IMG/VR virus record: IMGVR_UViG_3300047564_006544
Location: 16,005-80,004 of that record
Origin: a virus
DNA length: 64,000 nucleotides
Strand: one strand, 5' to 3'
In this document: piece by piece, positions 1-64,000 of the stretch
Numbering within the stretch: position 1 is the stretch's first letter
How the letters are laid out: each line of letters opens with the position of its first letter
Notes under the pieces: model-generated
What the model saw: the letters and a program-made list of their open reading frames with translations, nothing else
Told to the model about the DNA's origin: nothing
Database searches by the model: none
Program-made: the position numbers and the translations under genes

Positions 1-3000
1 AACTAGATTGAGTGATTTTTCTTCCATATATTCTCCAATCTCGCAGATTGCTTTAAATGGTATGCCATCCTTGAGGGTTGTAACATATTTCTCGTAATCT
101 TCGGTCCATAGAGTTAACCCAATTGTATTTCCTTCAAGATCTTCAATTAGGTACTTTCCAAATTTCCTTCCGATATTTTTACCATTCTTGATCTTGAACT
201 CTTTGCTGAGTGCTTTTACTATTCCCTCAACCTTGACTTTGGACTTAACCTTCATAAACTTTATGTCTTTAAACTTGAAGGTATCAGAGCCGCCCTTAAA
301 GAATCCCTTGAAAATCTCGTGAGTATCTCCAGATAGTGTTCTTCCCATAACCTCTCTTTCGTTATAAAGGAATTCTTTTCTTTCCCACTCCTCCTCTGTT
401 CTTCCAAGATCGGAATCCTTAATCATCTTGCCCTTCTTAATTGCGTTCTTTACTTTTGTTCGGTAAGAATCAAAGTTATCATAGATATCTTTTCTTGTTC
501 TACCAAATACATCTAGAGCACCACAGGCAGCAAGAGATTGAATAGAGCCTTTTCCAATGAAGGGCTGAGATTCAATTTTGCAAGTCTTTGGTAGTGCGTT
601 TCCTGTGCCAACCCAATCCATGGCTGGAGTTACAGTCTCTTCCTCTTCCTCAGTCTCGCCCTTGCAGATAATGCTGTTACCCTTTAGGAGAAAGTCACAG
701 AAATCTTCAAATGGCTGGGCCTTTAGAAGCTGGGAGATTGCTGCTGGTCCAACTCCCTTTACTGCCGCAAATCCCGTTGCAATCTTCTTATCATCAATAA
801 CCTTGTAGTTCTCAGCTCCCTTGTTTATATCTGGAGGAGTAATTACAATTCCGAGTCGCTTACACTCCGCTAGGTATTCCTGTGCTCCATCTGAGTTTGG
901 ATCAGTGAGATTTAGAGTGGCACACATAAACTCTGTTGGATAGTGACACTTAAGCCAAGCAGTTTGAACAGAGATAATGGAATATGAAATTGCATGGGAC
1001 TTGTTGAATCCGTAGCCAGAGAAGCTTGAAATCTCATGCTCCCAAACCTCTTGGGCTTCTTCATAAGTCATCTTTGAGTGCTCCATGCAGCCCTTAATGA
1101 AGTTTGCCTCTGTCTTTAGAGCTAGTTCTGGATCTTTACCCTTTAGCTTTGTTAACTTACGAAGATTATCTGCTTCATTTAGATCCCATCCAGCACAATC
1201 CCTTGCAATACTCATCATGCTCTCTTCATAGAGGGAAATTCCATAAGTATCTTTTAGTGCTCTCTCAAGAGTTGGATGAGTATATCTAATCTTTTCTATG
1301 CCAAAGCGACGTTGAATATAGGCCTTTCTCTGTTCTGGTGGACAGCTTGGACGACCTAGTGCATTGATCGCTGCAACAGTATCAACGTCTGTTGGCTTAA
1401 TCTTCATACAAAGTGGTGATAGCGAAGACTCTAGCTGAAATACTCCAAGATTATCTCCCTTGGAAATCATCTTGTATGTCTTTGGATCATCAAGCGGAAT
1501 CTCATCAATTCCAATCTTCTTGCCCGTTGTCTCCTCAATATACTTTAGTGTCTCAGAGATAATAATCAGAGTCTTCAGTCCAAGAACGTCCATCTTTACA
1601 AGACCAAATTCCTCTGCTCTTGTCTTTTCCCACTGAGTTGCAGTTACTGTTTCACCAGAGTCTTCATCGACACCAATTCTTAGAGGTACCATTTCATATA
1701 GTGGACGATCTCCAATCACCACTCCTGCGGCATGAACTGACCACTGACGAGTAAGGTTTTGAAGCTTTGTTGAAAACTCCTTTACATCAGGATACTTTTG
1801 CATAAATTTTGCAAATTCCTTATTTCCATCAATAGCCTCTTCTATCGTATGAACGTCTGGCATGATGGAAGTAAGGTGATTTGCGATTTCAAATGCAGAG
1901 GATTTATCACCACCAATTTCAAGAGATCTGGCAACGTCCTTTAGAACTACCTTTGGAGACAGTGTTGACCAGTTACTAATCTGGGCAACATATTCCTTTC
2001 CGTACCTTTCCTTAATATAGGCCTTAACCTTATCTGGGTGAGAAAAATCAGAGTCAATATCTGGGAAAGACTTCTTCTGCTTGTTGTGGAATCTCTCAAA
2101 AAGAAGGTTGTATTTGATTGGATCTACCTTTGTAATTCCAATTAGAAATGCAACAAGAGAGCCTGCTCCAGATCCACGGGCCGGACCAACAATAACGCCA
2201 TTATTATTTGCCCAATTGATATAGTCCGCAACGATTAACATATAAGACGAAAAGTTATGCAGCTCTAATACAGAAAGCTCATACTTTACTCGATTCCAAT
2301 AGTCTCTCTTTTTCTCTGGAGAGAAACCATCGGTGAATAGCTTGAAACCTTCTACGCAACGATAGCGAAGATATGCTTTATCCTCTGGCAGCTCCTCGCA
2401 ATTCTCCTGCCACCATACTTTAAATTCAATATAATCTTGCTGGTGCTTTACTGGAAACTGCGGAAGAATAGCTCCACGAGACTTAAGATAATGAGGCTCT
2501 TCACAAGCTGCTGCAATCTTAAGAGAGTTGTTCATAGCGATTGTTCCAACATGATTACCGAAGAAATCTGTAATCTCATGGAATGGCTTTAGGTACATTT
2601 CCTGTACGCCATAACGGAAGCGATTTGGATCTGACAGTGGCTTCTTATCTTTAATCGCAAGCATCATATCGTGATATTTTGCATGATCACGATCAAGATA
2701 ATGCGCATCGCAAGTAGCAACATATGGAATATCGTGCTTTCTAGATAGACCAATAAGTGTGTCGTTTAGCTTTACCTGATCTACATTTCCATCGTCTGTC
2801 TTAAGAGCATGTGGCTGAATCTCAAGAAACAACCTGTCCTTAAACACAGACTTTAATCTCAAGACATTTTCTTCAGCTTTATCAAGACGATCTTGAACGA
2901 TATCTCTTGATAGAACTCCATTTGAACAAGCAGTAAGGCAGAAAATATCTTCATTGAACTCTTCAATGTGATTCCAGGAGATTCTTGGTGTAAGCTTACC

Positions 3001-3342
3001 CATATAACCAGATGCCTGATTGTTATAAGCTTCATAATTTAGACGAAGAATGTTCTTGTAGCCCCTCTCTGTCTTTGGAACAAGAACCATGTGATTTGAC
3101 TTTTTCTCAGAAAGATCTGGAGCAAAATAAACTTCCATTCCTGGAATAAGCTTTACTCCAGTCTTCTGTGATGCCTTGTAAGCATCATAATGAGCAGTCA
3201 TTGTACCGTGATCGGTAATAGCAATAGAAGGATGATCTAGCTCCTTTGCCTTCTCAAAAAGAAGCCCTACATCATTCATTCCGTCTAGTGGGCTACCCTG
3301 CTCTGTGTGGTTGTGAAGAGATACGAAAGGTCCGTTGGGCAT
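1..3342 (-). CDS. dnaE: DNA polymerase III alpha subunit (3' end runs off the window)
   Basis: Not in ORF track; key segments translated by hand from ATG at 3342: MPNGPFVSLHNHTEQGSPLDG (PHP domain), VGPARGSGAGS, SFPDIDSDF (catalytic), SVHAAGV, FSGYGFNKSHA, AAVKGVG (HhH). Confidence 0.96.
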   Translation of the reverse strand, partial: MPNGPFVSLHNHTEQGSPLDGMNDVGLLFEKAKELDHPSIAITDHGTMTAHYDAYKASQKTGVKLIPGMEVYFAPDLSEKKSNHMVLVPKTERGYKNILRLNYEAYNNQASGYMGKLTPRISWNHIEEFNEDIFCLTACSNGVLSRDIVQDRLDKAEENVLRLKSVFKDRLFLEIQPHALKTDDGNVDQVKLNDTLIGLSRKHDIPYVATCDAHYLDRDHAKYHDMMLAIKDKKPLSDPNRFRYGVQEMYLKPFHEITDFFGNHVGTIAMNNSLKIAAACEEPHYLKSRGAILPQFPVKHQQDYIEFKVWWQENCEELPEDKAYLRYRCVEGFKLFTDGFSPEKKRDYWNRVKYELSVLELHNFSSYMLIVADYINWANNNGVIVGPARGSGAGSLVAFLIGITKVDPIKYNLLFERFHNKQKKSFPDIDSDFSHPDKVKAYIKERYGKEYVAQISNWSTLSPKVVLKDVARSLEIGGDKSSAFEIANHLTSIMPDVHTIEEAIDGNKEFAKFMQKYPDVKEFSTKLQNLTRQWSVHAAGVVIGDRPLYEMVPLRIGVDEDSGETVTATQWEKTRAEEFGLVKMDVLGLKTLIIISETLKYIEETTGKKIGIDEIPLDDPKTYKMISKGDNLGVFQLESSLSPLCMKIKPTDVDTVAAINALGRPSCPPEQRKAYIQRRFGIEKIRYTHPTLERALKDTYGISLYEESMMSIARDCAGWDLNEADNLRKLTKLKGKDPELALKTEANFIKGCMEHSKMTYEEAQEVWEHEISSFSGYGFNKSHAISYSIISVQTAWLKCHYPTEFMCATLNLTDPNSDGAQEYLAECKRLGIVITPPDINKGAENYKVIDDKKIATGFAAVKGVGPAAISQLLKAQPFEDFCDFLLKGNSIICKGETEEEEETVTPAMDWVGTGNALPKTCKIESQPFIGKGSIQSLAACGALDVFGRTRKDIYDNFDSYRTKVKNAIKKGKMIKDSDLGRTEEEWERKEFLYNEREVMGRTLSGDTHEIFKGFFKGGSDTFKFKDIKFMKVKSKVKVEGIVKALSKEFKIKNGKNIGRKFGKYLIEDLEGNTIGLTLWTEDYEKYVTTLKDGIPFKAICEIGEYMEEKSLNLV

Positions 3343-3352
3343 AAAATCCTCG

Positions 3353-3364
3353 CCTTATATTGTA
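3353..3364 (-). promoter_or_regulatory. Putative -10 box for dnaE (TACAAT followed by ATAAGG)
   Basis: Minus strand cgcgTACAATataaggcgaggattttATG; the -35 position falls in the terminator arm and is poor. Confidence 0.5.
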
Positions 3365-3374
3365 CGCGAACGAA

Positions 3375-3406
3375 AAGAGCGGGAGAATTCTACTTCTCCC
3401 GCTCTT
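3375..3406. terminator. Intrinsic terminator hairpin
   Basis: 13-bp perfect inverted repeat AAGAGCGGGAGAA-6nt-TTCTCCCGCTCTT with T tracts. Confidence 0.8.
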
Positions 3407-3428
3407 CTTTTATTTTTAAAAGGCCGTA

Positions 3429-4085
3429 CTATTTTTCAATAGATTTTGCATGAGTTATTGCAATAACTTCTGCTACCTTGCTAACCGTCTCTAAAACATT
3501 TACTACAGTTCCATCTTTTTTGGTTGTAGTAAACTCCTCAGAGTAAACTGCATCTGGAAACATTCTGTTATATTCTTCTAGTGTTTTTCCTATTGAATCA
3601 GGAGCTTTTCTCTGTAATCCTTTTAGATTTCTTGCAGAAATACAGTGATGAGTTGTTCCAGATCCTCTTACTTCAAGCCATCCAAATTTTAGCATATTTG
3701 GTATATCAGCCCTTACTACAAGCCAATCATTTTGAATTGCTCTATCATATGCATCTTTTGCAGACTCTATGCTTTTGTGCTCTATATTTTCCTTTCTATC
3801 AGAATATGGATTGCTTGATATTCTTACTACTTTATCATACTTTGGATTTACCCAATGACTATGTTCCCTATCTATATTCTTTTGCATGGAAAAAACAGCA
3901 ACACTTTCATTTTTTTCAAGATCAAAGTACTGAGAGCCACCAATAAGATATCCAGTCTCTTCTTCTATTTCTTTTGTTAGATCATCGGATACGCTTTCTA
4001 CCAAATTAACACCATCTGAAAATTTTTGTGTTATAAAGTCATAAAAATCATTAGAGGTGCTTACCTGCTCTACTCTATTTATCAT
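3429..4085 (-). CDS. Hypothetical protein
   Basis: 218-aa ORF with AGGAG upstream; no recognised motif. Confidence 0.75.
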   Translation of the reverse strand: MINRVEQVSTSNDFYDFITQKFSDGVNLVESVSDDLTKEIEEETGYLIGGSQYFDLEKNESVAVFSMQKNIDREHSHWVNPKYDKVVRISSNPYSDRKENIEHKSIESAKDAYDRAIQNDWLVVRADIPNMLKFGWLEVRGSGTTHHCISARNLKGLQRKAPDSIGKTLEEYNRMFPDAVYSEEFTTTKKDGTVVNVLETVSKVAEVIAITHAKSIEK

Positions 4086-4119
4086 CTTATTACTCCTGAT
4101 TACTCTGCGCTATTAGCGA

Positions 4120-4401
4120 TCACTTCTGCTCTACAAGATCTGCAATGTGAGCGTAGATTGATGCTGTTACCTCAGGATCGATATCGGACTTAGCCATCTT
4201 GACGGCTTCCTTTACTTCCTTTAGTGGAACATTGTATTCATCAACAAAGTCTGCTACAACTCGCTTGCGCTCTTCACGAAGCTCTTTCATTTGAGCATCG
4301 AGTTCATTCAGCTGGCGAACCATTGAACGAACATTGTCCATACTGTAGTTGCCATTCTTTACTTCTGTCTTTGTGGTTGTTTCGGTAGATTCGGCGCTCA
4401 T
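4120..4401 (-). CDS. GapR/DUF2312-like (T4 DsbA-like) small DNA-binding protein
   Basis: Coiled-coil VRQLNELDAQMKELREERKRVVADF..KEVKEAVKMAK pattern; GGAG SD. Confidence 0.55.
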   Translation of the reverse strand: MSAESTETTTKTEVKNGNYSMDNVRSMVRQLNELDAQMKELREERKRVVADFVDEYNVPLKEVKEAVKMAKSDIDPEVTASIYAHIADLVEQK

Positions 4402-4409
4402 TTATTCTC

Positions 4410-7400
4410 CTAATTGTAGTAGTTCTTGGCGATTGTGTTTAGGTACGCTTCCCACCACCTGCGGTAGAGGGACGTTATTATAGTACCGTCATCATCAGTT
4501 GCGGACTGTGCAATCTTTCTCCAGGACAAATCTTTTCCAACCTTCTTTGTATCTGAGGTCCAAAGATCCCTAAATATCTTTAGGGTTTCCTCTATAAGTT
4601 CGTTTGGCCTCTGAATATTTGGCACTGATGTAGATGCTTTTACAATAGAATCAATTGATAGGACTTCCTCTCCTGAGTTTAGAGCAGCAGCCTTTCTTCT
4701 TGATTCAAGTACATCCTTATGATTCATTACCTCTTCTATTGTTAGTCTCTTTAGTTCATTTAGAATTTTTTGATTAATTTCTTCGCTTGTCAATCCTACT
4801 GATTCTGAAGTTATTCTTTCTTCAACATCGCCTCTCATCTGCTTTACTTTGTTTCTTGCTTCTTTTAATATTGCATTAAGAGCACTATTTGTAAGATCGT
4901 TTAGAGAATGAGTTAATTTTGCTGGGTATATTACATGAGAATCTGGGTGAACTGCATAATCAGATGTTTGACATGACTCTATAACTCCGCTTATCTTTTT
5001 ATTTTTAACAGCAGATGCCTTTGGAGTTCCTAGCATATGAGTCTCTACATTATTATTTTCATCTAGTTGAAGATTAAAGAATTCTGCAACCTTCTTTAGT
5101 ATATCTTCGTTTACATTCTTAGACCTTAAGAAGAATCCTGGCAGATCGAATAAATCTTCTACTGTAAATAGATTTTCTGCAATCTTAGTTTCTGAATGAA
5201 CTGCAGATACTATATCCTGTAATCCAAATGTTGACTTTACAAATTCCTTATAGCTATCTATATCATCTGGATTTATTGGCCCACCAAAAGTGGTGTGCAT
5301 TGCTGGATTATTCAACATTGACCAAATTGAATATGGATCGAGCAACCTCAAACAGAATGCCTGCTGACTTGTCTTCTTTGTTTGTTTTCCTGCAGATTTT
5401 TTGTCAGCCAAATTTATTGCAGAAACAGAATCAATCATTGGAGTCTGCTCCATATATATCTTATTTACCTTTTGTGCTGCATTATAAAGGTCACACAATA
5501 GGCCAAGTTTTTCCATAAATGCCTGCAAAGTTATATTTGATTCTTTTGGATAAGCAGGAAGAACAGACTCATATTTTGCAGGATATGCTGTACGCAATCC
5601 AGACGAAAGATCTATGCTTATATTTACAAGCGGAGATACCTCAGATATCATGTTCTGCAAAAACATATCCTCTGTTTGAACAGATATATTCCAGCTTCTT
5701 CTAAACTTTTTCTTTTTTATCTCAAGAAGTATAGACTCCGTTTGCTTAAACCAATTATATAATTCTGATAGCTGAATAGATATATATTTTAACTTTTGTA
5801 CACATCCAGACTGAACTATTTTTGTCTTAACAACACCATTCTCATCTTTAAACTGTGGATCTTTTGCAATAAAGGCCCAAGAAATATTTAGTGGTGTCAT
5901 TCCATCTCTTGGAATAAATATATTTGACTCTGTTAATGTAAAGCTATCTTTTGTATCCTGAATTAACTCCTTATCAATTGAGTTTACTGCTCTTGATATA
6001 TTCTCATACTCTCCACCGACTGGCAATATTAGTCCATGTGATGATGAGGTTATCATGGTCTTTGATGTTTGTGACGTTGGAAATACATCTATATTTGTAA
6101 TAAAATCTCTAATACTTTCTCCAAGCAAGCTTCTGTAATATAGCTCTATATCCTTTGTCTTATCACCCCTAAATCCAGTCTTTAGATGCTCTGCCATTTT
6201 CTTGTCAATTATTGCATCTTCTTTATTTTGAATTTGTGGGGAAATACCTTTTGATAGTAGTATTTCATTGAGGTCTTCTATGTATTTTTTACTCACATCA
6301 CCAGGAGATCTTGCAACATAGTAATTATTCATAATCAAATTGTTTGGTGGTGGCCAAAATACTGGTGGTTCATCTATTTTTTGAATTCTTATTTCAAATA
6401 TATTATTTTGGTCTGATGATCCAGATATTGCAGAATCAACATGTGATTGAGTAAATAATATTCCAGTTCTTATGCTGGAATCAACTAGCAATAATCTTGA
6501 CTTATCAAATGAATCGATATTTTTTATATATCTTGATGCAAACTCAAGACCCTGCTTTGTATTGAGTCTTATAGTTCCACTTGGCATAATATCCATTATA
6601 TCAATATTTGGCAGATCTCCAACTTTGGATGGATCTTTTATTATAATATCTTTTGGAGCAATACATATATAAAGTCTTTTTGCAGAATCAGCTCCATCTA
6701 CAATAATTTCTTTTATTAAAATTAAGTAAGGCTCTTTTATTGTAGTTTGTGCAAACTTATATATATAGTTATTTCCATTGATTAGTTTGTTTTTGTTTAT
6801 TTGCATTGAATAAAACTGTTGAACAGAAAATACCATTGGAGCAGGATATATATCTTCTGTTGTGTCAAATCTTACTAAGTCTGGATTTAGCTGTATTTTT
6901 CCATATTGAACAGCATTTCTTTCAAATATTCTATCAGCTTCGCCATATAGCATTCTTGATTCTAATATCTTTGGTTTAATTATTTCAAAATTCTGAGGAT
7001 CTCTTTGCTTCATTAGCGGCTCTATACATAAATCAAGCTGCCTTGCCGCATTACCTATTGATCTTGATCCAATTGGCTTTGATATTAGGTCTAGAATGAG
7101 ATAGTCGATAGATGCTGTTGCCATCTTTATACATTGTTCAAATCGAGAAAAAACAATGGCTCTTTGCACGCTATATAGGCTTTTATTGCTTATATCAGGA
7201 GATATACCCTTAGATCTCATATATCCCAAAAAGACTGTATCTAAAGAATATGCATCTTTTAGCCCTGATTCTATTTCAGATATATTTGCATTAAATTCTT
7301 CATTATCCATTATTATAATCTTTGGAATAAATGCTGAATCTGCAGACTCATCAAACTTTGCAGATTGAAGAGATTCATTTATCAATCCAAATACATCAGA

Positions 7401-10400
7401 TCTTGCTCCAGTAACACCTATATAAAGCTGAGATGATTGATTTAAGAAATATCTTGAGTAAAAAGATCTTATGTTATTTACTACATCTATTGCATATGAG
7501 AATGTTATTGCCCTTCCTGTGTAGTTGACTATTGCATCTTCTAGTATTCTTTTTACTTCATAATTTTTATATGGAGAATAAAGTAATGCTGAAATATTAT
7601 TGCAAAATTCTCTTACCTTATTTTCTCCAACTATAGACGTTATGCTGCTCTCGTCTACTCCAAATATAAGACCGATGTTTTTATATACAGCGGATGATAT
7701 ATTCTCAATTATTGCGCTAACTGCTAATTTTTCATTAAGATTTGAAATAAATGGAACTGAAAAGTCCCTATAGTATTGTGCTATACCGGCCAAACTAACA
7801 AACTTATCAAAAGATACGTTTCTTTCAAATAAGCCATTTATATCATATGCGTTAAAAAAGTTAGAATAAACTACTTCCAGTTTATCATTACTTATGTTTA
7901 ATGTATTTGAAATAGACTGAAGTTCTAATTTTATTTTGTCAATTATCTTTGGATCTTTCTTTGGAACTGATAGCGGATTCATTAAGAAGTCAGCTTGACC
8001 ATCCGCAGATATCTTTCCCCAATATCTTGACATCTTCAAGAGCTTTACAAATTTATTTATAAATTCCGATACAGCCTCTGAAAATATTGAGGCAGAAAAA
8101 GATTCTGCATCTTCTGGAATCTCAGAATATGATCTAAAATATTCTTTTGTTATTCCAGGCATCAATGCCTCTAATAACCCATATTTTTCAATTATTTCTT
8201 TTGTATAAGTAGAGCCAATAATTTTAGTAGTAGCAGCTTTTGATGCCACCATTGATTCGTATGCTGATTCATCGGGCATTTCAGAGATATCTGCTATATC
8301 AAGCTCTGTAGTTCCACCCTCTTCGGATGATACAGTTGTGCTTTGAAGACCGCCTATATATCTTGTTACATAAAAATCAGTTCTTGATGGCATTGATAGT
8401 TTGCCATATTCCCAAGGATTCTTTTTAAATAAACCTGATGATGACTTTTGCCCAATTATATAGACCAAGCTACCAACTTTAAAATAAAGTCTTTGATCGT
8501 TTATTGCTCCAATCAGCTCCTCTATACTGGATGCTTGATTTGGCATGATATATCCAGATGGTATTGGCTCATTTTCGCTAAAAACTTTAATTATTCCAAT
8601 TCCATCAGAATACTTTGAAGATGTTAAAGTCTTTAGAATTGAATCATCGTCTCCAGATAGTAATGATAGTATTGCTTTTTTGCTCACAGTTCTTGTTGTG
8701 TGAGTGATTGCAATTGAAGAATGTGCTCTAGAAAACATCCAAGATTGCTCAAGAGTAAATCTATGGCCACTGTCACATACCAAGCCCAAATCCTTAATTA
8801 TATAAGCATCTGTTTCTTTTATCTCTTGTGCTGTTGATATTTTTGATTTTTTAAATAAAACATCAAGTATATTTTTTCTTGAAGATACAGATACTATATT
8901 GCCAACAACAGCTTCAACGTGTGGCCTCAAATCATTCATTTCTATTCCGTAATTTATAAGTGTTTTTACGGCTGAAACAAATGATTCTTTTCCTTTTGAA
9001 TTTAGAATATTCAAAAGAACGTTTCTAATATAATTTTTGCTAGAAGGATCCTTATCAAACATTGATATAGATACTTTCTTTCCGCAGATTGGATAAGCTA
9101 CCCTTGATAACTGATCACCAGAAGAAAGACTTCCATCTGGTGCAGTTGGCGGATAATATATATCCTCTCTTTTTAATCCAAGTCTTTCATTACCTACCAA
9201 CTCATCAACCATATTTCCTGGTACTTTTGGTATGGCTATAAAATTAATTAATCCTTCATACTTCTTTGAGCTAAGTATTGATGATCCTACTGCAGAATCT
9301 TGGCTTATATGACATGGACAATTTGCAGTATTTCTTGAGAACCTATAGCCAATCTTAAATCCACTTTCAGACTGCTCGCTTGAAACTCCGCTTCCAGAAT
9401 ATTCGCTATATGCAGCAAGTTGATATTCTGGAATTGATTCACCTTCGTTTATATAGCTCTTTCTAACTCTTGCAAGACAGGCATAATCTCTTTTTTCTTC
9501 TAGACTCTTAAGTATTCTTGTATCCTGCTTCATTGATGCAGCAAGCTTAATTAATGATGCCGCACAGAGTGTTTTATTTTGGAAAATTCCTCTAACTCCA
9601 GATGAAGATGCACCAAGAGATTTTAACTTATCATTTCTTATTATATGCCCAATTACGTTTAATAAAATCTTAGATTCTTGAGATCCATCAATTGCCTCTG
9701 GATCATATATCATACGATTAATTTCTTCCCAAGGATAACTCTTATTTAGTATGCTATTTAATATAGAGGATAGCTCTGTTGCTGATTTTTTTGAATATTG
9801 CTTATTTATTATTGCTGATATCATATTTTTTGCATCAGCAGATAGACTGTGAGATTGGGATGCTAATTCTGATTCTGATATAAAATCTCCATTTTCTTTA
9901 AAGAAAGAATATTGATTTTCAGATCTTGAAAATTCAGTTAGCTCATCTTTATATTCCGATGGAACCTGCGTAACTTGACCGCACACTCCGCATGCAATAG
10001 TGTTGAATGATTGCTGGTCTAGTATATTTTCTTCTGATTGAAAATATTTTTGAATCTCGTTATTTATATATGACTGAAGGCTAATATCATTAAGTGCCAA
10101 TTCATCAATAACTGATGATGCATCAATCATATCCAATAATGAAGTTGAAATTATTCTATCTATTTTTTCTTTTATTGCATTTTTTGCAACTTTTTCTAAT
10201 ATAACTAAGATATTTCCATATACATAATATGCCGCATCTTCAGTTCCATCGCTATCTATTTTTATGTTAGATCTTGCAACGTATTTTGATACCTTTATAT
10301 CAATATCTTTTTTTATCTTTTGCTCTCTTCCAAAAAGAAAAGACTTCATTAATCTGTAAAAAAATGAACTTATATTTTCAAATGTTTCTTTGTTTTCAAA

Positions 10401-11783
10401 AAGTCTTTTTGTAATAGAAAATCTGCTTTGAAATTCCCACTCAGCAGACTTTGTTTGTGTCCACTCTTGGCTTAAAAGAAGAGGATTTTTTCTTCTAAAC
10501 TCATATATCAGCTGCTTAATTTCTCTATCTTTTTTTATGCTTTTTTCAAAAAACTCTTTTAGCTGATCAAAGCATTTGTCAAGCGTTCCATCAATTGCTT
10601 CGTCTGTTATTTTTGAAAGCTCTGCTGATTTAATGCTCATCTGAGTTATAAACTCAGAGATTTTAGAATCAGAAAGCATATCTGCATCCTGTTCGTCAAC
10701 TATAGATATTGATTGAAGTCCAGATGAATCAAATGCATTATATACTGCTTTTGATAGTGGAACATCACTCTTTGGCAGGTCTAGTTTTTTCTGATTATTT
10801 TTTGAGTTTAATTCTAATATTGCTTCTGATATATCCTTTTTTTCTTCATTAACTTTATCAGGCTGAACTTCTACTGGAACATCTTCTTCTTTTTTGGACT
10901 TAAGCAAGCCAAGTTTATTCAAATAATAAGTTGCAAAATCTTTTATAAAGTTTAAGCTTAAAACATTGTTAATTTTTAATATTGAATCGATTGAAGATTC
11001 AGAATTTTTATCCTCTATATAATCAGCTAAAGAATAAAATAAATCTTCATTTTTTGATATATCTGCATCAATGGAACCAGAGGAAAGTTCTGATATAACC
11101 TGTAGAATTGCACCAGATATATTTGCATTTAAAACTGGCTCATTTTTTATATCGCTTGATCCATCAAGATCGAGTATATTTTTGTCAAACCCTCTTAGTG
11201 AGTTTAGAGCTTGTGCTGCAGAAAGAACTGTATTTTCTCCTGCAGCACCACTTGGATGTATCAATATCGAATGTAGAATTGCTTCTGTCTTACTTTGAAA
11301 TGGACCAAAGAAGCGCTCTGATGGTGAAAAAGATTGTCCGCTAGTTACATACCAGCCATATAAGTTATCCTCTGCTGGTAGCTCTTCTGTTACTACCTCT
11401 TGTTCTACAACCTCTTCTGGTTTATTTTTTGAATAAAATTCTGTTTTATACTTATTAAAAGCAGAGGTTATTCCTTCTAATAATATGTCAGCATCAAGAT
11501 CTGATGTTAACATTATTGTTCCGGCTGCAGTTATTAGAGTCTTTCTTTCTTCCTGTGATAATGTGTTATAATCTGGAGACCCAAAAAGCTTTTCAATAAA
11601 ATCAGTATTATAATAAAAGGGATTATTTCCGGCAGCAATAGCCTCTTGCGCTTCTTTAATTGCATATTCAGAAATTCTTATTCTATCTTGAAGCGATGGC
11701 CTTATATCTTCTGAATTATTAAAGACTATATTTTTGTACATATAGTCTAGTTCTTCTAAGCTCTGTGCGGTCTTTTTAATCAT
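4410..11783 (-). CDS. Giant 2457-aa hypothetical protein, possibly virion-associated
   Basis: Uninterrupted ORF; dispersed Cys/His clusters (CGVCG, CPCH, ICG, CDSGH); begins MIKKTAQ, RKIAQ near C-terminus. Confidence 0.85.
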   Translation of the reverse strand: MIKKTAQSLEELDYMYKNIVFNNSEDIRPSLQDRIRISEYAIKEAQEAIAAGNNPFYYNTDFIEKLFGSPDYNTLSQEERKTLITAAGTIMLTSDLDADILLEGITSAFNKYKTEFYSKNKPEEVVEQEVVTEELPAEDNLYGWYVTSGQSFSPSERFFGPFQSKTEAILHSILIHPSGAAGENTVLSAAQALNSLRGFDKNILDLDGSSDIKNEPVLNANISGAILQVISELSSGSIDADISKNEDLFYSLADYIEDKNSESSIDSILKINNVLSLNFIKDFATYYLNKLGLLKSKKEEDVPVEVQPDKVNEEKKDISEAILELNSKNNQKKLDLPKSDVPLSKAVYNAFDSSGLQSISIVDEQDADMLSDSKISEFITQMSIKSAELSKITDEAIDGTLDKCFDQLKEFFEKSIKKDREIKQLIYEFRRKNPLLLSQEWTQTKSAEWEFQSRFSITKRLFENKETFENISSFFYRLMKSFLFGREQKIKKDIDIKVSKYVARSNIKIDSDGTEDAAYYVYGNILVILEKVAKNAIKEKIDRIISTSLLDMIDASSVIDELALNDISLQSYINNEIQKYFQSEENILDQQSFNTIACGVCGQVTQVPSEYKDELTEFSRSENQYSFFKENGDFISESELASQSHSLSADAKNMISAIINKQYSKKSATELSSILNSILNKSYPWEEINRMIYDPEAIDGSQESKILLNVIGHIIRNDKLKSLGASSSGVRGIFQNKTLCAASLIKLAASMKQDTRILKSLEEKRDYACLARVRKSYINEGESIPEYQLAAYSEYSGSGVSSEQSESGFKIGYRFSRNTANCPCHISQDSAVGSSILSSKKYEGLINFIAIPKVPGNMVDELVGNERLGLKREDIYYPPTAPDGSLSSGDQLSRVAYPICGKKVSISMFDKDPSSKNYIRNVLLNILNSKGKESFVSAVKTLINYGIEMNDLRPHVEAVVGNIVSVSSRKNILDVLFKKSKISTAQEIKETDAYIIKDLGLVCDSGHRFTLEQSWMFSRAHSSIAITHTTRTVSKKAILSLLSGDDDSILKTLTSSKYSDGIGIIKVFSENEPIPSGYIMPNQASSIEELIGAINDQRLYFKVGSLVYIIGQKSSSGLFKKNPWEYGKLSMPSRTDFYVTRYIGGLQSTTVSSEEGGTTELDIADISEMPDESAYESMVASKAATTKIIGSTYTKEIIEKYGLLEALMPGITKEYFRSYSEIPEDAESFSASIFSEAVSEFINKFVKLLKMSRYWGKISADGQADFLMNPLSVPKKDPKIIDKIKLELQSISNTLNISNDKLEVVYSNFFNAYDINGLFERNVSFDKFVSLAGIAQYYRDFSVPFISNLNEKLAVSAIIENISSAVYKNIGLIFGVDESSITSIVGENKVREFCNNISALLYSPYKNYEVKRILEDAIVNYTGRAITFSYAIDVVNNIRSFYSRYFLNQSSQLYIGVTGARSDVFGLINESLQSAKFDESADSAFIPKIIIMDNEEFNANISEIESGLKDAYSLDTVFLGYMRSKGISPDISNKSLYSVQRAIVFSRFEQCIKMATASIDYLILDLISKPIGSRSIGNAARQLDLCIEPLMKQRDPQNFEIIKPKILESRMLYGEADRIFERNAVQYGKIQLNPDLVRFDTTEDIYPAPMVFSVQQFYSMQINKNKLINGNNYIYKFAQTTIKEPYLILIKEIIVDGADSAKRLYICIAPKDIIIKDPSKVGDLPNIDIMDIMPSGTIRLNTKQGLEFASRYIKNIDSFDKSRLLLVDSSIRTGILFTQSHVDSAISGSSDQNNIFEIRIQKIDEPPVFWPPPNNLIMNNYYVARSPGDVSKKYIEDLNEILLSKGISPQIQNKEDAIIDKKMAEHLKTGFRGDKTKDIELYYRSLLGESIRDFITNIDVFPTSQTSKTMITSSSHGLILPVGGEYENISRAVNSIDKELIQDTKDSFTLTESNIFIPRDGMTPLNISWAFIAKDPQFKDENGVVKTKIVQSGCVQKLKYISIQLSELYNWFKQTESILLEIKKKKFRRSWNISVQTEDMFLQNMISEVSPLVNISIDLSSGLRTAYPAKYESVLPAYPKESNITLQAFMEKLGLLCDLYNAAQKVNKIYMEQTPMIDSVSAINLADKKSAGKQTKKTSQQAFCLRLLDPYSIWSMLNNPAMHTTFGGPINPDDIDSYKEFVKSTFGLQDIVSAVHSETKIAENLFTVEDLFDLPGFFLRSKNVNEDILKKVAEFFNLQLDENNNVETHMLGTPKASAVKNKKISGVIESCQTSDYAVHPDSHVIYPAKLTHSLNDLTNSALNAILKEARNKVKQMRGDVEERITSESVGLTSEEINQKILNELKRLTIEEVMNHKDVLESRRKAAALNSGEEVLSIDSIVKASTSVPNIQRPNELIEETLKIFRDLWTSDTKKVGKDLSWRKIAQSATDDDGTIITSLYRRWWEAYLNTIAKNYYN

Positions 11784-11795
11784 AGTTCACTCTAA

Positions 11796-12830
11796 TTAAA
11801 TAATACTTTTTAATATATTTGAAAAAATAGCAGAAGATTCTTTTAGCGCATCCCTAATGCCCTCATCTTCTGTTCTTGATGATGGTATTAAGATTTCAGA
11901 TGAATTTGTATCTATTTTTAGGTTATTTTTTCCACTTAGTTTTATATGAAAAATTTTCTTTATTAACTCTTCATATTTTTCCAATAATACCAGATTATCT
12001 TTTATTTCATCCAAAGATACAAGTGTTATAAACTTATAATATTCATCATCCAACAGAACTGCTCTTGGTGCATTCAAAAATAATTTTGACAGATTAAATC
12101 CATCTTCATCAAATATACTCATATAATATGGCCTTAGAGTTTCTCTTCCAGAGTGCTTTGATGGCAAGAAAAATCCAAATAGCTTTCTATTTCTAAATGA
12201 TTTTTGTTTTATTTCAAAAAAACCACTTTGGTGGTCGGCTGAAATATTATCTAGCTTTTTTATTTCAGATATTATTTCTCTTGAAGATTCGCTTAAAAAT
12301 GCAAAACTTTTAATATTTTCAATAACATAATTATAAAAGATAAAAATATCATCTTCGTATTTTTTGCTTATTTCAATAAGAAGGTCGCCTTCATTTATAT
12401 TTAAGCCTAGACCATTTATTTTTCTAACACTTTCATTTAAATATAAATGAATGCACAAAAGAATTGTCAGAACCCTTGCTCTTTCTCTTGCCTGCTTTAT
12501 CTTTAGTCCATTCATTCCCTTGTCTATTTCTAATATTTTTTCTTTAACTTTATCTTGAAATAAACTTAAGACGTTATTTTTTATTTTTTTATCATCTGGA
12601 TAAAGATCGTGAAAGGCAGTTCTTGAATCTCTAAATATTTTTATAGCGGACAAAAGCTCTGAGAGACTTCCTGCAATATTTTCAAAAGGAATCTGTAGAA
12701 ATTCCTCCTCTATTGCAAGAAGCCTCCTTGTTGATGCATCACCCTTGTGAAGCATTTTTTTTAAATATTCAATTTTAAATTGAGATATTTCTCTTTCTGT
12801 ATTTAAGTATTTTAAATAATCTTGTTCCAT
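11796..12830 (-). CDS. Hypothetical protein
   Basis: 344-aa ORF, start overlaps the stop of the sigma gene. Confidence 0.75.
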   Translation of the reverse strand: MEQDYLKYLNTEREISQFKIEYLKKMLHKGDASTRRLLAIEEEFLQIPFENIAGSLSELLSAIKIFRDSRTAFHDLYPDDKKIKNNVLSLFQDKVKEKILEIDKGMNGLKIKQARERARVLTILLCIHLYLNESVRKINGLGLNINEGDLLIEISKKYEDDIFIFYNYVIENIKSFAFLSESSREIISEIKKLDNISADHQSGFFEIKQKSFRNRKLFGFFLPSKHSGRETLRPYYMSIFDEDGFNLSKLFLNAPRAVLLDDEYYKFITLVSLDEIKDNLVLLEKYEELIKKIFHIKLSGKNNLKIDTNSSEILIPSSRTEDEGIRDALKESSAIFSNILKSII

Positions 12831-13609
12831 TACTTCTGAAGCATATCACGAATCTTTTTATTCCTAGAAAGATTCTTTAATCTTAGATTTGCAGCCCAAG
12901 GAGAAAGTCCAACCTCCTCTGCTGCGTCCTTAATGCTATAGTCTTCAAGTGAAATTAGTCTCAAGATTTGAGATGTTTTATCATCAAGACCGTCACAAAT
13001 AGATGCTATTGATGCCTCAGCCTCTAGTGCATCTGATTCGGCTCTCATATTTCCGAATATTGCATCTTCATTTCCGACTGAATCAATAAACAATACCTCT
13101 TCATCAAGGTTTGCGCTCATTCTGGTTCCAATTTCAGAAAAAAGAACTTCTTTTTTTGCTGTTCTAATTTCTTTTCTATATACCTTATCACATGATGAGC
13201 ATTCGCGAGAAATCTCTGCACCATCTTTAATTTCTGATTTAAATGCCGTTGAGCCACACTCACAGGTCGATGGTAGTGATGCATCCTCAGAAACAGAAAA
13301 TGCATTGTTTGAAAGTTTATTTTTGCTACGAATTTTTGAAATTATCTTGTTGTGAAGATGAATGTGAAGAAATGTGCTAAGCTTCACATTCTTTGTAGAG
13401 TCATAAGATCTAACACCCTCAATTGCAATTATTGCCAACTCCTGCTTTACATCTTCTGGCGCATAGTTTGGAATAAATAGAGAGTTTGACATCTTAAATA
13501 GGAGTGGATCGATTTTCTTTAGAACTCTGTCTAGTCCCTCTCCTGTATTTGTATTTACATAAAATTCTTCATTGTAAAGCCTTACATTGCCTTCGAAATG
13601 AGTGCTCAT
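12830..13609 (-). CDS. Phage sigma-70 family RNA polymerase sigma factor with zinc-ribbon insert
   Basis: Region 2 EDVKQELAIIAIEGVRSYD..KLSTFLHIHLHNKI; region 4 HTH YSIKDAAEEVGLS; CxC-x18-CxxC between them. Confidence 0.8.
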   Translation of the reverse strand: MSTHFEGNVRLYNEEFYVNTNTGEGLDRVLKKIDPLLFKMSNSLFIPNYAPEDVKQELAIIAIEGVRSYDSTKNVKLSTFLHIHLHNKIISKIRSKNKLSNNAFSVSEDASLPSTCECGSTAFKSEIKDGAEISRECSSCDKVYRKEIRTAKKEVLFSEIGTRMSANLDEEVLFIDSVGNEDAIFGNMRAESDALEAEASIASICDGLDDKTSQILRLISLEDYSIKDAAEEVGLSPWAANLRLKNLSRNKKIRDMLQK

Positions 13610-13650
13610 ATTTTCTCCTTTTGGTTTTTTATTAATCAGCTAGGAATCAG

Positions 13651-14409
13651 TTAGTCAGACCAGTTGCTAATACAAAGCTCTTTATAATCACAGAAGTCGC
13701 AGAGCTTAGAGGGCTTCTTCTGCCAAGTATCTTCTTTTAGGATTAGGTGCCCATATTTTAAAATCTTCTCCTCACATTTTTTAAGATCATCAAATGTAAA
13801 ATCCCAAGACTTTTCCTTGCAATCGTGCTTTAGAAGAGTGTAGCTTCCGGAAATCTTTTCTAGGTCGGGAAGCTCATTCTTTAGAACCATCGCATAAACG
13901 AGCAACTGAAAGCTGTCGAGGTAGGCAGGGTTCTTCGTCGTCTTGTAGTCCACTACTTTATAAGCACCGGGGCCGGTGCGGTCAACCCTATCTATAAATC
14001 CTTTGAGAAAAAAATCTCCGATGGTTATTTCGAATGGTTTTTCTACCCAAAGAACGTTGGGGAGACCCCTGGTCTTTATGTCATTTAAGTAGGACTGCAT
14101 TATCAATTGCATGTTTTTATATTCTGGCTCCAAAAGCTCCTGATTGAAATCTTTTATTGCAGCCTCCATGCACTTCTTCATTAGGCCTGGATACTCTGTT
14201 GATGGTAGCTGATTTTCCATTAAGAATTCATGAAAATTCTCAAGTACTAAATGTAGGCATGATCCAAACTCAAGATGGACCCATGGCTTCTTTTCTATTG
14301 GAGGCTTCTCTACATAGCCATACCAATATTTTTTTGGACAGTCCTCGTATGTTTTGATTGATGATACTGAAAGTTTTATTTTTTTTGGTGTTGAATTTTG
14401 GTCTTGCAT
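13651..14409 (-). CDS. PD-(D/E)XK RecB/AddB/Cas4-like exonuclease
   Basis: LSVSSIKTYEDCP, GFIDRVD, VVDYKT, QLLVY, C-terminal CDFC..C (Fe-S ligands). Confidence 0.88.
   Translation of the reverse strand: MQDQNSTPKKIKLSVSSIKTYEDCPKKYWYGYVEKPPIEKKPWVHLEFGSCLHLVLENFHEFLMENQLPSTEYPGLMKKCMEAAIKDFNQELLEPEYKNMQLIMQSYLNDIKTRGLPNVLWVEKPFEITIGDFFLKGFIDRVDRTGPGAYKVVDYKTTKNPAYLDSFQLLVYAMVLKNELPDLEKISGSYTLLKHDCKEKSWDFTFDDLKKCEEKILKYGHLILKEDTWQKKPSKLCDFCDYKELCISNWSD
13957..13985 (-). promoter_or_regulatory. Intragenic sigma70-type promoter pointing at the sigma gene
   Basis: TTGACC-17nt-TATAAA; spacer contains palindrome GCACCGG-CC-CCGGTGC and the cGGTG element shared with intergenic promoters. Confidence 0.65.
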
Positions 14410-15290
14410 TAGAATATTTTACTCATAATTGGATCCTGAATCCAGGAAAAAACCTTTGGATTGCCAACTTGTTGGCCGAGATCCAATGGCCTTGGTGTAA
14501 CCTGCTGAATAGATTGAATCCATCTGCACTCTCTTGAATCAAAATAATAAAAGACCATTTTTCCAGTCTTTGGATTTATAAAATATCTTACAAGATTGCT
14601 GCTTTGAACAGAGTCAAGCCCGACCCTAAAATTATAGGAATCAGATCTTGGTGCCATAGTATCTGTTGGCCTATTTATTATTTTTATAGCTTGTGCTGTC
14701 ATTTTTTCTGGAGTAGATCCATCAATTATTACTAGTCCTGCCTTTGGATCAAAATCAAGATTGTTGTTTACCGTAGATACTTTTGATTGATATGGCTGTT
14801 CATTTATTAAAATTTCAAGTCTAAAATTAATAAAATCTAAGCTAGTTTTTCCTCCGTCAAATTTTTTATATTTATCTCTATCTGTTGCCTTCATTTCAAG
14901 GTCAACAAATTCTATTGATGTTTCTCTTGCTGGACTACCTGACTCAGTTACAGCAAGTGAATCAACTACTTCTGCATTTGGAGGAAGAATATTTATTCCT
15001 TGATTTTCTTCAAATCTTCTTGTTATTGCATTTAGAATGGTTCCCCACTCATGCTCAAATACATCAGAAGATTCTGATCCTGCTATAGCTACAAGTTTCA
15101 AGAGAACGCTGTTTCCAGAGGTCGGAAGCAAAAGCCTTGTTCCGGTTAAAAACTCAGATTCTATTGTTGGATCTGTACCATCAAATGTATAAAATACAAC
15201 TGACGGTACATTTGTCTCTACCTCGACATACTCTGGTATACCTGATATTATTTGATTTGTGCTTTGAACTACTGTAAGAATGATTGCCAT
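14409..15290 (-). CDS. Protein with N-terminal Fn3-associated/chitobiase C-terminal-like domain, probably structural
   Basis: VFYTFDGTDPT...VLLKLVAI signature. Confidence 0.6.
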   Translation of the reverse strand: MAIILTVVQSTNQIISGIPEYVEVETNVPSVVFYTFDGTDPTIESEFLTGTRLLLPTSGNSVLLKLVAIAGSESSDVFEHEWGTILNAITRRFEENQGINILPPNAEVVDSLAVTESGSPARETSIEFVDLEMKATDRDKYKKFDGGKTSLDFINFRLEILINEQPYQSKVSTVNNNLDFDPKAGLVIIDGSTPEKMTAQAIKIINRPTDTMAPRSDSYNFRVGLDSVQSSNLVRYFINPKTGKMVFYYFDSRECRWIQSIQQVTPRPLDLGQQVGNPKVFSWIQDPIMSKIF

Positions 15291-15293
15291 ATC

Positions 15294-17408
15294 TTAAGCA
15301 GATATATTACCAGTGTAAAAAGAAATAGAGCTATCTCCATTTATTTTTGAAACATCTAGAACATTCTCAAACCTTTCTTTTAGAGAGTCATCATGTGTAA
15401 TTACCAAAATCTTATATTTATTTTCAAGCTGCTTTATTATATTTACAAATAGAGTCTCTACACCACTTTTATCTAGAGGTGAATTTATTTCGTCAAGAAG
15501 CAGGAACTCTAGTGCAGAACCGCCATGTTGGGTTGCAATTTCTGACAGGGCGATTCTAAGTGATAGAGCTATTCTAAATTGCTCTCCACCACTGAGAGAG
15601 GAGAATCCGCAGAGAGCACCATCTTTCTTTACATTAAGATCAAGAGTTTCTACTGTAGAAATACCATCGGATCCAACCCTCTGTGTTTCTAAAGAAATTG
15701 AAAACTGATCAGAGATAGAAGAAAGAATTCTATTTGCTGTTCTCTGAAGATCTTCAATTACAGCCTCAAGAAGAAGTGCTTGAATTCCACTCTTTCCAAA
15801 CATTTTTACCATCTTGTCAAAGATTGCCATTTGCTCATTCTTTGAGTCAAAAGATTTCTTTAGTTCATTTAGCTCAATCTTCTTTGCCGATAAAGATTCT
15901 GTTTTCTCTCTAAGAGAGCCAACCTTTATTCCTGCCTGCAGTATTTCATTAGAAATGACTTGAAGCTTTTCCTTTCCTGCCTTTAAATCATCGTGTAGGA
16001 TTTGAAAATCTTCATTCTTTAGCGAATTTAAAATATCTTCATTTGCAGATATTTTTCTCTTTACTTCTACCATTCTTGAATAAAGATCTTCTTTTTCTTC
16101 TTCTCCAGCAGAGATTTCTTCTTTTAATATTTCTTTTTGAGAAAGAAGGTTTTTAATCTCTTCCTTTCCCCTCTCTATTTCTAGGTTATCTGCCTTTTGC
16201 TTCTCAAGTTCTTTTTTCAGCTCTGATAGGTACTGAATTCTTTTCTCTGCATTTGCCTTCTTTTTTGTATAGTAATCAACACTTGACTGATGCTCTGTGT
16301 GCAATCTTGATGCAATTTCTTCATTTACCTCCTGAAGACAAACATGACACTTTCCAGTGTGAAGATGAACATCAGAAAGCTCTTTTAGCTTTATCTTTGA
16401 TTGCTGAATTGATCCAGAATATTCAATCCACTCTGTGGACATTCTCTCAATCTTTTGCTCAACATCTGGATCAAAAGATAGTGTCTTGATCTTTTTTTCA
16501 AGTAGGCTTATTTTTGATACTAACGAATCGCTTCTCTCCAATCTTTTTGTAAGAGATTGTAATACTTGATCAAATCTAGCCTTTAGATCCTTTCCGGATG
16601 CCTTTAGAGAGGCTATCTCTGCGATTGCCTTATCCCAGCTTGCAGTATCAATGTTGTTTTTCATCTTAAGATACTTTTCGGAAAGTGCCTCTACAGACTC
16701 CTGCAGATCCTCTTTCTCTTTCGACTTTGTCTCAAGTATCTTTGTAGCAGTCAAAAGCTCTGCTTCACTAGCAATAAGAGCTTGAACCTCCGCATTTAAA
16801 GAGTCATATCTTGCCTGATATTTTACAATTTCAGTTTGAATATCTTTTGCTTTTTTCTTTGCTTCTTTTTCAAAAGAGTCCCATTTTGAAATATCTACAA
16901 TACTTTTAAGAATTTCTTTTTTCTTTGAAGCTTCTGATGTTGCAAATTCTGAGATATCATTCTGTCTAAAGTAAGCTGAATTTACAAATGTTTTATAATC
17001 AATCTTTAAAAGATTGACAATTCTGTCATTTGTTTCTCCTGATGTTGAGCCAGATAGTGACTTCCATTTTCCTTCTGAGTCAAGAGTAAAAAGATCTACT
17101 GTTGAAGTAGAAGTATTTCTTAGCCTAACTCTCTTTACGAGATAAGTTCCATCGCCATGAGAAAACTCCAACGAAACCTCACACTTATTTTCTCCCCATG
17201 TTATTACATCGTCCATTGTTGTTGCTCTGGACTTGTTATATAAACACCATAGGATTGATTCCATTATTGCAGATTTACCAGATCCATTTGATCTGTAATA
17301 ATCTCCATCAACAGAGCCAACTAGAAGTGCAGAGTTAAAAAGTGAAAAATCTATTTCACTTACTTTGTGAGAAAAGAAGTTTTCTAACTTTAGTTTCTTT
17401 GGAAGCAT
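15294..17408 (-). CDS. sbcC: SbcC/Rad50 (T4 gp46-like) SMC ATPase
   Basis: Walker A NGSGKS, coiled coil with CHVC zinc hook, LSGGE signature, LLLDE Walker B, ITH. Confidence 0.93.
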   Translation of the reverse strand: MLPKKLKLENFFSHKVSEIDFSLFNSALLVGSVDGDYYRSNGSGKSAIMESILWCLYNKSRATTMDDVITWGENKCEVSLEFSHGDGTYLVKRVRLRNTSTSTVDLFTLDSEGKWKSLSGSTSGETNDRIVNLLKIDYKTFVNSAYFRQNDISEFATSEASKKKEILKSIVDISKWDSFEKEAKKKAKDIQTEIVKYQARYDSLNAEVQALIASEAELLTATKILETKSKEKEDLQESVEALSEKYLKMKNNIDTASWDKAIAEIASLKASGKDLKARFDQVLQSLTKRLERSDSLVSKISLLEKKIKTLSFDPDVEQKIERMSTEWIEYSGSIQQSKIKLKELSDVHLHTGKCHVCLQEVNEEIASRLHTEHQSSVDYYTKKKANAEKRIQYLSELKKELEKQKADNLEIERGKEEIKNLLSQKEILKEEISAGEEEKEDLYSRMVEVKRKISANEDILNSLKNEDFQILHDDLKAGKEKLQVISNEILQAGIKVGSLREKTESLSAKKIELNELKKSFDSKNEQMAIFDKMVKMFGKSGIQALLLEAVIEDLQRTANRILSSISDQFSISLETQRVGSDGISTVETLDLNVKKDGALCGFSSLSGGEQFRIALSLRIALSEIATQHGGSALEFLLLDEINSPLDKSGVETLFVNIIKQLENKYKILVITHDDSLKERFENVLDVSKINGDSSISFYTGNISA

Positions 17409-17409
17409 T

Positions 17410-18573
17410 TTACACCATAATCTTTTTTGCTTCTTCTAGAAGCTTGTTTAAGAAATCGTCGTTAAGACCTTGGGTTTTTGCAAAAGCCTGAAATACCTCA
17501 TAGTCTGTTTTGTGAGAAAGAATTTCTTTATCTTTCTCAAGCTTTACCTGCTCAACGTCCCATATTATTTTTGAAACATGAAATGCTCCAGCAGAATAAA
17601 GAGTTTTCTCTATCTCACCCCTTGAAAATAATGCTTGGGTTCCATCTTTTATTTTAATTTTTGCTCTGCAAATTTTATCATCAAGTGAGAACTTTTTAAT
17701 CTGCTCACTATAATCTTGAAGATAAGTAAAAGCTGTAGATCCAGAAAGATCAAATGATAAGTCTAATAGTTCTCTGGTTGGAATCTTGACCTGTTCAAAG
17801 TCAGATTTTTCTGAATCAAAAACTAAAAAGAACTTTTCAACATCTGCATCACCAAAATTTGTCTTTTCAAGAGATCCAACATAATAAGCTTTTGGACCTG
17901 ACTTTCTAATTCTTCTAAACTCATGATGATGACCCATTACCACACCACTTAGATTCTTTAGAGAATCTGGTGATACAAGAACTTCGTGTCCACCATAGTC
18001 AAAATAATTTCCTTCAAAGAAGAAATTGTGACCAACCGCTATTGATGGGATATCATCTGGTATTCTCTCTGCCATTTCTTTTAACTGCAAGTTAAAAAGA
18101 TCTGTGCATTCTTTTGCTCCGGTACCGGCATACATTCTTTTGTCACGGTATGGAATAAGAAGCATGGCTTGAGATTCGCCATTTTTATTTGAATAGATTA
18201 TTGACTCTGGCTTAAGAAGAATTCTAACATTCTTGTAGGAGTTTGCCTGCATTGTTGCTAATGCGCTGGTATAGCTATCTCCAGTCTTTCTGTAGTCATG
18301 ATTTCCCATTATGACTACAGTAAAGATATTTGCATCAGAAAGTCTTTTTATTGCACGATCTGCAATCTGAATATGCTCAGTGGTTGGATTTCTTACTTCA
18401 AAAAGATCTCCAGTCTGAATAAATACTTCAACATTATTTGAAATGCAGTAGTCAATTATAAAGTTTAAGGAACGCTCGTAATCATCAACTCTGGTGTTTC
18501 CACCAGATCCGTTGGGGCGTCCAAGCGACATGATATTACCAATGTGGGTGTCACCGCAAATAACAGTTTTCAT
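17410..18573 (-). CDS. sbcD: SbcD/Mre11 nuclease
   Basis: GDTH, GDLF, GNHD, GHHH metallophosphoesterase motifs; adjacent to sbcC. Confidence 0.93.
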   Translation of the reverse strand: MKTVICGDTHIGNIMSLGRPNGSGGNTRVDDYERSLNFIIDYCISNNVEVFIQTGDLFEVRNPTTEHIQIADRAIKRLSDANIFTVVIMGNHDYRKTGDSYTSALATMQANSYKNVRILLKPESIIYSNKNGESQAMLLIPYRDKRMYAGTGAKECTDLFNLQLKEMAERIPDDIPSIAVGHNFFFEGNYFDYGGHEVLVSPDSLKNLSGVVMGHHHEFRRIRKSGPKAYYVGSLEKTNFGDADVEKFFLVFDSEKSDFEQVKIPTRELLDLSFDLSGSTAFTYLQDYSEQIKKFSLDDKICRAKIKIKDGTQALFSRGEIEKTLYSAGAFHVSKIIWDVEQVKLEKDKEILSHKTDYEVFQAFAKTQGLNDDFLNKLLEEAKKIMV

Positions 18574-19322
18574 TTTTCCTCGTTATTTATTCTATATATT
18601 TTCCAACAACCGTTGATTAATTTTTCTGTATATTTTTCGTGATCTTTATTTAGTCTGCGCTGAATTGCAGAGCGAGAAACTCCAAACATCTTTGCTATAT
18701 CATTATAGGATGATCCTGTCTTTATTTCTCCAGTATTAACATTTTTTGCTTCAATCTCGGAAATATAACCTGGATTATCGCTTCCCCACCTTGAATCGCT
18801 AATTTTCTTTTTAGTCTCTGCAGAGCGTTTCTTACCAAAGTTTGGATTTTTTTCTCCACTATTAATTTCGCTAAGGTGTCTCTTCTGCTCTTCGGTAAGG
18901 CTCTTACCCTTATTATGTGGAGTTTTGCCACTCATCTTTTGTATTGTCTCTTTGGAATGTTTTCTTCCGGCCATAGGCGAGTTTGACATAACTGCCATAT
19001 TATAATGGTAATCGTAGTGATTTTTGATCTTAAAAATATCATCTAAATACTTTTGTTCTACAGAAAGAAGATCAGTAGTAGCAAGTGAATTGCTGCATAT
19101 CTCTAAAATTTTAAATTCAAAAGAATCATTTCCATATTTGTTATATGCATTTTGCAGAAAAATATTTGCATGCCTCTTAGCCGTAAGATTTTTAAAATGA
19201 TCTCGCAACCTATTTTCAAAGTTAGAGGTGGATCCAATATACATCTTCCCATCCTTAAGGTTTAAAATGCAGTATATTCCACATTTATTAAGATCATCCT
19301 TATTTCCTTTGAATTTTATCAT
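18570..19322 (-). mobile_element. Free-standing GIY-YIG homing endonuclease with NUMOD3-like repeats
   Basis: GIYCILN..MYIGS; GRKHSKET, GKSLTEE, GKKRSAETK repeats; ATG at 19322 follows GAGG. Confidence 0.88.
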
Positions 19323-19328
19323 AAGCAC

Positions 19329-19366
19329 CTCACTTTATTATACCAAAGTGAGTGTCACTAAAGCAA
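19329..19366 (-). promoter_or_regulatory. RBS-sequestering hairpin with TATAAT in the loop
   Basis: CTCACTTT-ggtataat-AAAGTGAG, 3' arm overlaps the SD; TTGCTT 18 nt upstream of TATAAT. Confidence 0.65.
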
Positions 19367-19405
19367 ATTTATTTATGATAATATATCAGTTATTAATTAC
19401 GGTTT

Positions 19406-19933
19406 TCATTTTGACTCCAGCATTTTTTTCAATTTTTCATTTAGTCTTTCTATTTTATCAGGATCTTCCTTTGAGCTTTCAAAAGAAATACGATCTATTT
19501 TTCTCAATAGTCCAGACATATTATCTATTTGGCCTGGGTTCTTTGAAAGAAACTCTCTAATTATTGCAGATGTATTTAAAAGAATTGGAAAGGCAACCCT
19601 TTTTTGCTCTATTACATCTTGATATGCTCCTGGATTTTTAACCATAGACCTCATTTCAACCATTGCTTCTGAGAATGTCTTGCCTGTGCAAAACATATAA
19701 AAGTCAATTGATGAAACACCCTGATTGCATCCATAACAAAAGAAATTATTATCTCTTGAGTTTATATAGCAAGAAGATGTCTTTTCTTTTCCATGTTTAT
19801 GATCTACAGATGGGCAACGACAACGGTAATCAAAATTACCTGCTGAAGTTGATTCAAGCTGAATTCCAAATTGTGATGCAAGCTCTAATATTTTTACTTG
19901 CTTTGCTATGTCTGTTCTGGATGCAATTTTCAT
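19406..19933 (-). CDS. Stand-alone CHC2 (DnaG-type) zinc-finger protein
   Basis: CP..DH..EKTSSC....FFCYGC..G..IDF; no TOPRIM domain. Confidence 0.8.
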   Translation of the reverse strand: MKIASRTDIAKQVKILELASQFGIQLESTSAGNFDYRCRCPSVDHKHGKEKTSSCYINSRDNNFFCYGCNQGVSSIDFYMFCTGKTFSEAMVEMRSMVKNPGAYQDVIEQKRVAFPILLNTSAIIREFLSKNPGQIDNMSGLLRKIDRISFESSKEDPDKIERLNEKLKKMLESK

Positions 19934-19937
19934 TTTA

Positions 19938-20984
19938 TTACTTAAATATTGAAATTAAATTTGACCAAAATGACGTACCCTTTTGCTGTGGCTCAATTTT
20001 TGCAATATCATTCTTTGCAACTCTAAAATAGACGGGCTGCCTACAGCTCTGGTCTATATAGTACGCCATTCCTGGCTCAGTTATATTTGCTGCAAGAGAA
20101 GAATTCATAATAATTCTTGATTCCATATCTGAAGAAACTCTCATTGCAATTCTTCCTGTAAAGTTTGCCTTAATTTGACCTGGAAGAATTGATGATGATG
20201 GACGCTGTGTTGCTAGGATAACAGAGATTCCTGCGGCTCTACCTTTTTGAGAAATTGTAAGAACCTTGTTTAGATTCTTTTTGTCAGAAAGGTAAACATC
20301 TGACCACTCATCAATAATTAAGGCATATGGGCAAATCTTCTGAGAACTCATCATATTGTTCTGGACTGCAGAGACATATCCTCTTTTGCTCAAAAGAGAA
20401 TAAATTGTATTCATCCTATCTATAATAGAATCAAGCGTTCTTCCGAAATCATCAGGATCGGAAACAACCGTACAGGGCCGTCTTTTGCTAAATTCATTGA
20501 AGTCTACAATTTTAGGGTCAATTATTGTTACTGCAACACCAGATGTCAAAAGGCACTCAACCATTACCTTTAAAAGCGTACTCTTTCCTGCGCCGGGGGC
20601 ACCTGCCACTAGGGTATTGGGGACAGCCCCTTGATCCACTACCAGCGGCCCGCCTAGCGCGGTGCAGCCAAGCACCATAGGGGAGAGGGCCGAAGCGGGC
20701 AGGAGGGCTAGGGCTTGACTTAGGAGCATCTGGTCAACGTCCCTTCTTTGGATCGAAATCTTGTAGGAACCCGTTTGGTAATTGATCTCACCATTTGGCT
20801 CACTCATTGATCCCATGTAAAGTGCAAAATCTCCAATTGATTTTGCAAGTTTAGACAGTTTTGTTCCAAATTCTGGATAAACGTCAAATATGTCAAAAGA
20901 CCCAATCTGGGTCTTTTTGATTTCTGCAACTTGGATTTTTTGAATGAAGAAGAAGTGTCTTGCTCTCTCTACATCTTTATCCAT
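19938..20984 (-). CDS. FtsK/SpoIIIE-family ATPase (motor domain only)
   Basis: LVAGAPGAGKS, IIDPK, IIDEWSD, GRAAGISVILATQRPS. Confidence 0.9.
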   Translation of the reverse strand: MDKDVERARHFFFIQKIQVAEIKKTQIGSFDIFDVYPEFGTKLSKLAKSIGDFALYMGSMSEPNGEINYQTGSYKISIQRRDVDQMLLSQALALLPASALSPMVLGCTALGGPLVVDQGAVPNTLVAGAPGAGKSTLLKVMVECLLTSGVAVTIIDPKIVDFNEFSKRRPCTVVSDPDDFGRTLDSIIDRMNTIYSLLSKRGYVSAVQNNMMSSQKICPYALIIDEWSDVYLSDKKNLNKVLTISQKGRAAGISVILATQRPSSSILPGQIKANFTGRIAMRVSSDMESRIIMNSSLAANITEPGMAYYIDQSCRQPVYFRVAKNDIAKIEPQQKGTSFWSNLISIFK

Positions 20985-20986
20985 AT

Positions 20987-21328
20987 TTACCTCTTGAGTT
21001 TTTTCAACTCCCTTTCAAGTTCTCTTAACTTAACCTCGTTTTTTACCAGCTCATCCCTCGTTTTTAACGAGGAGCGAAGGGAAAGAATAATGAGGCCGAA
21101 TATTCCTTCACCCGGTACTACCTTATCCAACTCGTCAGCCGTTGTCAATAGCCTTGTTAAAATTGATTTGACATTGTTATGATAGGCTTGTGTCTGGTTG
21201 TCAGGATGCGTTTTATCGGCTAATAACTTTTTATATTCCTCTATGACTCCAGAGAATCTAATCTTTGCTTCTTGCTTTTTATTATCAAGATAAGAAGAGT
21301 TTTTTGGAATTTCTATTTCGTCACTCAT
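20987..21328 (-). CDS. Hypothetical coiled-coil protein
   Basis: ATG at 21328 with GGAG, overlapping upstream stop. Confidence 0.7.
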   Translation of the reverse strand: MSDEIEIPKNSSYLDNKKQEAKIRFSGVIEEYKKLLADKTHPDNQTQAYHNNVKSILTRLLTTADELDKVVPGEGIFGLIILSLRSSLKTRDELVKNEVKLRELERELKKLKR

Positions 21329-21648
21329 TTTTTCTCCGGTATTAACACTAGGTAAATTCCGCATTCTTTATGCATCTGAAAGAATTTCTGAATTTTTAAA
21401 ATTTTATCTGAACTAAATATACCAAAATCTCGATGCAAAAAATTAATAACATTAAATGCTTTGTTATAATTTTCTACTGGCCCAGAGAAAAGATCCGCTG
21501 CGCTATCTAAGAAGTTCATTAGCTTTTGCTGCTTTTCAGCAGGAACCGTAGATAGATCTAGCAGCAGATTATTATTAGAAGAACAATAAATAAAGCCGTC
21601 CTTATCAGCATTTCCGTGGCATCCTAAGTATAAGTTCAATTTTGTCAC
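21325..21648 (-). CDS. Hypothetical protein
   Basis: 107-aa ORF in operon context. Confidence 0.6.
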   Translation of the reverse strand: MTKLNLYLGCHGNADKDGFIYCSSNNNLLLDLSTVPAEKQQKLMNFLDSAADLFSGPVENYNKAFNVINFLHRDFGIFSSDKILKIQKFFQMHKECGIYLVLIPEKK

Positions 21649-21672
21649 TGTTTTTCATTATACTGAAAATAA

Positions 21673-23316
21673 TTATATATAGTTAAACTTGATAAATGAT
21701 TTCGCCAAAATATCTAGTGTATTCACGCCTGAATTATTATTTATATTTATTGATGGTGTTGCTGTTGTTCCACCATTCACAATAACTCCGCTGAACCATA
21801 GAGCATGAACATTTGAATCATTTAATGCTGCTGTTGTAAAGCCTGGTACACTTGACGTTATCTCTGCATTTTGAACACCAAGCTGTAGATCTACTCCGGC
21901 GTGAGTAAATGTTCCGCTTGTTGCAAGAGTAAAGTTTATAGTATTGTTTGCTCCTGCTCCGCTAAACTTTAGTAAAATTACTCCTCTTATTTCTACAGCA
22001 GAGTTTACTGGCATATTTGCAATATTAAAAAATGTATTTGGGCCAGATGGAGCTATTGGTATTGTAGTTGTTCCTGCCAATATTTTTGATGTTTCCGTCA
22101 TTGATATTGTTGCAGTATTTGGGCTTGTTGTAACTTTTACTCCGTTTGTTCCAGACAAAGTCATAGTTGTGTTGCCCAAGCTAGCAGTTGTTGGAGTTGC
22201 ACCATCTGTAAATGTGCTATAAGTATATGTAGCGCCAGTTCCACCGTTAAGGGATGTAACGCCGGTATTTGATATTGTTATATTATCTGATGCAGATGAG
22301 ACCAAAACTCCAATGCCAGTTCCTGGAACAAAGGTAAATGTATCATTTGCAAGATCTGCGGCTGCTGTATTTGTTCCATCTGACATGGTTCCAAATGAGT
22401 TATATGTTATTGCTCCCTTTGCGCCATTAAATGTAGTTACGCCATCATTATTTACTGTTACATTTCCTGAGCCAGATGTTGTAATGGCAGTTCCTGCTGT
22501 TATGGCAGTAACACCAGTGTTACCTATTGTAACGCTTCCCGTTCCAGCAGAAACAGAAATCCCTGTTCCAGCTACAGCCTGAGTTACGCCAGTATTTGAT
22601 ATTGTCATAGAATCTGCTGGGCCGTTTACCAATACCCCAATTCCTGTTCCGGCAACAAAAGTAAATGTATCATTTGCCTGATCTGCAACTGCAGATACAT
22701 TTCCATCTGACATTGTTCCAAATGCTGGCTGGGAAGAATTTATAGTTAACGTATTTTGATCTGTTCTTACTACGTTAACATTTGTGCCACCAACAAAAGT
22801 TACATTGTCTGTTGATGCATCAGATCCGGTAAGTCTTAGGTCTGCTGATTTTGGTGTAGCATTTGTTTCTGCTGAAATACCATATGTAGTATTTGTATCG
22901 TTTGCTGATGCAGAAATTGTAATTTTATTTGCATCAGTCCTAACTATTGTTACGTTACTTCCGCCGGTAAAAGTTACATTATCAGTATAGCCATCTGTAT
23001 CTGTTAACCTTAAGTCTGCAGAATTTCCTGTTTGACTTGTCTCTGCTGATACAGAATACTTTGTATTGGTATCAATATCTGCCGTTGAAAATGTAATTGT
23101 ATTTTCATTTGTTCTTATTATTGTAACGTTTGTACCGCCAACAAAAGTTACATTGTCGGTATAACCATCGGAGTCTGTCAGTCTTAGATCTGCAGAATTT
23201 CCTGTTTGACTACTTTCAGAGGATATGCCATAGCTTTTTACTGCAACTTTTGTTGTAGCATATTCATAGCCATCAATTCTAATTTCATTATTATCATTGT
23301 CAATTTCAATTGGCAT
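21673..23316 (-). CDS. Tail fibre/spike-like repeat protein
   Basis: G/T/N-rich; 3x SADLRLT..D..TDNVTF.GG.NV..RT and 2x FGTMSDG..AD.ANDTFTFV.GTGIGVLV repeats. Confidence 0.7.
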   Translation of the reverse strand: MPIEIDNDNNEIRIDGYEYATTKVAVKSYGISSESSQTGNSADLRLTDSDGYTDNVTFVGGTNVTIIRTNENTITFSTADIDTNTKYSVSAETSQTGNSADLRLTDTDGYTDNVTFTGGSNVTIVRTDANKITISASANDTNTTYGISAETNATPKSADLRLTGSDASTDNVTFVGGTNVNVVRTDQNTLTINSSQPAFGTMSDGNVSAVADQANDTFTFVAGTGIGVLVNGPADSMTISNTGVTQAVAGTGISVSAGTGSVTIGNTGVTAITAGTAITTSGSGNVTVNNDGVTTFNGAKGAITYNSFGTMSDGTNTAAADLANDTFTFVPGTGIGVLVSSASDNITISNTGVTSLNGGTGATYTYSTFTDGATPTTASLGNTTMTLSGTNGVKVTTSPNTATISMTETSKILAGTTTIPIAPSGPNTFFNIANMPVNSAVEIRGVILLKFSGAGANNTINFTLATSGTFTHAGVDLQLGVQNAEITSSVPGFTTAALNDSNVHALWFSGVIVNGGTTATPSININNNSGVNTLDILAKSFIKFNYI

Positions 23317-23324
23317 ATTATCCT

Positions 23325-25037
23325 CTAAAATTTACAAGTAGTTAGCTTTACTGTTGCAACCCAAGCAGATGGATAGAAGGATAGTGCGGGGTGATTATCA
23401 AATACATTTATTTGTATTATATTTGTTCCTCCAAGGGTCATTGTTGCCCCTACCCATCCCGGTCCAGCAGTAAAATAAGGTGTTCTTGATATATAGGTAA
23501 TAAGTGGAGCAGATATTGATCCTGGGGCTGGAGTTGTAACTGGTCCAAACCCCATTGATTCAATCTTATATGCTCCAACTTCTTGAATTGGTCCAGCTAA
23601 TTTTCCAACCAACATTACAGATATGTGGTATGCTGAATTTAAATCCATACTATAATTTGCGCCAAGACCATCAATGCTGAGAACTAATCCTGGTGGACCA
23701 AATGGATTAAGAATCTTACCCCTTACGGTATATTCGCTTGTTTGGGCATCGCCAACTACGGCAAACTTTCCAGATCCATGAGCAAATTCACCCTGTACTT
23801 TTGATAATGAATCAACACCAAATGTTAATGATGCTTTTCCAAATACTCCATTGCCAACTCCAAATACTGCTGAATCATCTGCACCAAAATTAGTTAGATT
23901 TTGAGTTCCAGCAGATATTGAATTTTTTGCCTTTATAGAATTTTTGAAACCAGATATATTTGTTCTTTGTGCATCTGCGCTAATTCCACCGTCATTATCT
24001 GCTGAGTTTTCCTCTCCAGATACGGCATTATAATTTCCACGAACATAATTCTTTGTTCCAGATACTATATTACCATCATCATCTACGTCAGAAACATACC
24101 CAGTTACAGCATTAAAATCTCCCTCTACCTCATTTTCTCTTCCGGTTATAAGGGAGTTATTTGCAGATGATAGGTGCTCTCTTCCTCCGACAAGATTTGT
24201 CGAGCCGCCAGCTATATTATTTGCCTCTCCAGATACTAAAGATCCGGTAGATGCTACTGTATTTGAGTTTCCAAATACTGCAGCATTATTTGCTGATGCA
24301 GTATTTGATGCTCCTCCTACAAATGAGTTTTGACCTGATGCAGTATTTTCTGCTCCAGCTGCAAATGAAGAGGTTCCACTCGCCGTGGTATTTCTACCTA
24401 GTGCTGCAGAGTAATTACCTCTGCTACCATCATTCCATTGAGTTGACTCTACGCTTCCTGCTCTAAAGGCACCTTTTGATTTATCAAAAAGAAATCTTTC
24501 ATTACCCTTTGTTCCATCGTTCATATCATCAAGCTTTGATGATCCGTAAACAAAGTCCATTCCTGTTGTATAGTCTGTATCGGCTTGCCTTACTACATCA
24601 TCAACTGTATCTGAGTTTGTATCTGCAGTTTCAAAAGGAGAAGAACCAATGACTACTGATGCAACTGCAGCATCAGTATATTCATACACTTCTCTTAGGT
24701 CAAGATAATAATATCTTGTTCCATCAATATCCTGATACTCTGGTATTGCAGATGCCTGATCTTCAAATCTTGCGACATTATTTACCTCAACAGCATTATC
24801 GGCAAGATTCTGGTGCTGCAACTTTGACTTAACATGAGCAACCAAATCAATTTTTCCTGCATGACCATCATATGGCTCTCCGTCGTGAACGTGACCTGTT
24901 AGCCTTGGATCATCTGCATCTAATAGGGAGCCTTCATAACTTCCATATAGGCCTCCAAACCAAGAGTTTGCAACATCCGCAGTTACTATCGTGGAGCCAG
25001 AAGTATATTTTGTTAATTTTTTGCTTGAGGTTGCCAT
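23325..25037 (-). CDS. Fibre-like protein with YadA-head/Hep-Hag-like beta-roll repeats
   Basis: KGAFRAG..W then ~14-aa repeats (ASGTSSFAAGAENT, ASGQNSFVGGASNT); N-terminal GHVHDG. Confidence 0.7.
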   Translation of the reverse strand: MATSSKKLTKYTSGSTIVTADVANSWFGGLYGSYEGSLLDADDPRLTGHVHDGEPYDGHAGKIDLVAHVKSKLQHQNLADNAVEVNNVARFEDQASAIPEYQDIDGTRYYYLDLREVYEYTDAAVASVVIGSSPFETADTNSDTVDDVVRQADTDYTTGMDFVYGSSKLDDMNDGTKGNERFLFDKSKGAFRAGSVESTQWNDGSRGNYSAALGRNTTASGTSSFAAGAENTASGQNSFVGGASNTASANNAAVFGNSNTVASTGSLVSGEANNIAGGSTNLVGGREHLSSANNSLITGRENEVEGDFNAVTGYVSDVDDDGNIVSGTKNYVRGNYNAVSGEENSADNDGGISADAQRTNISGFKNSIKAKNSISAGTQNLTNFGADDSAVFGVGNGVFGKASLTFGVDSLSKVQGEFAHGSGKFAVVGDAQTSEYTVRGKILNPFGPPGLVLSIDGLGANYSMDLNSAYHISVMLVGKLAGPIQEVGAYKIESMGFGPVTTPAPGSISAPLITYISRTPYFTAGPGWVGATMTLGGTNIIQINVFDNHPALSFYPSAWVATVKLTTCKF

Positions 25038-25038
25038 T

Positions 25039-25320
25039 TTATTTATTCTTTACTTTATCTTTAATATAAGTAGATGGCTTAAACTTTACAGACAAAAATT
25101 CATCCAATACCATTTCTTGCATTGTCTTTGGATTTCTTACCGGTCTTGGCTTCTGCTTATATAGCGTAAATTTTCCAAAATTAACTATAGAAATTTCATT
25201 TCCTGATGAAAGCTCTTCTGTAATGCAGTCGAAAAGAACATCTATCATTTGTGAGCTTTCTTTTATTGAAAATAAAGTTTTTTCTGATAACTTTCTTGCT
25301 AATTCTTTTTTGTTAACCAT
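25039..25320 (-). CDS. HU/IHF family DNA-binding protein
   Basis: NKKEL..., ISIVNFGKF, RNPKT, VKFKPS. Confidence 0.93.
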   Translation of the reverse strand: MVNKKELARKLSEKTLFSIKESSQMIDVLFDCITEELSSGNEISIVNFGKFTLYKQKPRPVRNPKTMQEMVLDEFLSVKFKPSTYIKDKVKNK

Positions 25321-25376
25321 TTCTCATATCCTTAGTTTTATTATACATACTATATAAGTATAAATAGTAAATATGA

Positions 25377-25580
25377 CTAGATTATATCTACGTCCGAAAA
25401 ACTATTCGCATGAGAACTTGACTTTTTTAAATCTTCGGCAAGTTTTTCAATATTTGATTTATAAAACTCAACAATCCTCTTGAATTCTTCATCTTCCATT
25501 ACTAAGATGTCAATTCCATAGTTTTGGTATAGTTTTTTTATTCTCTCTAATATTTTTTCTTCACTAATTTTTTTCTTCAT
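25377..25580 (-). CDS. Hypothetical protein
   Basis: 67-aa ORF overlapping upstream gene end. Confidence 0.55.
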   Translation of the reverse strand: MKKKISEEKILERIKKLYQNYGIDILVMEDEEFKRIVEFYKSNIEKLAEDLKKSSSHANSFSDVDII

Positions 25581-25944
25581 TATGCTTCACTATATTCTTA
25601 CATATATTAATAATTTCTTCTTTTTCCATTTTTTGTTTGAAAGAATTTACGCAATAAATACACCAAACTATATTTTCTTTTTTATATCCAAGTTCTGATT
25701 TTTTACAATCAAGTGTCATCTTATATGGATCGTGAAGAATTGATTTATTAGCTTTTGATATGTTCATTTCTAGGCCAGAATAAAAACACCTACCATCTTG
25801 AGATATAAACTGATGAATTATATCATCAATAGATATCTCAAATGGTAGGTTCTTTTTTGCTGCTCTTCTGTTTGCAGCACGATGGGCCTTCTGAAACATC
25901 GACAGTGCTTTTTTATCAATTAAATTGTTCCAGAATGCGCTCAT
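25564..25944 (-). CDS. HNH-like endonuclease
   Basis: QDGRCFYSG...TLDC...GY.KENIVWCIYCVNSFK. Confidence 0.7.
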   Translation of the reverse strand: MSAFWNNLIDKKALSMFQKAHRAANRRAAKKNLPFEISIDDIIHQFISQDGRCFYSGLEMNISKANKSILHDPYKMTLDCKKSELGYKKENIVWCIYCVNSFKQKMEKEEIINICKNIVKHNEEKN

Positions 25945-25952
25945 AATATTTC

Positions 25953-26201
25953 CTATGCTGACTTATTTAAAACATTTACCATTACTCTCTGGTTTGATTT
26001 TGCACCAGCTGCTTTTGCAATTGTTCTAATTGCATTTGCAATACGGCCCTGCTTTCCAATAATCTTGCCAACATCTGAGGCTCCAACACGAACCTCATAA
26101 AGTGGACCCTTTGGTGAGCTTACCTCGGAAACTGCTACGGCAGCAGGATCATCTACAATGGCCTTAATCATAGTTCCAATTAATTCAGATATACCAGTCA
26201 T
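25953..26201 (-). CDS. khpA: KH-domain RNA-binding protein (KhpA-like)
   Basis: IVDDP...DVGKIIGKQGRIANAIRTI; start moved to ATG 26201 with GGAG. Confidence 0.88.
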   Translation of the reverse strand: MTGISELIGTMIKAIVDDPAAVAVSEVSSPKGPLYEVRVGASDVGKIIGKQGRIANAIRTIAKAAGAKSNQRVMVNVLNKSA

Positions 26202-26202
26202 T

Positions 26203-26721
26203 TTATTCTCCATTTTGAATTTCAATTTTATTTGTTGTAATTTCACCCTTTGCTGGGATTGTAATGTGCAAGAGTCCATCCTTTACAGATGCTTTTGCTG
26301 CAGACACATCAAAGTCATGACTTATTAGAAAGTTTGTTGAGAAATTTCTTCTAGCAATTCCTCTTACTATTGCACCATGATGGATCTTTGGTAGGGAAGA
26401 ACTTCTATTGTTTGGAACGTCAATTATAACTTCGCTTGTTACACTATCTTCAGTAAGCTCAACTTCTTGATTTGTCTTTGTTGATTTAACTATAAGCTCC
26501 TGTCCATAGTAACAAACTTCAAGATCCTTTTTTGCATATCCGGCTAAAGCAAATTCCATATGAAATCCTTCAGCATCGCACCACTGATCATACTTTGGAA
26601 AAGTACCTGCTGTTCCAACCTTCTTTATATTTGTAACTTCTCTAAAAAACTCATCATCGTGAAGAAGTAGTTGTACTATTCTTCCTGGTATTGATATTCT
26701 GCTAGCCTTATTTCTATTCAT
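26203..26721 (-). CDS. Hsp20 small heat-shock protein
   Basis: FPKYD, EFALAGY, RGIARRNF, A..KDGLLHI. Confidence 0.9.
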   Translation of the reverse strand: MNRNKASRISIPGRIVQLLLHDDEFFREVTNIKKVGTAGTFPKYDQWCDAEGFHMEFALAGYAKKDLEVCYYGQELIVKSTKTNQEVELTEDSVTSEVIIDVPNNRSSSLPKIHHGAIVRGIARRNFSTNFLISHDFDVSAAKASVKDGLLHITIPAKGEITTNKIEIQNGE

Positions 26722-27049
26722 TTTGTTCCTCAGCAATAGATTCGGTCTCTGTTTCTTTTACAATTTGTGTTGCATACCAAGTGCTTTTAGTACTAAAGTA
26801 ATCAACAACTGAATATAGCGCCCAAGAAAGCACGCTTACTAGCCCACCAACTATTATTGGTGGCGCAATTTCAGATAGAAAACCAAAAAAGAATCCTACC
26901 CAAAATCCAGTACACATTGGACAGTTTATTAGTTTTCCTAGTACCTGAGAAATATTAGATACTTTTTCTCTTAGCTCTTCAAAAATAGCACCAGTAGTTA
27001 TTATTATTGTAATTCCAACTAGCCCTAGGATTATAAGTTCTGTGCTCAT
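26714..27049 (-). CDS. DUF1360-like membrane protein
   Basis: IFEELR..LINCPMCTGFW with hydrophobic helices. Confidence 0.65.
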   Translation of the reverse strand: MSTELIILGLVGITIIITTGAIFEELREKVSNISQVLGKLINCPMCTGFWVGFFFGFLSEIAPPIIVGGLVSVLSWALYSVVDYFSTKSTWYATQIVKETETESIAEEQNE

Positions 27050-27091
27050 GATATTAATATACTTTTTTTCTTATTGATAATCAAAATATTT

Positions 27092-28132
27092 TTATATTTT
27101 TTCTTTTAATTTTTCATTCAGGGTCTTTTTCATCTGTTGTGCAACGTAGATGTGCTCTGTTTGAGCATGGGGAGAGTCACGAAGCTGAAGATAGTGAATA
27201 AAATCTGGAAGGTAGAATGTGCAGTATAGCTCTGTCATTCTACCTTCTGGCAGAACGTAACGAGCAAATTCTCTGAATCTCTTATACTCATCGTTTGTAA
27301 TTTTTCCATCTTCCTTTGCTTTTTTTGACTCTTTCATTGCCCAATCGTAATCACGAAATGATTCGCTGGTGTTCCTGAATTTTGCCTTGAATGAAAGCTC
27401 ACACCACTTAGCAGTGTCATTTGGTGACAAGTTTGGATCAAATATCTTTCCCATTATTTCCTGTATATCTACATAGGGATGAACCATATCCTGGTTGAGT
27501 GTTCGATACCTTCCGCTGGTCATGTTCCAGCTTCCTGTCCTATGACGAAGCATTTGGACTGCGATGGATAGCGGGCAGCAGATACGCCATGTTGCACGCA
27601 CATGCTCACGCACGGGTGCGTGGTGAACGTCTACCAACTCAACGGTAATCCCTGTCTCTCCAATAAGGCTGGATACATCTGGAGCACCACCGCTATAAGG
27701 CTCTGGTGCCTTAAATCCATCTACCGTTGATGCAAGCAGCGGATCTTGTCCTTCAAAAATCTTCCAGAAGGTTGTGCTCTTATACTCGCCATTCCTATAT
27801 GCAGACTTTGCAATCTTTATGAAGTTAAAGAGATCTGTTGTAATATATGCAACCGATCCATCTTCAGACTGAGAAGACTTTACATATGGAGAGGCAAGGA
27901 ATGGAGCCATTTCCCAATGCTGGTAAGATGCATCTTCTGATTCTTCTGAGGTTGAGAATGAGAAGGTTAAGGTTACCGATTCAAATGGCGAGGTATGATT
28001 ATTTTCAACTAAAAACTTTGTTACACGAATAACCTCTTCATCTGATTTTGCAGCCGCCTTTGATTCATCAAGTGTAGAAACCCAAGCAGAATTTGCAACA
28101 CTTCTTAAATTTCCTGTAATTATTAAATTCAT
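27092..28132 (-). CDS. thyX: FAD-dependent thymidylate synthase
   Basis: QMLRHRTGSWNMTSGRY, ARYVLP, LRDSPHAQTE, N-terminal HTSPFE. Confidence 0.9.
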   Translation of the reverse strand: MNLIITGNLRSVANSAWVSTLDESKAAAKSDEEVIRVTKFLVENNHTSPFESVTLTFSFSTSEESEDASYQHWEMAPFLASPYVKSSQSEDGSVAYITTDLFNFIKIAKSAYRNGEYKSTTFWKIFEGQDPLLASTVDGFKAPEPYSGGAPDVSSLIGETGITVELVDVHHAPVREHVRATWRICCPLSIAVQMLRHRTGSWNMTSGRYRTLNQDMVHPYVDIQEIMGKIFDPNLSPNDTAKWCELSFKAKFRNTSESFRDYDWAMKESKKAKEDGKITNDEYKRFREFARYVLPEGRMTELYCTFYLPDFIHYLQLRDSPHAQTEHIYVAQQMKKTLNEKLKEKI

Positions 28133-29331
28133 TATTCCACCTTCTTTGCTACAGCAATAACATTCTTTCCTACAAAAATCTTCTTTGCTGCTGCCATTAC
28201 ATCTTCTGCTGTTACTTTTGAAAGCTTACGGTTTGTTGCTGCAATACTTGGAATCTTCTTCTTCATAAAGTAATGATCTACGCACTTAAGAGCAATTCCT
28301 TCTGCTGACTGCCAGCTTCTATAGATTCCTGTACGCATCTTATTCTTTGAACGCTGGACCTCTTCCTCTGTTGGAAGGGTAGTCATAGCCTTCTGAATCT
28401 CTGCAAGAATGATGCTCTTTGCCTGCTCCATATTCTGTGGTCTAGTTGAGAAGTGGATTGAGAAAGATCCAGATGTACGATCTGTTGAATTACCGGCACC
28501 GATTCCATACACAAGGTTTGCCTTTTCTCTTACCTCTTGAAATAGTCTGCTATCCATACCATCACCAAGAATATTTCCTAGGACTGCCGCTGCATATACC
28601 TCCTTGGAGCCATACTTGAATGAAGGCCAAGCCCAAATAACGTGAGCTTGCTCTAGATCGTTTCTTGGAACCTCTACAGTAAGAGTCTTTTTGACCTTTG
28701 TCTTTTCTGGAGTAAGAAGGAAGTTTGCCTGTCCATCCTGCTCACCAAAGTATTTGGTGATAACTGCCTCTGTCTCTGATTGCTTCATTGGAGCGCAAAC
28801 AGAGATAAGCATATTCTCCTTCTTGTAGAAGGTAGAGAAGAAGTGCTTTAGGTGATCTAGCTGGATTGCATTAATTGACTCTTCTGTTCCAATTACAGGA
28901 CGGGAAAGATAGTTTGAGTAGAACTTGCTTGCAAATTCCTTTCCAAGTGCTCGATTAACAGAGTCATTTCCAGATGCAAGCTCCTCTAGGATTACCTGCT
29001 TTTCCTTGTCAAACTCGGACTCTGGAAAGGCTGGATTTGTAACCATATCATGTAGAATCTCTACTCCAGCCTCAAAGTGATCTACAGGCAGCGTAATAAA
29101 ATATACAACCTCTTCATGTGAGGTATAGGCATTTGAGTCACCGCCATAGAAAGCAATCTGGCGAGAAAGCTCAAAAGAATCGCGAGTAGGAGTACCCTTG
29201 AAGAGAAAGTGCTCAAGGAAATGAGCAGTACCATCTGGCACAGATGCCTCTCGCTCTAATGCCGAACCTGCCTGAAATGCAACCGCAATTGTGGCCAGCT
29301 TTGATGGATTTTTATTGATAATGAACTTCAT
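28132..29331 (-). CDS. M16 family zinc peptidase
   Basis: GTAHFLEHFLFKGT (HxxEH), NAYTS, SRLFQEVREK.NLVY. Confidence 0.95.
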   Translation of the reverse strand: MKFIINKNPSKLATIAVAFQAGSALEREASVPDGTAHFLEHFLFKGTPTRDSFELSRQIAFYGGDSNAYTSHEEVVYFITLPVDHFEAGVEILHDMVTNPAFPESEFDKEKQVILEELASGNDSVNRALGKEFASKFYSNYLSRPVIGTEESINAIQLDHLKHFFSTFYKKENMLISVCAPMKQSETEAVITKYFGEQDGQANFLLTPEKTKVKKTLTVEVPRNDLEQAHVIWAWPSFKYGSKEVYAAAVLGNILGDGMDSRLFQEVREKANLVYGIGAGNSTDRTSGSFSIHFSTRPQNMEQAKSIILAEIQKAMTTLPTEEEVQRSKNKMRTGIYRSWQSAEGIALKCVDHYFMKKKIPSIAATNRKLSKVTAEDVMAAAKKIFVGKNVIAVAKKVE

Positions 29332-29384
29332 TTTGACTCCCTAAGGATAATACTTAATTTTTTGACTTTTAATAGATACAAAAA

Positions 29385-29414
29385 TAGCCGGGAAGATTTT
29401 AACCTGCCCGGCTA
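29385..29414 (-). terminator. Intrinsic terminator
   Basis: TAGCCGGG...CCCGGCTA stem followed by T tract on minus strand. Confidence 0.7.
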
Positions 29415-29423
29415 GTTTTTGGC

Positions 29424-30569
29424 TTACTTCTTCTTCTGTTCGATCATTACCTTCTTGCCGAAGGTAATGTGATTGAAGTGATGCTCGTTAGCCTTAACAC
29501 CACACCACATTACGCGGCACTTTGGCTTTGGAACACCGATACCGAAGCCACCATCGGTCATTACGATTAGACCATCGTAATGCTTTTCGTCTGCCATTCG
29601 GAGAACGGGATCGACATTTGTGCCACCTCGACCGACTATGCCAAGCCTCTTTACCTTCTTCTCAAATGGCTTCGGGTCAGACTTGATCTCATGGTCAAAC
29701 TGAAGCAAGTCCACCTTGACATGGGAGATCATACCGTTCAATTCCTGAAGGAAGTATTCTAGCTCTTGATCGGATACAGAGCCAGAGGTATCAATCGCAA
29801 CAAGAATCTTGCTGGTGTAATCTCGCTTAGAGCCTGGGTCTTTGTAGCCGAAGCGACGGTTAGGACGCATACGGGTTGACTTTCGACCCATCATGATAAT
29901 CTGATTGATGAAGTAACGAACCTCACGCTTCCAATTTACCACAGGCTTGTTTGCAGCGATGATCTGCTGAGCAAGGTTACCGGAAATATCTCCCCAGCCC
30001 TTCTTCTCCTGCTCCTTAATAGCTTGCTCTGCGATATTACGGACCTTCTCCTTGATAATATCGTCGTCGCACTCACCCCACATTTCGTGGTCGTCTACAA
30101 GCTCTCCCTTGCCTTCAAGGGCACCTTCTCCCTTCTCTTCCTCTTCCTTCTTAAGCTTCTCGTAGTACCACTCAGAGGACTCGTTATCTGGAAGCTGGAA
30201 GTTCTTAGGATAGAGGGCACCTTCTGGCAGACCCTCGATATGACAGTTGATTGCCATATCTGCTGCGTAATTGTAGCCCTTCATGTTGTAGTTGAAGTAT
30301 TGATTACGAGAGATATGGTGAAGAAGAACGTGGAGAGCCTCATGCTTAAGGACTGCACGAAGCTGAGTGTAAGTCATCTTCTTCACAAAGTCTGGGTTGT
30401 AGTAAAGAGCGAGGTCAACACGACGAGTAGTGCCGACTGCCATTGTTGGCAAGTCCTTTCGCTCGATCTTGTTCAGATAGAGGAACACAGTACCGTAAAG
30501 AGGATAGAGAAGAACAAGAGTGGAGATTGCGGATTCAAGACTGTCACGCGCAGCACGATCATACGACAT
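29424..30569 (-). CDS. DUF2201-type metallopeptidase-VWA domain protein
   Basis: HEALH, NYAADMAIN, MIDAS DTSGS, GRGGT, TDG. Confidence 0.9.
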   Translation of the reverse strand: MSYDRAARDSLESAISTLVLLYPLYGTVFLYLNKIERKDLPTMAVGTTRRVDLALYYNPDFVKKMTYTQLRAVLKHEALHVLLHHISRNQYFNYNMKGYNYAADMAINCHIEGLPEGALYPKNFQLPDNESSEWYYEKLKKEEEEKGEGALEGKGELVDDHEMWGECDDDIIKEKVRNIAEQAIKEQEKKGWGDISGNLAQQIIAANKPVVNWKREVRYFINQIIMMGRKSTRMRPNRRFGYKDPGSKRDYTSKILVAIDTSGSVSDQELEYFLQELNGMISHVKVDLLQFDHEIKSDPKPFEKKVKRLGIVGRGGTNVDPVLRMADEKHYDGLIVMTDGGFGIGVPKPKCRVMWCGVKANEHHFNHITFGKKVMIEQKKK

Positions 30570-30606
30570 AATTTCTCCTTGGAAAGATTGGTGTTGTGTA
30601 AAAAAG

Positions 30607-30641
30607 AATAAGAGGGGGAGGGGACGCCTCCCCCTCTTATT
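30607..30641 (-). terminator. Intrinsic terminator
   Basis: AATAAGAGGGGGAG-7nt-CTCCCCCTCTTATT perfect stem, T tract on minus strand. Confidence 0.8.
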
Positions 30642-30652
30642 AAGGGTAGACC

Positions 30653-31717
30653 CTAGTTCTTAGAGTCGATACCGTATACCTTGCGGAGAACCTCGCAGAA
30701 ATCTGCATCGGACTGCCAAGGCATAACGATCTTCTTTGTCTTTGGATTGGAGAGGAGAGAAGTCCAGAGGTTAGAAGCAACATCCTTTGGAACCATGCCA
30801 AAGAACTTCTTAAGAGCCTCTGTCTGCTTCTCCTTCATCTTAGCGGCAGAGCGACCTGCAACCTCGTCAATGATGGAGTTAGCGAGTGCAGCGATTACCT
30901 CAATGTCTGAGCAAGCAGCCTCGATCTTTGGCTCCATTTCCTCAAACTTGTCAAGAACATCTGCTGCCTTAAGCTGAGAGAATTCGTTAGTCATGAACTT
31001 CTGGAACATAACTGCGACCTCTCGACCAACCCAGCCCTTAGCGATCTGAGTTACCATACCATCCGTATCATCGGTGAGATTCATAGCGATGATGGTATCG
31101 GAAAGAGCAGACCAAGAACGACGAGAAGGATAGACGCGACCAGACTCGATGTTACCGACTGGTGGATCAAGAAGGTTCTGATTGCGAGCAACAAACTCTA
31201 CAACGGCAGGATGAACCTTCGCGGAACGTGCCCAATCAATCCATTCCTTTGGAGTAGGATCGAAATCGATCATAAACCAACGGTCAAGAAGAGCGGGGTC
31301 CATCTCGACAACATCGTAGTCATCATCGGCGTTAACTGCCGCTACGACACGCCAACCATCGGGAAGCCTCTCACCGTCAAGGCGACGGTCAAGGCAGATC
31401 TCGAATACTGCCTGAAGAACGTCCTTGCTGGCGCGGTTAAGCTCGTCAAAGAAGAGAATACCCTTGCTCTGAGGATCGCGAGGCCACCAGTAAGGCTTGA
31501 GGAAGGTGGTGATACCCTTCTCGGTATCAAGGTGAGGCAGACCCTTAATATCACCAACCTCACACTGAGAAAGGCGAACATCGAAGAAGGCGACACCCTG
31601 ATCGGCGGCAGCCTGCTTGATTACAGAGGACTTGCCAACACCGTGCTTTGCGCGAAGCATGATGGACTTGTCGATTGGCATTTCACGAAGAACACGCTTG
31701 GTATGAGAAACGTTCAT
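30653..31717 (-). CDS. MoxR-like AAA+ ATPase
   Basis: HGVGKS, LFFDELNRA, VAAVN, MDPALLDR, PSRRSW; paired with VWA gene. Confidence 0.92.
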   Translation of the reverse strand: MNVSHTKRVLREMPIDKSIMLRAKHGVGKSSVIKQAAADQGVAFFDVRLSQCEVGDIKGLPHLDTEKGITTFLKPYWWPRDPQSKGILFFDELNRASKDVLQAVFEICLDRRLDGERLPDGWRVVAAVNADDDYDVVEMDPALLDRWFMIDFDPTPKEWIDWARSAKVHPAVVEFVARNQNLLDPPVGNIESGRVYPSRRSWSALSDTIIAMNLTDDTDGMVTQIAKGWVGREVAVMFQKFMTNEFSQLKAADVLDKFEEMEPKIEAACSDIEVIAALANSIIDEVAGRSAAKMKEKQTEALKKFFGMVPKDVASNLWTSLLSNPKTKKIVMPWQSDADFCEVLRKVYGIDSKN

Positions 31718-31828
31718 GATTTTTTTACTCCGGTAGTTGCGATTATTGAGTTAGAACGATTGTTGACTATTGACTGCTATGGGGCTTTCCCCGTTTCCGT
31801 ACCGTGGCAACCTCGCCACGGCAACCCT

Positions 31829-31860
31829 ATATCATAGATGGGTGCGATTTTTAGATTTTT
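31829..31860 (-). promoter_or_regulatory. Class B promoter/operator, copy 1
   Basis: AAAAATCTAAAAAtcGCACCcatCTATGaTAT; 27/32 identical to 40884-40915. Confidence 0.65.
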
Positions 31861-31876
31861 TGAATTTGCCCATCTA

Positions 31877-32188
31877 TCACTTTTCTGAACCGACGCTCTC
31901 TGCATTTTGTAGAGCCTCATTTAAGCTGCCCAACGAAGCGAGAGAGGCTCTTAGCTTAAGGAGATTATCCTTAAGTGACTGAACATCTGGCGACTCAGAA
32001 TCCCATTGTGCCTTGAATTCCTCATATTCTGCTCTTAGACCATCTGTTGTATTCTCCCCGGTTGTCTGTCTAACGCTAAGAGAAGAAACATCTGCTCTTA
32101 GTGCCTGAACTTCTGCCTCTACATTTGATAGCTTTCGGTAAATATCATCTAAAGCATTTCTAAGAAAAAGAAATTGTGAATTGTCCAT
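31877..32188 (-). CDS. Hypothetical coiled-coil protein
   Basis: ATG 32188 with AGGAGG SD. Confidence 0.7.
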   Translation of the reverse strand: MDNSQFLFLRNALDDIYRKLSNVEAEVQALRADVSSLSVRQTTGENTTDGLRAEYEEFKAQWDSESPDVQSLKDNLLKLRASLASLGSLNEALQNAESVGSEK

Positions 32189-32221
32189 CCGTCCTCCTTT
32201 GTGGGCCACCTTGCCGCCCGC

Positions 32222-32255
32222 CCCTATAGCTTAACCACCTAGCGGTGAGCGGCAA
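32222..32255 (-). promoter_or_regulatory. Sigma70-type promoter (class A)
   Basis: TTGCCG-16nt(ending GGTGgt)-TAAGCT-ATAGGG. Confidence 0.6.
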
Positions 32256-32348
32256 CCTATTTTTTAAATCCAATCTTTTATTTTTTAAATCGGCTTTCTT
32301 TTTGCCGTTGAGTCATTCGCCTTACCCATTCCGGCTGGCGACATTATG

Positions 32349-32376
32349 AATATAGGCACCGAACCGCAGAGGTCAA
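32349..32376 (-). promoter_or_regulatory. Sigma70-type promoter (class A)
   Basis: TTGACC-tctgcggttcGGTGcc-TATATT. Confidence 0.65.
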
Positions 32377-32394
32377 GTGCCATTCTAAAAAACT

Positions 32395-32685
32395 TTATTC
32401 TAACTTCTGAACGCCTAACCCAACGACATGAATCTGGTATCCTTTGTTGTCTAAAATCTCGACTTCCTCCTGGTCTTCCCTTCTGACTACAAGGGTCTTT
32501 TTCTGTATGGGCGTAGGCTTTGATACCTGCTGCTCTTGTGTAGTTGGATCGGCCTGTTTTGCTGCCAAGATAGACTTAAGCTCTTCAAGTTGAGAGTGAA
32601 TCTTTTCAAGCTCTCTTGAAAAGAGACCTATACCACTTTTAAGCTCTATTACTGATTTTATTGTTTCGTTTATTTTGTCGCTCAT
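32395..32685 (-). CDS. Hypothetical protein
   Basis: 96-aa ORF, start overlaps guaB stop. Confidence 0.65.
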   Translation of the reverse strand: MSDKINETIKSVIELKSGIGLFSRELEKIHSQLEELKSILAAKQADPTTQEQQVSKPTPIQKKTLVVRREDQEEVEILDNKGYQIHVVGLGVQKLE

Positions 32686-33761
32686 TATACCTTCCTTGTT
32701 CCAAAAGCATGAGACTCAAGGAGTCCAGCGTGGGTTATTCTTATAAACTTAGAGTTTCTTCTAAGCTCTTCAAGACTTGTTGCATTAGCATAAGTCATTC
32801 CAGATCTTAGACCTCCAGCAAATTCTTCTAGTATTGGAGTTACTGATCCTTTTGCTGGAATTCTAGTGGATACTCCTTCTGCACAGGTTAATGGCTTTAA
32901 GCCTCCTCGATGATCTCTCTGAACTTCTGCTGATGCCATGCCTCGATAGACCTTGTATGTTATGCCGGCATTTTCATCGTGGATGGAGGCTCCCGGTGTC
33001 TCGTCGGTAGCAGCAAAAAGACTTCCGCACATTACAGCGTCAGCACCAGCAGCAATTGACTTAACAACATCCGATGGATAGCGAATACCACCATCTGCTA
33101 TAATTGCTATTTTTCTGTGGTTATAAACTGCATTTCTCATATATAGGCACTGCATTATAGAATGAAGAAGTGGTACACCAAATCCTGTCTGAATTCTGGT
33201 AGAGCAGATACTTCCTGATCCTATGCCGACTCTTACTGCATTTACCATTCCTGTGGTTGCAAGAAAATGAAAGCCCTCTCCTGTTGCAACATTTCCTGCG
33301 ATTATATTCACATCTGGTGCAATATCCTTTATTTTTCCAAGCCCATCTGCCATATAAGATGAATGACCATTTGCAACATCAACAAGAACTGCATCAAGCG
33401 GAACAGATGCCCAAAGCTCTTTAAATCTTGCTACCTCATCTTTTCCAAGTCCAACTGCAGCAACCTTTGGAATCTCTCTTTTGTTCGCATCTTCTGCTCT
33501 TACAATAGAGCGAATATTATCGATTTGCTCTGAAGTTGACATAAACCGATGAATAACTCCCATTCCGCCTGCAAGGCCAATTGCTATTGCCATAGCAGAT
33601 TCAGTCACAGTATCCATTGGAGAAGAAATCATTGGTAGTGACATCTTTACTCCAGCAATCTCGGTATCAAGATTTGGAATAGATCTCGATCTTACTTCTG
33701 TAAATGTTGGTACCAAAAGTACATCATCAAATGCTAGAGCTTCAGTAATATTCATAGTCAT
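32685..33761 (-). CDS. guaB: IMP dehydrogenase / GMP reductase family (no CBS domains)
   Basis: FDDVLLVP, SSPMDTVT, GIGSGSICSTR (catalytic Cys), IADGG, YRGMAS, AEGV. Confidence 0.9.
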   Translation of the reverse strand: MTMNITEALAFDDVLLVPTFTEVRSRSIPNLDTEIAGVKMSLPMISSPMDTVTESAMAIAIGLAGGMGVIHRFMSTSEQIDNIRSIVRAEDANKREIPKVAAVGLGKDEVARFKELWASVPLDAVLVDVANGHSSYMADGLGKIKDIAPDVNIIAGNVATGEGFHFLATTGMVNAVRVGIGSGSICSTRIQTGFGVPLLHSIMQCLYMRNAVYNHRKIAIIADGGIRYPSDVVKSIAAGADAVMCGSLFAATDETPGASIHDENAGITYKVYRGMASAEVQRDHRGGLKPLTCAEGVSTRIPAKGSVTPILEEFAGGLRSGMTYANATSLEELRRNSKFIRITHAGLLESHAFGTRKV

Positions 33762-34296
33762 TAAACTCCTTTAGGGAAAATTGTATTTCTTGAGCAAATT
33801 CTTCAGATGTCATATTGGTATATTCTTCAAGACAATAATAAGAATACCAATGATGGGCAACCTCATGGGTTATTATCTGAAAGTTTATAAATGGAGAATT
33901 TTTTGTTAAAACAATTGAATCAACTCCACTATCCGAAGGCCTAGGATCAAAATAACCTAACATATCTTCTTGTAGTGGAAGTTCCGCTGGAACAAGATTA
34001 TCTCTGCTTATTTGGTTAAAGCCAACCTCAAAAAATTCTATTTTTTGATTTATTCTACACGGTGTTATATTTGAATTTATTTCTTTTATTTTTTTCAAGC
34101 TAGCAATAGAGGATACTAATATTCCTCTTTTTGTTAGGGAAACAGAATATCCTGTTTTTTCTTGTCTACGAAAAGAATATTGTACCGTATTTTTTTCGCC
34201 AATCTTAACTACATCATTTTGAATCCAGTCCTGAAATTTAATCTCATCAACTGGATAATAAGCCAGTGCAGATGATATAAGAAAAGTATATAGCAT
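33742..34296 (-). CDS. Secreted zincin-like metallopeptidase, paralog 1
   Basis: Signal peptide ..SSALA, GYFDPR, THEVAHHWYS, EEFA. Confidence 0.7.
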   Translation of the reverse strand: MLYTFLISSALAYYPVDEIKFQDWIQNDVVKIGEKNTVQYSFRRQEKTGYSVSLTKRGILVSSIASLKKIKEINSNITPCRINQKIEFFEVGFNQISRDNLVPAELPLQEDMLGYFDPRPSDSGVDSIVLTKNSPFINFQIITHEVAHHWYSYYCLEEYTNMTSEEFAQEIQFSLKEFNDYEYY

Positions 34297-34844
34297 TATT
34301 TCCACCTTACCTTTTCTTGTATTGCAATTGCAAACTCTTCTGTACTGACTTTTGTAAACCTATCAAGACAGAATTCAGAATACCAATGGTGGGCTATTTC
34401 ATGCACCATAACTCTGTAATTTGATTTATCATTATGTGATGTAATTACTATTGCATTATATCCTGGCTCATTTGCCCTTGGATCAAAGTATCCCCAAAGT
34501 GAGTCACGGCCAGTTTTACCACCACCTATATATTGAGAAGGAAATCTAGATGGATCATTTAACTGATTTTCTGAAATTTCATATATCTCAATAAAATCAT
34601 CTTTTCCACACTTTTTATCAATTGCTCCTAATGACCGGATTTCTTTAAATGAAGCTAATGTAGAAGAATAAATTGCATCATAAATAAGATTATCATAATA
34701 GCCAGAGTTAGCCTGTCTATATATTTTATACTTAAGATCTATGTTGTGATAAAAGTTATATTCTTCCACCTCTGATTCATTTGGGAAGCTAATTCCTTCA
34801 ACCGGTTCATAAGCTAGAGCAAATCCGGCCATTAGAAGAAACAT
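34296..34844 (-). CDS. Secreted zincin-like metallopeptidase, paralog 2
   Basis: Signal peptide ..GFALA, GYFDPR, VHEIAHHWYS, EEFA. Confidence 0.7.
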   Translation of the reverse strand: MFLLMAGFALAYEPVEGISFPNESEVEEYNFYHNIDLKYKIYRQANSGYYDNLIYDAIYSSTLASFKEIRSLGAIDKKCGKDDFIEIYEISENQLNDPSRFPSQYIGGGKTGRDSLWGYFDPRANEPGYNAIVITSHNDKSNYRVMVHEIAHHWYSEFCLDRFTKVSTEEFAIAIQEKVRWK

Positions 34845-34847
34845 TTT

Positions 34848-35027
34848 TTACTCCTGGTCTTCTCTCTGTGCTCTAGAATCTCTTGTCTGTGGCTCGTGTG
34901 ATTCGGATCGAATCTCTACAACTAGATTGCTATTGCACTGTATCCATCCAATCTCCTCTTTTGTAAGGCCATCGTGATACCATACTGTCTTTGTTTCTTT
35001 GTTAGTTACTCGGATGTTGTATCTCAT
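34848..35027 (-). CDS. Small hypothetical protein (59 aa, not in ORF track)
   Basis: MRYNIRVTNKETKTVWYHDG...; AGGAG SD, fills the operon gap. Confidence 0.65.
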   Translation of the reverse strand: MRYNIRVTNKETKTVWYHDGLTKEEIGWIQCNSNLVVEIRSESHEPQTRDSRAQREDQE

Positions 35028-35752
35028 TTTTCTCCTAAATTACTCATTCTTTTCTGAAGGATTGAATTAACGAAGCTTTCTTTTAGATGCCTGCTTCCTA
35101 GCATCATTGGAATCTTTGATTTATTTACTTTTTTCAATACTGAGTAAAAAACCCATTTAGATCTATCATTAACCATATTTTCTAATGCTGGGTGATTATG
35201 TGGCAAAACTTGACATATTGCCGCCCTAATCTTTGCTGACTTATCCTTCGACATTTCCTCGGCGCAGGATAGCATCCCCCTTCTATGGTACGCTTCCATG
35301 CGGACCTTATCAGAGGGATCTTTTAAAAATCTTTCTACCTCATCTGAGGAGCAAATCTTTATGTATTCTACCTTTGCCGCAGCATCATAATCTTTAAAAA
35401 TAGAGGGGTCTATTTTATCGACGTATAAACCATTTGATATTACTGTTTGTTTATATGGAAAAAGATTGCTTTTCTTATCAGAAGATAAAATCTCAACTGC
35501 CAACTCTGGATGTAAAGATGCTGCATGAAGCACTACTGCCCTAAAAGCATAAATAGATCCTGTTTTTGCAGAAATAAATCTATAAAAAGATTTTTCATTA
35601 AAAAGAGTTAGGCTTTCTTCTTTTGATATCTCAAAAGAGTTCCATATAGACCAACCAACCCCAATTGGATACTTAGAGCCTTTTGGGGTTAGATTTGTTA
35701 TATACTTTGATATTTTTTCTTTTAGTTTTTTTACACTATCTTCATTGCTCAT
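35024..35752 (-). CDS. HEAT-like helical repeat protein
   Basis: LKDPSDKVRMEA, MSKDKSAKIRAA, MVNDRSKWV repeats. Confidence 0.6.
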   Translation of the reverse strand: MSNEDSVKKLKEKISKYITNLTPKGSKYPIGVGWSIWNSFEISKEESLTLFNEKSFYRFISAKTGSIYAFRAVVLHAASLHPELAVEILSSDKKSNLFPYKQTVISNGLYVDKIDPSIFKDYDAAAKVEYIKICSSDEVERFLKDPSDKVRMEAYHRRGMLSCAEEMSKDKSAKIRAAICQVLPHNHPALENMVNDRSKWVFYSVLKKVNKSKIPMMLGSRHLKESFVNSILQKRMSNLGEK

Positions 35753-36575
35753 TTAGTTCCTTAAGATCTTTAACCTTGAAACCTGAAGCAGCCCTATGGC
35801 CCCCTCCTCCAAATTTTACCGCAATTGCAGAAACGTCAAAATCTTTTTCTTTTCCACATCTGATAGAGAAAACATAGCCGTCTCCATCAAAATAATAGGC
35901 CAACCCATATTTGGTGCCTACTTCATCTGCAACTCTATGTGCCAGCTCCGATTGATATAGTGGAGAGTTTACCGCTGGAATTTCCTCTCCAAGAACCATT
36001 AGAGTATGTCTTTTGGCATAGATTTCTTTTATTTTCTTTTCTCTTTGGCGAAGAAGTGCTGATCCTTCCTCTAGAAACTCTGAAAACTTTTTATCGTCCA
36101 TTAGCCTAGAGTTTAACTCTTCCCATAGCCTAAAAGAATAATCATAGCTATCTATTACTGCAAGTATTTCTTTTGCAAATGGCATCTGCCATTTCCAAAG
36201 ATCTTGATCTTCTATATACTTTAAAAGTATTGGTGGTTCTTTATTTAGTCCGTTACAATAATACCAAGAAAGTATTGAGCCACAATGAGACATATCAAAG
36301 TGACAAAAGTCAAGATCTTTTAGTGCCTCTTCTGCTGTTTTGTGATGATCTATTACTGTTATAGATTTGTTTTTTTCTTTTAGATTTAGCAGAGTTTCTT
36401 TTGAATATGAAAAATCTGCAATCCAAATATCCTTATCTTCTAGGCCTTCTGGTGGTGGAGAGCCGTGGGAAACCGGAATGTAAGTCATTTCCTCTCCCCA
36501 CTTCTTCTCAAAGCACCAACGAGAGCCATAACCATCTGGGCAGTTTTTATGATATAATAAAACTTTGTCTTTCAT
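35742..36575 (-). CDS. DHH/DHHA1 phosphoesterase (NrnB-like)
   Basis: YH.NCPDG, ADFS, IDHH, DQDLW, FGGGGH.AASG. Confidence 0.9.
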   Translation of the reverse strand: MKDKVLLYHKNCPDGYGSRWCFEKKWGEEMTYIPVSHGSPPPEGLEDKDIWIADFSYSKETLLNLKEKNKSITVIDHHKTAEEALKDLDFCHFDMSHCGSILSWYYCNGLNKEPPILLKYIEDQDLWKWQMPFAKEILAVIDSYDYSFRLWEELNSRLMDDKKFSEFLEEGSALLRQREKKIKEIYAKRHTLMVLGEEIPAVNSPLYQSELAHRVADEVGTKYGLAYYFDGDGYVFSIRCGKEKDFDVSAIAVKFGGGGHRAASGFKVKDLKELNEQ

Positions 36576-36582
36576 GTCAAAC

Positions 36583-37656
36583 CTAAATTGTTAATCCCTC
36601 TACAACATCTGTAGACGAAGAGTAATAGATTCTTTCCAACTCTGGGCACTCTACAGACAGCCTTGCTAGTATAAATTTTTTCATTAAATCAATTGATTCA
36701 AAAGTTAATAAATCGTTTTTGTAAAATAATTTATAAATATTTACTGCTTCTAAGATATCACATTTTGATATAATCAGATGATTTCCGCCAGCAGTATTTA
36801 GTGCAAAAATTAATCTATCAAGATTTAGATAGTTTACCTTACGACGGCGACCTGTTGTTGTTCCGTATTCTTGACCAGCATCTGCAATACTTAAAAGCTC
36901 TGGGTTATCAAAAAGTGTTTCTGGAAAATCTGGATCTTCTCCAGATCTTGTATCATAAATTTTTGCTACTGCAAAAATGTTTTTAATTTTCTTTGGTGAA
37001 AATCCAATTGAGCAAGCAGCATAAGGAAGTGTTTCGCTACTTGTTACATATGGATAATTTCCCCAATTTATATCAAGAAAGAATCCCTGAGCACCTTCGC
37101 AAAGTATGTTTCCATAAAGCCTTCCATCAAATAGGTGCTTTTTCCAGAAGGAATCTAACGCCGCAACATCTTTAAATTGAATTCCTGTTCTGGCATATTT
37201 ATCAGAATATGCTGGAGCTATTCCCTTTGATGTTGTTCCGAGTTTTTTTGCAAGATTTTTTCTATCTTCATCTATATGCTCTGCTGTTACGATGTGTGTA
37301 GATGGAGAAATCTTTATAAGGTTTGGATCAAATCCAGATTCTCTTAGATAAGAGAATTCTTCTTTTAATAGCTCTAGATTTACAACGCAACCTGGGCCAA
37401 TTAGTGAGGTAACTCCGTGAAATACTCCTGATGGAACCATATGTGTTTTGTATTTCTTACCACCTACAAACACTGTATGACCAGCATTTTGTCCGCCACC
37501 CCAACGTGCAACAAAATTATAGTGCTTATCATCTGCTCCAAAAATCTTTGCTGCTTTTGATTTAAAAGATGATAAGTAGCTTGATACTTTTCCTTTGCCA
37601 CCATCACCATAGTCTGCGCCGTACACAACATCAACAGAAATAATTTCGCGGCTCAT
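36583..37656 (-). CDS. purA: Adenylosuccinate synthetase (short form)
   Basis: YGDGGKGK, GGQNAGHT, GTTSKGIAPAY, EGAQG, YPYVTSS, EYGTTTGR.R, SKCD. Confidence 0.92.
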   Translation of the reverse strand: MSREIISVDVVYGADYGDGGKGKVSSYLSSFKSKAAKIFGADDKHYNFVARWGGGQNAGHTVFVGGKKYKTHMVPSGVFHGVTSLIGPGCVVNLELLKEEFSYLRESGFDPNLIKISPSTHIVTAEHIDEDRKNLAKKLGTTSKGIAPAYSDKYARTGIQFKDVAALDSFWKKHLFDGRLYGNILCEGAQGFFLDINWGNYPYVTSSETLPYAACSIGFSPKKIKNIFAVAKIYDTRSGEDPDFPETLFDNPELLSIADAGQEYGTTTGRRRKVNYLNLDRLIFALNTAGGNHLIISKCDILEAVNIYKLFYKNDLLTFESIDLMKKFILARLSVECPELERIYYSSSTDVVEGLTI

Positions 37657-37684
37657 TTGCCCTCCGCAACAATTATACCGATTG

Positions 37685-37963
37685 CTACTCCGCTGCCTTG
37701 CGACGTGCTTTCTTTTTCTTTCTCATTTTTAAGAGGTACTGAAAATACTTTGCGGCAACAGGATCTTCTTCATATCCGGCATCTTCTGGAACCTCATGTC
37801 TTTTTTTTACTATAGGAACGGCATTCTCATTGTGATCGTCAGAAAATTCTTTTCCAAAAAATCTATTTGAGACAGCAGAATTTGCTGCATCCATACCGGT
37901 TCTATTTTCGTATGGTGCTCCCGGTATTGCCATATCATTTAATCCCAAAGCTTTCTTTTTCAT
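37685..37963 (-). CDS. Small hypothetical protein with basic termini
   Basis: 92 aa; starts MKKKA, K/R-rich tail. Confidence 0.65.
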   Translation of the reverse strand: MKKKALGLNDMAIPGAPYENRTGMDAANSAVSNRFFGKEFSDDHNENAVPIVKKRHEVPEDAGYEEDPVAAKYFQYLLKMRKKKKARRKAAE

Positions 37964-38640
37964 TTTGAGAAAAGTTTTTCTAAGTCCCTTTTCAAAACAT
38001 CTAAGTCTTTGCTTGCCATTTTCTTTGGAAGTTCGTTTGCCTTCTCTTCTTTTGGAAGAAGTGATGCAATACGATAAACATCCTTTACAAAGGATACTTC
38101 GCCAAGATCATCAAGTTTTGATGCTAGTTTTTTTAACTCTAAATTAGGATCTACCTTTGAATTCACTTTAAAACTTTGCATTGCTCTATCTGCCTCCGCT
38201 TCTGCAAACTCTTCTGATTGTAATTTGCCTGTATCTTTAAATCCTTTCTTATGACCTTTTTCATGAGAAAAAATATGTAACATTGATGATAATAAAATAA
38301 TAATAGTATTTATTTTTGGATTATTTTCTAAATTTGAAAGATCCAAAGAAGAAAGTTCACTTGGATCTATTTTTTGCTTTCTCATTTCATCTTGAATTGC
38401 TTTTTCTATTGCAGGCAAAACAAGATGTATATCGTCTCTTTTGTCTGGATTTGGATCATTTGTAACATATGCTAGAGCATTTGGATTATCACTTGGTGGA
38501 GAATTTTCTATTATGATTTTATCTACGGCGGGAAGATCAAACTGTGGGTCAAATTTAATCTTTCCGCCACCACCAGATTTTAGCAGCTCTAGAATTCTGT
38601 TTATTTTTGACTGATCTAAAAATCCAGCTCTTTTTATCAT
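37960..38640 (-). CDS. HExxH-containing protein with K-x-A motifs
   Basis: SHEKGH...EEFAE; MIKRAG, LKKLASKLDDLG, KKMAS. Confidence 0.65.
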   Translation of the reverse strand: MIKRAGFLDQSKINRILELLKSGGGGKIKFDPQFDLPAVDKIIIENSPPSDNPNALAYVTNDPNPDKRDDIHLVLPAIEKAIQDEMRKQKIDPSELSSLDLSNLENNPKINTIIILLSSMLHIFSHEKGHKKGFKDTGKLQSEEFAEAEADRAMQSFKVNSKVDPNLELKKLASKLDDLGEVSFVKDVYRIASLLPKEEKANELPKKMASKDLDVLKRDLEKLFSK

Positions 38641-39425
38641 TTTAAGTAATCTCCTCTCTGCTTTCTTTCGCCTTTACCAAGTCTTGATGGCGTCCAATCT
38701 TTCTTTACTGTTCCCTCTCTATATTTCTTTAGTTTTTCTGATAGCCATTGTCCTTGAACAGAAATGATATCACAGTATTGCTCGTCTAATATTGTTACGA
38801 AAAACTGATTTGATCCAAAGCTACGAATCTCCATTATATTTTCTGATTTCTTTGGATTTTTCCATATATGCCTTATATTATTAGAGTTTTTTGCATAAAG
38901 ATCGGCAATATATTTACTAAGCTCAAGTATACCGGCATTTTCAAAAGTTTTTATTATATTTGGTGGAAAGGCCATTGTTTTATAGTCTTGTTTAAAAATT
39001 TTTCTAACTGTAGTATTTACTCTTATTTCTTTTCCGCGAGCAGGATCTGTTATTCCTGTTGAAACTCTTGAGCCAAACTCTGGAGGAGGAGGACCCTCTT
39101 TAATTGATTCTTTTACTGCAATAAGTCTATTTATCGAATCAGCTGCTATACAAATATAATATATTCCAAAAGATTTTGATTTGTATATTATTCCAAGCTC
39201 TCTTTTTTTATTAGAAACTGAACTTGATCCTGGAATAAATGTTTTTACATTTTCAGAATTAGCAACATCACTTCCTATAATATTGTTTAATTCAGCGTTA
39301 TTTACATTTCCAAAGTCTTTTGCAAATTTTTCTCTAAAAAACATTCTTGGCCCGGTAGAAATGTGTATTTTTCTTCCTGACTCATCTGAAAAATCTGTAG
39401 GATCTATTGAAGCTAGCTTTTGCAT
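38637..39425 (-). CDS. Hypothetical protein
   Basis: 262 aa; starts MQKLAS. Confidence 0.7.
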   Translation of the reverse strand: MQKLASIDPTDFSDESGRKIHISTGPRMFFREKFAKDFGNVNNAELNNIIGSDVANSENVKTFIPGSSSVSNKKRELGIIYKSKSFGIYYICIAADSINRLIAVKESIKEGPPPPEFGSRVSTGITDPARGKEIRVNTTVRKIFKQDYKTMAFPPNIIKTFENAGILELSKYIADLYAKNSNNIRHIWKNPKKSENIMEIRSFGSNQFFVTILDEQYCDIISVQGQWLSEKLKKYREGTVKKDWTPSRLGKGERKQRGDYLK

Positions 39426-39435
39426 GGGTAATAAA

Positions 39436-39461
39436 AAAGGCCCCTACTAAGAGGGGCCTTT
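39436..39461 (-). terminator. Intrinsic terminator
   Basis: AAAGGCCCCT-6nt-AGGGGCCTTT with T tract. Confidence 0.8.
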
Positions 39462-39474
39462 ATTAGCAGATCTT

Positions 39475-39735
39475 TTACAGCTCAACCATCATCGCTACCA
39501 ACTTAAGTAGATCGTCCATGCTTTCGATCTTCATTTTCTTTGGTGGCTTCTCGTATCCTAGTCGGATATTCTGAATCTCTGGGATAGAAATAAGATTCTT
39601 TACTGCTGATTCACGAACACCTTGAATTGCCCCCTCAAAAGAAAAGAGGAATAGATCTCGTGATTCATCTGGAATCTTGAAGTTCACAAAATAGTTTGTG
39701 TGAAGTGGAGAGTTTAGGTAAAGAAAATCAGACAT
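39475..39735 (-). CDS. Hypothetical protein
   Basis: 86 aa, AGGAGG SD. Confidence 0.7.
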   Translation of the reverse strand: MSDFLYLNSPLHTNYFVNFKIPDESRDLFLFSFEGAIQGVRESAVKNLISIPEIQNIRLGYEKPPKKMKIESMDDLLKLVAMMVEL

Positions 39736-40612
39736 TAGCCGCCTCCTGCATACGATTTACGACTACCTCTCTAACCGATTGATCTTGACAAACTGCCATA
39801 AATGGCAGATATTCCTTTGGAACAGTCCTTGCGAGATATAGAGCAGAATTATGATGCTTTGTGTCCATTACCTGACTAAGAACCTCTGCTGCATTTTTAA
39901 ACTTTGTGATGTTATCTGCAATTGCCTTGACGCCCATTTCAGATGCCTCTTCCGAAGAATCTGACCGAACCTTTCTTGCAGCCTTCTTTGTTAGGCAACC
40001 TACTGAAGCAAGAGCAGAAAAGATTTCACCACGAAGAGTGTGTGATACGCGAGATCCAAACTCGGTATCTTCTACTGCTTCAATCATACTAGCAGTAGAC
40101 CTTCTTGCGATTGCTGGTAGCAGAGCAATATCAAAGAAATTCTTATATGATGCTTTATTTCTGCTATACCGAATCTTAAAAAGACGATCTGGGTCAGACT
40201 TTCCTGCTATAAATCCTGACTCAATAAGGCCAATATATTCTGGAGGAGGCTTTTGCCAATAAGAATTATATGCTCCTTCGGAAACCATCCTGTCTAGGCG
40301 GCTTCCATTGTCTTGAATCCATTTGGCAAAGTTAGGATCTTCATTTAAATTTAGATTGTTGTGAATTGCATAGGAAAAAAGAAAAGATATTGCCTCTCCC
40401 CAAACATCACGATTCAGTGGAACAAAATCTGGATTAAACACTATTTCTCCTGCTGCGCCAGAAGTAATAATGCTTTTAATCATATCTTCAGTGATAAGAT
40501 TGCGGTATCCGCTCCTCTTTCGACTAAAGATTTCATAGACAGCATCTAGCAAAAGCTGATTTGCCTTTGCCTTTCCCCATCCATCAGATGTTACTTCAAG
40601 AAGATTAACCAT
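39728..40612 (-). CDS. Helical (HEAT-like) protein
   Basis: C-terminus resembles that of 35024-35752; start moved to ATG 40612 for operon coupling. Confidence 0.6.
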   Translation of the reverse strand: MVNLLEVTSDGWGKAKANQLLLDAVYEIFSRKRSGYRNLITEDMIKSIITSGAAGEIVFNPDFVPLNRDVWGEAISFLFSYAIHNNLNLNEDPNFAKWIQDNGSRLDRMVSEGAYNSYWQKPPPEYIGLIESGFIAGKSDPDRLFKIRYSRNKASYKNFFDIALLPAIARRSTASMIEAVEDTEFGSRVSHTLRGEIFSALASVGCLTKKAARKVRSDSSEEASEMGVKAIADNITKFKNAAEVLSQVMDTKHHNSALYLARTVPKEYLPFMAVCQDQSVREVVVNRMQEAANV

Positions 40613-40838
40613 TTTTGTTTGACTCTCCACCAGACTTGATCCAAGAAATAAGCTCATCTTGGTGATTGTTGATAATTTGAAGCTTTGTCTGATCTGAAAA
40701 GCTCGTCCAAAAGTCTGCCAAATCCTTTAGAGGAAGAGAGCAGAATCCTTTTAGAACACCATTGTCACGGTGAGGAGACTGAGCAAGACCATTGATTGCA
40801 ACTGTAATTAGCTGGTTAAAGATCTCTTCTTTTGTCAT
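40605..40838 (-). CDS. Hypothetical protein
   Basis: 77 aa, AGGAG SD, first gene after class B motif. Confidence 0.7.
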   Translation of the reverse strand: MTKEEIFNQLITVAINGLAQSPHRDNGVLKGFCSLPLKDLADFWTSFSDQTKLQIINNHQDELISWIKSGGESNKNG

Positions 40839-40883
40839 TATACACTCCTGCTATAAAGCGCAGGGGATACCTGCGCTAATTCC

Positions 40884-40915
40884 ATACCATAGGTCGGTGC
40901 TGTTTTTAGATTTTT
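40884..40915 (-). promoter_or_regulatory. Class B promoter/operator, copy 2
   Basis: AAAAATCTAAAAAcaGCACCgacCTATGgTAT, followed by 8-bp leader hairpin 40857-40877. Confidence 0.65.
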
Positions 40916-40916
40916 T

Positions 40917-42536
40917 TTATTCTTGGATTAGGTCGGAAAGATCCTGGTAAACACAAACTTCTGTTGTCAGGAGAGTACCTGCAGCTGATACGGCATTTTC
41001 TACGCCCTTTCTAACTACCTTTACAGGATCAATGATGCCTCTTTCCATCATATCTTCTACAAACTCTCCTCTTAGAGCGTCAAATCCAACAAACCCTCCG
41101 GTTGAAATTATCTTTTCTTGTGGGCCATGATAATCAAATCCTGCATTACGCATAATCTGAATAAATGGCTCCCTAAGAGCAGTACGAAGAATATTTAGAC
41201 CCGCAACTTCTTCTGGAAGAAGCTTTCCTGCTGGCTGAGCATTGATATAATCTCCAACAACTCTTGATGCCTGAAGAAGAGCTGAGCCTCCACCTGGAAC
41301 AATTCCCATTTCAATTGCTGCACGAACTGCATTTAGAGAGTCTTCAACTCGATCCTTTCGCTCTCTCATTTCTCCTTCGGTAGAACCACCAACACGGAAT
41401 ACTGCTGCTCCACCAGCCAGCTTTGAAAGTCTGTCTTTTAGAGACGCCTTTTGGTGATCAAAGATTGTTGAATCTCCCATTTGAGACTTAATCATTCTAA
41501 CTCTCATATCAACAGATTCTTTTCCACCAGCACCATCCACAATTAGAGTTGTATTTCTTGTGCAGAGGATTCTTCTTGCTCTACCAAGATCCTCTAACTC
41601 TGCATCGCGTAGTGCTCTTCCGTTAGAATTGTCAAATACTTTTCCGCCAACAACTGCTGCAATATCTTCTAGCATATCGCGTCTAACGTCACCAAATCCT
41701 GGTGCTTTTATTGCACAACAAAGAAGATTTGCTTTCTGTCTATTTAGAACGAGAGTTGCAAGAGCTTCACCTTCAACATCACGAGCAATAATAAATAGTG
41801 GCTTACCTGCTCCATGTGCCTTCTGGATAATCTCTAGAAACTCTGATGATGATGAAATTTTATCATCATAAAGTACAATATAAGCTCCCTCAAATTCGCA
41901 AGATAGCTTTTCAACATTTGTAACAAATGCTGGAGATAGCCAGCCCTTTGCAACCTGAAGTCCCTCTGTATAAGATACTTGAGTTTGACCTCCTGTAGAT
42001 TCTTCTAGGGAAATTACACCATCCTCACCAACATTAGATACAACCTCACCAATCATTGAACCCAATTCTGAGTCATTGTTTGTTGAGATTGTGGCAACAT
42101 GCTTTAGTGTTTCTTCCGAATCAATACTGCGAGATAGCGATGATAGGAATGTTGTAACCTGAGAAAGACCAATATCTAAGCCTCTTTTTAGAAGGACTGG
42201 ATTGTGTCCTGCTGCAACCATCTTAAGACCATCATTAAAAATTGCCTGAGATAGAACGGTTGCAGTGGTTGTTCCGTCACCAGCCATAGAATTTGTTGCA
42301 GAAGCAGCAGTCTTAATAAGTTGCGCTCCAATATTTTGGAGAGGATCTTTTAGCTCAATTGCTCTTGCGACGGATACTCCATCTTTTGTAATTACTGGAG
42401 GACCATAGCCTCTCTCTAATGCTGCATGGCGACCTCTTGGACCAAGAGTGCATTTTACTGCATCTGCCACAATATTTACGCCTTTCTGAATTTCTGCTCT
42501 TGCCTCAGAACCAAACTTAACTTCTTTTGCTGACAT
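40917..42536 (-). CDS. groEL: Chaperonin GroEL
   Basis: [43 protein letters not shown]; no GGM tail. Confidence 0.97.
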
Positions 42537-42545
42537 ACTTACCTC

Positions 42546-43172
42546 TTAGGTATAAATATTACTATAAGATGCGCCAATTTTTTGCATTAAATTTTGATTG
42601 TTATTCAATGCAATTGAAAGAGGGTCGGAACCTGCGAATGGGTCGCAAACCACCTCCATTTCTTTGAGCTGTTGCTCCATGATTGTCTCCCATATTTTGG
42701 GTGGTTTTGCAGACAATCCAGCTGGCTTTTTCTCATGAAAAATGTTTGGCATACCTGTAACGTATTTCTTTGTTGCACCCTTTGTGCAATAGACAATATA
42801 TTCAACTTGATTACGCCAATGGTATCCCATAGTCATATTGACCTTATCCCAAACAATTATATTTCGGAATGTCCATCCTGCTTTTTCCAGAGAATCTTTT
42901 GTTGGAAATAAACCGTCACGATTGGCAAAAACATAGCAGCCAGCTCCAGAGTTTGAGATCTGAAACATTTCATTATAAGATGACTCTAGATCTTTGTATG
43001 TTAGCCTAACATACATCTCATCTTTGCCATCTTCAAATTTCATTCTTCCTGTTCCATTTTGGTTTTCAAATGGATAAGGAGGATCTGTAATCCAAAGATC
43101 AACTTTAGAGGTTGCTTTTAGGTGATTAAAAAAATCTTTAATTTCTAGCTTTGTTATATTTATTTTTGACAT
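42546..43172 (-). CDS. N6-A/N4-C DNA methyltransferase (beta class), short/atypical
   Basis: TDPPY, IIVWDK, KP, DPFAGS. Confidence 0.78.
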   Translation of the reverse strand: MSKINITKLEIKDFFNHLKATSKVDLWITDPPYPFENQNGTGRMKFEDGKDEMYVRLTYKDLESSYNEMFQISNSGAGCYVFANRDGLFPTKDSLEKAGWTFRNIIVWDKVNMTMGYHWRNQVEYIVYCTKGATKKYVTGMPNIFHEKKPAGLSAKPPKIWETIMEQQLKEMEVVCDPFAGSDPLSIALNNNQNLMQKIGASYSNIYT

Positions 43173-43180
43173 TTTAAATC

Positions 43181-44215
43181 CTAAAAAACAATATCATCAA
43201 ATGCTTTATCTAGTTCTGACTTCTTGTCGGAATCAACCAACTTTTTCTCTATAATACTCTTTACCGGAAATAAATCAGAATCTCCAATAAAAAGTGCATG
43301 AGAAATATCCCAATGAGACATCTTCTGCATTTCTGCAAAATATGTTGCCAACCTCTTAATCATACTGTTGGTACTCTCTTTTGTTACCACTTCCTGCTCA
43401 TAGTTATCGCTGGTGGTAATTTTAACTTTTACACCGGCAGTAACGCCTCCCCACTGTGAAATAGCACCAAGCTTCTTGCACTCCTGCCAATAAGTGTTAG
43501 AATCAGACATTACTTCTAGAGTTCTCTGGTATAGCTCTCTTGAAAACTCGAAACCTGTTTTTTCATAATATTTAAAATGTCTTAGAGCCTGAAATACTTT
43601 TGATGCAAGACTCTTTCTCATCAGGCCTTGGTTATTTATTGTAAGCTGCTTTTTATTCATTGAGTCCATAAATGATGAATGAATAATAAATTCACCATTA
43701 TAAATTGCAACAGAACAAACGCCAAGATCAAAAGAGGATAAGAGTGATTCTACAGAATCTTGCTTTCTAACAATACACTGAATTGGCTTTAGCTTTACTT
43801 TTCTTTTTGAACTAGAAAACATAAATGTATTTGCCCAATCAGAGGTTCTATCTATCGAAATAGATTCTCTATTTGATAATGAAATATTTTTATATGAAAT
43901 TGACAATAAGCTGTTGTTATATGAAATTTTATCTTTTAATTCTTTTGAAAATAGAATATCTATTCCAGAATCATTGCAATCATTTGTTATCCATAGATCA
44001 ACATCAGAAAATGGAACTAATGGATTTTGAAACATATTCTTTGAGATTAAAGAGCTAGCCAAACTATCAGATAGACTCTGCATCATTTCATTTACAATGA
44101 ATGCGTTTAAAGCAAATCCACCAGCAATAATAATATCTTTATTATTTGCAAGATCTTCGGGAAGATATGTTTTAATTAAATCTACTACTAATTTTGCATC
44201 TTTTTTGATAAACAT
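43181..44215 (-). CDS. Nucleotidyltransferase (polyA polymerase/CCA-enzyme head-like)
   Basis: IAGGF...SDVDLW...SFDLGVCSVAI...R..KY..GF. Confidence 0.65.
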   Translation of the reverse strand: MFIKKDAKLVVDLIKTYLPEDLANNKDIIIAGGFALNAFIVNEMMQSLSDSLASSLISKNMFQNPLVPFSDVDLWITNDCNDSGIDILFSKELKDKISYNNSLLSISYKNISLSNRESISIDRTSDWANTFMFSSSKRKVKLKPIQCIVRKQDSVESLLSSFDLGVCSVAIYNGEFIIHSSFMDSMNKKQLTINNQGLMRKSLASKVFQALRHFKYYEKTGFEFSRELYQRTLEVMSDSNTYWQECKKLGAISQWGGVTAGVKVKITTSDNYEQEVVTKESTNSMIKRLATYFAEMQKMSHWDISHALFIGDSDLFPVKSIIEKKLVDSDKKSELDKAFDDIVF

Positions 44216-44233
44216 TATTGCTCCGAGGTTATA

Positions 44234-45487
44234 ATGAGAAGCTTAGGTAAGATTAGAAGATTATTAAAAATTGCACAAGAAGGTAGTGTAGAAGTCTGGC
44301 AACAAGTAAAGGCAGAAGCCGAAAGTGAAGAGCTTCCGCCAGAGTTAGACGTAGCTTCTATTCAAGAGTCTGCAAAGGTTGCAGAGGATTTGGGCGAAAA
44401 AGCTGAGGCTGCAAAAAAATCTGCAGAATCTCTTTCTGATGAAGAAAAGAGCACTCTAAAAGAAGCATCTTCTGAACCTGGATTTTTAGAAAAAGTAATG
44501 TCATCCGGTAACATTGAGGCATCTGCATCGTTCGTTATTGATACGCTATTCGTGAAAGCAGCTTCTAAAAAAATAGGAAGAAAAAGAGCTACCGCAATTA
44601 TACGCGACATAAATATATATTCCTCTTTGCATGGTAGCAATTTAAAAATTGCATCAAGAAATTCTATTGAGCTTGCTCTTATTAGAAAAAAAGAAGCATT
44701 TGATAAAATGCTTTCAGATGAAAATTTCTTAAAAAATGCATCCCCAGAGTATTTGATGATAAAAAAGAGCGATTTTATGTCTGGACTAAAGGGATTGGCA
44801 GAAGGTATTTCTGGTGCTGCCGGATCAATAGGAAGGGGAATAAAAACAGTGCTCTCTGGAGTATGGGGATTTATATGGAAAGTATTTCCTATAATTACTC
44901 TTTTTTACTCAATTAAAGATGGATATAATTCTTACTCTATGGTTCAAGAGTCTCTTAAAAAAATAGTGTCTAATTTTTCAGATCTTGGAAGCGAAGAGTC
45001 TCTGCTCGATCCAAAGCATATTTCTGGGCTTATTGAAGAATTTAAAAATATTCCAGAAACACTGCTTAGAGTGACAAGGCTAAACAAAATTGCAATGTTT
45101 TATAAAAAGCACTGGTACAACATTTGGTTTTCTGTTGCTTCAGCAGTAGAAGATATAATCTCAATAGTATTACTATTCTTTACTGGCGGAATGTCTGCTG
45201 TAGTAGCAAGAGTAGCAGGAATAGTCGGAACTATATTGGGACTTGGCTCGCTATTTGGATATTTGGCAACTTCATTTTTTGATCTTGGAGTCGGAGATTA
45301 CGTTGCAAATAGCAAGGCAATATCCGGTATAGCCGGAGAGCACATATCTGAAGTTGATGCTGGTGTTGCGCCAGAGTCAGAAGAAGGAGCCGCTCCTGCT
45401 GACAGCGGCAACGAAGAAGCACTAAGAACATTTAGACTTCTACAGGATTCTATGTCCGCAGGAAAGGCAGTGCAATCAGTAGGGTAA
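44234..45487 (+). CDS. Membrane-inserting hypothetical protein with multiple K-x-[AS] motifs
   Basis: LKIAQ, VKAAS, LKIAS, KKEAF, LKNAS; long hydrophobic hairpin in the C-terminal part. Confidence 0.75.
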   Translation: MRSLGKIRRLLKIAQEGSVEVWQQVKAEAESEELPPELDVASIQESAKVAEDLGEKAEAAKKSAESLSDEEKSTLKEASSEPGFLEKVMSSGNIEASASFVIDTLFVKAASKKIGRKRATAIIRDINIYSSLHGSNLKIASRNSIELALIRKKEAFDKMLSDENFLKNASPEYLMIKKSDFMSGLKGLAEGISGAAGSIGRGIKTVLSGVWGFIWKVFPIITLFYSIKDGYNSYSMVQESLKKIVSNFSDLGSEESLLDPKHISGLIEEFKNIPETLLRVTRLNKIAMFYKKHWYNIWFSVASAVEDIISIVLLFFTGGMSAVVARVAGIVGTILGLGSLFGYLATSFFDLGVGDYVANSKAISGIAGEHISEVDAGVAPESEEGAAPADSGNEEALRTFRLLQDSMSAGKAVQSVG

Positions 45488-45503
45488 AATAAACAACAAG
45501 ATA

Positions 45504-45911
45504 CTAAGAGATTTTTTCATCAATAATAAAAAATTCTTTATCTGCCCAAGAAAATTTAACCCTATTTACCAATAGATTTGCCATATCTTTTACAAAAGAA
45601 AGATTAAGCTTTAAATCTTTTATCTCGCTATCCAGATCTTCAATCTTTTTTAGAAAATCTAAAGGGCTACTTTCTGCAACAATAGAAAAATAATTTACAT
45701 AGTCTTCCATTGTTGCGATTGTTACATCTCCCTTTGCCTTCTTTATTGGCTTACAGATTATAAGATCTTTTCCTGATGGAAGCTCGTTACGCTCCTCCCA
45801 TCCAACGAGAATCTTTCCGTCTTTTTCTGGCGGGAGCTGACGGTAGCCAAGAATTTTATCTACCTTGTAGGTTTTTAGAATCTTAGGTAATGTTGCCAAC
45901 TTTTCCTCCAA
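45504..45911 (-). CDS. Hypothetical protein
   Basis: 135-aa ORF; start uncertain. Confidence 0.55.
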   Translation of the reverse strand: MEEKLATLPKILKTYKVDKILGYRQLPPEKDGKILVGWEERNELPSGKDLIICKPIKKAKGDVTIATMEDYVNYFSIVAESSPLDFLKKIEDLDSEIKDLKLNLSFVKDMANLLVNRVKFSWADKEFFIIDEKIS

Positions 45912-46551
45912 TCTTCTTTATGGTAGCTGCATTACCGTGAACCTCAAACATTACAGTCTTTTCTGCCGTCTTATTATCAACGCGACAAAGAGTGCAGTCG
46001 TTACAGGTAATGTCCTTCTTTCCTTCTACGCCATGACGAGCGGGGCACATAAATGCCTTCTCACCATTTGGCAAGGAAAGTGACTTCTGTGTTCCCTTTG
46101 GTACGATTAGTGTTGCAGACCAGCCCATAGAGCGTGCCTCCATCACTTCATCAAGGTTTGCACAGGAAGCCCTAAAATAGCCCTTTAGAGGCTGGGCTTC
46201 ATCTGCTCGCCAATTATGAGTGTAGCCAATATTGATAAGCCCTTCGCTCTCAACGAGCTTACACTCATTAAGTGTTTCTTTTACATCGCCAACAATATCT
46301 CCGGCAATTCTATGCCGAACAATTCTTGCCGTATGTAGTCGCTCTCCTAGAGCATCCGTGATAGACTTAAGCTTAATTGTTCCCTTGTCAATCTTTGATG
46401 AAAGAACGCCAAGGTAAAACAATCCCCAAGCATAACACCCGCCTTCTTTTAGTGAGCAGGAGTCTGGGCAGCTTTCCTTTGTAGAATAGGATGCAACAAC
46501 CTTTCCTGTCTTTTTGTCATTAGAAGAAGAAACCCAATGAACCTTTCGCAT
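45883..46551 (-). CDS. Cys-rich phage protein (Gp88/DUF7227-like, putative Fe-S)
   Basis: SCPDSC...GCYA, RHRIAGD, YTH.W, CPA...TCNDCTLC. Confidence 0.6.
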   Translation of the reverse strand: MRKVHWVSSSNDKKTGKVVASYSTKESCPDSCSLKEGGCYAWGLFYLGVLSSKIDKGTIKLKSITDALGERLHTARIVRHRIAGDIVGDVKETLNECKLVESEGLINIGYTHNWRADEAQPLKGYFRASCANLDEVMEARSMGWSATLIVPKGTQKSLSLPNGEKAFMCPARHGVEGKKDITCNDCTLCRVDNKTAEKTVMFEVHGNAATIKKIGGKVGNIT

Positions 46552-46591
46552 TTGTCTACCACGGAAAATGAAAAAGAATTACTTTTTCTAG

Positions 46592-47176
46592 TTAAATGTT
46601 TTTTGAGTTTTCTAAATAAAATATTGCAGACTTTAATATCTCTACGTTTTCTTTTAAGAGACCTATGCCTGTATTACATTGGCTGCAAAGAAGTCCTCTT
46701 ATTTTTAGGGTATTGTGATCGTGATCTACATGAAGAGAATGGCCTAAATTATCCTGAGATATTCCACATATTTTGCAGCACCATCCCTGAGAATCTCCAA
46801 TCTCTTTGAATTTCTCTAGGGTCAAATCTATACCAAGCTTTTTCCAAGTATGAGGCCTAAATTTTCCCTTAGATCTCATTTCCCTTCCATACCTTATTTT
46901 ATGCTGCCTTCTTCTTTCTGCCTCTTCTGGCGGCAAAGATTTTAAATATTCTTTTCTTTTTTCTAAGATTTTTTCTTTTCTTCTTAAATATCTTTTTTTG
47001 CTTTGCTCCGCAAGCTTTTCTCTATTCTCTTCATAATATTTTTTAAGATATTCTTTTCTTTTTTCTACGTATTTTGGCGCATTTTTCTTATCACGTTCTT
47101 TTTTTGCTTCTTTATTTTTTTGATAATATTCTCTGCAATATTGTTTTCTTTTTTCTTTCTTTTCTTCATCTAGCAT
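46592..47176 (-). mobile_element. Free-standing endonuclease VII-domain homing endonuclease
   Basis: CKICG..LHVDHDH..IRGLLCSQCNTGIG; K/R/E/Y-rich N-terminal repeats; ATG 47176 with GGAGG. Confidence 0.85.
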
Positions 47177-47180
47177 AGAT

Positions 47181-47213
47181 GAACCTCCAGAATAATTTAT
47201 ACTCTGGAGGCTC
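47181..47213 (-). promoter_or_regulatory. RBS-sequestering hairpin with TATAAAT at the loop
   Basis: GAGCCTCCAGA-gtataaattat-TCTGGAGGTTC; GGAGG SD lies in the 3' arm. Confidence 0.7.
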
Positions 47214-47224
47214 ATATCTTTTAA

Positions 47225-47479
47225 TTAACTATCAAGGTGCTTTTGAAGAAAGGCGAGAAGTGACTTTGCCTCTCTTACAGTCATCTTGATTACAGACTCG
47301 CTACGAGAATCTGGAACAGTAATAGTAAGTCGATTTGAAAGCTTCTTCTTTCCTACGGAATCGCGTGAAAGTCGAACTCTAAATCCTGAAAAATCTCGAC
47401 TTACTACCTTCTCTCGATCTGCAAGTGCTGGAACTTTACTGCGTGAATTTGACTGCTGAGTAGTGGTATCGGTATTCAT
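47225..47479 (-). CDS. Hypothetical protein
   Basis: 84 aa, AAGGAG SD. Confidence 0.7.
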   Translation of the reverse strand: MNTDTTTQQSNSRSKVPALADREKVVSRDFSGFRVRLSRDSVGKKKLSNRLTITVPDSRSESVIKMTVREAKSLLAFLQKHLDS

Positions 47480-47488
47480 TTTTTCTCC

Positions 47489-47662
47489 TTAAAAAAGTTT
47501 CTTAATGCGAATATAGGATTTGCCTTCTTTCTTCATCTTTTCTAGAAGGTCTGCTGCGCTCTGTACGTCCTCTACCTCCTCTGTCTTTTTTACAGGGGTC
47601 TCTTCTGTAGTTGACTCAAATAACTTTGAGATATCTTTATCAGTATTTTTTGCTTTTGCCAT
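47489..47662 (-). CDS. Small hypothetical protein (57 aa, not in ORF track)
   Basis: MAKAKNTDKDISKLFES...; AAGGAG SD. Confidence 0.65.
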   Translation of the reverse strand: MAKAKNTDKDISKLFESTTEETPVKKTEEVEDVQSAADLLEKMKKEGKSYIRIKKLF

Positions 47663-47672
47663 TATAAACTCC

Positions 47673-47966
47673 TTAGTTATTTTCAGTAGTTGTCTTTGTG
47701 TTTCCTATCCAGCCACGATCTTCGCCTACAACTAGGACTTTCTTTTGTGGTTCACTTTTAGTTCCAAAGTTTCCACCAAAAAGCTGTTTTGCTAGTTTAT
47801 AGCGCAATTGGTCTGGATTTAGATTTTGAGTAGCAGCAATTCTTTCAACCGAAGATTGAAGAATCTCCTCTGCAATCATAAGACCATCGTATGGTGACAC
47901 TCTTTCTTCATTTAAGATGATAAAGATTTTTTTAATTATCTCTTCCATCTTTTTTTCATCAAGCAT
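47673..47966 (-). CDS. Hypothetical protein
   Basis: Start moved to ATG 47966 overlapping the upstream stop. Confidence 0.6.
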   Translation of the reverse strand: MLDEKKMEEIIKKIFIILNEERVSPYDGLMIAEEILQSSVERIAATQNLNPDQLRYKLAKQLFGGNFGTKSEPQKKVLVVGEDRGWIGNTKTTTENN

Positions 47967-48207
47967 TTCCAAGCCAACCTCGCTCTGAGTCTGAAAGAAA
48001 TACAACATCATTAATATTGCATACTCCGGTTCCAGAGCGGTGACGATAGAAGATCGTTCCACTCTTGTGGACCACTTCCTTTACTAGACCACGAATCTTT
48101 CCATCATCTGTCTGAACTAGGATTGCGTTTCCTACCTCAAAATCAGTAATGTGAAAACAACCAAACTCATCAAATCCTGCTGCAAAAGCTACGCTTGCGT
48201 TATCCAT
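47959..48207 (-). CDS. Small SH3-like hypothetical protein
   Basis: 82 aa; FEVGNAILVQ...GLVKEV. Confidence 0.55.
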   Translation of the reverse strand: MDNASVAFAAGFDEFGCFHITDFEVGNAILVQTDDGKIRGLVKEVVHKSGTIFYRHRSGTGVCNINDVVFLSDSERGWLGNA

Positions 48208-48333
48208 TTTTTAATCCCTTTTTAAAATCGCAAAATTAACTAAAATTAAAATTCTTAAAAGACAAAAGTAATTCGCTATCTACACGGTTTCTCCGGGGAA
48301 TGGGGTTCTTGTCGGTGGCTGCGCTCCTCCCGA

Positions 48334-48369
48334 CCCTATATTTATACCACGCTGGACTCTTACGGTCTA
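48334..48369 (-). promoter_or_regulatory. Sigma70-type promoter (class A)
   Basis: TAGACC-17nt(ending cGTGG)-TATAAAt-ATAGGG. Confidence 0.6.
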
Positions 48370-48407
48370 TAAAATCTTTTAACGTAAAGTTTTATTTTTT
48401 AGCGCGG

Positions 48408-48710
48408 CTACTCTTTAGAAAAGCTATCTGGACTATTTGGGTGATGCCCTAGCATATCAACAATTTTCCATCGAATATCTCTTACATTTATTTGTTTATC
48501 ATAAGAAAAATAATTATATGTTGATCTTATAATGTTTTTATTTAATCTTGCATCAGCAATTTCTCTTCCTATTTTCTTTGAAAATCGGTCTTTATCTGAG
48601 CAAAATGTGGCATCCCAAACAACTAGTCCATGAATATGGTCAATTCTGAATGCAATAGTGGCCGGAGAAGATCCGGCCCTATAGTGAAAGAAATAAGATT
48701 TGCTTAACAT
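48408..48710 (-). CDS. Hypothetical phage protein
   Basis: CSDKDRFSKKIGREIA..RL motif typical of small phage proteins. Confidence 0.7.
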   Translation of the reverse strand: MLSKSYFFHYRAGSSPATIAFRIDHIHGLVVWDATFCSDKDRFSKKIGREIADARLNKNIIRSTYNYFSYDKQINVRDIRWKIVDMLGHHPNSPDSFSKE

Positions 48711-48733
48711 TTTTTCCTCTTCAAAATATTTTA

Positions 48734-48952
48734 CTATTTTGAAAGATGATCGCCAATTCTATTATAAAGATCTTCTAGCTGCTCTTCTGTTAGGTCATCT
48801 ATTAGTGATTCAAAAACTTCATCTACCTGAATATCAGATTCTGAAAATCCATCTTCAAAATCTTCATCATCATAACCGTCTTCAAACTCATCATAAGATT
48901 CTTCGTCATCAGAAAAGAAGTCATTATCATCATCATCATCATAACTTGGCAT
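48734..48952 (-). CDS. Highly acidic small protein
   Basis: 32 of 72 residues D/E; AAGGAG SD. Confidence 0.7.
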   Translation of the reverse strand: MPSYDDDDDNDFFSDDEESYDEFEDGYDDEDFEDGFSESDIQVDEVFESLIDDLTEEQLEDLYNRIGDHLSK

Positions 48953-48979
48953 AAACTATCTCCTTGTAATTTATTTTAT

Positions 48980-49909
48980 CTATGTAGTAGATTTTTCCCT
49001 GTTATAATAATTAATTAGTGCAAGATCTTTCTTCTTTGCCTCTACCATTACATCGACTTCCATTCCATAGGTATTGATTTCTTTTCTGATATAGTCAGAA
49101 TGTGCTTGTGGCTTGATCTTTGGATCGCCAACTTCTTCAGAAAGTGACTCTGAATAATGAATTACTGGTCTAATCCCTTCTGGCCATGTTGTAGCAGCAA
49201 GCCTCATAGCCTCCTCTTGTGTTAGTCCACCATCACAAAATAGATGATGGTGTTGGTCGTGAACAATAGGAATTCCGGTATGAGGGAAAAGATCCTCAAC
49301 AAGTTCTTTTGTGGAGTATAGCGATGGCTTATCATCATTTTCGACTGTAAGTCTTTTGCTTACAGACTCTGGCAATCTCTTAAAGTTTTTGATGAATCTA
49401 GCAACTGCAACTTCTTTTTCACCATATGCTCCACCAAGATGAATATTGATCTTTGCATCGTGTGTCTTTGGTAGACCAATTAGATCAAAAACTTCTCCAT
49501 GAATCTTAAGATCGGTAATTGTATTATTGACTACTGATTCTGACTCAGAACACAGCTTGTTGAATGGTCCTGGGTGACTAGTGATTCTAATTCCATTTTC
49601 TTTTGCAAACTCTCCTGCTTGCTTTAGTGCTAGGGAGATTTCTTTGTAATCCCTTAGGCTTTCAATCTCGTATTCAGATGCCCAAGGAAAAAGGTTTGAA
49701 GAAAGACGAAAGAAATAAATTTTATTTTCAACATTTGACTTCAGAATTGGAAGAAGGTCTCTACAATTCTGTAGTGCAAGCTCTGAAGCATAATTAACGC
49801 CCTTTTGATCAAAGGTCTTGCGGATCATTGTCCTGTTTGTTGTTGGCGCAGACTTGCCAAGCTTTTGTTCTAGAAAACTCGAAATACAGGCATAACCGTA
49901 GCGAACCAT
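48980..49909 (-). CDS. uvsE: UV damage repair endonuclease
   Basis: GYACI, FFRLSS, SHPG.F, NIHLGG, VENDD, D.HHH, HYSE, AHSDY, VEAK.KD; ATG 49909 with AGGAGG. Confidence 0.94.
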   Translation of the reverse strand: MVRYGYACISSFLEQKLGKSAPTTNRTMIRKTFDQKGVNYASELALQNCRDLLPILKSNVENKIYFFRLSSNLFPWASEYEIESLRDYKEISLALKQAGEFAKENGIRITSHPGPFNKLCSESESVVNNTITDLKIHGEVFDLIGLPKTHDAKINIHLGGAYGEKEVAVARFIKNFKRLPESVSKRLTVENDDKPSLYSTKELVEDLFPHTGIPIVHDQHHHLFCDGGLTQEEAMRLAATTWPEGIRPVIHYSESLSEEVGDPKIKPQAHSDYIRKEINTYGMEVDVMVEAKKKDLALINYYNREKSTT

Positions 49910-49928
49910 GCTACCTCCTTGCCTCAAT

Positions 49929-49957
49929 AAGCTAATCACGGTGGGGCCATTCGTCTA
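49929..49957 (-). promoter_or_regulatory. Sigma70-type promoter (class A) for uvsE
   Basis: TAGACG-17nt(ending cGTGat)-TAGCTT. Confidence 0.5.
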
Positions 49958-49996
49958 TAGTTCGTTTAAAAACTATGAATTTTTTTTCTATTAAGC

Positions 49997-50545
49997 GTGA
50001 AACCCTCAAAACATAATCATCCTTTTTTAAACGAAATAAACCATAGGGTTGAGGTAATAGGACTTGTAAATTCTTTTTTAGAAAGAAATTTTAAATTAAA
50101 AATAGGTCAAGCTTTAATTGGTCATCTATTTTTTGGACAAAGAGCATTTTCTATACCTGGCAGGGATATAGGCTTTATATATGGAGAGGAAACAAAATAT
50201 TATCCAGAAAATTTTGAAGAAACTATATTTCCTGGACCAATAATCTTGATTGATGAAACGGGATTATCTTTTGATATTGGAATCGGAGAAATATTAAAAG
50301 ATGATATTGGTTTTTATTTTAAAAATATATTGATAAATATTAAAATATTAAAAAATAATCCAAATGATCTTGATTGTTTTTTGGGTGATAAATTTTTTAT
50401 TCAAATATATAAAATAGATAATTATGGATTGTTAAAAGAGATTGATTTAAAAACTTTTTTAGAACAAAAAAAATTGTGCTCAGATTTTATTCTAAGCACA
50501 ATCTTCTTTAATTTAGAAAAGCTTTCCGGTTCTATTTCCGTATGA
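49997..50545 (+). CDS. Hypothetical protein
   Basis: 182-aa ORF, GTG start, very AT-rich. Confidence 0.55.
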   Translation: MKPSKHNHPFLNEINHRVEVIGLVNSFLERNFKLKIGQALIGHLFFGQRAFSIPGRDIGFIYGEETKYYPENFEETIFPGPIILIDETGLSFDIGIGEILKDDIGFYFKNILINIKILKNNPNDLDCFLGDKFFIQIYKIDNYGLLKEIDLKTFLEQKKLCSDFILSTIFFNLEKLSGSISV

Positions 50546-50755
50546 TGAAATACCATATCTTTCTTTATTGATTGGTTTTGGCTTCCAATCTGCCCAATCA
50601 TCTAGATATTTATCTGGAATTTGAGATATGTCCTCTACTTTTCTGCAATATGTAAATTTATCTTCTTCAAATTTTTCAAACCAAAAACCACCAAAAATAA
50701 AAAACTGATCTCTTATTTCTGGACCTTTTCTCTTTTTTCTATCTAAAAGTGCCAT
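50513..50755 (-). CDS. Hypothetical protein
   Basis: 80 aa, GAGG SD. Confidence 0.6.
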   Translation of the reverse strand: MALLDRKKRKGPEIRDQFFIFGGFWFEKFEEDKFTYCRKVEDISQIPDKYLDDWADWKPKPINKERYGISSYGNRTGKLF

Positions 50756-50762
50756 TTTAACC

Positions 50763-50933
50763 TCATTCTTCTTCTGCTTTTATTAAGAATTTTTCAGAAT
50801 AGCTGACTACTTTTATTATACCAGATTGGCTTTTCAAACCAACCAAATTTGTTTCGCCAGAATCGTCAATCCATTCTACCGTAAAAAACTCTTCAGAATA
50901 AAGAACTATATCTCCTACTTTTATTTTCTTCAT
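50763..50933 (-). CDS. Small SH3/KOW-like protein (56 aa, not in ORF track)
   Basis: MKKIKVGDIVLY... Confidence 0.55.
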   Translation of the reverse strand: MKKIKVGDIVLYSEEFFTVEWIDDSGETNLVGLKSQSGIIKVVSYSEKFLIKAEEE

Positions 50934-50976
50934 TTGGAATCCCTGCTATTATTTTTTTATTTAATAGAGGAATTTT

Positions 50977-51726
50977 ATGGATAAAATAAAGAAGGGCCTT
51001 GGCTATATAAATATTATAGTATCAACTCTTATTTTAATCATTTTTAGCAAAGAGCTTTTAATTCCAAAAGACGGTCCAATTAGTATATTGGAAGAAAAAA
51101 GAAATTTTGCAGAAAAAAGAACTCTTCTAATAGAGTGGAAGACGGCAAGCTGGAGCGGCGTTTTATTTAAATCAGACAATAAATCTTCAAAAATTCTAAC
51201 GATAATACATGAAGATTCTATGAAAAAAATAAAAGAATCTGGAGATATAAGTCTAAAGATTTCAGATCGTGAAGGAAAAACTCATACTGCATCAATAAAA
51301 GCTTGGAACAATTGTAATGAGCTGGCTCTTTTAGAAATTTCTAGTGGATATACTGATTATACTAGTCCAATACATATGGAAAATAAACAGGAGAATTTAT
51401 CACAAGGTTTATTTTCATTTGGTCATCCACTTGGTCTAAACTTACATTATTCAGAAGGATATCTTAGTTCTACTGGAAATAAAATAAAACCATGTGGAAT
51501 GGTAACAAACGGATTTTCTGGAGGAACAGTACCTGGTCAGACAGGTTCAGGCGTTTGGAATAAAAATGGAGAGCTTGCTGGATTGATAGTTGCAACATCT
51601 GCAATGCCAGTAAAGTCATATGACTCAAGCGGAAATCAGTCAGGTGTTTCTGTCATTCCTGTTACATTTCTTGGAAGATTTGTTCCGGCATCAGAAATAA
51701 AAATATTTTTAAAAAAACTACTTTAG
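50977..51726 (+). CDS. Membrane-anchored trypsin-like (HtrA-type) protease homolog with altered triad
   Basis: ILTIIH, NELALL, FGHPLG, SEGYLS, PGQTGSGVWN.NGELAGL. Confidence 0.8.
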   Translation: MDKIKKGLGYINIIVSTLILIIFSKELLIPKDGPISILEEKRNFAEKRTLLIEWKTASWSGVLFKSDNKSSKILTIIHEDSMKKIKESGDISLKISDREGKTHTASIKAWNNCNELALLEISSGYTDYTSPIHMENKQENLSQGLFSFGHPLGLNLHYSEGYLSSTGNKIKPCGMVTNGFSGGTVPGQTGSGVWNKNGELAGLIVATSAMPVKSYDSSGNQSGVSVIPVTFLGRFVPASEIKIFLKKLL

Positions 51727-51936
51727 TGGCTTTGAGTTTAAATCATAAAGATAAACTATAACGTAATAATTTAATTGCTCTGCATAATTTAAAATATAAT
51801 CTATATTTTCTGATTCAAAACCTTTTATTATGCGTTGTTCTTCTGATAAATTTAATTTAGAAAATATTTCAATTACAGCATCACATTGAGCCGTACCACT
51901 ATATAATCTATGGTCTATTACTTTTTTTATCATCAA
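51718..51936 (-). CDS. Hypothetical protein
   Basis: 72-aa ORF. Confidence 0.5.
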   Translation of the reverse strand: MMIKKVIDHRLYSGTAQCDAVIEIFSKLNLSEEQRIIKGFESENIDYILNYAEQLNYYVIVYLYDLNSKPLK

Positions 51937-52078
51937 AATTAAAATAACATATTATTAGAAATAATAAATTAATTATTACAAATATTGTCCATGCCGTCCA
52001 AAATCTTTTTTTATCAATAATAATCCAAAATATGGTTCCAAATATTGGATTAAGTATTTCAAATAAAAGATCTTCCAC
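51908..52078 (-). CDS. Small membrane protein (56 aa, not in ORF track)
   Basis: GTG start overlapping upstream TAG; two hydrophobic segments. Confidence 0.45.
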   Translation of the reverse strand: MEDLLFEILNPIFGTIFWIIIDKKRFWTAWTIFVIINLLFLIICYFNFDDKKSNRP

Positions 52079-52245
52079 TACATCCTATCTGTTATTATAA
52101 ACTCTAAAAGATTTTCAGGAACATAAAGCTCTTCTTTTTCTACACCAATCCAATCAACTGGATAAACTCGATATAGTGTTCCAACTTTTTCTAGAACATT
52201 TACTAAGATCCATGATTTATCAGGACAAATATATCTAGCTTGCAT
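52078..52245 (-). CDS. Small hypothetical protein (55 aa, not in ORF track)
   Basis: MQARYICPDKSWILVNV...; AGGAG SD. Confidence 0.6.
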   Translation of the reverse strand: MQARYICPDKSWILVNVLEKVGTLYRVYPVDWIGVEKEELYVPENLLEFIITDRM

Positions 52246-52246
52246 T

Positions 52247-52558
52247 CTACTCTCCTTTCTTAAGATCTATTAGTGCTTTTGCTAGCAGGCTCATTCCTTG
52301 AGCCTTTCTTTTATCTAATTCTTCAAAATATTCTGAAAGGCTCATCCCAAGTATTTGTAATGATTCAGACTCCATTATTCCAAATATTGAATTTGAAGAA
52401 TTAAATTTTACAAGAATTCCGTTGTTTAATTTCTTTTTTATTTCAAATTTAGAGCCAGCAGGAAACCTGGGATTTTTTCTTTCTGTTGGAATAAGAAAGC
52501 CACGAGATCCAAGCGGAAGGACTGAGCAATTTACAAGAATTTCATTTAGCTTATTCAT
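52247..52558 (-). CDS. Hypothetical protein
   Basis: 103-aa ORF. Confidence 0.6.
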   Translation of the reverse strand: MNKLNEILVNCSVLPLGSRGFLIPTERKNPRFPAGSKFEIKKKLNNGILVKFNSSNSIFGIMESESLQILGMSLSEYFEELDKRKAQGMSLLAKALIDLKKGE

Positions 52559-52597
52559 TTTGTTCTGCCTAAAAAAATAATACTAAAAAAAGAAGAG

Positions 52598-52626
52598 CCA
52601 CCAAGAGGTTTTATTTCTTGGTGGCA
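52598..52626 (-). terminator. Intrinsic terminator
   Basis: GCCACCAAGA...TCTTGGTGGC followed by T tract on minus strand. Confidence 0.75.
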
Positions 52627-52645
52627 AAACTTACTTATAAGTAAG

Positions 52646-52759
52646 TTACTCTGCGCTATCTACAACAGATGTGCTGTCTGAGCTATCGCCCTTGTCTGCT
52701 GTACAAGCTGCGAGTGTTGCTACTGCTGCTACTAAAACCATGGTTACTAACTTTTTCAT
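52646..52759 (-). CDS. 37-aa lipoprotein (not in ORF track)
   Basis: MKKLVTMVLVAAVATLAA-CTADKGDSSDSTSVVDSAE; lipobox LAAC; GAGGAG SD. Confidence 0.75.
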   Translation of the reverse strand: MKKLVTMVLVAAVATLAACTADKGDSSDSTSVVDSAE

Positions 52760-52998
52760 TTTGTCTCCTCAATATTTTTTTGATCTTTTTTTACAATAAT
52801 TTTCCATATTTTTGGCCACCCTAACTCAAAACAAAAATGAGTTATATAACCAATAATATTAGAGACTATAGTCATTCCTATTACCACTTTTATTGAATGA
52901 AAATAAATATAATTTATAAGCATTGAGAGTGGTATTGAAAATACTATTCTCCATATTAGAACTTTCCAAAATATTTCTTTTTCAGAGGAATGTTTCAC
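52756..52998 (-). CDS. DUF2061-like small membrane protein
   Basis: KVLIWRIV...HFCFELGW, two hydrophobic helices. Confidence 0.55.
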   Translation of the reverse strand: MKHSSEKEIFWKVLIWRIVFSIPLSMLINYIYFHSIKVVIGMTIVSNIIGYITHFCFELGWPKIWKIIVKKDQKNIEETK

Positions 52999-53069
52999 TC
53001 TATATAAAAAAATATTAGTCGGTGTCGTCCGACCAACGCTGACATTTTAATTCTTCAGTGAAGTATTTT

Positions 53070-53336
53070 TTACTGAGCTGCAGTTGAGCTTGAAGAGCTG
53101 CTGCTTGACTGAGTTGCTGGGGCTGTAGTCACAGTTGAGGTGGTTCCAGCGGTGCTCTCAGTGGTAGAGGTTACTACTGAAGTGGTTCCTGCTGCATCAG
53201 TGGTTGCGGTTGCCTCGGTTGTTACTGCAGTTGTCTCAGTTGAAGTTGGTGTGGTTGCAGCCTCAGTTGTGGCTGGAGCCTCTACCTTCTCTGCTGTTGA
53301 GCAAGCAAGTAGTGCAGATAGTACTAATGTTAACAT
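53070..53336 (-). CDS. Thr/Ser/Ala-rich low-complexity lipoprotein
   Basis: MLTLVLSALLA-C lipobox; ATG 53336 with AGGAG. Confidence 0.75.
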   Translation of the reverse strand: MLTLVLSALLACSTAEKVEAPATTEAATTPTSTETTAVTTEATATTDAAGTTSVVTSTTESTAGTTSTVTTAPATQSSSSSSSSTAAQ

Positions 53337-53394
53337 TTTAACTCCTATTTTGTCGTTTAAATCGCTGCAACGATGAATTTCGTTGGGCAGCATA

Positions 53395-53423
53395 ATAATA
53401 CCCTTGTCGGGTAATCCTGTCTA
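53395..53423 (-). promoter_or_regulatory. Sigma70-type promoter
   Basis: TAGACA-17nt-TATTAT. Confidence 0.6.
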
Positions 53424-53430
53424 AAAATTC

Positions 53431-53649
53431 TTATATCCTTTTTTGATCTGGATTATAAAAGACTACTGTTCTCCAGCCCTCGTAATTTAAAGGAATAAGC
53501 TTTCTAATTTCTTCTGATATTTCTTTTCCTTGAACATAAATCTCCAATATAGAGCCACCATCATCAGAAGATATTTTGGTTACAATGTCTTTATCACCAA
53601 ATTCTCCTAATATTAATTTTTCTATTTCTTCTGGTGATGGTTTTTTCAA
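53431..53649 (-). CDS. Hypothetical protein
   Basis: 72-aa ORF. Confidence 0.55.
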   Translation of the reverse strand: MKKPSPEEIEKLILGEFGDKDIVTKISSDDGGSILEIYVQGKEISEEIRKLIPLNYEGWRTVVFYNPDQKRI

Positions 53650-53915
53650 ACCGTAAATACCTTTATTTTGTGTGCTATTATTTTTTCGCCTTGCTCCAAC
53701 TTTATTTTAACAGGCTCTGCCTCATACTGTTTTAATAAAACTATTATTGGTGAATTTGATTTTTGATCAAAAAAAACTTCAACCAATTTTCCCTTTATAT
53801 TTTGGCCAAAGGAATCTTTTATAGATATTTCTATAAAATCTGAGTCATCTAAAGATGATCTTAATTTCTCAACAAAGGCTTCTGATTTTGAGCTTATAAT
53901 TTTTTCTAACTTCAT
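53646..53915 (-). CDS. Hypothetical protein
   Basis: 89-aa ORF. Confidence 0.55.
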   Translation of the reverse strand: MKLEKIISSKSEAFVEKLRSSLDDSDFIEISIKDSFGQNIKGKLVEVFFDQKSNSPIIVLLKQYEAEPVKIKLEQGEKIIAHKIKVFTV

Positions 53916-53982
53916 GCTAGTGAAAAAAGATATAAATAGAAAATTGATATGCTAATAATATTTTCTTAAATTGGAGGTTAAT

Positions 53983-54165
53983 ATGTCAGAGCAGGTTAAA
54001 ATAAAAATTCCATTTGGTAAAGTTGCTGCATTTGCCGCAAGCCTAGTAGTAAAAGCTCGTGGTGGATTCACCAAAGAAGAGGGTCACCAGATTCTAGCTG
54101 AGTTCATGGAGCTTCTTGCTGACGTTCTTGTTGAAAACGCTGGTGCAGTAGCCGGAAAAAAGTAA
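53983..54165 (+). CDS. Small hypothetical protein
   Basis: ATG 53983 with GGAGG; terminator immediately downstream. Confidence 0.7.
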   Translation: MSEQVKIKIPFGKVAAFAASLVVKARGGFTKEEGHQILAEFMELLADVLVENAGAVAGKK

Positions 54166-54182
54166 TTTTATAAAATAAAATT

Positions 54183-54206
54183 GGAGGGCTTATGCCCTCC
54201 TTTTTT
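54183..54206. terminator. Intrinsic terminator between convergent genes
   Basis: GGAGGGC-ttat-GCCCTCC-TTTTTT. Confidence 0.8.
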
Positions 54207-54207
54207 A

Positions 54208-54480
54208 TTAGCTCAATCTCTGAATTTCTCTCTGAATATACCAGAGAGCTTTTTGTAAATCCTCTACTTCTGTACCTTTATCTTTTAGTCCTGCTCTTGC
54301 AATATATTTTATTGCATTACCTCTACTGAAGTTTAGGCTCCAATCTTCAATGGCATCAATAACTTCAATTTTTCCTGAGTTATAATGGGCAGGATGATCT
54401 ACCTTGGCTGATTCCTTGCTGCTTTTTTGCACTACCTTTTTTTGTGAGCTATCATCTTCAAAAATATCATCTGAAGCCAT
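54208..54480 (-). CDS. DUF3310 (SaV-like) protein
   Basis: VDHPAHY..G.IEVID...GNAIKYIARAG.K...EDLQKALWY. Confidence 0.9.
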   Translation of the reverse strand: MASDDIFEDDSSQKKVVQKSSKESAKVDHPAHYNSGKIEVIDAIEDWSLNFSRGNAIKYIARAGLKDKGTEVEDLQKALWYIQREIQRLS

Positions 54481-54533
54481 TTTGCACCTCTAGATTGATA
54501 TTACCATCAAAAAAGAAGCCCCTTATATAAATA

Positions 54534-56048
54534 TTAATTTATTGATTCTTTCATTATTTTAAATGCTTCTGATGGTGTAGATGGTGGCGGATCTTCTTTT
54601 GATAGTGCATTTAATATTGGCTTTACATCCTCTGGAGTAAGTTCTTTTATTCTTGTTCCTGTCAAGTGAACTATATATTTTTGAATCATTTCTTTATCAG
54701 GATATTTCATTACAGAGTTTGGTGATATTGTATCCTGCTCAATATCTATATGAGTTGGATCATCTGGAAGCAGTATTCCTCTCGCGGCAAGAAGACTTCC
54801 TATTCTATCTATAATTATTCCTTTTTTATTTTCAGGCTGATCGACTCCTGTCCAGCCAGAAATTTCTTTTGCAAAAAGATCAGAAGATAAGTTTCCAGAT
54901 TCATCTTTTATGTTTGATATAAACTGCCTGAGATTTTTTCTTCCAAAATTAAAAGAAAGTCTTGTCAGGGAATCATACATACCTCTTGTTATTGGCGTAT
55001 CGCTATTTACTCCAACCTCATCAATTGTATGCCTTATGATATCATCAACTTTTACTCTGTTTGCATCCTCTTCGCTTATTCCTTTTTTCCACTTAATTTC
55101 TCTTCCATTTTTAAGAGTAATTACGCCTGAGCTAAGCTCCTCTGGAGTTAGCTTATGACCATATCCAATTGTCCATCCGACGCTTGTCTTGTCCTTATCT
55201 CTTGGCCATACCAATGACTTATCATCATTGTATACGTTTTTCTTGTATCCCTCATCTGTCTTTAGGCTACTTATTGCAATATCGGACATATCCATTCCGC
55301 CGACCGTGCCAACTTCATCTACAAAGTATTCTTTGCCTATTCTTCTTGCAAATTTTGCCATAACCTCTTTTAGATCTGGATAAGCAACTTCTGCTCGATT
55401 TGTATGAGGAAATAATTCTGATTGCTTTAGCTGCAAACCAGATTCTTCAAATACAAGATTTGGATTATATTCTTTTAAAAATTCAATAATTATATCTTTT
55501 TTGTTTTCAACTTGTATATTTGGATATAATTGATTTATTATATCATCAGTTTGTGTTCCGATTGGAAACTGTTGTTTTAGCTTTGTTAAGTTTGGAGATT
55601 CTTCAAGAGAAAAATCTGCAATTGCCTCTTCAATTTTTTCTTTTCCGCCAAAATTATATGCAGCACCACCAATAAGACTCAATCCAAGGAAGGCTCCAAG
55701 AAGCATTGATTTTATGCTGTTCTTTATAGCAGCAGCTTCTTTTCTGAATCCAAATCCTTGTAGCGCAGCCTTTGCTGCTTTTAGCTTTGAAAGCTTTTTC
55801 TTTAGGACTTCGCTTCTTTCCCCATAATCAAGATTCTTTCTAAAGAACTGAGGAACATCACCTTGTCCACCGCGAGGAAAAACATGATTATCGTCAGAAG
55901 AATTTTCATGTTTAAAATACTCAATCTGGCGAAGTCTTTTTTTTGCACTGCTCATTGAGCTATATGTTCCCATGTTTTTTCCTTTTTCAGAATAAACACG
56001 GAATTTGTTAGGGCCTATTTTTTTAATATAAGATTCTTTGATAAACAT
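54534..56048 (-). CDS. Modular protein with GH24 phage lysozyme domain
   Basis: DEG....YND...WTIGYGH...SFNFG; preceded by basic module, hydrophobic helix and LysM-like segment ending in YNP. Confidence 0.8.
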   Translation of the reverse strand: MFIKESYIKKIGPNKFRVYSEKGKNMGTYSSMSSAKKRLRQIEYFKHENSSDDNHVFPRGGQGDVPQFFRKNLDYGERSEVLKKKLSKLKAAKAALQGFGFRKEAAAIKNSIKSMLLGAFLGLSLIGGAAYNFGGKEKIEEAIADFSLEESPNLTKLKQQFPIGTQTDDIINQLYPNIQVENKKDIIIEFLKEYNPNLVFEESGLQLKQSELFPHTNRAEVAYPDLKEVMAKFARRIGKEYFVDEVGTVGGMDMSDIAISSLKTDEGYKKNVYNDDKSLVWPRDKDKTSVGWTIGYGHKLTPEELSSGVITLKNGREIKWKKGISEEDANRVKVDDIIRHTIDEVGVNSDTPITRGMYDSLTRLSFNFGRKNLRQFISNIKDESGNLSSDLFAKEISGWTGVDQPENKKGIIIDRIGSLLAARGILLPDDPTHIDIEQDTISPNSVMKYPDKEMIQKYIVHLTGTRIKELTPEDVKPILNALSKEDPPPSTPSEAFKIMKESIN

Positions 56049-56074
56049 GCCCTATTTTGAAAAAGTAATAGAAA

Positions 56075-56100
56075 AGGCGGGAAGTTTTTTCTTCCCGCCT
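56075..56100 (-). terminator. Intrinsic terminator
   Basis: AGGCGGGAAG...CTTCCCGCCT then TTT on minus strand. Confidence 0.75.
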
Positions 56101-56109
56101 ATCTATTGG

Positions 56110-57072
56110 TTAGTAGCGATAGCGTCCTTTCCAATCGCTATAATCACCATCCTTCCTTGCTATACACTGCTCAACCAAGCGATTAAGACCAAGCTTTGAT
56201 GCTACAGGAGCAGCAAACATTAGGTCTTGACGCTTTAGGTGTGGAAGGATCATCTGTTGAACACCATAATCTTCACAGGAAGCAAACTTTCCAATTACAG
56301 ATTGTGGATAAGCAATTCGCTCTGTAATCATTTCATCTGGAAGTGATAGACGCTTTGTCTCCTCAATTCTTCTTGTAAAAATTCTTACAACTGACTGCTT
56401 GTTCTTTGCATGACCCGAGGAAACAAGCTCAGAGATAATATCCTCTGGAAATACACTACACTTCTCTGCAGAAGAAATAATATGATCCCTTTTGTCGGTA
56501 TATCCCTTGCTTCTTTCAACCCTAGACCACACCATAGAATAAAAGTCAGAGTCTTTTGATCTGGCAAGACCAGAATCTGTCCAGAACCTAACATTCTCCT
56601 TGTTATTCTCAATATAAGCTTGAGTTAGCCGCTTTGTATAATCAATTTCAAAGTTAGGATCATCAAGCAGAGTTGAGATATTTACCTTTGCTTGCTTTAT
56701 CTCAACTGAATCAGAATCATCTGGAAGCTTATTCCAAACATCTGTCAAGATGCCCTTAATAAACTCCTTATTTTCTGCACCAATTCCATTCTTAAATTTT
56801 GGAGAATAATAATCAGACCAGGTGTAGTATCGACAATAAAGCTCAAAGATTGAGCCTCTATTATCATAAAAGTTATTCCAAGTCCAAGCAAGAGCATTTG
56901 GATTCATCAAAATAGCAAATTCATTACCTCGCTCTCCTCGAGTATAATAGCTGTTATTATCACAAAAAATACTCTTAGCAGATGCTTTAAAAAGATCCAT
57001 TAGGGTTTGATGATCTGGCTGCCAATCAGAATCAACAGAAACAGTAGACAGAATATCCTTAAGTTGCGACAT
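56110..57072 (-). CDS. Helical hypothetical protein (possible distant paralog of 39728-40612)
   Basis: 320 aa; AGGAG SD; similar C-terminal helical pattern. Confidence 0.7.
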   Translation of the reverse strand: MSQLKDILSTVSVDSDWQPDHQTLMDLFKASAKSIFCDNNSYYTRGERGNEFAILMNPNALAWTWNNFYDNRGSIFELYCRYYTWSDYYSPKFKNGIGAENKEFIKGILTDVWNKLPDDSDSVEIKQAKVNISTLLDDPNFEIDYTKRLTQAYIENNKENVRFWTDSGLARSKDSDFYSMVWSRVERSKGYTDKRDHIISSAEKCSVFPEDIISELVSSGHAKNKQSVVRIFTRRIEETKRLSLPDEMITERIAYPQSVIGKFASCEDYGVQQMILPHLKRQDLMFAAPVASKLGLNRLVEQCIARKDGDYSDWKGRYRY

Positions 57073-57080
57073 TTATACTC

Positions 57081-57459
57081 CTAATAGTTAAGAATTTCCT
57101 TTACCCAATTACCATCAGCATCAACATAATGAATCCTCTTGATTCCCGCACGACGAATATGGGTCATGCAGTATCGACAAGGACGAGAAATGCAAAGAGA
57201 ACCATCCTTTCTGAAGCGAGCAACCCAAAGAACGTCCCTTGAATTAGCCCTTGCCTTCTCAATTGCCTGCATTTCAGCATGACAGCAATAGGCAACTTCC
57301 TTCTTATCTGCAAAGAATCTACGAAACTTAGGAGAGGACTTCTCTCCGTTCGTTCCGTAAATGACGGTATTGCCTCGTGGAATCCACGCAATAAGATGAA
57401 ATGGCTGACCGTTAGAAAGAGCAGTTTCGCGAAGAAACTCCTAGAGACACCCTAGGCAT
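57081..57459 (-). CDS. Zinc-dependent cytidine/dCMP-type deaminase, interrupted by a +1 frameshift near the 5' end
   Basis: Frame open from 57440: EFLRETALSNGQPFHLIAWI...CCHAEMQA...RPCRYC; the SD-led ATG (57459) is 1 nt out of frame. Confidence 0.8.
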
Positions 57460-57492
57460 GAAAACCTCCTTATATCGTTGAGCACCATGCTC

Positions 57493-57526
57493 CCCTATAA
57501 TGTACGCACCGCGAGGAAAAGGTCAA
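57493..57526 (-). promoter_or_regulatory. Sigma70-type promoter (class A) for deaminase operon
   Basis: TTGACC-16nt(ending cGGTGcg)-TACATT-ATAGGG. Confidence 0.65.
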
Positions 57527-57560
57527 TTGATGAAGTAAAATTTTTTATATTAAGAAGATA

Positions 57561-57920
57561 TTAATCTGCTCGACCTTTGTTATTAAAGTTGCCCCCATAC
57601 TCAGCTACCATTCTTCCCCCAAAAGAATCGGTATGCATGATGTTTGTCGAACCCAAATGGCAAATCTTACCCTTGTTAAATCCGGTAGAGTTCTTGTAAG
57701 CCTTCATATAAGCATTGGCATTAGTCTTATTATCAAATCGCATTACAGTGATCATGGTTGTTTTTCCATCCCCTGCCCCAACCCCAATTGATACGGGTGC
57801 TCTTTCTGTCTTAAGAGAAACAACACAGTCAGAACACTCGTTGATCTTTCCGCCTACCATAATCTTCTCAGCGGACTTTGTATCAAACTCTTCGCCACAA
57901 TGAACGCAGGACTTAATCAT
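57561..57920 (-). CDS. Zinc-finger hypothetical protein
   Basis: CVHC...CSDC; GAGG SD. Confidence 0.7.
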   Translation of the reverse strand: MIKSCVHCGEEFDTKSAEKIMVGGKINECSDCVVSLKTERAPVSIGVGAGDGKTTMITVMRFDNKTNANAYMKAYKNSTGFNKGKICHLGSTNIMHTDSFGGRMVAEYGGNFNNKGRAD

Positions 57921-57931
57921 TCGCACCTCGA

Positions 57932-57966
57932 CCCTATGAATATATCCACCGTGGGGCGAAGATCAA
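57932..57966 (-). promoter_or_regulatory. Sigma70-type promoter (class A)
   Basis: TTGATC-16nt(ending cGGTGga)-TATATT-c-ATAGGG. Confidence 0.65.
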
Positions 57967-57983
57967 GTGTAGAACAAAAGTTT

Positions 57984-58409
57984 TTAAGTTTTTTTCACGG
58001 CATCGATCAGCCAAGAGGAAGATTGGGTTTTTCCGCCGCCAATATTCCACAACATTTCGATTCCAAGCTCGGCGCAAACGTCGCCCTCTGGTGTGTTTCC
58101 TGCTTTTCTATCGCCACCATTTGCAAAATAATCTGGACGAATACGACGGAGAGCTTCGCAAACAGTTCCATCTGAATCATCAACAGGAACAACAGACACA
58201 ACCCCTTTAAATGCAAGAAGAATTTCGGCTCTTTCTTCCCAAGACATAAATTTATAGCCCTTCTTCCTCATAAGCCAATCGTCAGAATTTAAAATAACTA
58301 CTACATCGCCGTAAGTAGCTGCCTCAAGAATCATTCTAACGTGACCAGAATGACATGGATCACAACCACCTGATACAGCAACTACTTTTCTTTTATTATT
58401 AATACTCAT
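57984..58409 (-). CDS. Cytidylyltransferase-like (TagD/RfaE/RibL family) nucleotidyltransferase
   Basis: SGGCDPCHSGH (HxGH), LNSD.WL.RKKG, FANGGDR, GGGKTQSSS. Confidence 0.9.
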   Translation of the reverse strand: MSINNKRKVVAVSGGCDPCHSGHVRMILEAATYGDVVVILNSDDWLMRKKGYKFMSWEERAEILLAFKGVVSVVPVDDSDGTVCEALRRIRPDYFANGGDRKAGNTPEGDVCAELGIEMLWNIGGGKTQSSSWLIDAVKKT

Positions 58410-58561
58410 ATTATATATCCTGTTGGAAGTATTATCTATTAACTTAGTTATTATATATAGAGGGCTTTATATATATACTGCAAAATTTTTAAAAAGCTTA
58501 AGCAAAAATAATTTTTTCTATTATTTTATTTAGAGTGTATAAATAGTTTTATGGAGAGTTT

Positions 58562-61300
58562 ATGAGAAGAATTTCAGCAAGAAGTTTTGATAATTTTATA
58601 AAAATTGCTAGTCCAGAAGGGTTTTTTCAGGGAATAGCTTCTGGAAAATTAAATCCTTATTTGGGCGATCATAATAAACTTTTTGATCAGCTAATTGCAA
58701 AAAATCCAAATGGAATGCAAAGAGCATACAATGCACTTAATTCAGCAGATAAAATAAAAGTAGATAGCTTTCTTGATCAAAGCTACTATGGTGGATCTGG
58801 AAATGCACAGCAACAGCTTGCTAACGCAGTAAAAGCAAATCCAGCCATAGTAAGGACCCCAACTGTTTCTCCACCTACAGTATCAGGCCCAACAACCTTA
58901 CCATCTGGAACTAGTCCAGTTATACCACCAACAAATACTCCAACTACTATGCCACCCGGCACTCCAACAGTAAGTCCTCCAATTCGTCCAACTACTATGC
59001 CTCCTGGTACTCCAACAGTAAGGCCTCCAATTGGCCCAACTACTGTGCCATCTGGAGTTCCACAAGCAACCAGAACAGTTGGACAAGGTGCGGCTGGTGC
59101 AGGAAGGGCAGGAGCGGCACTAAGAGGTGCCGGATCAGCACTAAGAGGTGCTGGTTCTGCAGCGCTAAGAGGCGGAGGAGCATTATTATCTGGAGTCGGA
59201 GGAGCAGCAGGTACTGCCGTAGGAGCAGTTGGAACAACATTAGGCGTTGGAACTGGAGCAGCAGCAGCAGTTGTAGTTGGAATTCCACTCATTTTAGCAA
59301 CACCATTTCTTATGGAAAAATGGTTTGGCTCAAGAGATGCATTGGTCGGAAAAACAGAGTTAGAAAAGCAATTTGTAAGCAAAGCAGAAGAATTATTTGA
59401 ACCAATTTGGGATCATGATGTCACTGTAACATTTAACCCTTGGGCTAGTACTTCATGGTCCGATGAAAAGTCTGGTGATCTTGGAGAAATATCTGGTCCA
59501 GAAAAGAATAATATTATAATGATAATTCTTGGTGCTGCATTATCTGGAAATGTAAAAGAAGTTTCTTCTGAGGCTATATTAGAACAGCTAAGGGGAACCG
59601 GTCGTGCAAGCTTAGAAGATATGAAAAATGACGAAGATCTTATGGCTGATATAAATGCTGCATCAAGTTATTTTACAGCTCTAGCAAAAGATATGGCTGA
59701 TGCTATAAGAATTGCTCAGAGAAACGCCCCGAAGGATTCGGGCCAAGTTGCTGGCCCTGTTGCACAAACAGGTGGAGGTGGCTCAATTCCAACCGGAACA
59801 AGAGGAGAAGCTCTTGATTACGTTGGAGCCTCAAATATAATGATTGAAAATGGATTCCTTGACTCAGTTCAGACAGATTGGACTCCAGAGTTTGATGCTG
59901 GATTTAGAGGATTTATTGATGCTGCAACAAGAGGTGCAGATAATATTCCAGATTCAAATCTTTCTTCTGGTCAGACCTGGGGAGAAGCTGCTGATGACCT
60001 TGGCTTTTCGCCAGATGCTCGCGGAGCAATAGTAGCTGTAAAGAGATTGGCAAAGTTTATTGGCAAAGCTCCAACACCATCTGCAATTCCAGATGCAAGT
60101 CCCGCAGGGCCAAATCCAAAGGGAGAGGCACCAGTAGTTTCTGGAAAAGAAAATATATTGGCTCAGATGGTAGGAATTCTTTACAACGAAAGACTCGTTG
60201 AAGGTGGAGGATTCCTCTCTTACGAAAAGAAGCAGACACAGAGCTTGGTTGATGCCCTTGGTGGTGCTGGATTATCTGGATTTCCAAATGCTGCAAAGAA
60301 GCTTATGGAAAGAAATCCTCAGTTGGCATCAGTTATTCCAGATGAATTAAATATGCCTGTTACAAAAAAGACAATAAAAGGAACTCAATTGCTTCCCGCG
60401 TTTAAGATGGTTCAGGAGACGATTCACGACATTTACGAGGCAGCAAACCCAGGAATGATAAATCCAGGAAAGAATAAGGCAACAGAAAATGTTAAAAAGT
60501 ACTTTGGAATAACGGCTGGCTTTTCTGAAAACCGTTTCGTAAAATTAGCCAAAGAAAACGAAATAGAAAAAGCATCAAGAATTATGATGGAAAAGGGATA
60601 TTTGGACTCAATTCAGACCAGCTGGACGCCAGCTTTCGATGCCGCATTTAGAGAGTTTATTGACGCCTCAACAATGCATATAAAAGAAAAAACAAATTTA
60701 ATGAGTGGTGTTCCATGGCAAAAAGAATTTAAGAGATTTTTTGGTGATGTAACTCCAGATCAGGCTGGTGCAGTAAAAGCAGTTGTAGACTTTGGAAAAA
60801 ATGCTCCATATAAGTCTAGTGGAATGGGAACAGGAAGCTCTTCCAAGGGATTCGGAGGATCTCAAGATAAAGGATTTGGTACTTCAAAAGTACCAAGCCC
60901 TGATAGCGAAATAGAAAAAGCATCAAGAATTATGATGGAAAAGGGATATTTGGACTCAATTCAGACCAGCTGGACGCCAGCTTTCGATGCCGCATTTAGA
61001 GAGTTTATTGACGCCTCAACAATGCATATAAAAGAAAAAACAAATTTAATGAGTGGTGTTCCATGGCAAAAAGAATTTAAGAGATTTTTTGGTGATGTAA
61101 CTCCAGATCAGGCTGGTGCAGTAAAAGCAGTTGTAGACTTTGGAAAAAATGCTCCATATAAGAAAAAGGCAGCATTTAACTCTGATCGTTTCGTAAAATT
61201 AGCCGAAGAGCGCAGAGAGAGAATTAGAAGAGAAATCGAGGCTAATTTGACTCCAGCCGAAAAAGCAGCAATGAGAAGACTAAGAATGAGAGGGGCATAA
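58562..61300 (+). CDS. Large modular protein: P/T-rich repeats, G/A-rich membrane segment, three copies of an ~85-aa domain
   Basis: PTTMPPGTPTV repeats, ALRGAGS repeats, hydrophobic helix, repeated IM.E.G.LDS.QT.WTP.FDA.FR.FIDA. Confidence 0.85.
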   Translation: MRRISARSFDNFIKIASPEGFFQGIASGKLNPYLGDHNKLFDQLIAKNPNGMQRAYNALNSADKIKVDSFLDQSYYGGSGNAQQQLANAVKANPAIVRTPTVSPPTVSGPTTLPSGTSPVIPPTNTPTTMPPGTPTVSPPIRPTTMPPGTPTVRPPIGPTTVPSGVPQATRTVGQGAAGAGRAGAALRGAGSALRGAGSAALRGGGALLSGVGGAAGTAVGAVGTTLGVGTGAAAAVVVGIPLILATPFLMEKWFGSRDALVGKTELEKQFVSKAEELFEPIWDHDVTVTFNPWASTSWSDEKSGDLGEISGPEKNNIIMIILGAALSGNVKEVSSEAILEQLRGTGRASLEDMKNDEDLMADINAASSYFTALAKDMADAIRIAQRNAPKDSGQVAGPVAQTGGGGSIPTGTRGEALDYVGASNIMIENGFLDSVQTDWTPEFDAGFRGFIDAATRGADNIPDSNLSSGQTWGEAADDLGFSPDARGAIVAVKRLAKFIGKAPTPSAIPDASPAGPNPKGEAPVVSGKENILAQMVGILYNERLVEGGGFLSYEKKQTQSLVDALGGAGLSGFPNAAKKLMERNPQLASVIPDELNMPVTKKTIKGTQLLPAFKMVQETIHDIYEAANPGMINPGKNKATENVKKYFGITAGFSENRFVKLAKENEIEKASRIMMEKGYLDSIQTSWTPAFDAAFREFIDASTMHIKEKTNLMSGVPWQKEFKRFFGDVTPDQAGAVKAVVDFGKNAPYKSSGMGTGSSSKGFGGSQDKGFGTSKVPSPDSEIEKASRIMMEKGYLDSIQTSWTPAFDAAFREFIDASTMHIKEKTNLMSGVPWQKEFKRFFGDVTPDQAGAVKAVVDFGKNAPYKKKAAFNSDRFVKLAEERRERIRREIEANLTPAEKAAMRRLRMRGA
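60559..61162 (+). repeat. 256-bp direct repeat (60559-60814 and 60907-61162)
   Basis: Copies read as identical, offset 348 nt (116 codons). Confidence 0.92.
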
Positions 61301-61301
61301 T

Positions 61302-63053
61302 ATGAGCAGCCTAAGATTAGCAAAATTAACACAGTTGATGAAGGAAGCCCAAAAGCAACAGATTGTAACAAAAAACTTTGGGCAAAGAGTTGATCTTTAT
61401 ACTAACTTTAATCTGTTAAATGACATGAAAGACTCTATATATGTAGAGCAGGAAGGTCGTACAGTAGGTGATGTGGAAGTTTTGCCCGGAAAAACATTAT
61501 CCGGTTGCCTTACAAATTCTAATCTTACTGTTCACTTTACAAACCTAATGGGAGGAAAGGACTCAAAGGTTATTGATTCAAATGAGCTGAGAACCTTGAT
61601 TCCATCCCTAACGGTAAAAGCAGGTGAGCTAAGCCCAACTTTAAATGTATCTAAAGTGCTAATTGATATTTCTATCAAAAAATTTAATTCTGTTAATAAA
61701 TTAGCTGAAATGAGAAAGATTGCTGCAACATTTGAAGATACAAAAGCAGAATGGGCAAAAATTGACAAAGAGATATCTCCAATAACAGAAGAAATGCTCG
61801 ATACAGACTATGTTTATGGTGATAGTGGCGGAGATATGGATGATATAGATTCTGCTGCAAAACAAAGAATTACTGATTTTGTAAGAAATAATATCTTTGC
61901 AAAATCCTTAACTTTGCAAAATCTTTACACAAAAATCTCAGAAGAATTTAAAGCAAAAAAATTAAAACCTCCACCATCTGAAAAGACTACTAGTTTTGGT
62001 TCTGATATAAAAGAATTTTTTAATCAATATAAACCAATCCAAGATAAGTGGATAAAAATAGTTGAAGATAAAAAATTGCCTCTAACAGAGGTTGCTGGTA
62101 ATTCTGCAGCTACCACTCAAATTGATGATAAAGGCAGAGCGCAACCTACACAAAAAGCAAATAGTAGTGGCGCAGTAGCAAAAACATATGCTGATGTAAT
62201 AAAGCAAGAACTTTGGACAAAAACAGTAAGAGATAATGCTGGATATACATTTGAAATAGGTGCAGATGGAAAAAGCCTAACTTATAGCAAGGATGGATCT
62301 GTGCCAAAAACATTAAATCAGTCCTATAAAAATTGGCCTCAGCTAGTTAAAAATATAAACGAACTTACTCCTGTTGCTGGCTCAGATTCTGCCGCAACAG
62401 CCGGTACTGCAACAGATACACAGCCAGCAACCGCACCAGCAGCAAAGACTGAAGAGGCAAAGCCAGCAGAAGCAACGAGACAATTTGATCCTAGCACTCT
62501 TGCTGGAGTAAAGGCAGTTTTAATTAGAGCCGCAAAACCAGGAGGATTTGGACTTTCAGTTGGAACAGCTGCAAATGAAAGAAGAAGAATTCAGAAGATG
62601 ATTGAAACTATATCAAGCTCAGAAGGACCAAGTATTGATGCCTATGATTTTCTAACCAAGATGTTGCTAGTATCTCCAAGAGGGGATACTTACTTAACAG
62701 CTTTCTTTAGAGGTGCTTCACAAGATGATATTGATGCAATAATGAGAAGCCCAAGAAAAGATGTTGTTGCAGATCCAAAGGGTGGAAAATATAATCGACA
62801 GGTTGCAGCCGTATTGAGTGTATTAAATGAAGTGTATGATGGTGATTTTTCAGAAGATAATACAAAAGCTATTAAAGATTTTAAAGCAAAATATGTAAAA
62901 GCATCAAAATTAAATAATAGTATTATAAAAATTTCATCAAAGGTAGATCCGAAGATTAAGAAGCTTGCAACACTTCGCAGACTAAGAGTTCGCTCTCAGA
63001 TGGAAGAGGCAACAGAATCAGCAACAAGATTTGGTCGCTCTAGAATTTCTTAA
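61302..63053 (+). CDS. Hypothetical protein with K-x-[AS] motifs
   Basis: 583 aa; MKEAQ, RKIAA, IKISS, KKLAT; R-rich C-terminus like the upstream gene. Confidence 0.8.
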   Translation: MSSLRLAKLTQLMKEAQKQQIVTKNFGQRVDLYTNFNLLNDMKDSIYVEQEGRTVGDVEVLPGKTLSGCLTNSNLTVHFTNLMGGKDSKVIDSNELRTLIPSLTVKAGELSPTLNVSKVLIDISIKKFNSVNKLAEMRKIAATFEDTKAEWAKIDKEISPITEEMLDTDYVYGDSGGDMDDIDSAAKQRITDFVRNNIFAKSLTLQNLYTKISEEFKAKKLKPPPSEKTTSFGSDIKEFFNQYKPIQDKWIKIVEDKKLPLTEVAGNSAATTQIDDKGRAQPTQKANSSGAVAKTYADVIKQELWTKTVRDNAGYTFEIGADGKSLTYSKDGSVPKTLNQSYKNWPQLVKNINELTPVAGSDSAATAGTATDTQPATAPAAKTEEAKPAEATRQFDPSTLAGVKAVLIRAAKPGGFGLSVGTAANERRRIQKMIETISSSEGPSIDAYDFLTKMLLVSPRGDTYLTAFFRGASQDDIDAIMRSPRKDVVADPKGGKYNRQVAAVLSVLNEVYDGDFSEDNTKAIKDFKAKYVKASKLNNSIIKISSKVDPKIKKLATLRRLRVRSQMEEATESATRFGRSRIS

Positions 63054-63312
63054 TCTTTAAGATTAGCTCTCCAGAGCCTTTAACCAAACGATGCCACTCA
63101 CCCTTACGGATTGAGTGGCATTCTCCTTTCTTAAGCAATACAGGAAGTTTATTATCTCTCTGAAACTCCCAACCATCGCCAGCAACTAGGATAATCTCCC
63201 TATCTTCTCCATCCCTGTGCCATGTAAGCTCTTCGTCGTGAACACTATCAGAAAAGCGACGGATAAACCACCCGTCGCCCTCCTCAACCTCTTTAAAAGG
63301 TAAGCCTACCAT
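63040..63312 (-). CDS. Small cupin-fold protein
   Basis: WHRDGEDR...WEFQ.DN.LP...I.KGEWHRLVKG. Confidence 0.7.
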   Translation of the reverse strand: MVGLPFKEVEEGDGWFIRRFSDSVHDEELTWHRDGEDREIILVAGDGWEFQRDNKLPVLLKKGECHSIRKGEWHRLVKGSGELILKIKKF

Positions 63313-63965
63313 CTACCCTCAAACTTTAGACCCAACTGCTTCTTATAACGGTGTAGGTTGCAAGACCAATATCTTGCACCAGTCTTTGGGCCGGGACTAT
63401 CGCAGTTATGTCTGGCAAGGAATGACTTTCTTCTTTCTGGATTACCAGCCTTAACAGAAAGGTTTGCATCACCAAAAGTAATTGTCTTTACATTTCCGGT
63501 AGAAGGATTCTTAACGTGAACAATAAACTTCTTTTTTCCATAGCCTGGATCACCCTTTCCAATTCTTCTTGGAGAGTTTAATCTTCCTGGGCTTTTCTTC
63601 TTTTTTGCTGCAGCAGTCTTAACATAGTAGGACTCATCGTCATCAATCTCTATTGGAAGATCTAGAGGAACCTCAACGCCATTTAGCATGGCAGTCTTAC
63701 CAATGTCTGTATTTAATAGCCACTCATCTTCTTCGCAAACAGAGAGTGCTCCGATCTTCCAAAGGTCCCTTGCCTCATTGAATAGTGAGAGATACTCTGA
63801 AGAGTGAATGCGAAATGTGTTTGAAGCAAGCTTAATTCTATTATCAAGATGATATTTTAATGCAGCTGATACATGAAGCTCAGGAATAAGCAGAACTGCT
63901 CCCTTGCTCTTCTCAATTTTATCTGAAAGTGATGCTATTTTTTGAAGTCTTTCTGCTCTTTCCAT
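63306..63965 (-). CDS. Two-module basic phage protein
   Basis: LQKIAS; module 1 YHLDN..LFNEAR..VPLDLP; VKTAA; module 2 ITFGD...RRKSFLARHNC...ARYWSC. Confidence 0.75.
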   Translation of the reverse strand: MERAERLQKIASLSDKIEKSKGAVLLIPELHVSAALKYHLDNRIKLASNTFRIHSSEYLSLFNEARDLWKIGALSVCEEDEWLLNTDIGKTAMLNGVEVPLDLPIEIDDDESYYVKTAAAKKKKSPGRLNSPRRIGKGDPGYGKKKFIVHVKNPSTGNVKTITFGDANLSVKAGNPERRKSFLARHNCDSPGPKTGARYWSCNLHRYKKQLGLKFEGRW

Positions 63966-64000
63966 TTTATCTCCATTCAAAATGATAGATAAAATATTAG

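Follow-up and report, generated by a model that had tools for sequence, protein, structure and literature searches.

The prohead protease of phage T4 cuts at L/I-x-E, the maturation and release sites of herpesvirus assemblin are V/L/I-x-A, cut before a serine (A|S), and the phage and herpesvirus capsid proteases constitute one fold family; to our knowledge, all characterised phage head proteases of this family cut after Glu. In giant phages, the head proteases phiKZ gp175 and SPN3US gp245 recognise (S/A/G)-x-E or A-x-E (PMC10052503, PMC5694885), and all the cuts identified in the substrate proteins of SPN3US gp245, which are made at AXE, yield N-terminal propeptides (PMC10052503). The head module of Bacillus phage G includes a portal protein (gp14), a capsid protein (gp27) and a protease, gp19, which has been annotated as a head maturation protease (PMC12484599); its gp2 is a zinc peptidase.

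Our study concerns a stretch of 64,000 nucleotides (the window) from an 80-kb contig, roughly one quarter of a jumbo phage of ~335 kb. Genes for a prohead protease, a capsid protein or a portal were found neither in the window nor in its contig, which is without a head module, and all the head-module evidence given below comes from relatives, of which G001 is complete and G007 is an 87.6-kb fragment. A Megablast search of 20 kb against cultured phages gave no match. A sequence-only reading of the window had proposed that nine otherwise unrelated ORFs share an N-terminal K-x-[AS] code for capsid targeting or maturation; all nine, with their quoted peptides, were found where it had placed them, amid replication and nucleotide-metabolism genes.

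Motif occurrence was evaluated in a greedy ORF set restricted to the window (n=71), against a null in which the N-terminal residues were shuffled with their composition preserved. K-x-[AS] is present within the first 17 residues of 24 of the 71 ORFs, compared with 15.0±3.0 after shuffling (P=0.0025), and K-x-A accounts for the entire excess (13/71 vs 5.1 expected), since K-x-S is not enriched (11/71 vs 10.7, P=0.51). The proposed enrichment of both forms thus stands for the alanine half and fails for the serine half, which is flat in the relatives' head modules as well; K-x-[AS] is too loose a definition, and the true signal is hydrophobic-x-Lys-x-Ala. This form, which was derived from head families of the relatives and refined once the data had been seen, occurs within the first 20 residues of 11 of the 71 ORFs against 2.3±1.4 expected, an approximately five-fold excess reached in 0 of 2000 shuffles, and control residue pairs other than K-x-A are flat in the window. 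It is carried by eight of the nine named ORFs. The motif sits at the N-terminus or close to it, often closing a short basic helical leader, and the residue that follows, usually Ser, Gln, Gly or Asn, is poorly conserved. The codons beneath the motif vary, which places the signal at the protein level. A first refinement, K-[ILVM]-A-[SQT], gave 8 occurrences against 0.37 expected in this genome and was dropped, as it did not replicate at the N-termini of the relatives.

The recognisable enzymes of the window had been said to largely lack the motif; this does not hold for the loose form (7/23 enzymes vs 17/49 others, P=0.47) and is a trend only for hydrophobic-x-K-x-A (1/23 vs 10/49, P=0.07). The CTAWTA element, which had been linked to the carriers, is overrepresented in its own right, being present ≤80 nt upstream of 18 of 94 genes where ~5 are expected, while its tie to motif carriers is weak (10/33 carriers vs 8/61 others). 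Repetition at module boundaries was confirmed in part: of the nine proteins, only those of 417 aa (10 vs 3.4 expected), 2457 aa (21 vs 11.6) and 224 aa (5 vs 1.8) contain more K.A than expected, and two internal sites open modules, at residues 133-143 of the 583-aa protein and at residue 171 of the 226-aa protein. Systematic internal processing of polyproteins was not borne out, the internal K.A sites of the 2457-aa protein being conserved no better than residue pairs in general (0.57 vs 0.545 for all pairs).

In the relatives, K.A within the first 45 residues was found in 8 of the 12 proteins of the portal-to-capsid block of G001 and in 75 of the 373 elsewhere (P=8e-4), and in G007 the corresponding values are 7/11 and 10/72 (P=9e-4), although this support from outside the window comes from homologous families that are not fully independent of one another. 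Six control pairs were not significant in these two head modules, and the helix-typical pairs K.L, K.E and E.A are not enriched in those of the relatives. There is no genome-wide N-terminal K-x-A enrichment in G001, the signal being restricted to the head module. The capsid protein of the clade, 50% identical to that of phage G, has a conserved V[KR]YAS at about residue 25, and conserved K-x-A is also present in a scaffold-like 199-aa family, an 885-aa family and the protease family of these modules. The head module of phage G shows the same bias, at a modest level (P 0.01-0.05).

In the relatives, the protease forms the N-terminal domain of a head protein 1043-1151 aa long. In G001 (97135-100590) and G007 (43021-46152), this domain matches phrog_18299, 'head maturation protease' (E 6e-14 and 1e-13, respectively), and it is 33% identical to phage G gp19 (E 7e-28); the Pfam protease families gave no match to it. 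On the basis of the PHROG label and the published annotation of gp19, we consider it a candidate head-maturation protease. Its family conserves [RQ]-[LMF]-x-K-[LF]-A just ahead of IAPKSDDFLYF in six genomes, and phage G gp19 has LVKTA..VKIA ahead of APKEDDFLY; the motif present there is placed as an autocleavage site would be. Pfam searches of five relatives for S77, S78 and HK97-capsid families were blank, and since the S77 control matched nowhere, this result is uninformative. The AlphaFold model of a 231-aa head-module family (pLDDT 34) was unusable. A 620-aa head-module protein of the relatives contains DUF192, on which no functional literature was found.

Since in the relatives the capsid and head-protease proteins, as well as proteins encoded next to them, carry the tag, it is probably the cutting and loading signal of the head-maturation protease, and we give an even chance to the proposal that hydrophobic-x-K-x-A would be the cleavage and targeting motif of this enzyme throughout the clade. 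The recognition and cleavage site would have Lys at P3, Ala at P1 and the hydrophobic residue at P5; tagged proteins would enter the prohead and be trimmed inside it, as the T4 internal proteins with a capsid-targeting sequence are, and eight of the nine window ORFs would be candidate head-internal proteins encoded away from the head module, the 92-aa and 2457-aa proteins being the weakest candidates. Cleavage after Ala and a targeting role are inferences, and so, for the window proteins, are a place in the virion and ejection. The core idea of the sequence-only reading, a head-protease or capsid-targeting signal on unrelated proteins, is consistent with the relatives' head modules and protease and with the retention of the window proteins' tags in homologues; the protease and the motif on capsid and scaffold-like proteins were found in those modules and are absent from the window and its contig.

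As with T4 gp21 and its capsid-targeting sequence (IPI-III, Alt), a short P3-x-P1 motif is carried here by capsid, scaffold-like, protease and unrelated candidate internal proteins; most copies are N-proximal, and the leaders may also serve as loading signals. The proposed cleavage site differs from that of T4 in having Ala in place of Glu at P1 and Lys in place of Leu/Ile at P3, and the candidate protease makes up the N-terminal domain of a protein >1000 aa long. The jumbo phages phiKZ and SPN3US resemble this clade in that many head or ejection proteins have N-terminal propeptides ending in one tripeptide rule (here with proposed cleavage), several motif copies are possible per propeptide, and the protease cuts itself (here, the motif is present); they differ in that the proposed cut here follows Ala instead of Glu, the clade, whose capsid is phage G-like, is not related to them, and several tags are very short. 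The likeness to assemblin lies in Ala at P1 and, often, Ser at P1', whereas Lys takes the place of a branched hydrophobic residue at P3, P5 is the hydrophobic position, and P1' may also be Gln, Gly, Asn or others. Phage G shares with the clade a homologous protease domain and M16 peptidase and N-proximal K-x-A on head proteins; unlike in the clade, its gp27 is without the ~43-aa N-terminal extension bearing V[KR]YAS, and its protease is a separate 300-aa protein. By analogy, the match between K-x-A and the P3-x-P1 pattern reported for prohead proteases counts in favour of cleavage. If K-x-A is the cut site, the capsid-protease family would gain a specificity unreported for phage enzymes (Ala at P1, Lys at P3), and the motif would predict from sequence which otherwise unannotatable orphan proteins of a large uncultured clade of jumbo phages travel in the head. 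Because phage G is cultured, encodes homologues of both the protease and the capsid protein, and is already covered by virion proteomics, this prediction is directly testable.

It is important to consider what counts against cleavage. Many carriers have the motif at residues 3-5, so that a cut would take off only about five residues; the variable residue after Ala, the position of the 518-aa family sites at helix ends, the unconserved internal K.A of the 2457-aa protein, the lack of genome-wide enrichment in G001, and the fact that five of the nine ORFs have no homologue in G001 also weigh on this side. Some of these data also fit chance, that is, the Lys-rich N-termini of an AT-rich genome combined with a motif picked after the fact: the loose motif is expected by background in 18-24% of ORFs, K-x-S stays at background, K-x-[AS] over the whole proteome shows no excess (353 vs 340 expected), K.A, which ranks first among 400 gapped residue pairs at the N-termini, loses significance after correction for 400 tests, and the M16 peptidase, a primase zinc finger and a TerS-like protein are clear false positives. 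Composition and chance are contradicted by the five-fold excess of hydrophobic-x-K-x-A with N-terminal composition preserved, by the conservation of the tag across families down to about 30% identity, and by its replication in the head modules of other genomes, where the control pairs are flat; for hydrophobic-x-K-x-A this explanation, which we consider improbable, is already largely refuted.

Conservation was analysed in two separate sets of families, and in both K.A is the top gapped pair by number of unrelated families conserving it. It is conserved in 5 of the 12 families of one set and in 7 of the 19 of the other, namely five orphan families and two GroEL-like chaperonin paralogues, where it probably belongs to the fold. 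Tags are retained while their flanks diverge in the 583-, 417-, 912- and 262-aa families, and K-x-A is also conserved in the 132-, 462-, 518-, 196- and 159-aa families.

Among the carriers listed here, the best supported is a 912-aa orphan (58562..61300, plus strand) with the N-terminal tag MRRISARS..FIKIA, which ends at nt 58595-58609. Its homologues P0058-P0060 retain MR[RK]IS.R..[IF][KR].A[SQY], followed by ~80 unrelated residues, and it is the only tagged window protein with a homologue within a head module, a weak match to the 885-aa protein whose gene lies immediately upstream of that for the capsid protein in G001-G005. Around residues 25-40, this 885-aa protein conserves K-[KE]-A-G. 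The adjacent 583-aa orphan (61302..63053, plus strand) has the N-terminal tag ..KLTQLMKEA (nt 61335-61349), an internal copy, KLAEMRKIAA (nt 61698-61730), and a conserved C-terminal IKKLATLRRLRVR (nt 62955-62993), all on the plus strand. Among 49 distant-cluster representatives of its family, 39 begin M-R-x-x-R-[LM]-x-K-L-A-x-[LM]-[KR]-K-x-A and diverge immediately afterwards, and several homologues align to residues 1-135 only. A profile of this tag recovers the internal copy at residues 133-143 (iE 0.005); it contains too little information and, beyond this copy, found no tags in other proteins.

The tag could also be an uncleaved docking or assembly helix, short, basic and amphipathic, with the core K-L-A-x-L-[KR]-[KR]-x-A, that stays on the mature protein and binds a common partner, for instance scaffold, portal, DNA or membrane, K-x-A being simply the best-conserved part of the helix. 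In the 583-aa family the tag is a complete conserved helix-like unit of 16-17 residues with two K-x-A repeats. A similar element, KLATLRRLRVR, lies at the conserved C-terminus of the family, and in the 518-aa family the AlphaFold model (pLDDT 73.5) would put the K-x-A-S sites in helices, both at helix ends and not in clearly disordered linkers. In the 132-aa family, K-x-A lies at the junction of leader and domain, the leader ranges from 0 to about 40 residues, and some members are nearly leaderless, so that leader removal cannot be the sole purpose. However, residues K and A two positions apart face different ways on a helix but the same way on an extended strand, and by our own reasoning this spacing suits the subsite pattern of a protease better; the helix-typical pairs are not enriched in head modules, the 912- and 583-aa families diverge abruptly directly after Ala, and the motif immediately precedes the protease's own catalytic domain. 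We regard a docking helix as rather unlikely and maintain the cleavage and targeting motif as our preferred reading. For the 518-aa family, no structural neighbour of the model is convincing (phage G gp7 ranks first, with a low TM-score), and neither a PDB profile search nor tblastn against cultured phages gave matches.

The 417-aa orphan with hydrophobic segments (44234..45487, plus strand) has RLLKIAQ at its N-terminus (nt 44261-44275) and internal K-x-A-S sites at residues 108, 138, 167 and 285. RLLK[IV]AQ is invariant in its family, with L10, L11, K12, A14 and Q15 unchanged in five homologues down to 34% identity, and KIAS at residue 138 is retained in four of the five. This protein matches a tape-measure PHROG weakly and has no homologue in the five related contigs searched.

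A wider and tentative proposal is that these leaders would act as a transferable code for head loading, used by a large clade of phage G-like jumbo phages of which almost none has been cultured. Any protein bearing a tag of ~5-17 residues would be packed in the prohead, trimmed after Ala and carried into the host along with the DNA, and a lysozyme-domain protein, membrane-inserting proteins and the 2457-aa giant would be among this cargo. The 504-aa protein with the phage-lysozyme domain (54534..56048, minus strand; PF00959 at 5e-8, residues 266-399) starts MFIKESY, with K-x-S instead of K-x-A, and does not fit hydrophobic-x-K-x-A; in the relatives, two head-module families start in a similar way, with M-[RK]-K-x-[SA]-[YW], and no homologues of the 504-aa protein were found among the relatives examined. 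The 2457-aa orphan (4410..11783, minus strand) starts MIKKTA (nt 11766-11780) and has WRKIAQ close to its C-terminus; its tag is identical in G006 (overall identity 72%), and the N-terminus of its 2014-aa counterpart in G001 is without it.

The remaining carriers are encoded on the minus strand. The 224-aa protein (63306..63980) has ..RLQKIA at its N-terminus (nt 63933-63947) and a C-terminal phrog_7595/DUF5754-like domain, labelled 'HVA1 family protein' in some phage records; its homologues in cultured marine and freshwater phages begin at residue ~29 or beyond, and the tag is therefore an add-on in this phage. The 262-aa orphan (38637..39425) starts MQKLA (nt 39411-39425), and its syntenic homologues retain the motif (MRVQKQAG at the start in G001, ..MIRKKSAL in G008). 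The 226-aa orphan (37960..38640) starts MIKRA (nt 38626-38640), its homologue in G001 begins MKKIS, and an internal LKKLA (nt 38122-38136) opens a C-terminal module whose 58 residues constitute a stand-alone 66-aa ORF in G008 with ..LEKLAS at its N-terminus. The 92-aa orphan (37685..37963), which starts MKKKA (nt 37949-37963), is a weak case, its match depending on the initiator Met alone. An adjacent ORF in G008, read by eye and unaligned to the 92-aa orphan, begins MKKLGTGLN and does not keep the Ala. A further carrier, absent from the original nine, is a 344-aa orphan (43181..44215) that starts MFIKKDA (nt 44195-44209).

The window also encodes an M16 (insulinase-type) zinc peptidase (28132..29331, minus strand; PF00675 at 5e-30, PF05193 at 7e-40), whose homologues include a G001 protein, at 37% identity, and gp2 of phage G ('zinc-dependent peptidase'). 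Members of the M16 group, the mitochondrial processing peptidase among them, strip basic N-terminal presequences, and this insulinase- or MPP-type enzyme, instead of the prohead protease, could remove the leaders, which would then be presequences of basic and amphipathic character carrying a basic residue at position -2 or -3 relative to the cut. The window, G001 and phage G all conserve this peptidase, encoded in phage G beside the terminase gene, and some leaders are basic, those such as MRSLGKIRRLLKIAQ resembling presequences. Co-occurrence is the only link seen between its gene and the carriers, the motif clusters in the head module, adjoining a dedicated head protease, and many carriers have tags of 3-5 residues, too short for presequence recognition; processing by this peptidase therefore seems to us very doubtful, and the head-maturation protease remains the preferred enzyme. 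The 'SKLAT' of the peptidase itself was rejected as a tag, as it belongs to the fold (SRMAT in the G001 counterpart). The MKIAS start of a primase zinc-finger piece (19406..19933, minus strand), which has PHROG DNA-primase matches, is a probable chance match. The second protease of the window, unlinked to the motif, is a trypsin-like serine peptidase with an N-terminal hydrophobic segment (50977..51726, plus strand; PF13365 at 1.8e-7, phrog_9683 'protease').

All nine ORFs for which the sequence-only reading had proposed a shared N-terminal K-x-[AS] tag are present in the window, together with the quoted peptides. Our gene calls form a greedy ORF set using the longest start, with 71 window ORFs counted, and the starts of the 583-aa (61302..63053, +), 417-aa (44234..45487, +), 912-aa (58562..61300, +) and 2457-aa (4410..11783, -) proteins are supported by homologue alignments. 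From composition, ~18-24% of proteins are expected to contain K-x-[AS] in their first 17 residues. The proposed enrichment holds in this region (24 of 71 ORFs, against 15.0 ± 3.0 when N-terminal residues were shuffled; P = 0.0025) but not over the whole proteome (353 occurrences against 340 expected). The entire excess comes from K-x-A (13/71 vs 5.1), while K-x-S, the other half of the proposed motif, lies at background (11/71 vs 10.7). As a gapped pair, K-x-A ranks first of 400 residue pairs at N-termini, a rank that alone would fail multiple-test correction, and the signal is at the protein level, because the codons under the motif vary. A sharper motif, hydrophobic-x-K-x-A, was taken from families that the contig lacks and relatives encode in their head modules, and was shaped partly after seeing this genome. 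It lies within the first 20 residues in 11 of the 71 ORFs (2.3 ± 1.4 expected), a count reached in 0 of 2000 shuffles. The background rate of the loose motif speaks for, and this count against, an explanation of the tag by chance or composition, which we consider improbable.

The sharper motif fits eight of the nine ORFs, the misfit being the lysozyme-domain protein (54534..56048, -), which starts MFIKESY. Among apparent carriers, the SKLAT of the M16 peptidase is a false positive, being a strand of the fold that reads SRMAT at that place in G001, a complete related genome; the primase zinc-finger piece is a clear false positive, and the TerS-like protein is another, its Ala not being kept. 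The idea that enzymes lack the motif did not survive in its loose form (7 of 23 enzymes vs 17 of 49 others), and the sharper motif gives a trend only (1/23 vs 10/49, P = 0.07). Internal repetition is significant in the 417-, 2457- and 224-aa (63306..63980, -) proteins but not in the others of the nine; in the 2457-aa protein, internal K-x-A sites are conserved no better than other residue pairs relative to a 72%-identical homologue. Judging by alignment, this orphan is evolving fast. It is 72% identical to its counterpart in the relative G006, where neighbouring genes are 93-100% identical, and its alignment with the 2014-aa counterpart in G001 extends over just ~220 residues.

The strongest evidence for a putative functional tag is its conservation among homologues. 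In the 583-aa family, hydrophobic-x-K-x-A lies within the first 45 residues of 39 of 49 representatives (clusters at ≤50% identity), most of the 39 starting M-R-x-x-R-[LM]-x-K-L-A-x-[LM]-[KR]-K-x-A; divergence is immediate after the Ala, and homology can be detected in the C-terminal half. The 583-aa protein has a second tag copy at the start of its next module (residues 133-143), and the C-terminus of the family, ..DP[KR]IKKLATLRRLRVRSQMEAA..FGRSR[IV]S (window nt 62955-63053), is very strongly conserved. In dozens of metagenomic proteins that otherwise diverge, this C-terminal signature follows a low-complexity linker of variable sequence. The 417-aa family keeps RLLK[IV]AQ invariant down to 34% identity, and the 912-aa family retains MR[RK]IS.R..[IF][KR].A[SQY], followed by ~80 unrelated residues. 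MQKLAS of the 262-aa protein (38637..39425, -) corresponds to MRVQKQAG in G001 and to ..KKSAL in the relative G008, in which the internal LKKLAS of the 226-aa protein (37960..38640, -) appears as the N-terminal LEKLAS of a separate ORF. K-x-A is likewise retained in five orphan families outside the window, in a conserved block beside the terminase genes: it stands exactly at the junction of a leader (0 to ~40 residues) and the conserved domain in the 132-aa family, closes a variable leader in the 462-aa family, occurs as two K-x-A-S sites, each followed by indel-prone stretches, in the 518-aa family and as two K-x-A sites in the 196-aa family, and reads KK[VI]AF in the 159-aa family. When we counted, for each gapped pair, the unrelated families with that pair in the first 60 residues of at least 80% of distant members, K-x-A ranked first (7 of 19 families; next pairs, 5). 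Since two of the seven are GroEL-like chaperonin paralogues, in which the pair is probably part of the conserved fold, this result is carried by five orphan families.

The window covers 64 kb of its 80,004-bp contig (coding density ~97%, GC ~35%), on which neither tRNA genes nor a repeat at the ends were found. The contig is collinear with kb 9-87 of G001, a complete IMG/VR genome of 335,169 bp that has direct terminal repeats, and completeness is rated at 19% for a 63.9-kb near relative; for these reasons we take the contig to represent about one quarter of a jumbo phage of ~335 kb. Genes for capsid, portal and large terminase were not found on the contig, which ends just short of the terminase that in G001 directly follows the counterpart of its first gene. 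A 20-kb megablast and a tblastn of the 518-aa protein against cultured phages found no close cultured relatives; the clade capsid protein shares 50% identity with gp27 of Bacillus phage G.

N-terminal enrichment is absent from G001 genome-wide (56 of 385 observed, 56 expected). In its head module, delimited by the portal (phrog_16240) and the major head protein (phrog_2522, E = 1.5e-72), K-x-A falls in the first 45 residues of 8 of 12 proteins vs 75 of 373 elsewhere (P = 8e-4), and in G007, an 87.6-kb fragment from a closer relative, the counts are 7/11 vs 10/72 (P = 9e-4); the control pairs K.S, R.A, E.A, K.G, K.L and K.E have no such bias. The G001 observation generated the head hypothesis, and G007 and G002-G005 repeat it with homologous families. 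It is important to note that families common to several genomes are non-independent samples, and the meaningful count is of unrelated families per module, in which K-x-A again ranks first (5 of 12; next, 3). The phage G head module has the same bias in weaker form (hydrophobic-x-K-x-A, 6/19 vs 5/65, P = 0.014).

A capsid-directed motif had been proposed, and in relatives K-x-A is indeed carried by the capsid protein and a scaffold-like family. The former has V[KR]YAS at ~residue 25, then a low-complexity stretch and the part aligning with phage G gp27, which is without the N-terminal extension that carries V[KR]YAS; the scaffold-like 199-aa family has K[KE]A. Further carriers are the 885-aa family (K[KE]AG), encoded immediately upstream of the capsid gene and weakly homologous to the window 912-aa protein, the G007 portal (SKYAS), and the 1043-1151-aa family, in which [RQ]-[LMF]-x-K-[LF]-A adjoins the start of a conserved IAPKSDDFLYF. 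The motif is absent from the terminase and downstream tail/baseplate proteins of relatives.

A candidate for the prohead protease invoked by the sequence-only reading was found in the head module of relatives. Over its N-terminal ~250 residues, the 1043-1151-aa family hits phrog_18299, labelled 'head maturation protease' (E = 6e-14 and 1e-13), and is 33% identical (E = 7e-28) to phage G gp19, listed as a head/capsid maturation protease (PMC12484599); the family has no match to a Pfam protease family. In gp19, LVKTA and VKIA lie directly before APKEDDFLY, and a putative cut there would resemble the self-processing of SPN3US gp245; the SPN3US head protease motif is AXE, and the identified cuts in its substrate proteins all yield N-terminal propeptides (PMC10052503).

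The most likely reading, to which we would give an even chance, is that hydrophobic-x-K-x-A is recognised and cut by this protease, with Lys at P3 and Ala at P1. The T4 prohead protease recognises L/I-x-E, and herpesviruses use V/L/I-x-A|S; fixed residues at P3 and P1 are the prohead-protease pattern. Residues two apart lie on the same side in an extended substrate, not in a helix. Counting against this reading are the position of many tags (residues 3-5), the variable residue that follows Ala, and a predicted model in which the 518-aa family sites fall at helix ends. The tag might instead be an uncleaved docking helix, an unlikely alternative for which it speaks that the 583-aa family tag resembles a conserved helix in full and has a similar element as its counterpart at that family's C-terminus. 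Processing by the conserved M16 peptidase, which also adjoins the terminase gene in phage G, seems to us quite improbable. This complete insulinase-type zinc peptidase (window 28132-29331, HxxEH motif) has conserved counterparts in G001 and G008; its phage G homologue, the one beside the terminase gene, is gp2.

If the protease does cut at the tag, the tagged window proteins would be candidates for residence inside the head or for ejection, with genes lying apart from the head module, like those of the T4 internal proteins and Alt. The arrangement would resemble, in the way it works, both capsid targeting by T4 gp21 and the propeptides of phiKZ and SPN3US; unlike in both, Lys is predicted at P3 and Ala at P1, the protease is fused to a very long C-terminal part, and many tags are short. 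To our knowledge, no characterised phage head protease has been reported to cut after Ala.

An upstream CTAWTA had also been linked to these genes. It occurs ≤80 nt before 18 of 94 genes (~5 by chance), mostly 15-45 nt ahead of the start (e.g. window 58562, 54534, 38637, 63306 and 28132), and is probably a promoter element, but its tie to tag carriers is weak (10/33 vs 8/61).

The recognisable contig genes concern replication, nucleotide metabolism and chaperones, and include DnaE, SbcCD, an exonuclease, RecA, two sigma-like factors and a trypsin-like peptidase. The DNA primase is divided between two ORFs separated by ~26 kb, one of 175 aa with the zinc finger (window 19406-19933) and one of 252 aa with Toprim (L001:8595-9353); the zinc-finger part sits within a 558-aa protein in G001. 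Two divergent GroEL-like chaperonin genes (window 40917-42536 and L001:10875-12518; ~37% identical to each other) and Hsp20 (window 26203-26736) are kept across the clade, as is a 348-aa FtsK/SpoIIIE/HerA-type ATPase (window 19938-20984), despite the presence of a canonical large terminase in the phage.

In the head module, a 620-758-aa protein with a DUF192 (COG1430) domain (G001 95210-97072, L087:15210-17072), which has homologues in G002-G005 and G007, begins with M-[RK]-K-x-[AS]-[WY]-P, and a 177-aa family next to it with M-[RK]-K-I-S-Y; the lysozyme-domain protein, with its MFIKESY, may bear a tag of this same type at its extreme N-terminus. In G001 the portal (1286 aa, 90249-94109) and the large terminase (957 aa, 87366-90239) are roughly twice as long as in G002, G003 and G007 (550-593 aa), and the portal has additional matches to PHROG families of the thymidylate-synthase and PhoH-like kinds; these features suggest inteins or inserted domains.

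Follow-up and report, generated by a model that had tools for sequence, protein, structure and literature searches.

The stretch of DNA analyzed here (64,000 nt, referred to as the window) covers positions 16,005 to 80,004 of the IMG/VR virus record IMGVR_UViG_3300047564_006544, a contig of 80 kb with a G+C content of 36% and an estimated completeness of 24%. The record originates from an uncultured phage, and sequencing runs of 16 studies, mostly on freshwater, contain part of the stretch. The locus of interest is on the minus strand. A consensus scan revealed a sigma-70-like promoter (TTGACC-16-TACATT, 57499-57526), which is nearly invariant in the related loci L002, L004, and L009. A small hairpin read off the sequence (GAGCA-TGG-TGCTC, 57480-57492) is located at the predicted 5' end of the mRNA. 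Its stem is preserved in the same three loci, with only the first loop base varying (T/C/G), and it may be considered a putative 5'-end stabilizer. Between the window and L004, sequence identity amounts to 83% over promoter and leader (57480-57526) but to just 67% over the coding region.

The leader carries the Shine-Dalgarno (SD) sequence AGGAGG (57465-57470), which is followed by a 5 nt spacer and an ATG (57459-57457); nearly all relatives have a comparable SD, 4-9 nt ahead of the corresponding start. The frame set by this ATG (frame 0) reads ATG CCT AGG GTG TCT CTA GGA GTT ... TTC TAA and represents a mini-ORF of 15 codons (MPRVSLGVSSRNCSF, 57412-57459) which ends at the stop codon TAA (57414-57412). 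The body of a deaminase gene is found in the +1 frame (57081-57440; 119 codons plus the stop at 57083-57081). This frame is open directly after a TAG, from EFLRETALSNG through KEILNY, and codes for the catalytic HAE (57273-57281) and the zinc-binding PCxxC (PCRYC, 57168-57182), both of which are invariant in alignments A1 and A6. The earliest ATG, GTG, or TTG in the +1 frame is the Met codon directly past HAE. Re-reading of the sequence confirmed what the first-pass annotation had observed: the sole well-placed start, the ATG behind the SD, is in frame 0, and the enzyme is encoded in the +1 frame without a start codon of its own. As called, the window's gene is a 63-aa ORF (57081-57272) devoid of the catalytic His and Glu. 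A protein of 49 aa (P0013) is 100% identical over two stretches to the region 57081-57272 and is devoid of the PCxxC segment, which points to a deletion allele or to an artefact of assembly in another sample.

The next gene has its SD in overlap with the stop codon of the deaminase gene (TAT TAG GAG TAT AAATG; 57070-57090, minus strand), which makes translational coupling of this downstream ORF (56110-57072; 320 aa, no assigned function) to the deaminase probable. The junction between the two is identical in L002 and L004. Two genes upstream of the deaminase (57984-58409, minus strand), a cytidylyltransferase-like protein of 141 aa is encoded, for which the best family match is heptose 1-phosphate adenylyltransferase, RfaE domain II.

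The predicted mature product has 125 aa (6 + 119). The zinc-binding motifs are HAE at residues 54-56 and PCRYC at residues 87-91. The protein matches Pfam family PF00383 (dCMP_cyt_deam_1; 32.7 bits compared to a cut-off of 25) and phrog_174 (dCMP deaminase; 1.8e-9). The AlphaFold model (mean pLDDT 75.5) has the CDA fold with the element order alpha-beta-beta-alpha-beta-alpha-beta-beta, and its helix 1 (residues 2-8) is positioned immediately past the point at which the frame changes. Foldseek assigned a probability of 1.0 to CDA and dCMP deaminases, the top fold matches being cytidine, dCMP, and blasticidin-S deaminases. Active-site motifs, profile matches, and the modeled fold agree in placing the protein in the CDA superfamily. 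A TadA-type deaminase had been suggested initially, but no specific likeness to TadA was found, and there is no TadA entry among the matches listed by Foldseek and by the sequence search of PDB. The window protein has its CDA fold and HAE...PCxxC zinc site in common with small phage dCMP deaminases, such as that of cyanophage S-TIM5 (PDB 4p9c), and with tetrameric cytidine deaminases (1mq0, 1ux1). This likeness is weak (profile E-value 0.0045, TM-score 0.5-0.63, sequence identity 13-26%) and, unlike the window gene, the genes for S-TIM5-type and tetrameric deaminases have ordinary starts.

Relatives were gathered by a protein search of viral and metagenome contigs. The frame break is present in all fetched loci of the window's clade (L002/L003/L007, L004-L006, L008-L012) and also in the more distant carriers L071, L153, L154, and L157. 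Thirteen distinct sequences have a start that is out of frame together with a deaminase frame devoid of a canonical start. Within the clade, protein sequence identity to the window is 100% for L005 and L006, which are from other assemblies, 95% for L002, L003, and L007, about 63% for L004 and L009, 62% for L008, 61% for L010 and L011, and 39% for L012. The common layout is a good SD followed by ATG YCN ARG GTG TYT STA G, with the deaminase right behind the TAG of the +1 frame. The core GTG-TYT-STA-G or a close variant of it occurs in 11 of the 13 sequences (ten lineages), down to 39% protein sequence identity.

A frame break in a single metagenome contig could be due to a one-base assembly error or could mark a recent pseudogene, and the first-pass annotation had given an error or inactivation the same odds as recoding, to be settled by reads or close homologs with a continuous frame. 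We consider this explanation to be of negligible probability. Contigs from three other DNA runs, which belong to different studies and one of which is 127.5 kb long, cover 57435-57460 without any indel, and a contig from an RNA library (CTCTAGGAG) is gap-free, reaching into the motif and ending at 57446. The close homologs share the break rather than having a continuous frame. The same break is seen in independent assemblies, in independent studies, and in sequences with as little as 39% identity, while the catalytic motifs are intact. Error and inactivation are also excluded by the switch of frame at the motif and by purifying selection on the deaminase ORF, as detailed below.

When the window is compared to L002, the single difference ahead of the motif is synonymous in frame 0. 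In the 60 nt past the motif, all seven differences are synonymous in the +1 frame and non-synonymous in both frame 0 and frame +2; selection in the +1 frame starts at the second codon past the TAG. Over the whole ORF, 25 codon differences are synonymous and 6 change the amino acid. The corresponding values for L004 versus L009 are 25 and 5. These comparisons indicate that the deaminase ORF is under purifying selection and that the frame under selection switches exactly at (A/G)G-GUG-UYU-SUA-G, a motif which is kept down to about 39% protein sequence identity. The fact that the break and the 10-base motif have been kept in many distant relatives argues that the frame break is a selected recoding signal and not an error. 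The need for +1 recoding, as initially proposed, is thus supported by a break that is real and under selection.

The product that would result from skipping one base, MPRVSL-EFLRETALSNG, had been proposed already in the first-pass annotation. It is supported by the alignment with the unbroken homolog P0018 (MPSLPLEQAREIALANG), which is gap-free across the junction, with identities at M1, P2, L6, E7, R10, E11, A13, L14, N16, and G17. P0018 is the most notable case among unbroken homologs with which the N-termini predicted for the fusions can be aligned gap-free. Conservation of the mini-ORF is limited to its first six codons, and these are the ones which are predicted to enter the protein.

Rare start codons occur in bacteria, and an explanation without any frameshift would be a non-canonical start past the TAG (ATT at Ile17, CTT, or ATC), with the mini-ORF acting as a regulatory leader. 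Consistent with this, the protein P0003 from the clade begins with MRDLAFSNG at the matching place. However, no candidate codon is conserved: at the position of the P0003 Met, the codons CTT, CTT, and ATC are found, and other sequences differ. Furthermore, purifying selection in the +1 frame acts on codons 2-16 past the TAG, and these codons code for helix 1, so that ribosomes must have entered the +1 frame no more than one or two codons from the TAG. The upstream ATG, the SD, and the motif would be left without an explanation. We regard a non-canonical start as very improbable.

A quick tree was computed from the proteins derived from the loci; it is based on few columns and many forks are unresolved. 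The six closest members form one clade (SH-aLRT 98), to which L012 and L157 are the sister group (82). The other frame-broken members are interspersed among unbroken ones, and at least two changes of state are needed to account for the well-supported branches.

The recoding motif of the window (AGG GTG TCT CTA G, 57441-57453, minus strand) consists of an SD-like GGTG (57451-57448), the E-site codon TCT (57447-57445), the last frame-0 codon CTA (57444-57442), and the G which is predicted to be skipped (57441); the TAG of the +1 frame is at 57443-57441. In L002, L004, L006, L008-L012, and L071, the core GTG-TYT-STA-G is unchanged or almost unchanged; it is present as a variant in L153 and L157 and does not occur in L154. 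Its GTG is invariant in all 11 motif-bearing sequences although GTG accounts for just 5% of the Val codons of this phage. The base ahead of GTG is a G even when the encoded residue changes (AAG or AGG being replaced by TCG in L071), and the base following STA is a G in 11 of 11. It follows from these patterns that the motif is evidently constrained at the nucleotide level, beyond the amino acids for which it codes.

The genes of this phage use SDs, with an SD core at 59% of them compared to 5% of random positions. At -5.9 kcal/mol, the pairing of GGUG with the anti-SD falls into the lowest 3% when in-frame positions of this phage's genes are ranked. Nine of the 11 motif-bearing sequences have the arrangement (A/G)GGUG-NNN-SUA, at about -5 to -6 kcal/mol. 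As for the SD-like element, L010 has a weak one (-2.5 kcal/mol), in L153 it lies one codon away from this position, and L154 has none. The last frame-0 codon is CUA, or GUA in L008, and the +1 codon UAG has, as read from the sequence, a middle-base mismatch with the anticodons for CUA and for GUA. The frame-0 codons in the A site (GGA, GAG, GGG, GUA) are all sense codons and are not conserved. GGA is the commonest Gly codon (50%) and CUA and GUA are common in this phage, although the tRNA pool of the host may differ. There is no conserved 3' sequence past the G among the relatives. Nor was a downstream stimulatory structure found: RNAalifold gave no pairs, and the downstream folding z-scores range from -1.9 to +1.1. 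No Rfam family, tRNA-like ones included, matches near the site.

In the viral collection, the exact core was found at deaminase loci only, and the motif was thus rejected as a general phage-wide signal. A relaxed pattern retrieved 82 loci from this collection, almost all of them by chance, and yielded one new member, L071. Elsewhere in the window, the decamer GTGTTTGTAG occurs in frame 0 at 37464-37473 (minus strand), with A rather than G ahead of the GTG. As it lies in frame within an ordinary ORF of 357 aa (36583-37656), the core alone is evidently tolerated within a normal gene. A different occurrence was noticed at L038 (positions 256-288) and L041, which represent the same element. Here, an SD is followed by ATG TCC AAG GTG TCT CTA G and the mini-ORF codes for MSKVSLDNLT and then stops. 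Its first six codons match the deaminase leader, and an unrelated gene with its own SD comes next. This element may be due to chance or may be a displaced leader.

The first-pass annotation had noted a hairpin at the junction (CCTAGGGTGTCTCTAGG, 57440-57456, minus strand), described as a 5-bp stem with a 7-nt loop that resembles a tRNA anticodon arm. A hairpin is indeed present in the window strain, but not in that shape: ViennaRNA folds CCUAGGGUGUCUCUAGG into 7 bp with a 3-nt loop (-8.3 kcal/mol, z = -2.0). It is not conserved. The Pro codon CCT is replaced by CCA in L006 and L002 and by CCC in L004, which is synonymous in frame 0 and breaks the stem, so that the stem is already broken in the near-identical L006. 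The relatives fold with 0 to -3.9 kcal/mol and z-scores of at least -1.2, which is no better than shuffled sequences, and RNAalifold detects no consensus pair. The idea of an anticodon-arm mimic is therefore abandoned, and the hairpin is judged incidental. Aligning the 5' ends of the homologs, as had been suggested, thus gave a split result in which the frame break is conserved and the hairpin is not. The AGGAG at the junction, described initially as an internal SD-like sequence, fares no better, with relatives reading GAG, AGT, GGT, TAC, or TAT after the TAG; by this comparison, the conserved SD-like element is the GGTG upstream of the shift codon rather than the AGGAG. Autoregulation by the deaminase, which had been proposed as a way of limiting a mutagenic enzyme, is pure speculation. 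In a consensus scan, the hairpin together with the T-rich AGTTTCTTCG (57430-57456, minus strand) scored as terminator-like (1 found, 0.6 expected); this feature is not conserved in the relatives.

Taking these data together, we consider it likely that the deaminase is expressed via a programmed +1 ribosomal frameshift six codons past initiation. Ribosomes would start at the ATG and make Met-Pro-Arg-Val-Ser-Leu. With the Leu-tRNA on CUA in the P site, the GGUG three bases upstream would pair with the 3' end of the 16S rRNA. The next tRNA would then be accepted on GAG rather than GGA, with G 57441 being skipped, and the shift would yield the deaminase of 125 aa which starts with MPRVSL-EFLRETALSNG. 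Ribosomes which do not shift would stop at the UAA after 15 codons. Because the +1 frame is closed by the TAG, the shift cannot precede this TAG. The closure by TAG, selection from the second codon onwards, and the lack of a conserved start combine to suggest that CUA is the last codon read in frame 0 and that the G is the base skipped. As a tRNA reading CUA cannot re-pair on UAG, the shift would be of the no-slippage kind, similar to that of Ty3 and unlike the slip in prfB. GGUG possibly helps the shift, by analogy to prfB. The likely purpose is that a potentially harmful nucleotide or nucleic-acid deaminase is held to a set small fraction of initiations.

There are points against the frameshift reading. 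The site is devoid of the features which drive known +1 sites. The model does not account for the fact that the skipped base is always a G, which preserves the UAG in the +1 frame. The SD-like element is weak in one carrier of the break (L010) and missing from another (L154), and the core decamer is also found in frame in an ordinary gene (window position 37473).

An invariant fourth base G would fit a reading of SUAG as one codon by a dedicated phage or host tRNA with an enlarged anticodon loop, and such tRNA-driven recoding would call for neither slippery nor hungry-codon logic. However, neither the 80-kb record nor the contigs of L002 (81 kb) and L004 (42 kb), all of them fragments, yielded a tRNA, and the tRNAs on the contigs of L071 and L153 are ordinary. 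The tRNA search covered contig fragments which are 15-89% complete, and absence from these is not a proof. There is no tRNA-like Rfam match near the gene, and the four-base word itself varies (CUAG, GUAG, CUAC) with no co-varying partner seen. We thus consider a quadruplet-reading tRNA quite improbable and retain the programmed +1 frameshift as the preferred reading.

Several other candidates were rejected. Readthrough of the TAG from an upstream ATG (57488) is at odds with the upstream frame, which is not conserved and is stopped in L004; L012 has a TAA in the +1 frame five codons ahead of the TAG. A changed genetic code is dismissed because TAG terminates 18 of 58 long ORFs and is thus an ordinary stop codon in this phage. 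For transcriptional slippage, there is no homopolymer but just 2-3 G, and the RNA-library contig is unedited, which is weak evidence with the contig ending at 57446. A hop from CUA to a downstream Leu codon would find a CUU 10 nt on in the window, but L012 and others are devoid of a landing codon.

A scan which included more distant homologs retrieved 80 further viral loci. Among these, 44 distinct sequences form a sister group in which a well-placed SD-ATG is likewise one base out of the deaminase frame. They share an invariant in-frame GTG, never ATG or TTG, exactly 7 nt past the A of the ATG. The pattern is ATG-YCN-R-GTG-TAY-TAY, and the mini-ORF ends after 5-8 codons. The GTG-type loci are L101, L103-L152, L155, L158, L159, L169, L172, and L174, with the 5' ends lying about 20 nt before each match start. 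In this layout, the mini-ORF may be a decoy or its start may compete with the GTG, ribosomes may restart, or they may shift to the +1 frame early. Still more distant relatives, including those of the cultured phages SCTP-2, Cr30, and RsoM2USA, have ordinary in-frame ATG starts. A search of GenBank phages gave no DNA match to the region and, at the protein level, only distant relatives with ordinary starts, so that the arrangement was not found in cultured phages. In bacterial genomes, no relative with the patterns of the clade was found. Because the 44 GTG-type relatives share the out-of-frame SD-ATG, the out-of-frame loading site is an old feature of the subfamily. By the same comparison, no start codon is left in the window's clade, where recoding would be obligatory.

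The GTG-type layout, with its GTG 7 nt past an out-of-frame ATG and a mini-ORF stop 5-8 codons in, would suit termination and reinitiation, whereby ribosomes terminate at the end of the mini-ORF, scan locally, and start again in the deaminase frame. However, sequences of the window's clade have no ATG, GTG, or TTG between the TAG and the stop of the mini-ORF, nor within 40 codons beyond, and we consider reinitiation extremely improbable as an explanation for the window. A programmed frameshift thus remains the favored reading, and it could be extended in that the whole family, frame-broken and GTG-type members alike, uses one start-proximal +1 decoding event at NUA-N. After loading at the SD-ATG, ribosomes would have moved to the +1 frame by the fifth or sixth codon; (A/G)GUG would be an rRNA-pairing stimulator and not a start, or a dedicated tRNA would read four bases. 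We consider this extension unlikely. If true, it would define a new class of +1 signal which involves neither a slippery sequence nor a stop or rare codon and which is widespread in aquatic phages.

The arrangement has consequences for annotation. Library proteins P0001, P0002, P0004, P0008, P0014, and P0020, as well as P0021, P0026, P0028, P0030, and P0036 from the same family, begin at an internal GTG, TTG, or ATG near the HL(V/I)AW strand. P0004 matches L008 and P0002 matches L004-like loci, both of which are frame-broken, which shows that gene callers truncate these genes. Since such genes are truncated or missed, with database entries for the clade beginning at internal codons, phage metagenomes are under-annotated for this family. 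Literature searches and reviews of frameshifting yielded no description of this site, and our comparisons indicate that the 5' end of this phage deaminase gene carries a +1 recoding signal of a type not described so far. The signal is short, strongly conserved, and six codons from the start, with neither a slippery codon nor a stop or rare codon. It could thus reveal the minimal needs of +1 shifting on bacterial ribosomes and could tell whether an SD-like element alone drives a +1 shift.

Programmed +1 frameshifts are rare in bacteria and phages, the textbook cases being prfB and a few phage structural genes, and each of these depends on a slippery codon in combination with a stop or rare codon. 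The signal in prfB, the gene for release factor 2, is AGGGGG-UAU-CUU-UGA-C (PMC12421855; PMC5009743), and the stimulator is defined by a spacing of 3 nt between the SD and the P-site codon (PMC12421855). The window shares with prfB a short frame-0 ORF which leads into a functional protein in the +1 frame, an SD-like element exactly 3 nt ahead of a P-site Leu codon, and the conservation of the signal across a wide clade. In contrast to prfB, the A site in the window is not occupied by a frame-0 stop codon, a CUU_U slippery run is missing, and the P-site tRNA cannot re-pair in the +1 frame. The shift occurs at codon 6 rather than at codon 26 as in Escherichia coli prfB, and the SD-like element is GGUG rather than a run of G. 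While the stop in prfB (UGA-C) is recognized by the gene's own product, the product in the window is a deaminase with no known link to the signal.

The yeast Ty3 site (GCG-AGU-U; PMC5009743) resembles the window in that the P-site tRNA does not re-pair and the incoming tRNA is taken one base downstream. Ty3 relies on slow decoding of the A-site codon and on a 3' stimulator of 14 nt (PMC5009743), whereas the window has an A-site codon which is not conserved and not rare in the phage and has no conserved 3' element. Also unlike Ty3, the system in the window is bacterial and has an SD-like 5' element.

Frameshifting in a gene for a small CDA-fold deaminase is not without precedent, as it is described for cdd from Bacillus subtilis (A_CGA_AAG; cited in PMC5009743). 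The cdd shift is an incidental, low-level -1 event at the 3' end which extends the protein, and it is unrelated to the window in sequence and logic. PSA likewise has programmed +1 frameshifts in phage genes, as proposed for the window. In PSA, ribosomes shift on a Pro codon close to the 3' end of the gene, beside a pseudoknot or a stop codon, which results in C-terminally extended structural proteins, whereas the shift in the window would occur at the 5' end, on Leu or Val, and would be obligatory for a functional product.
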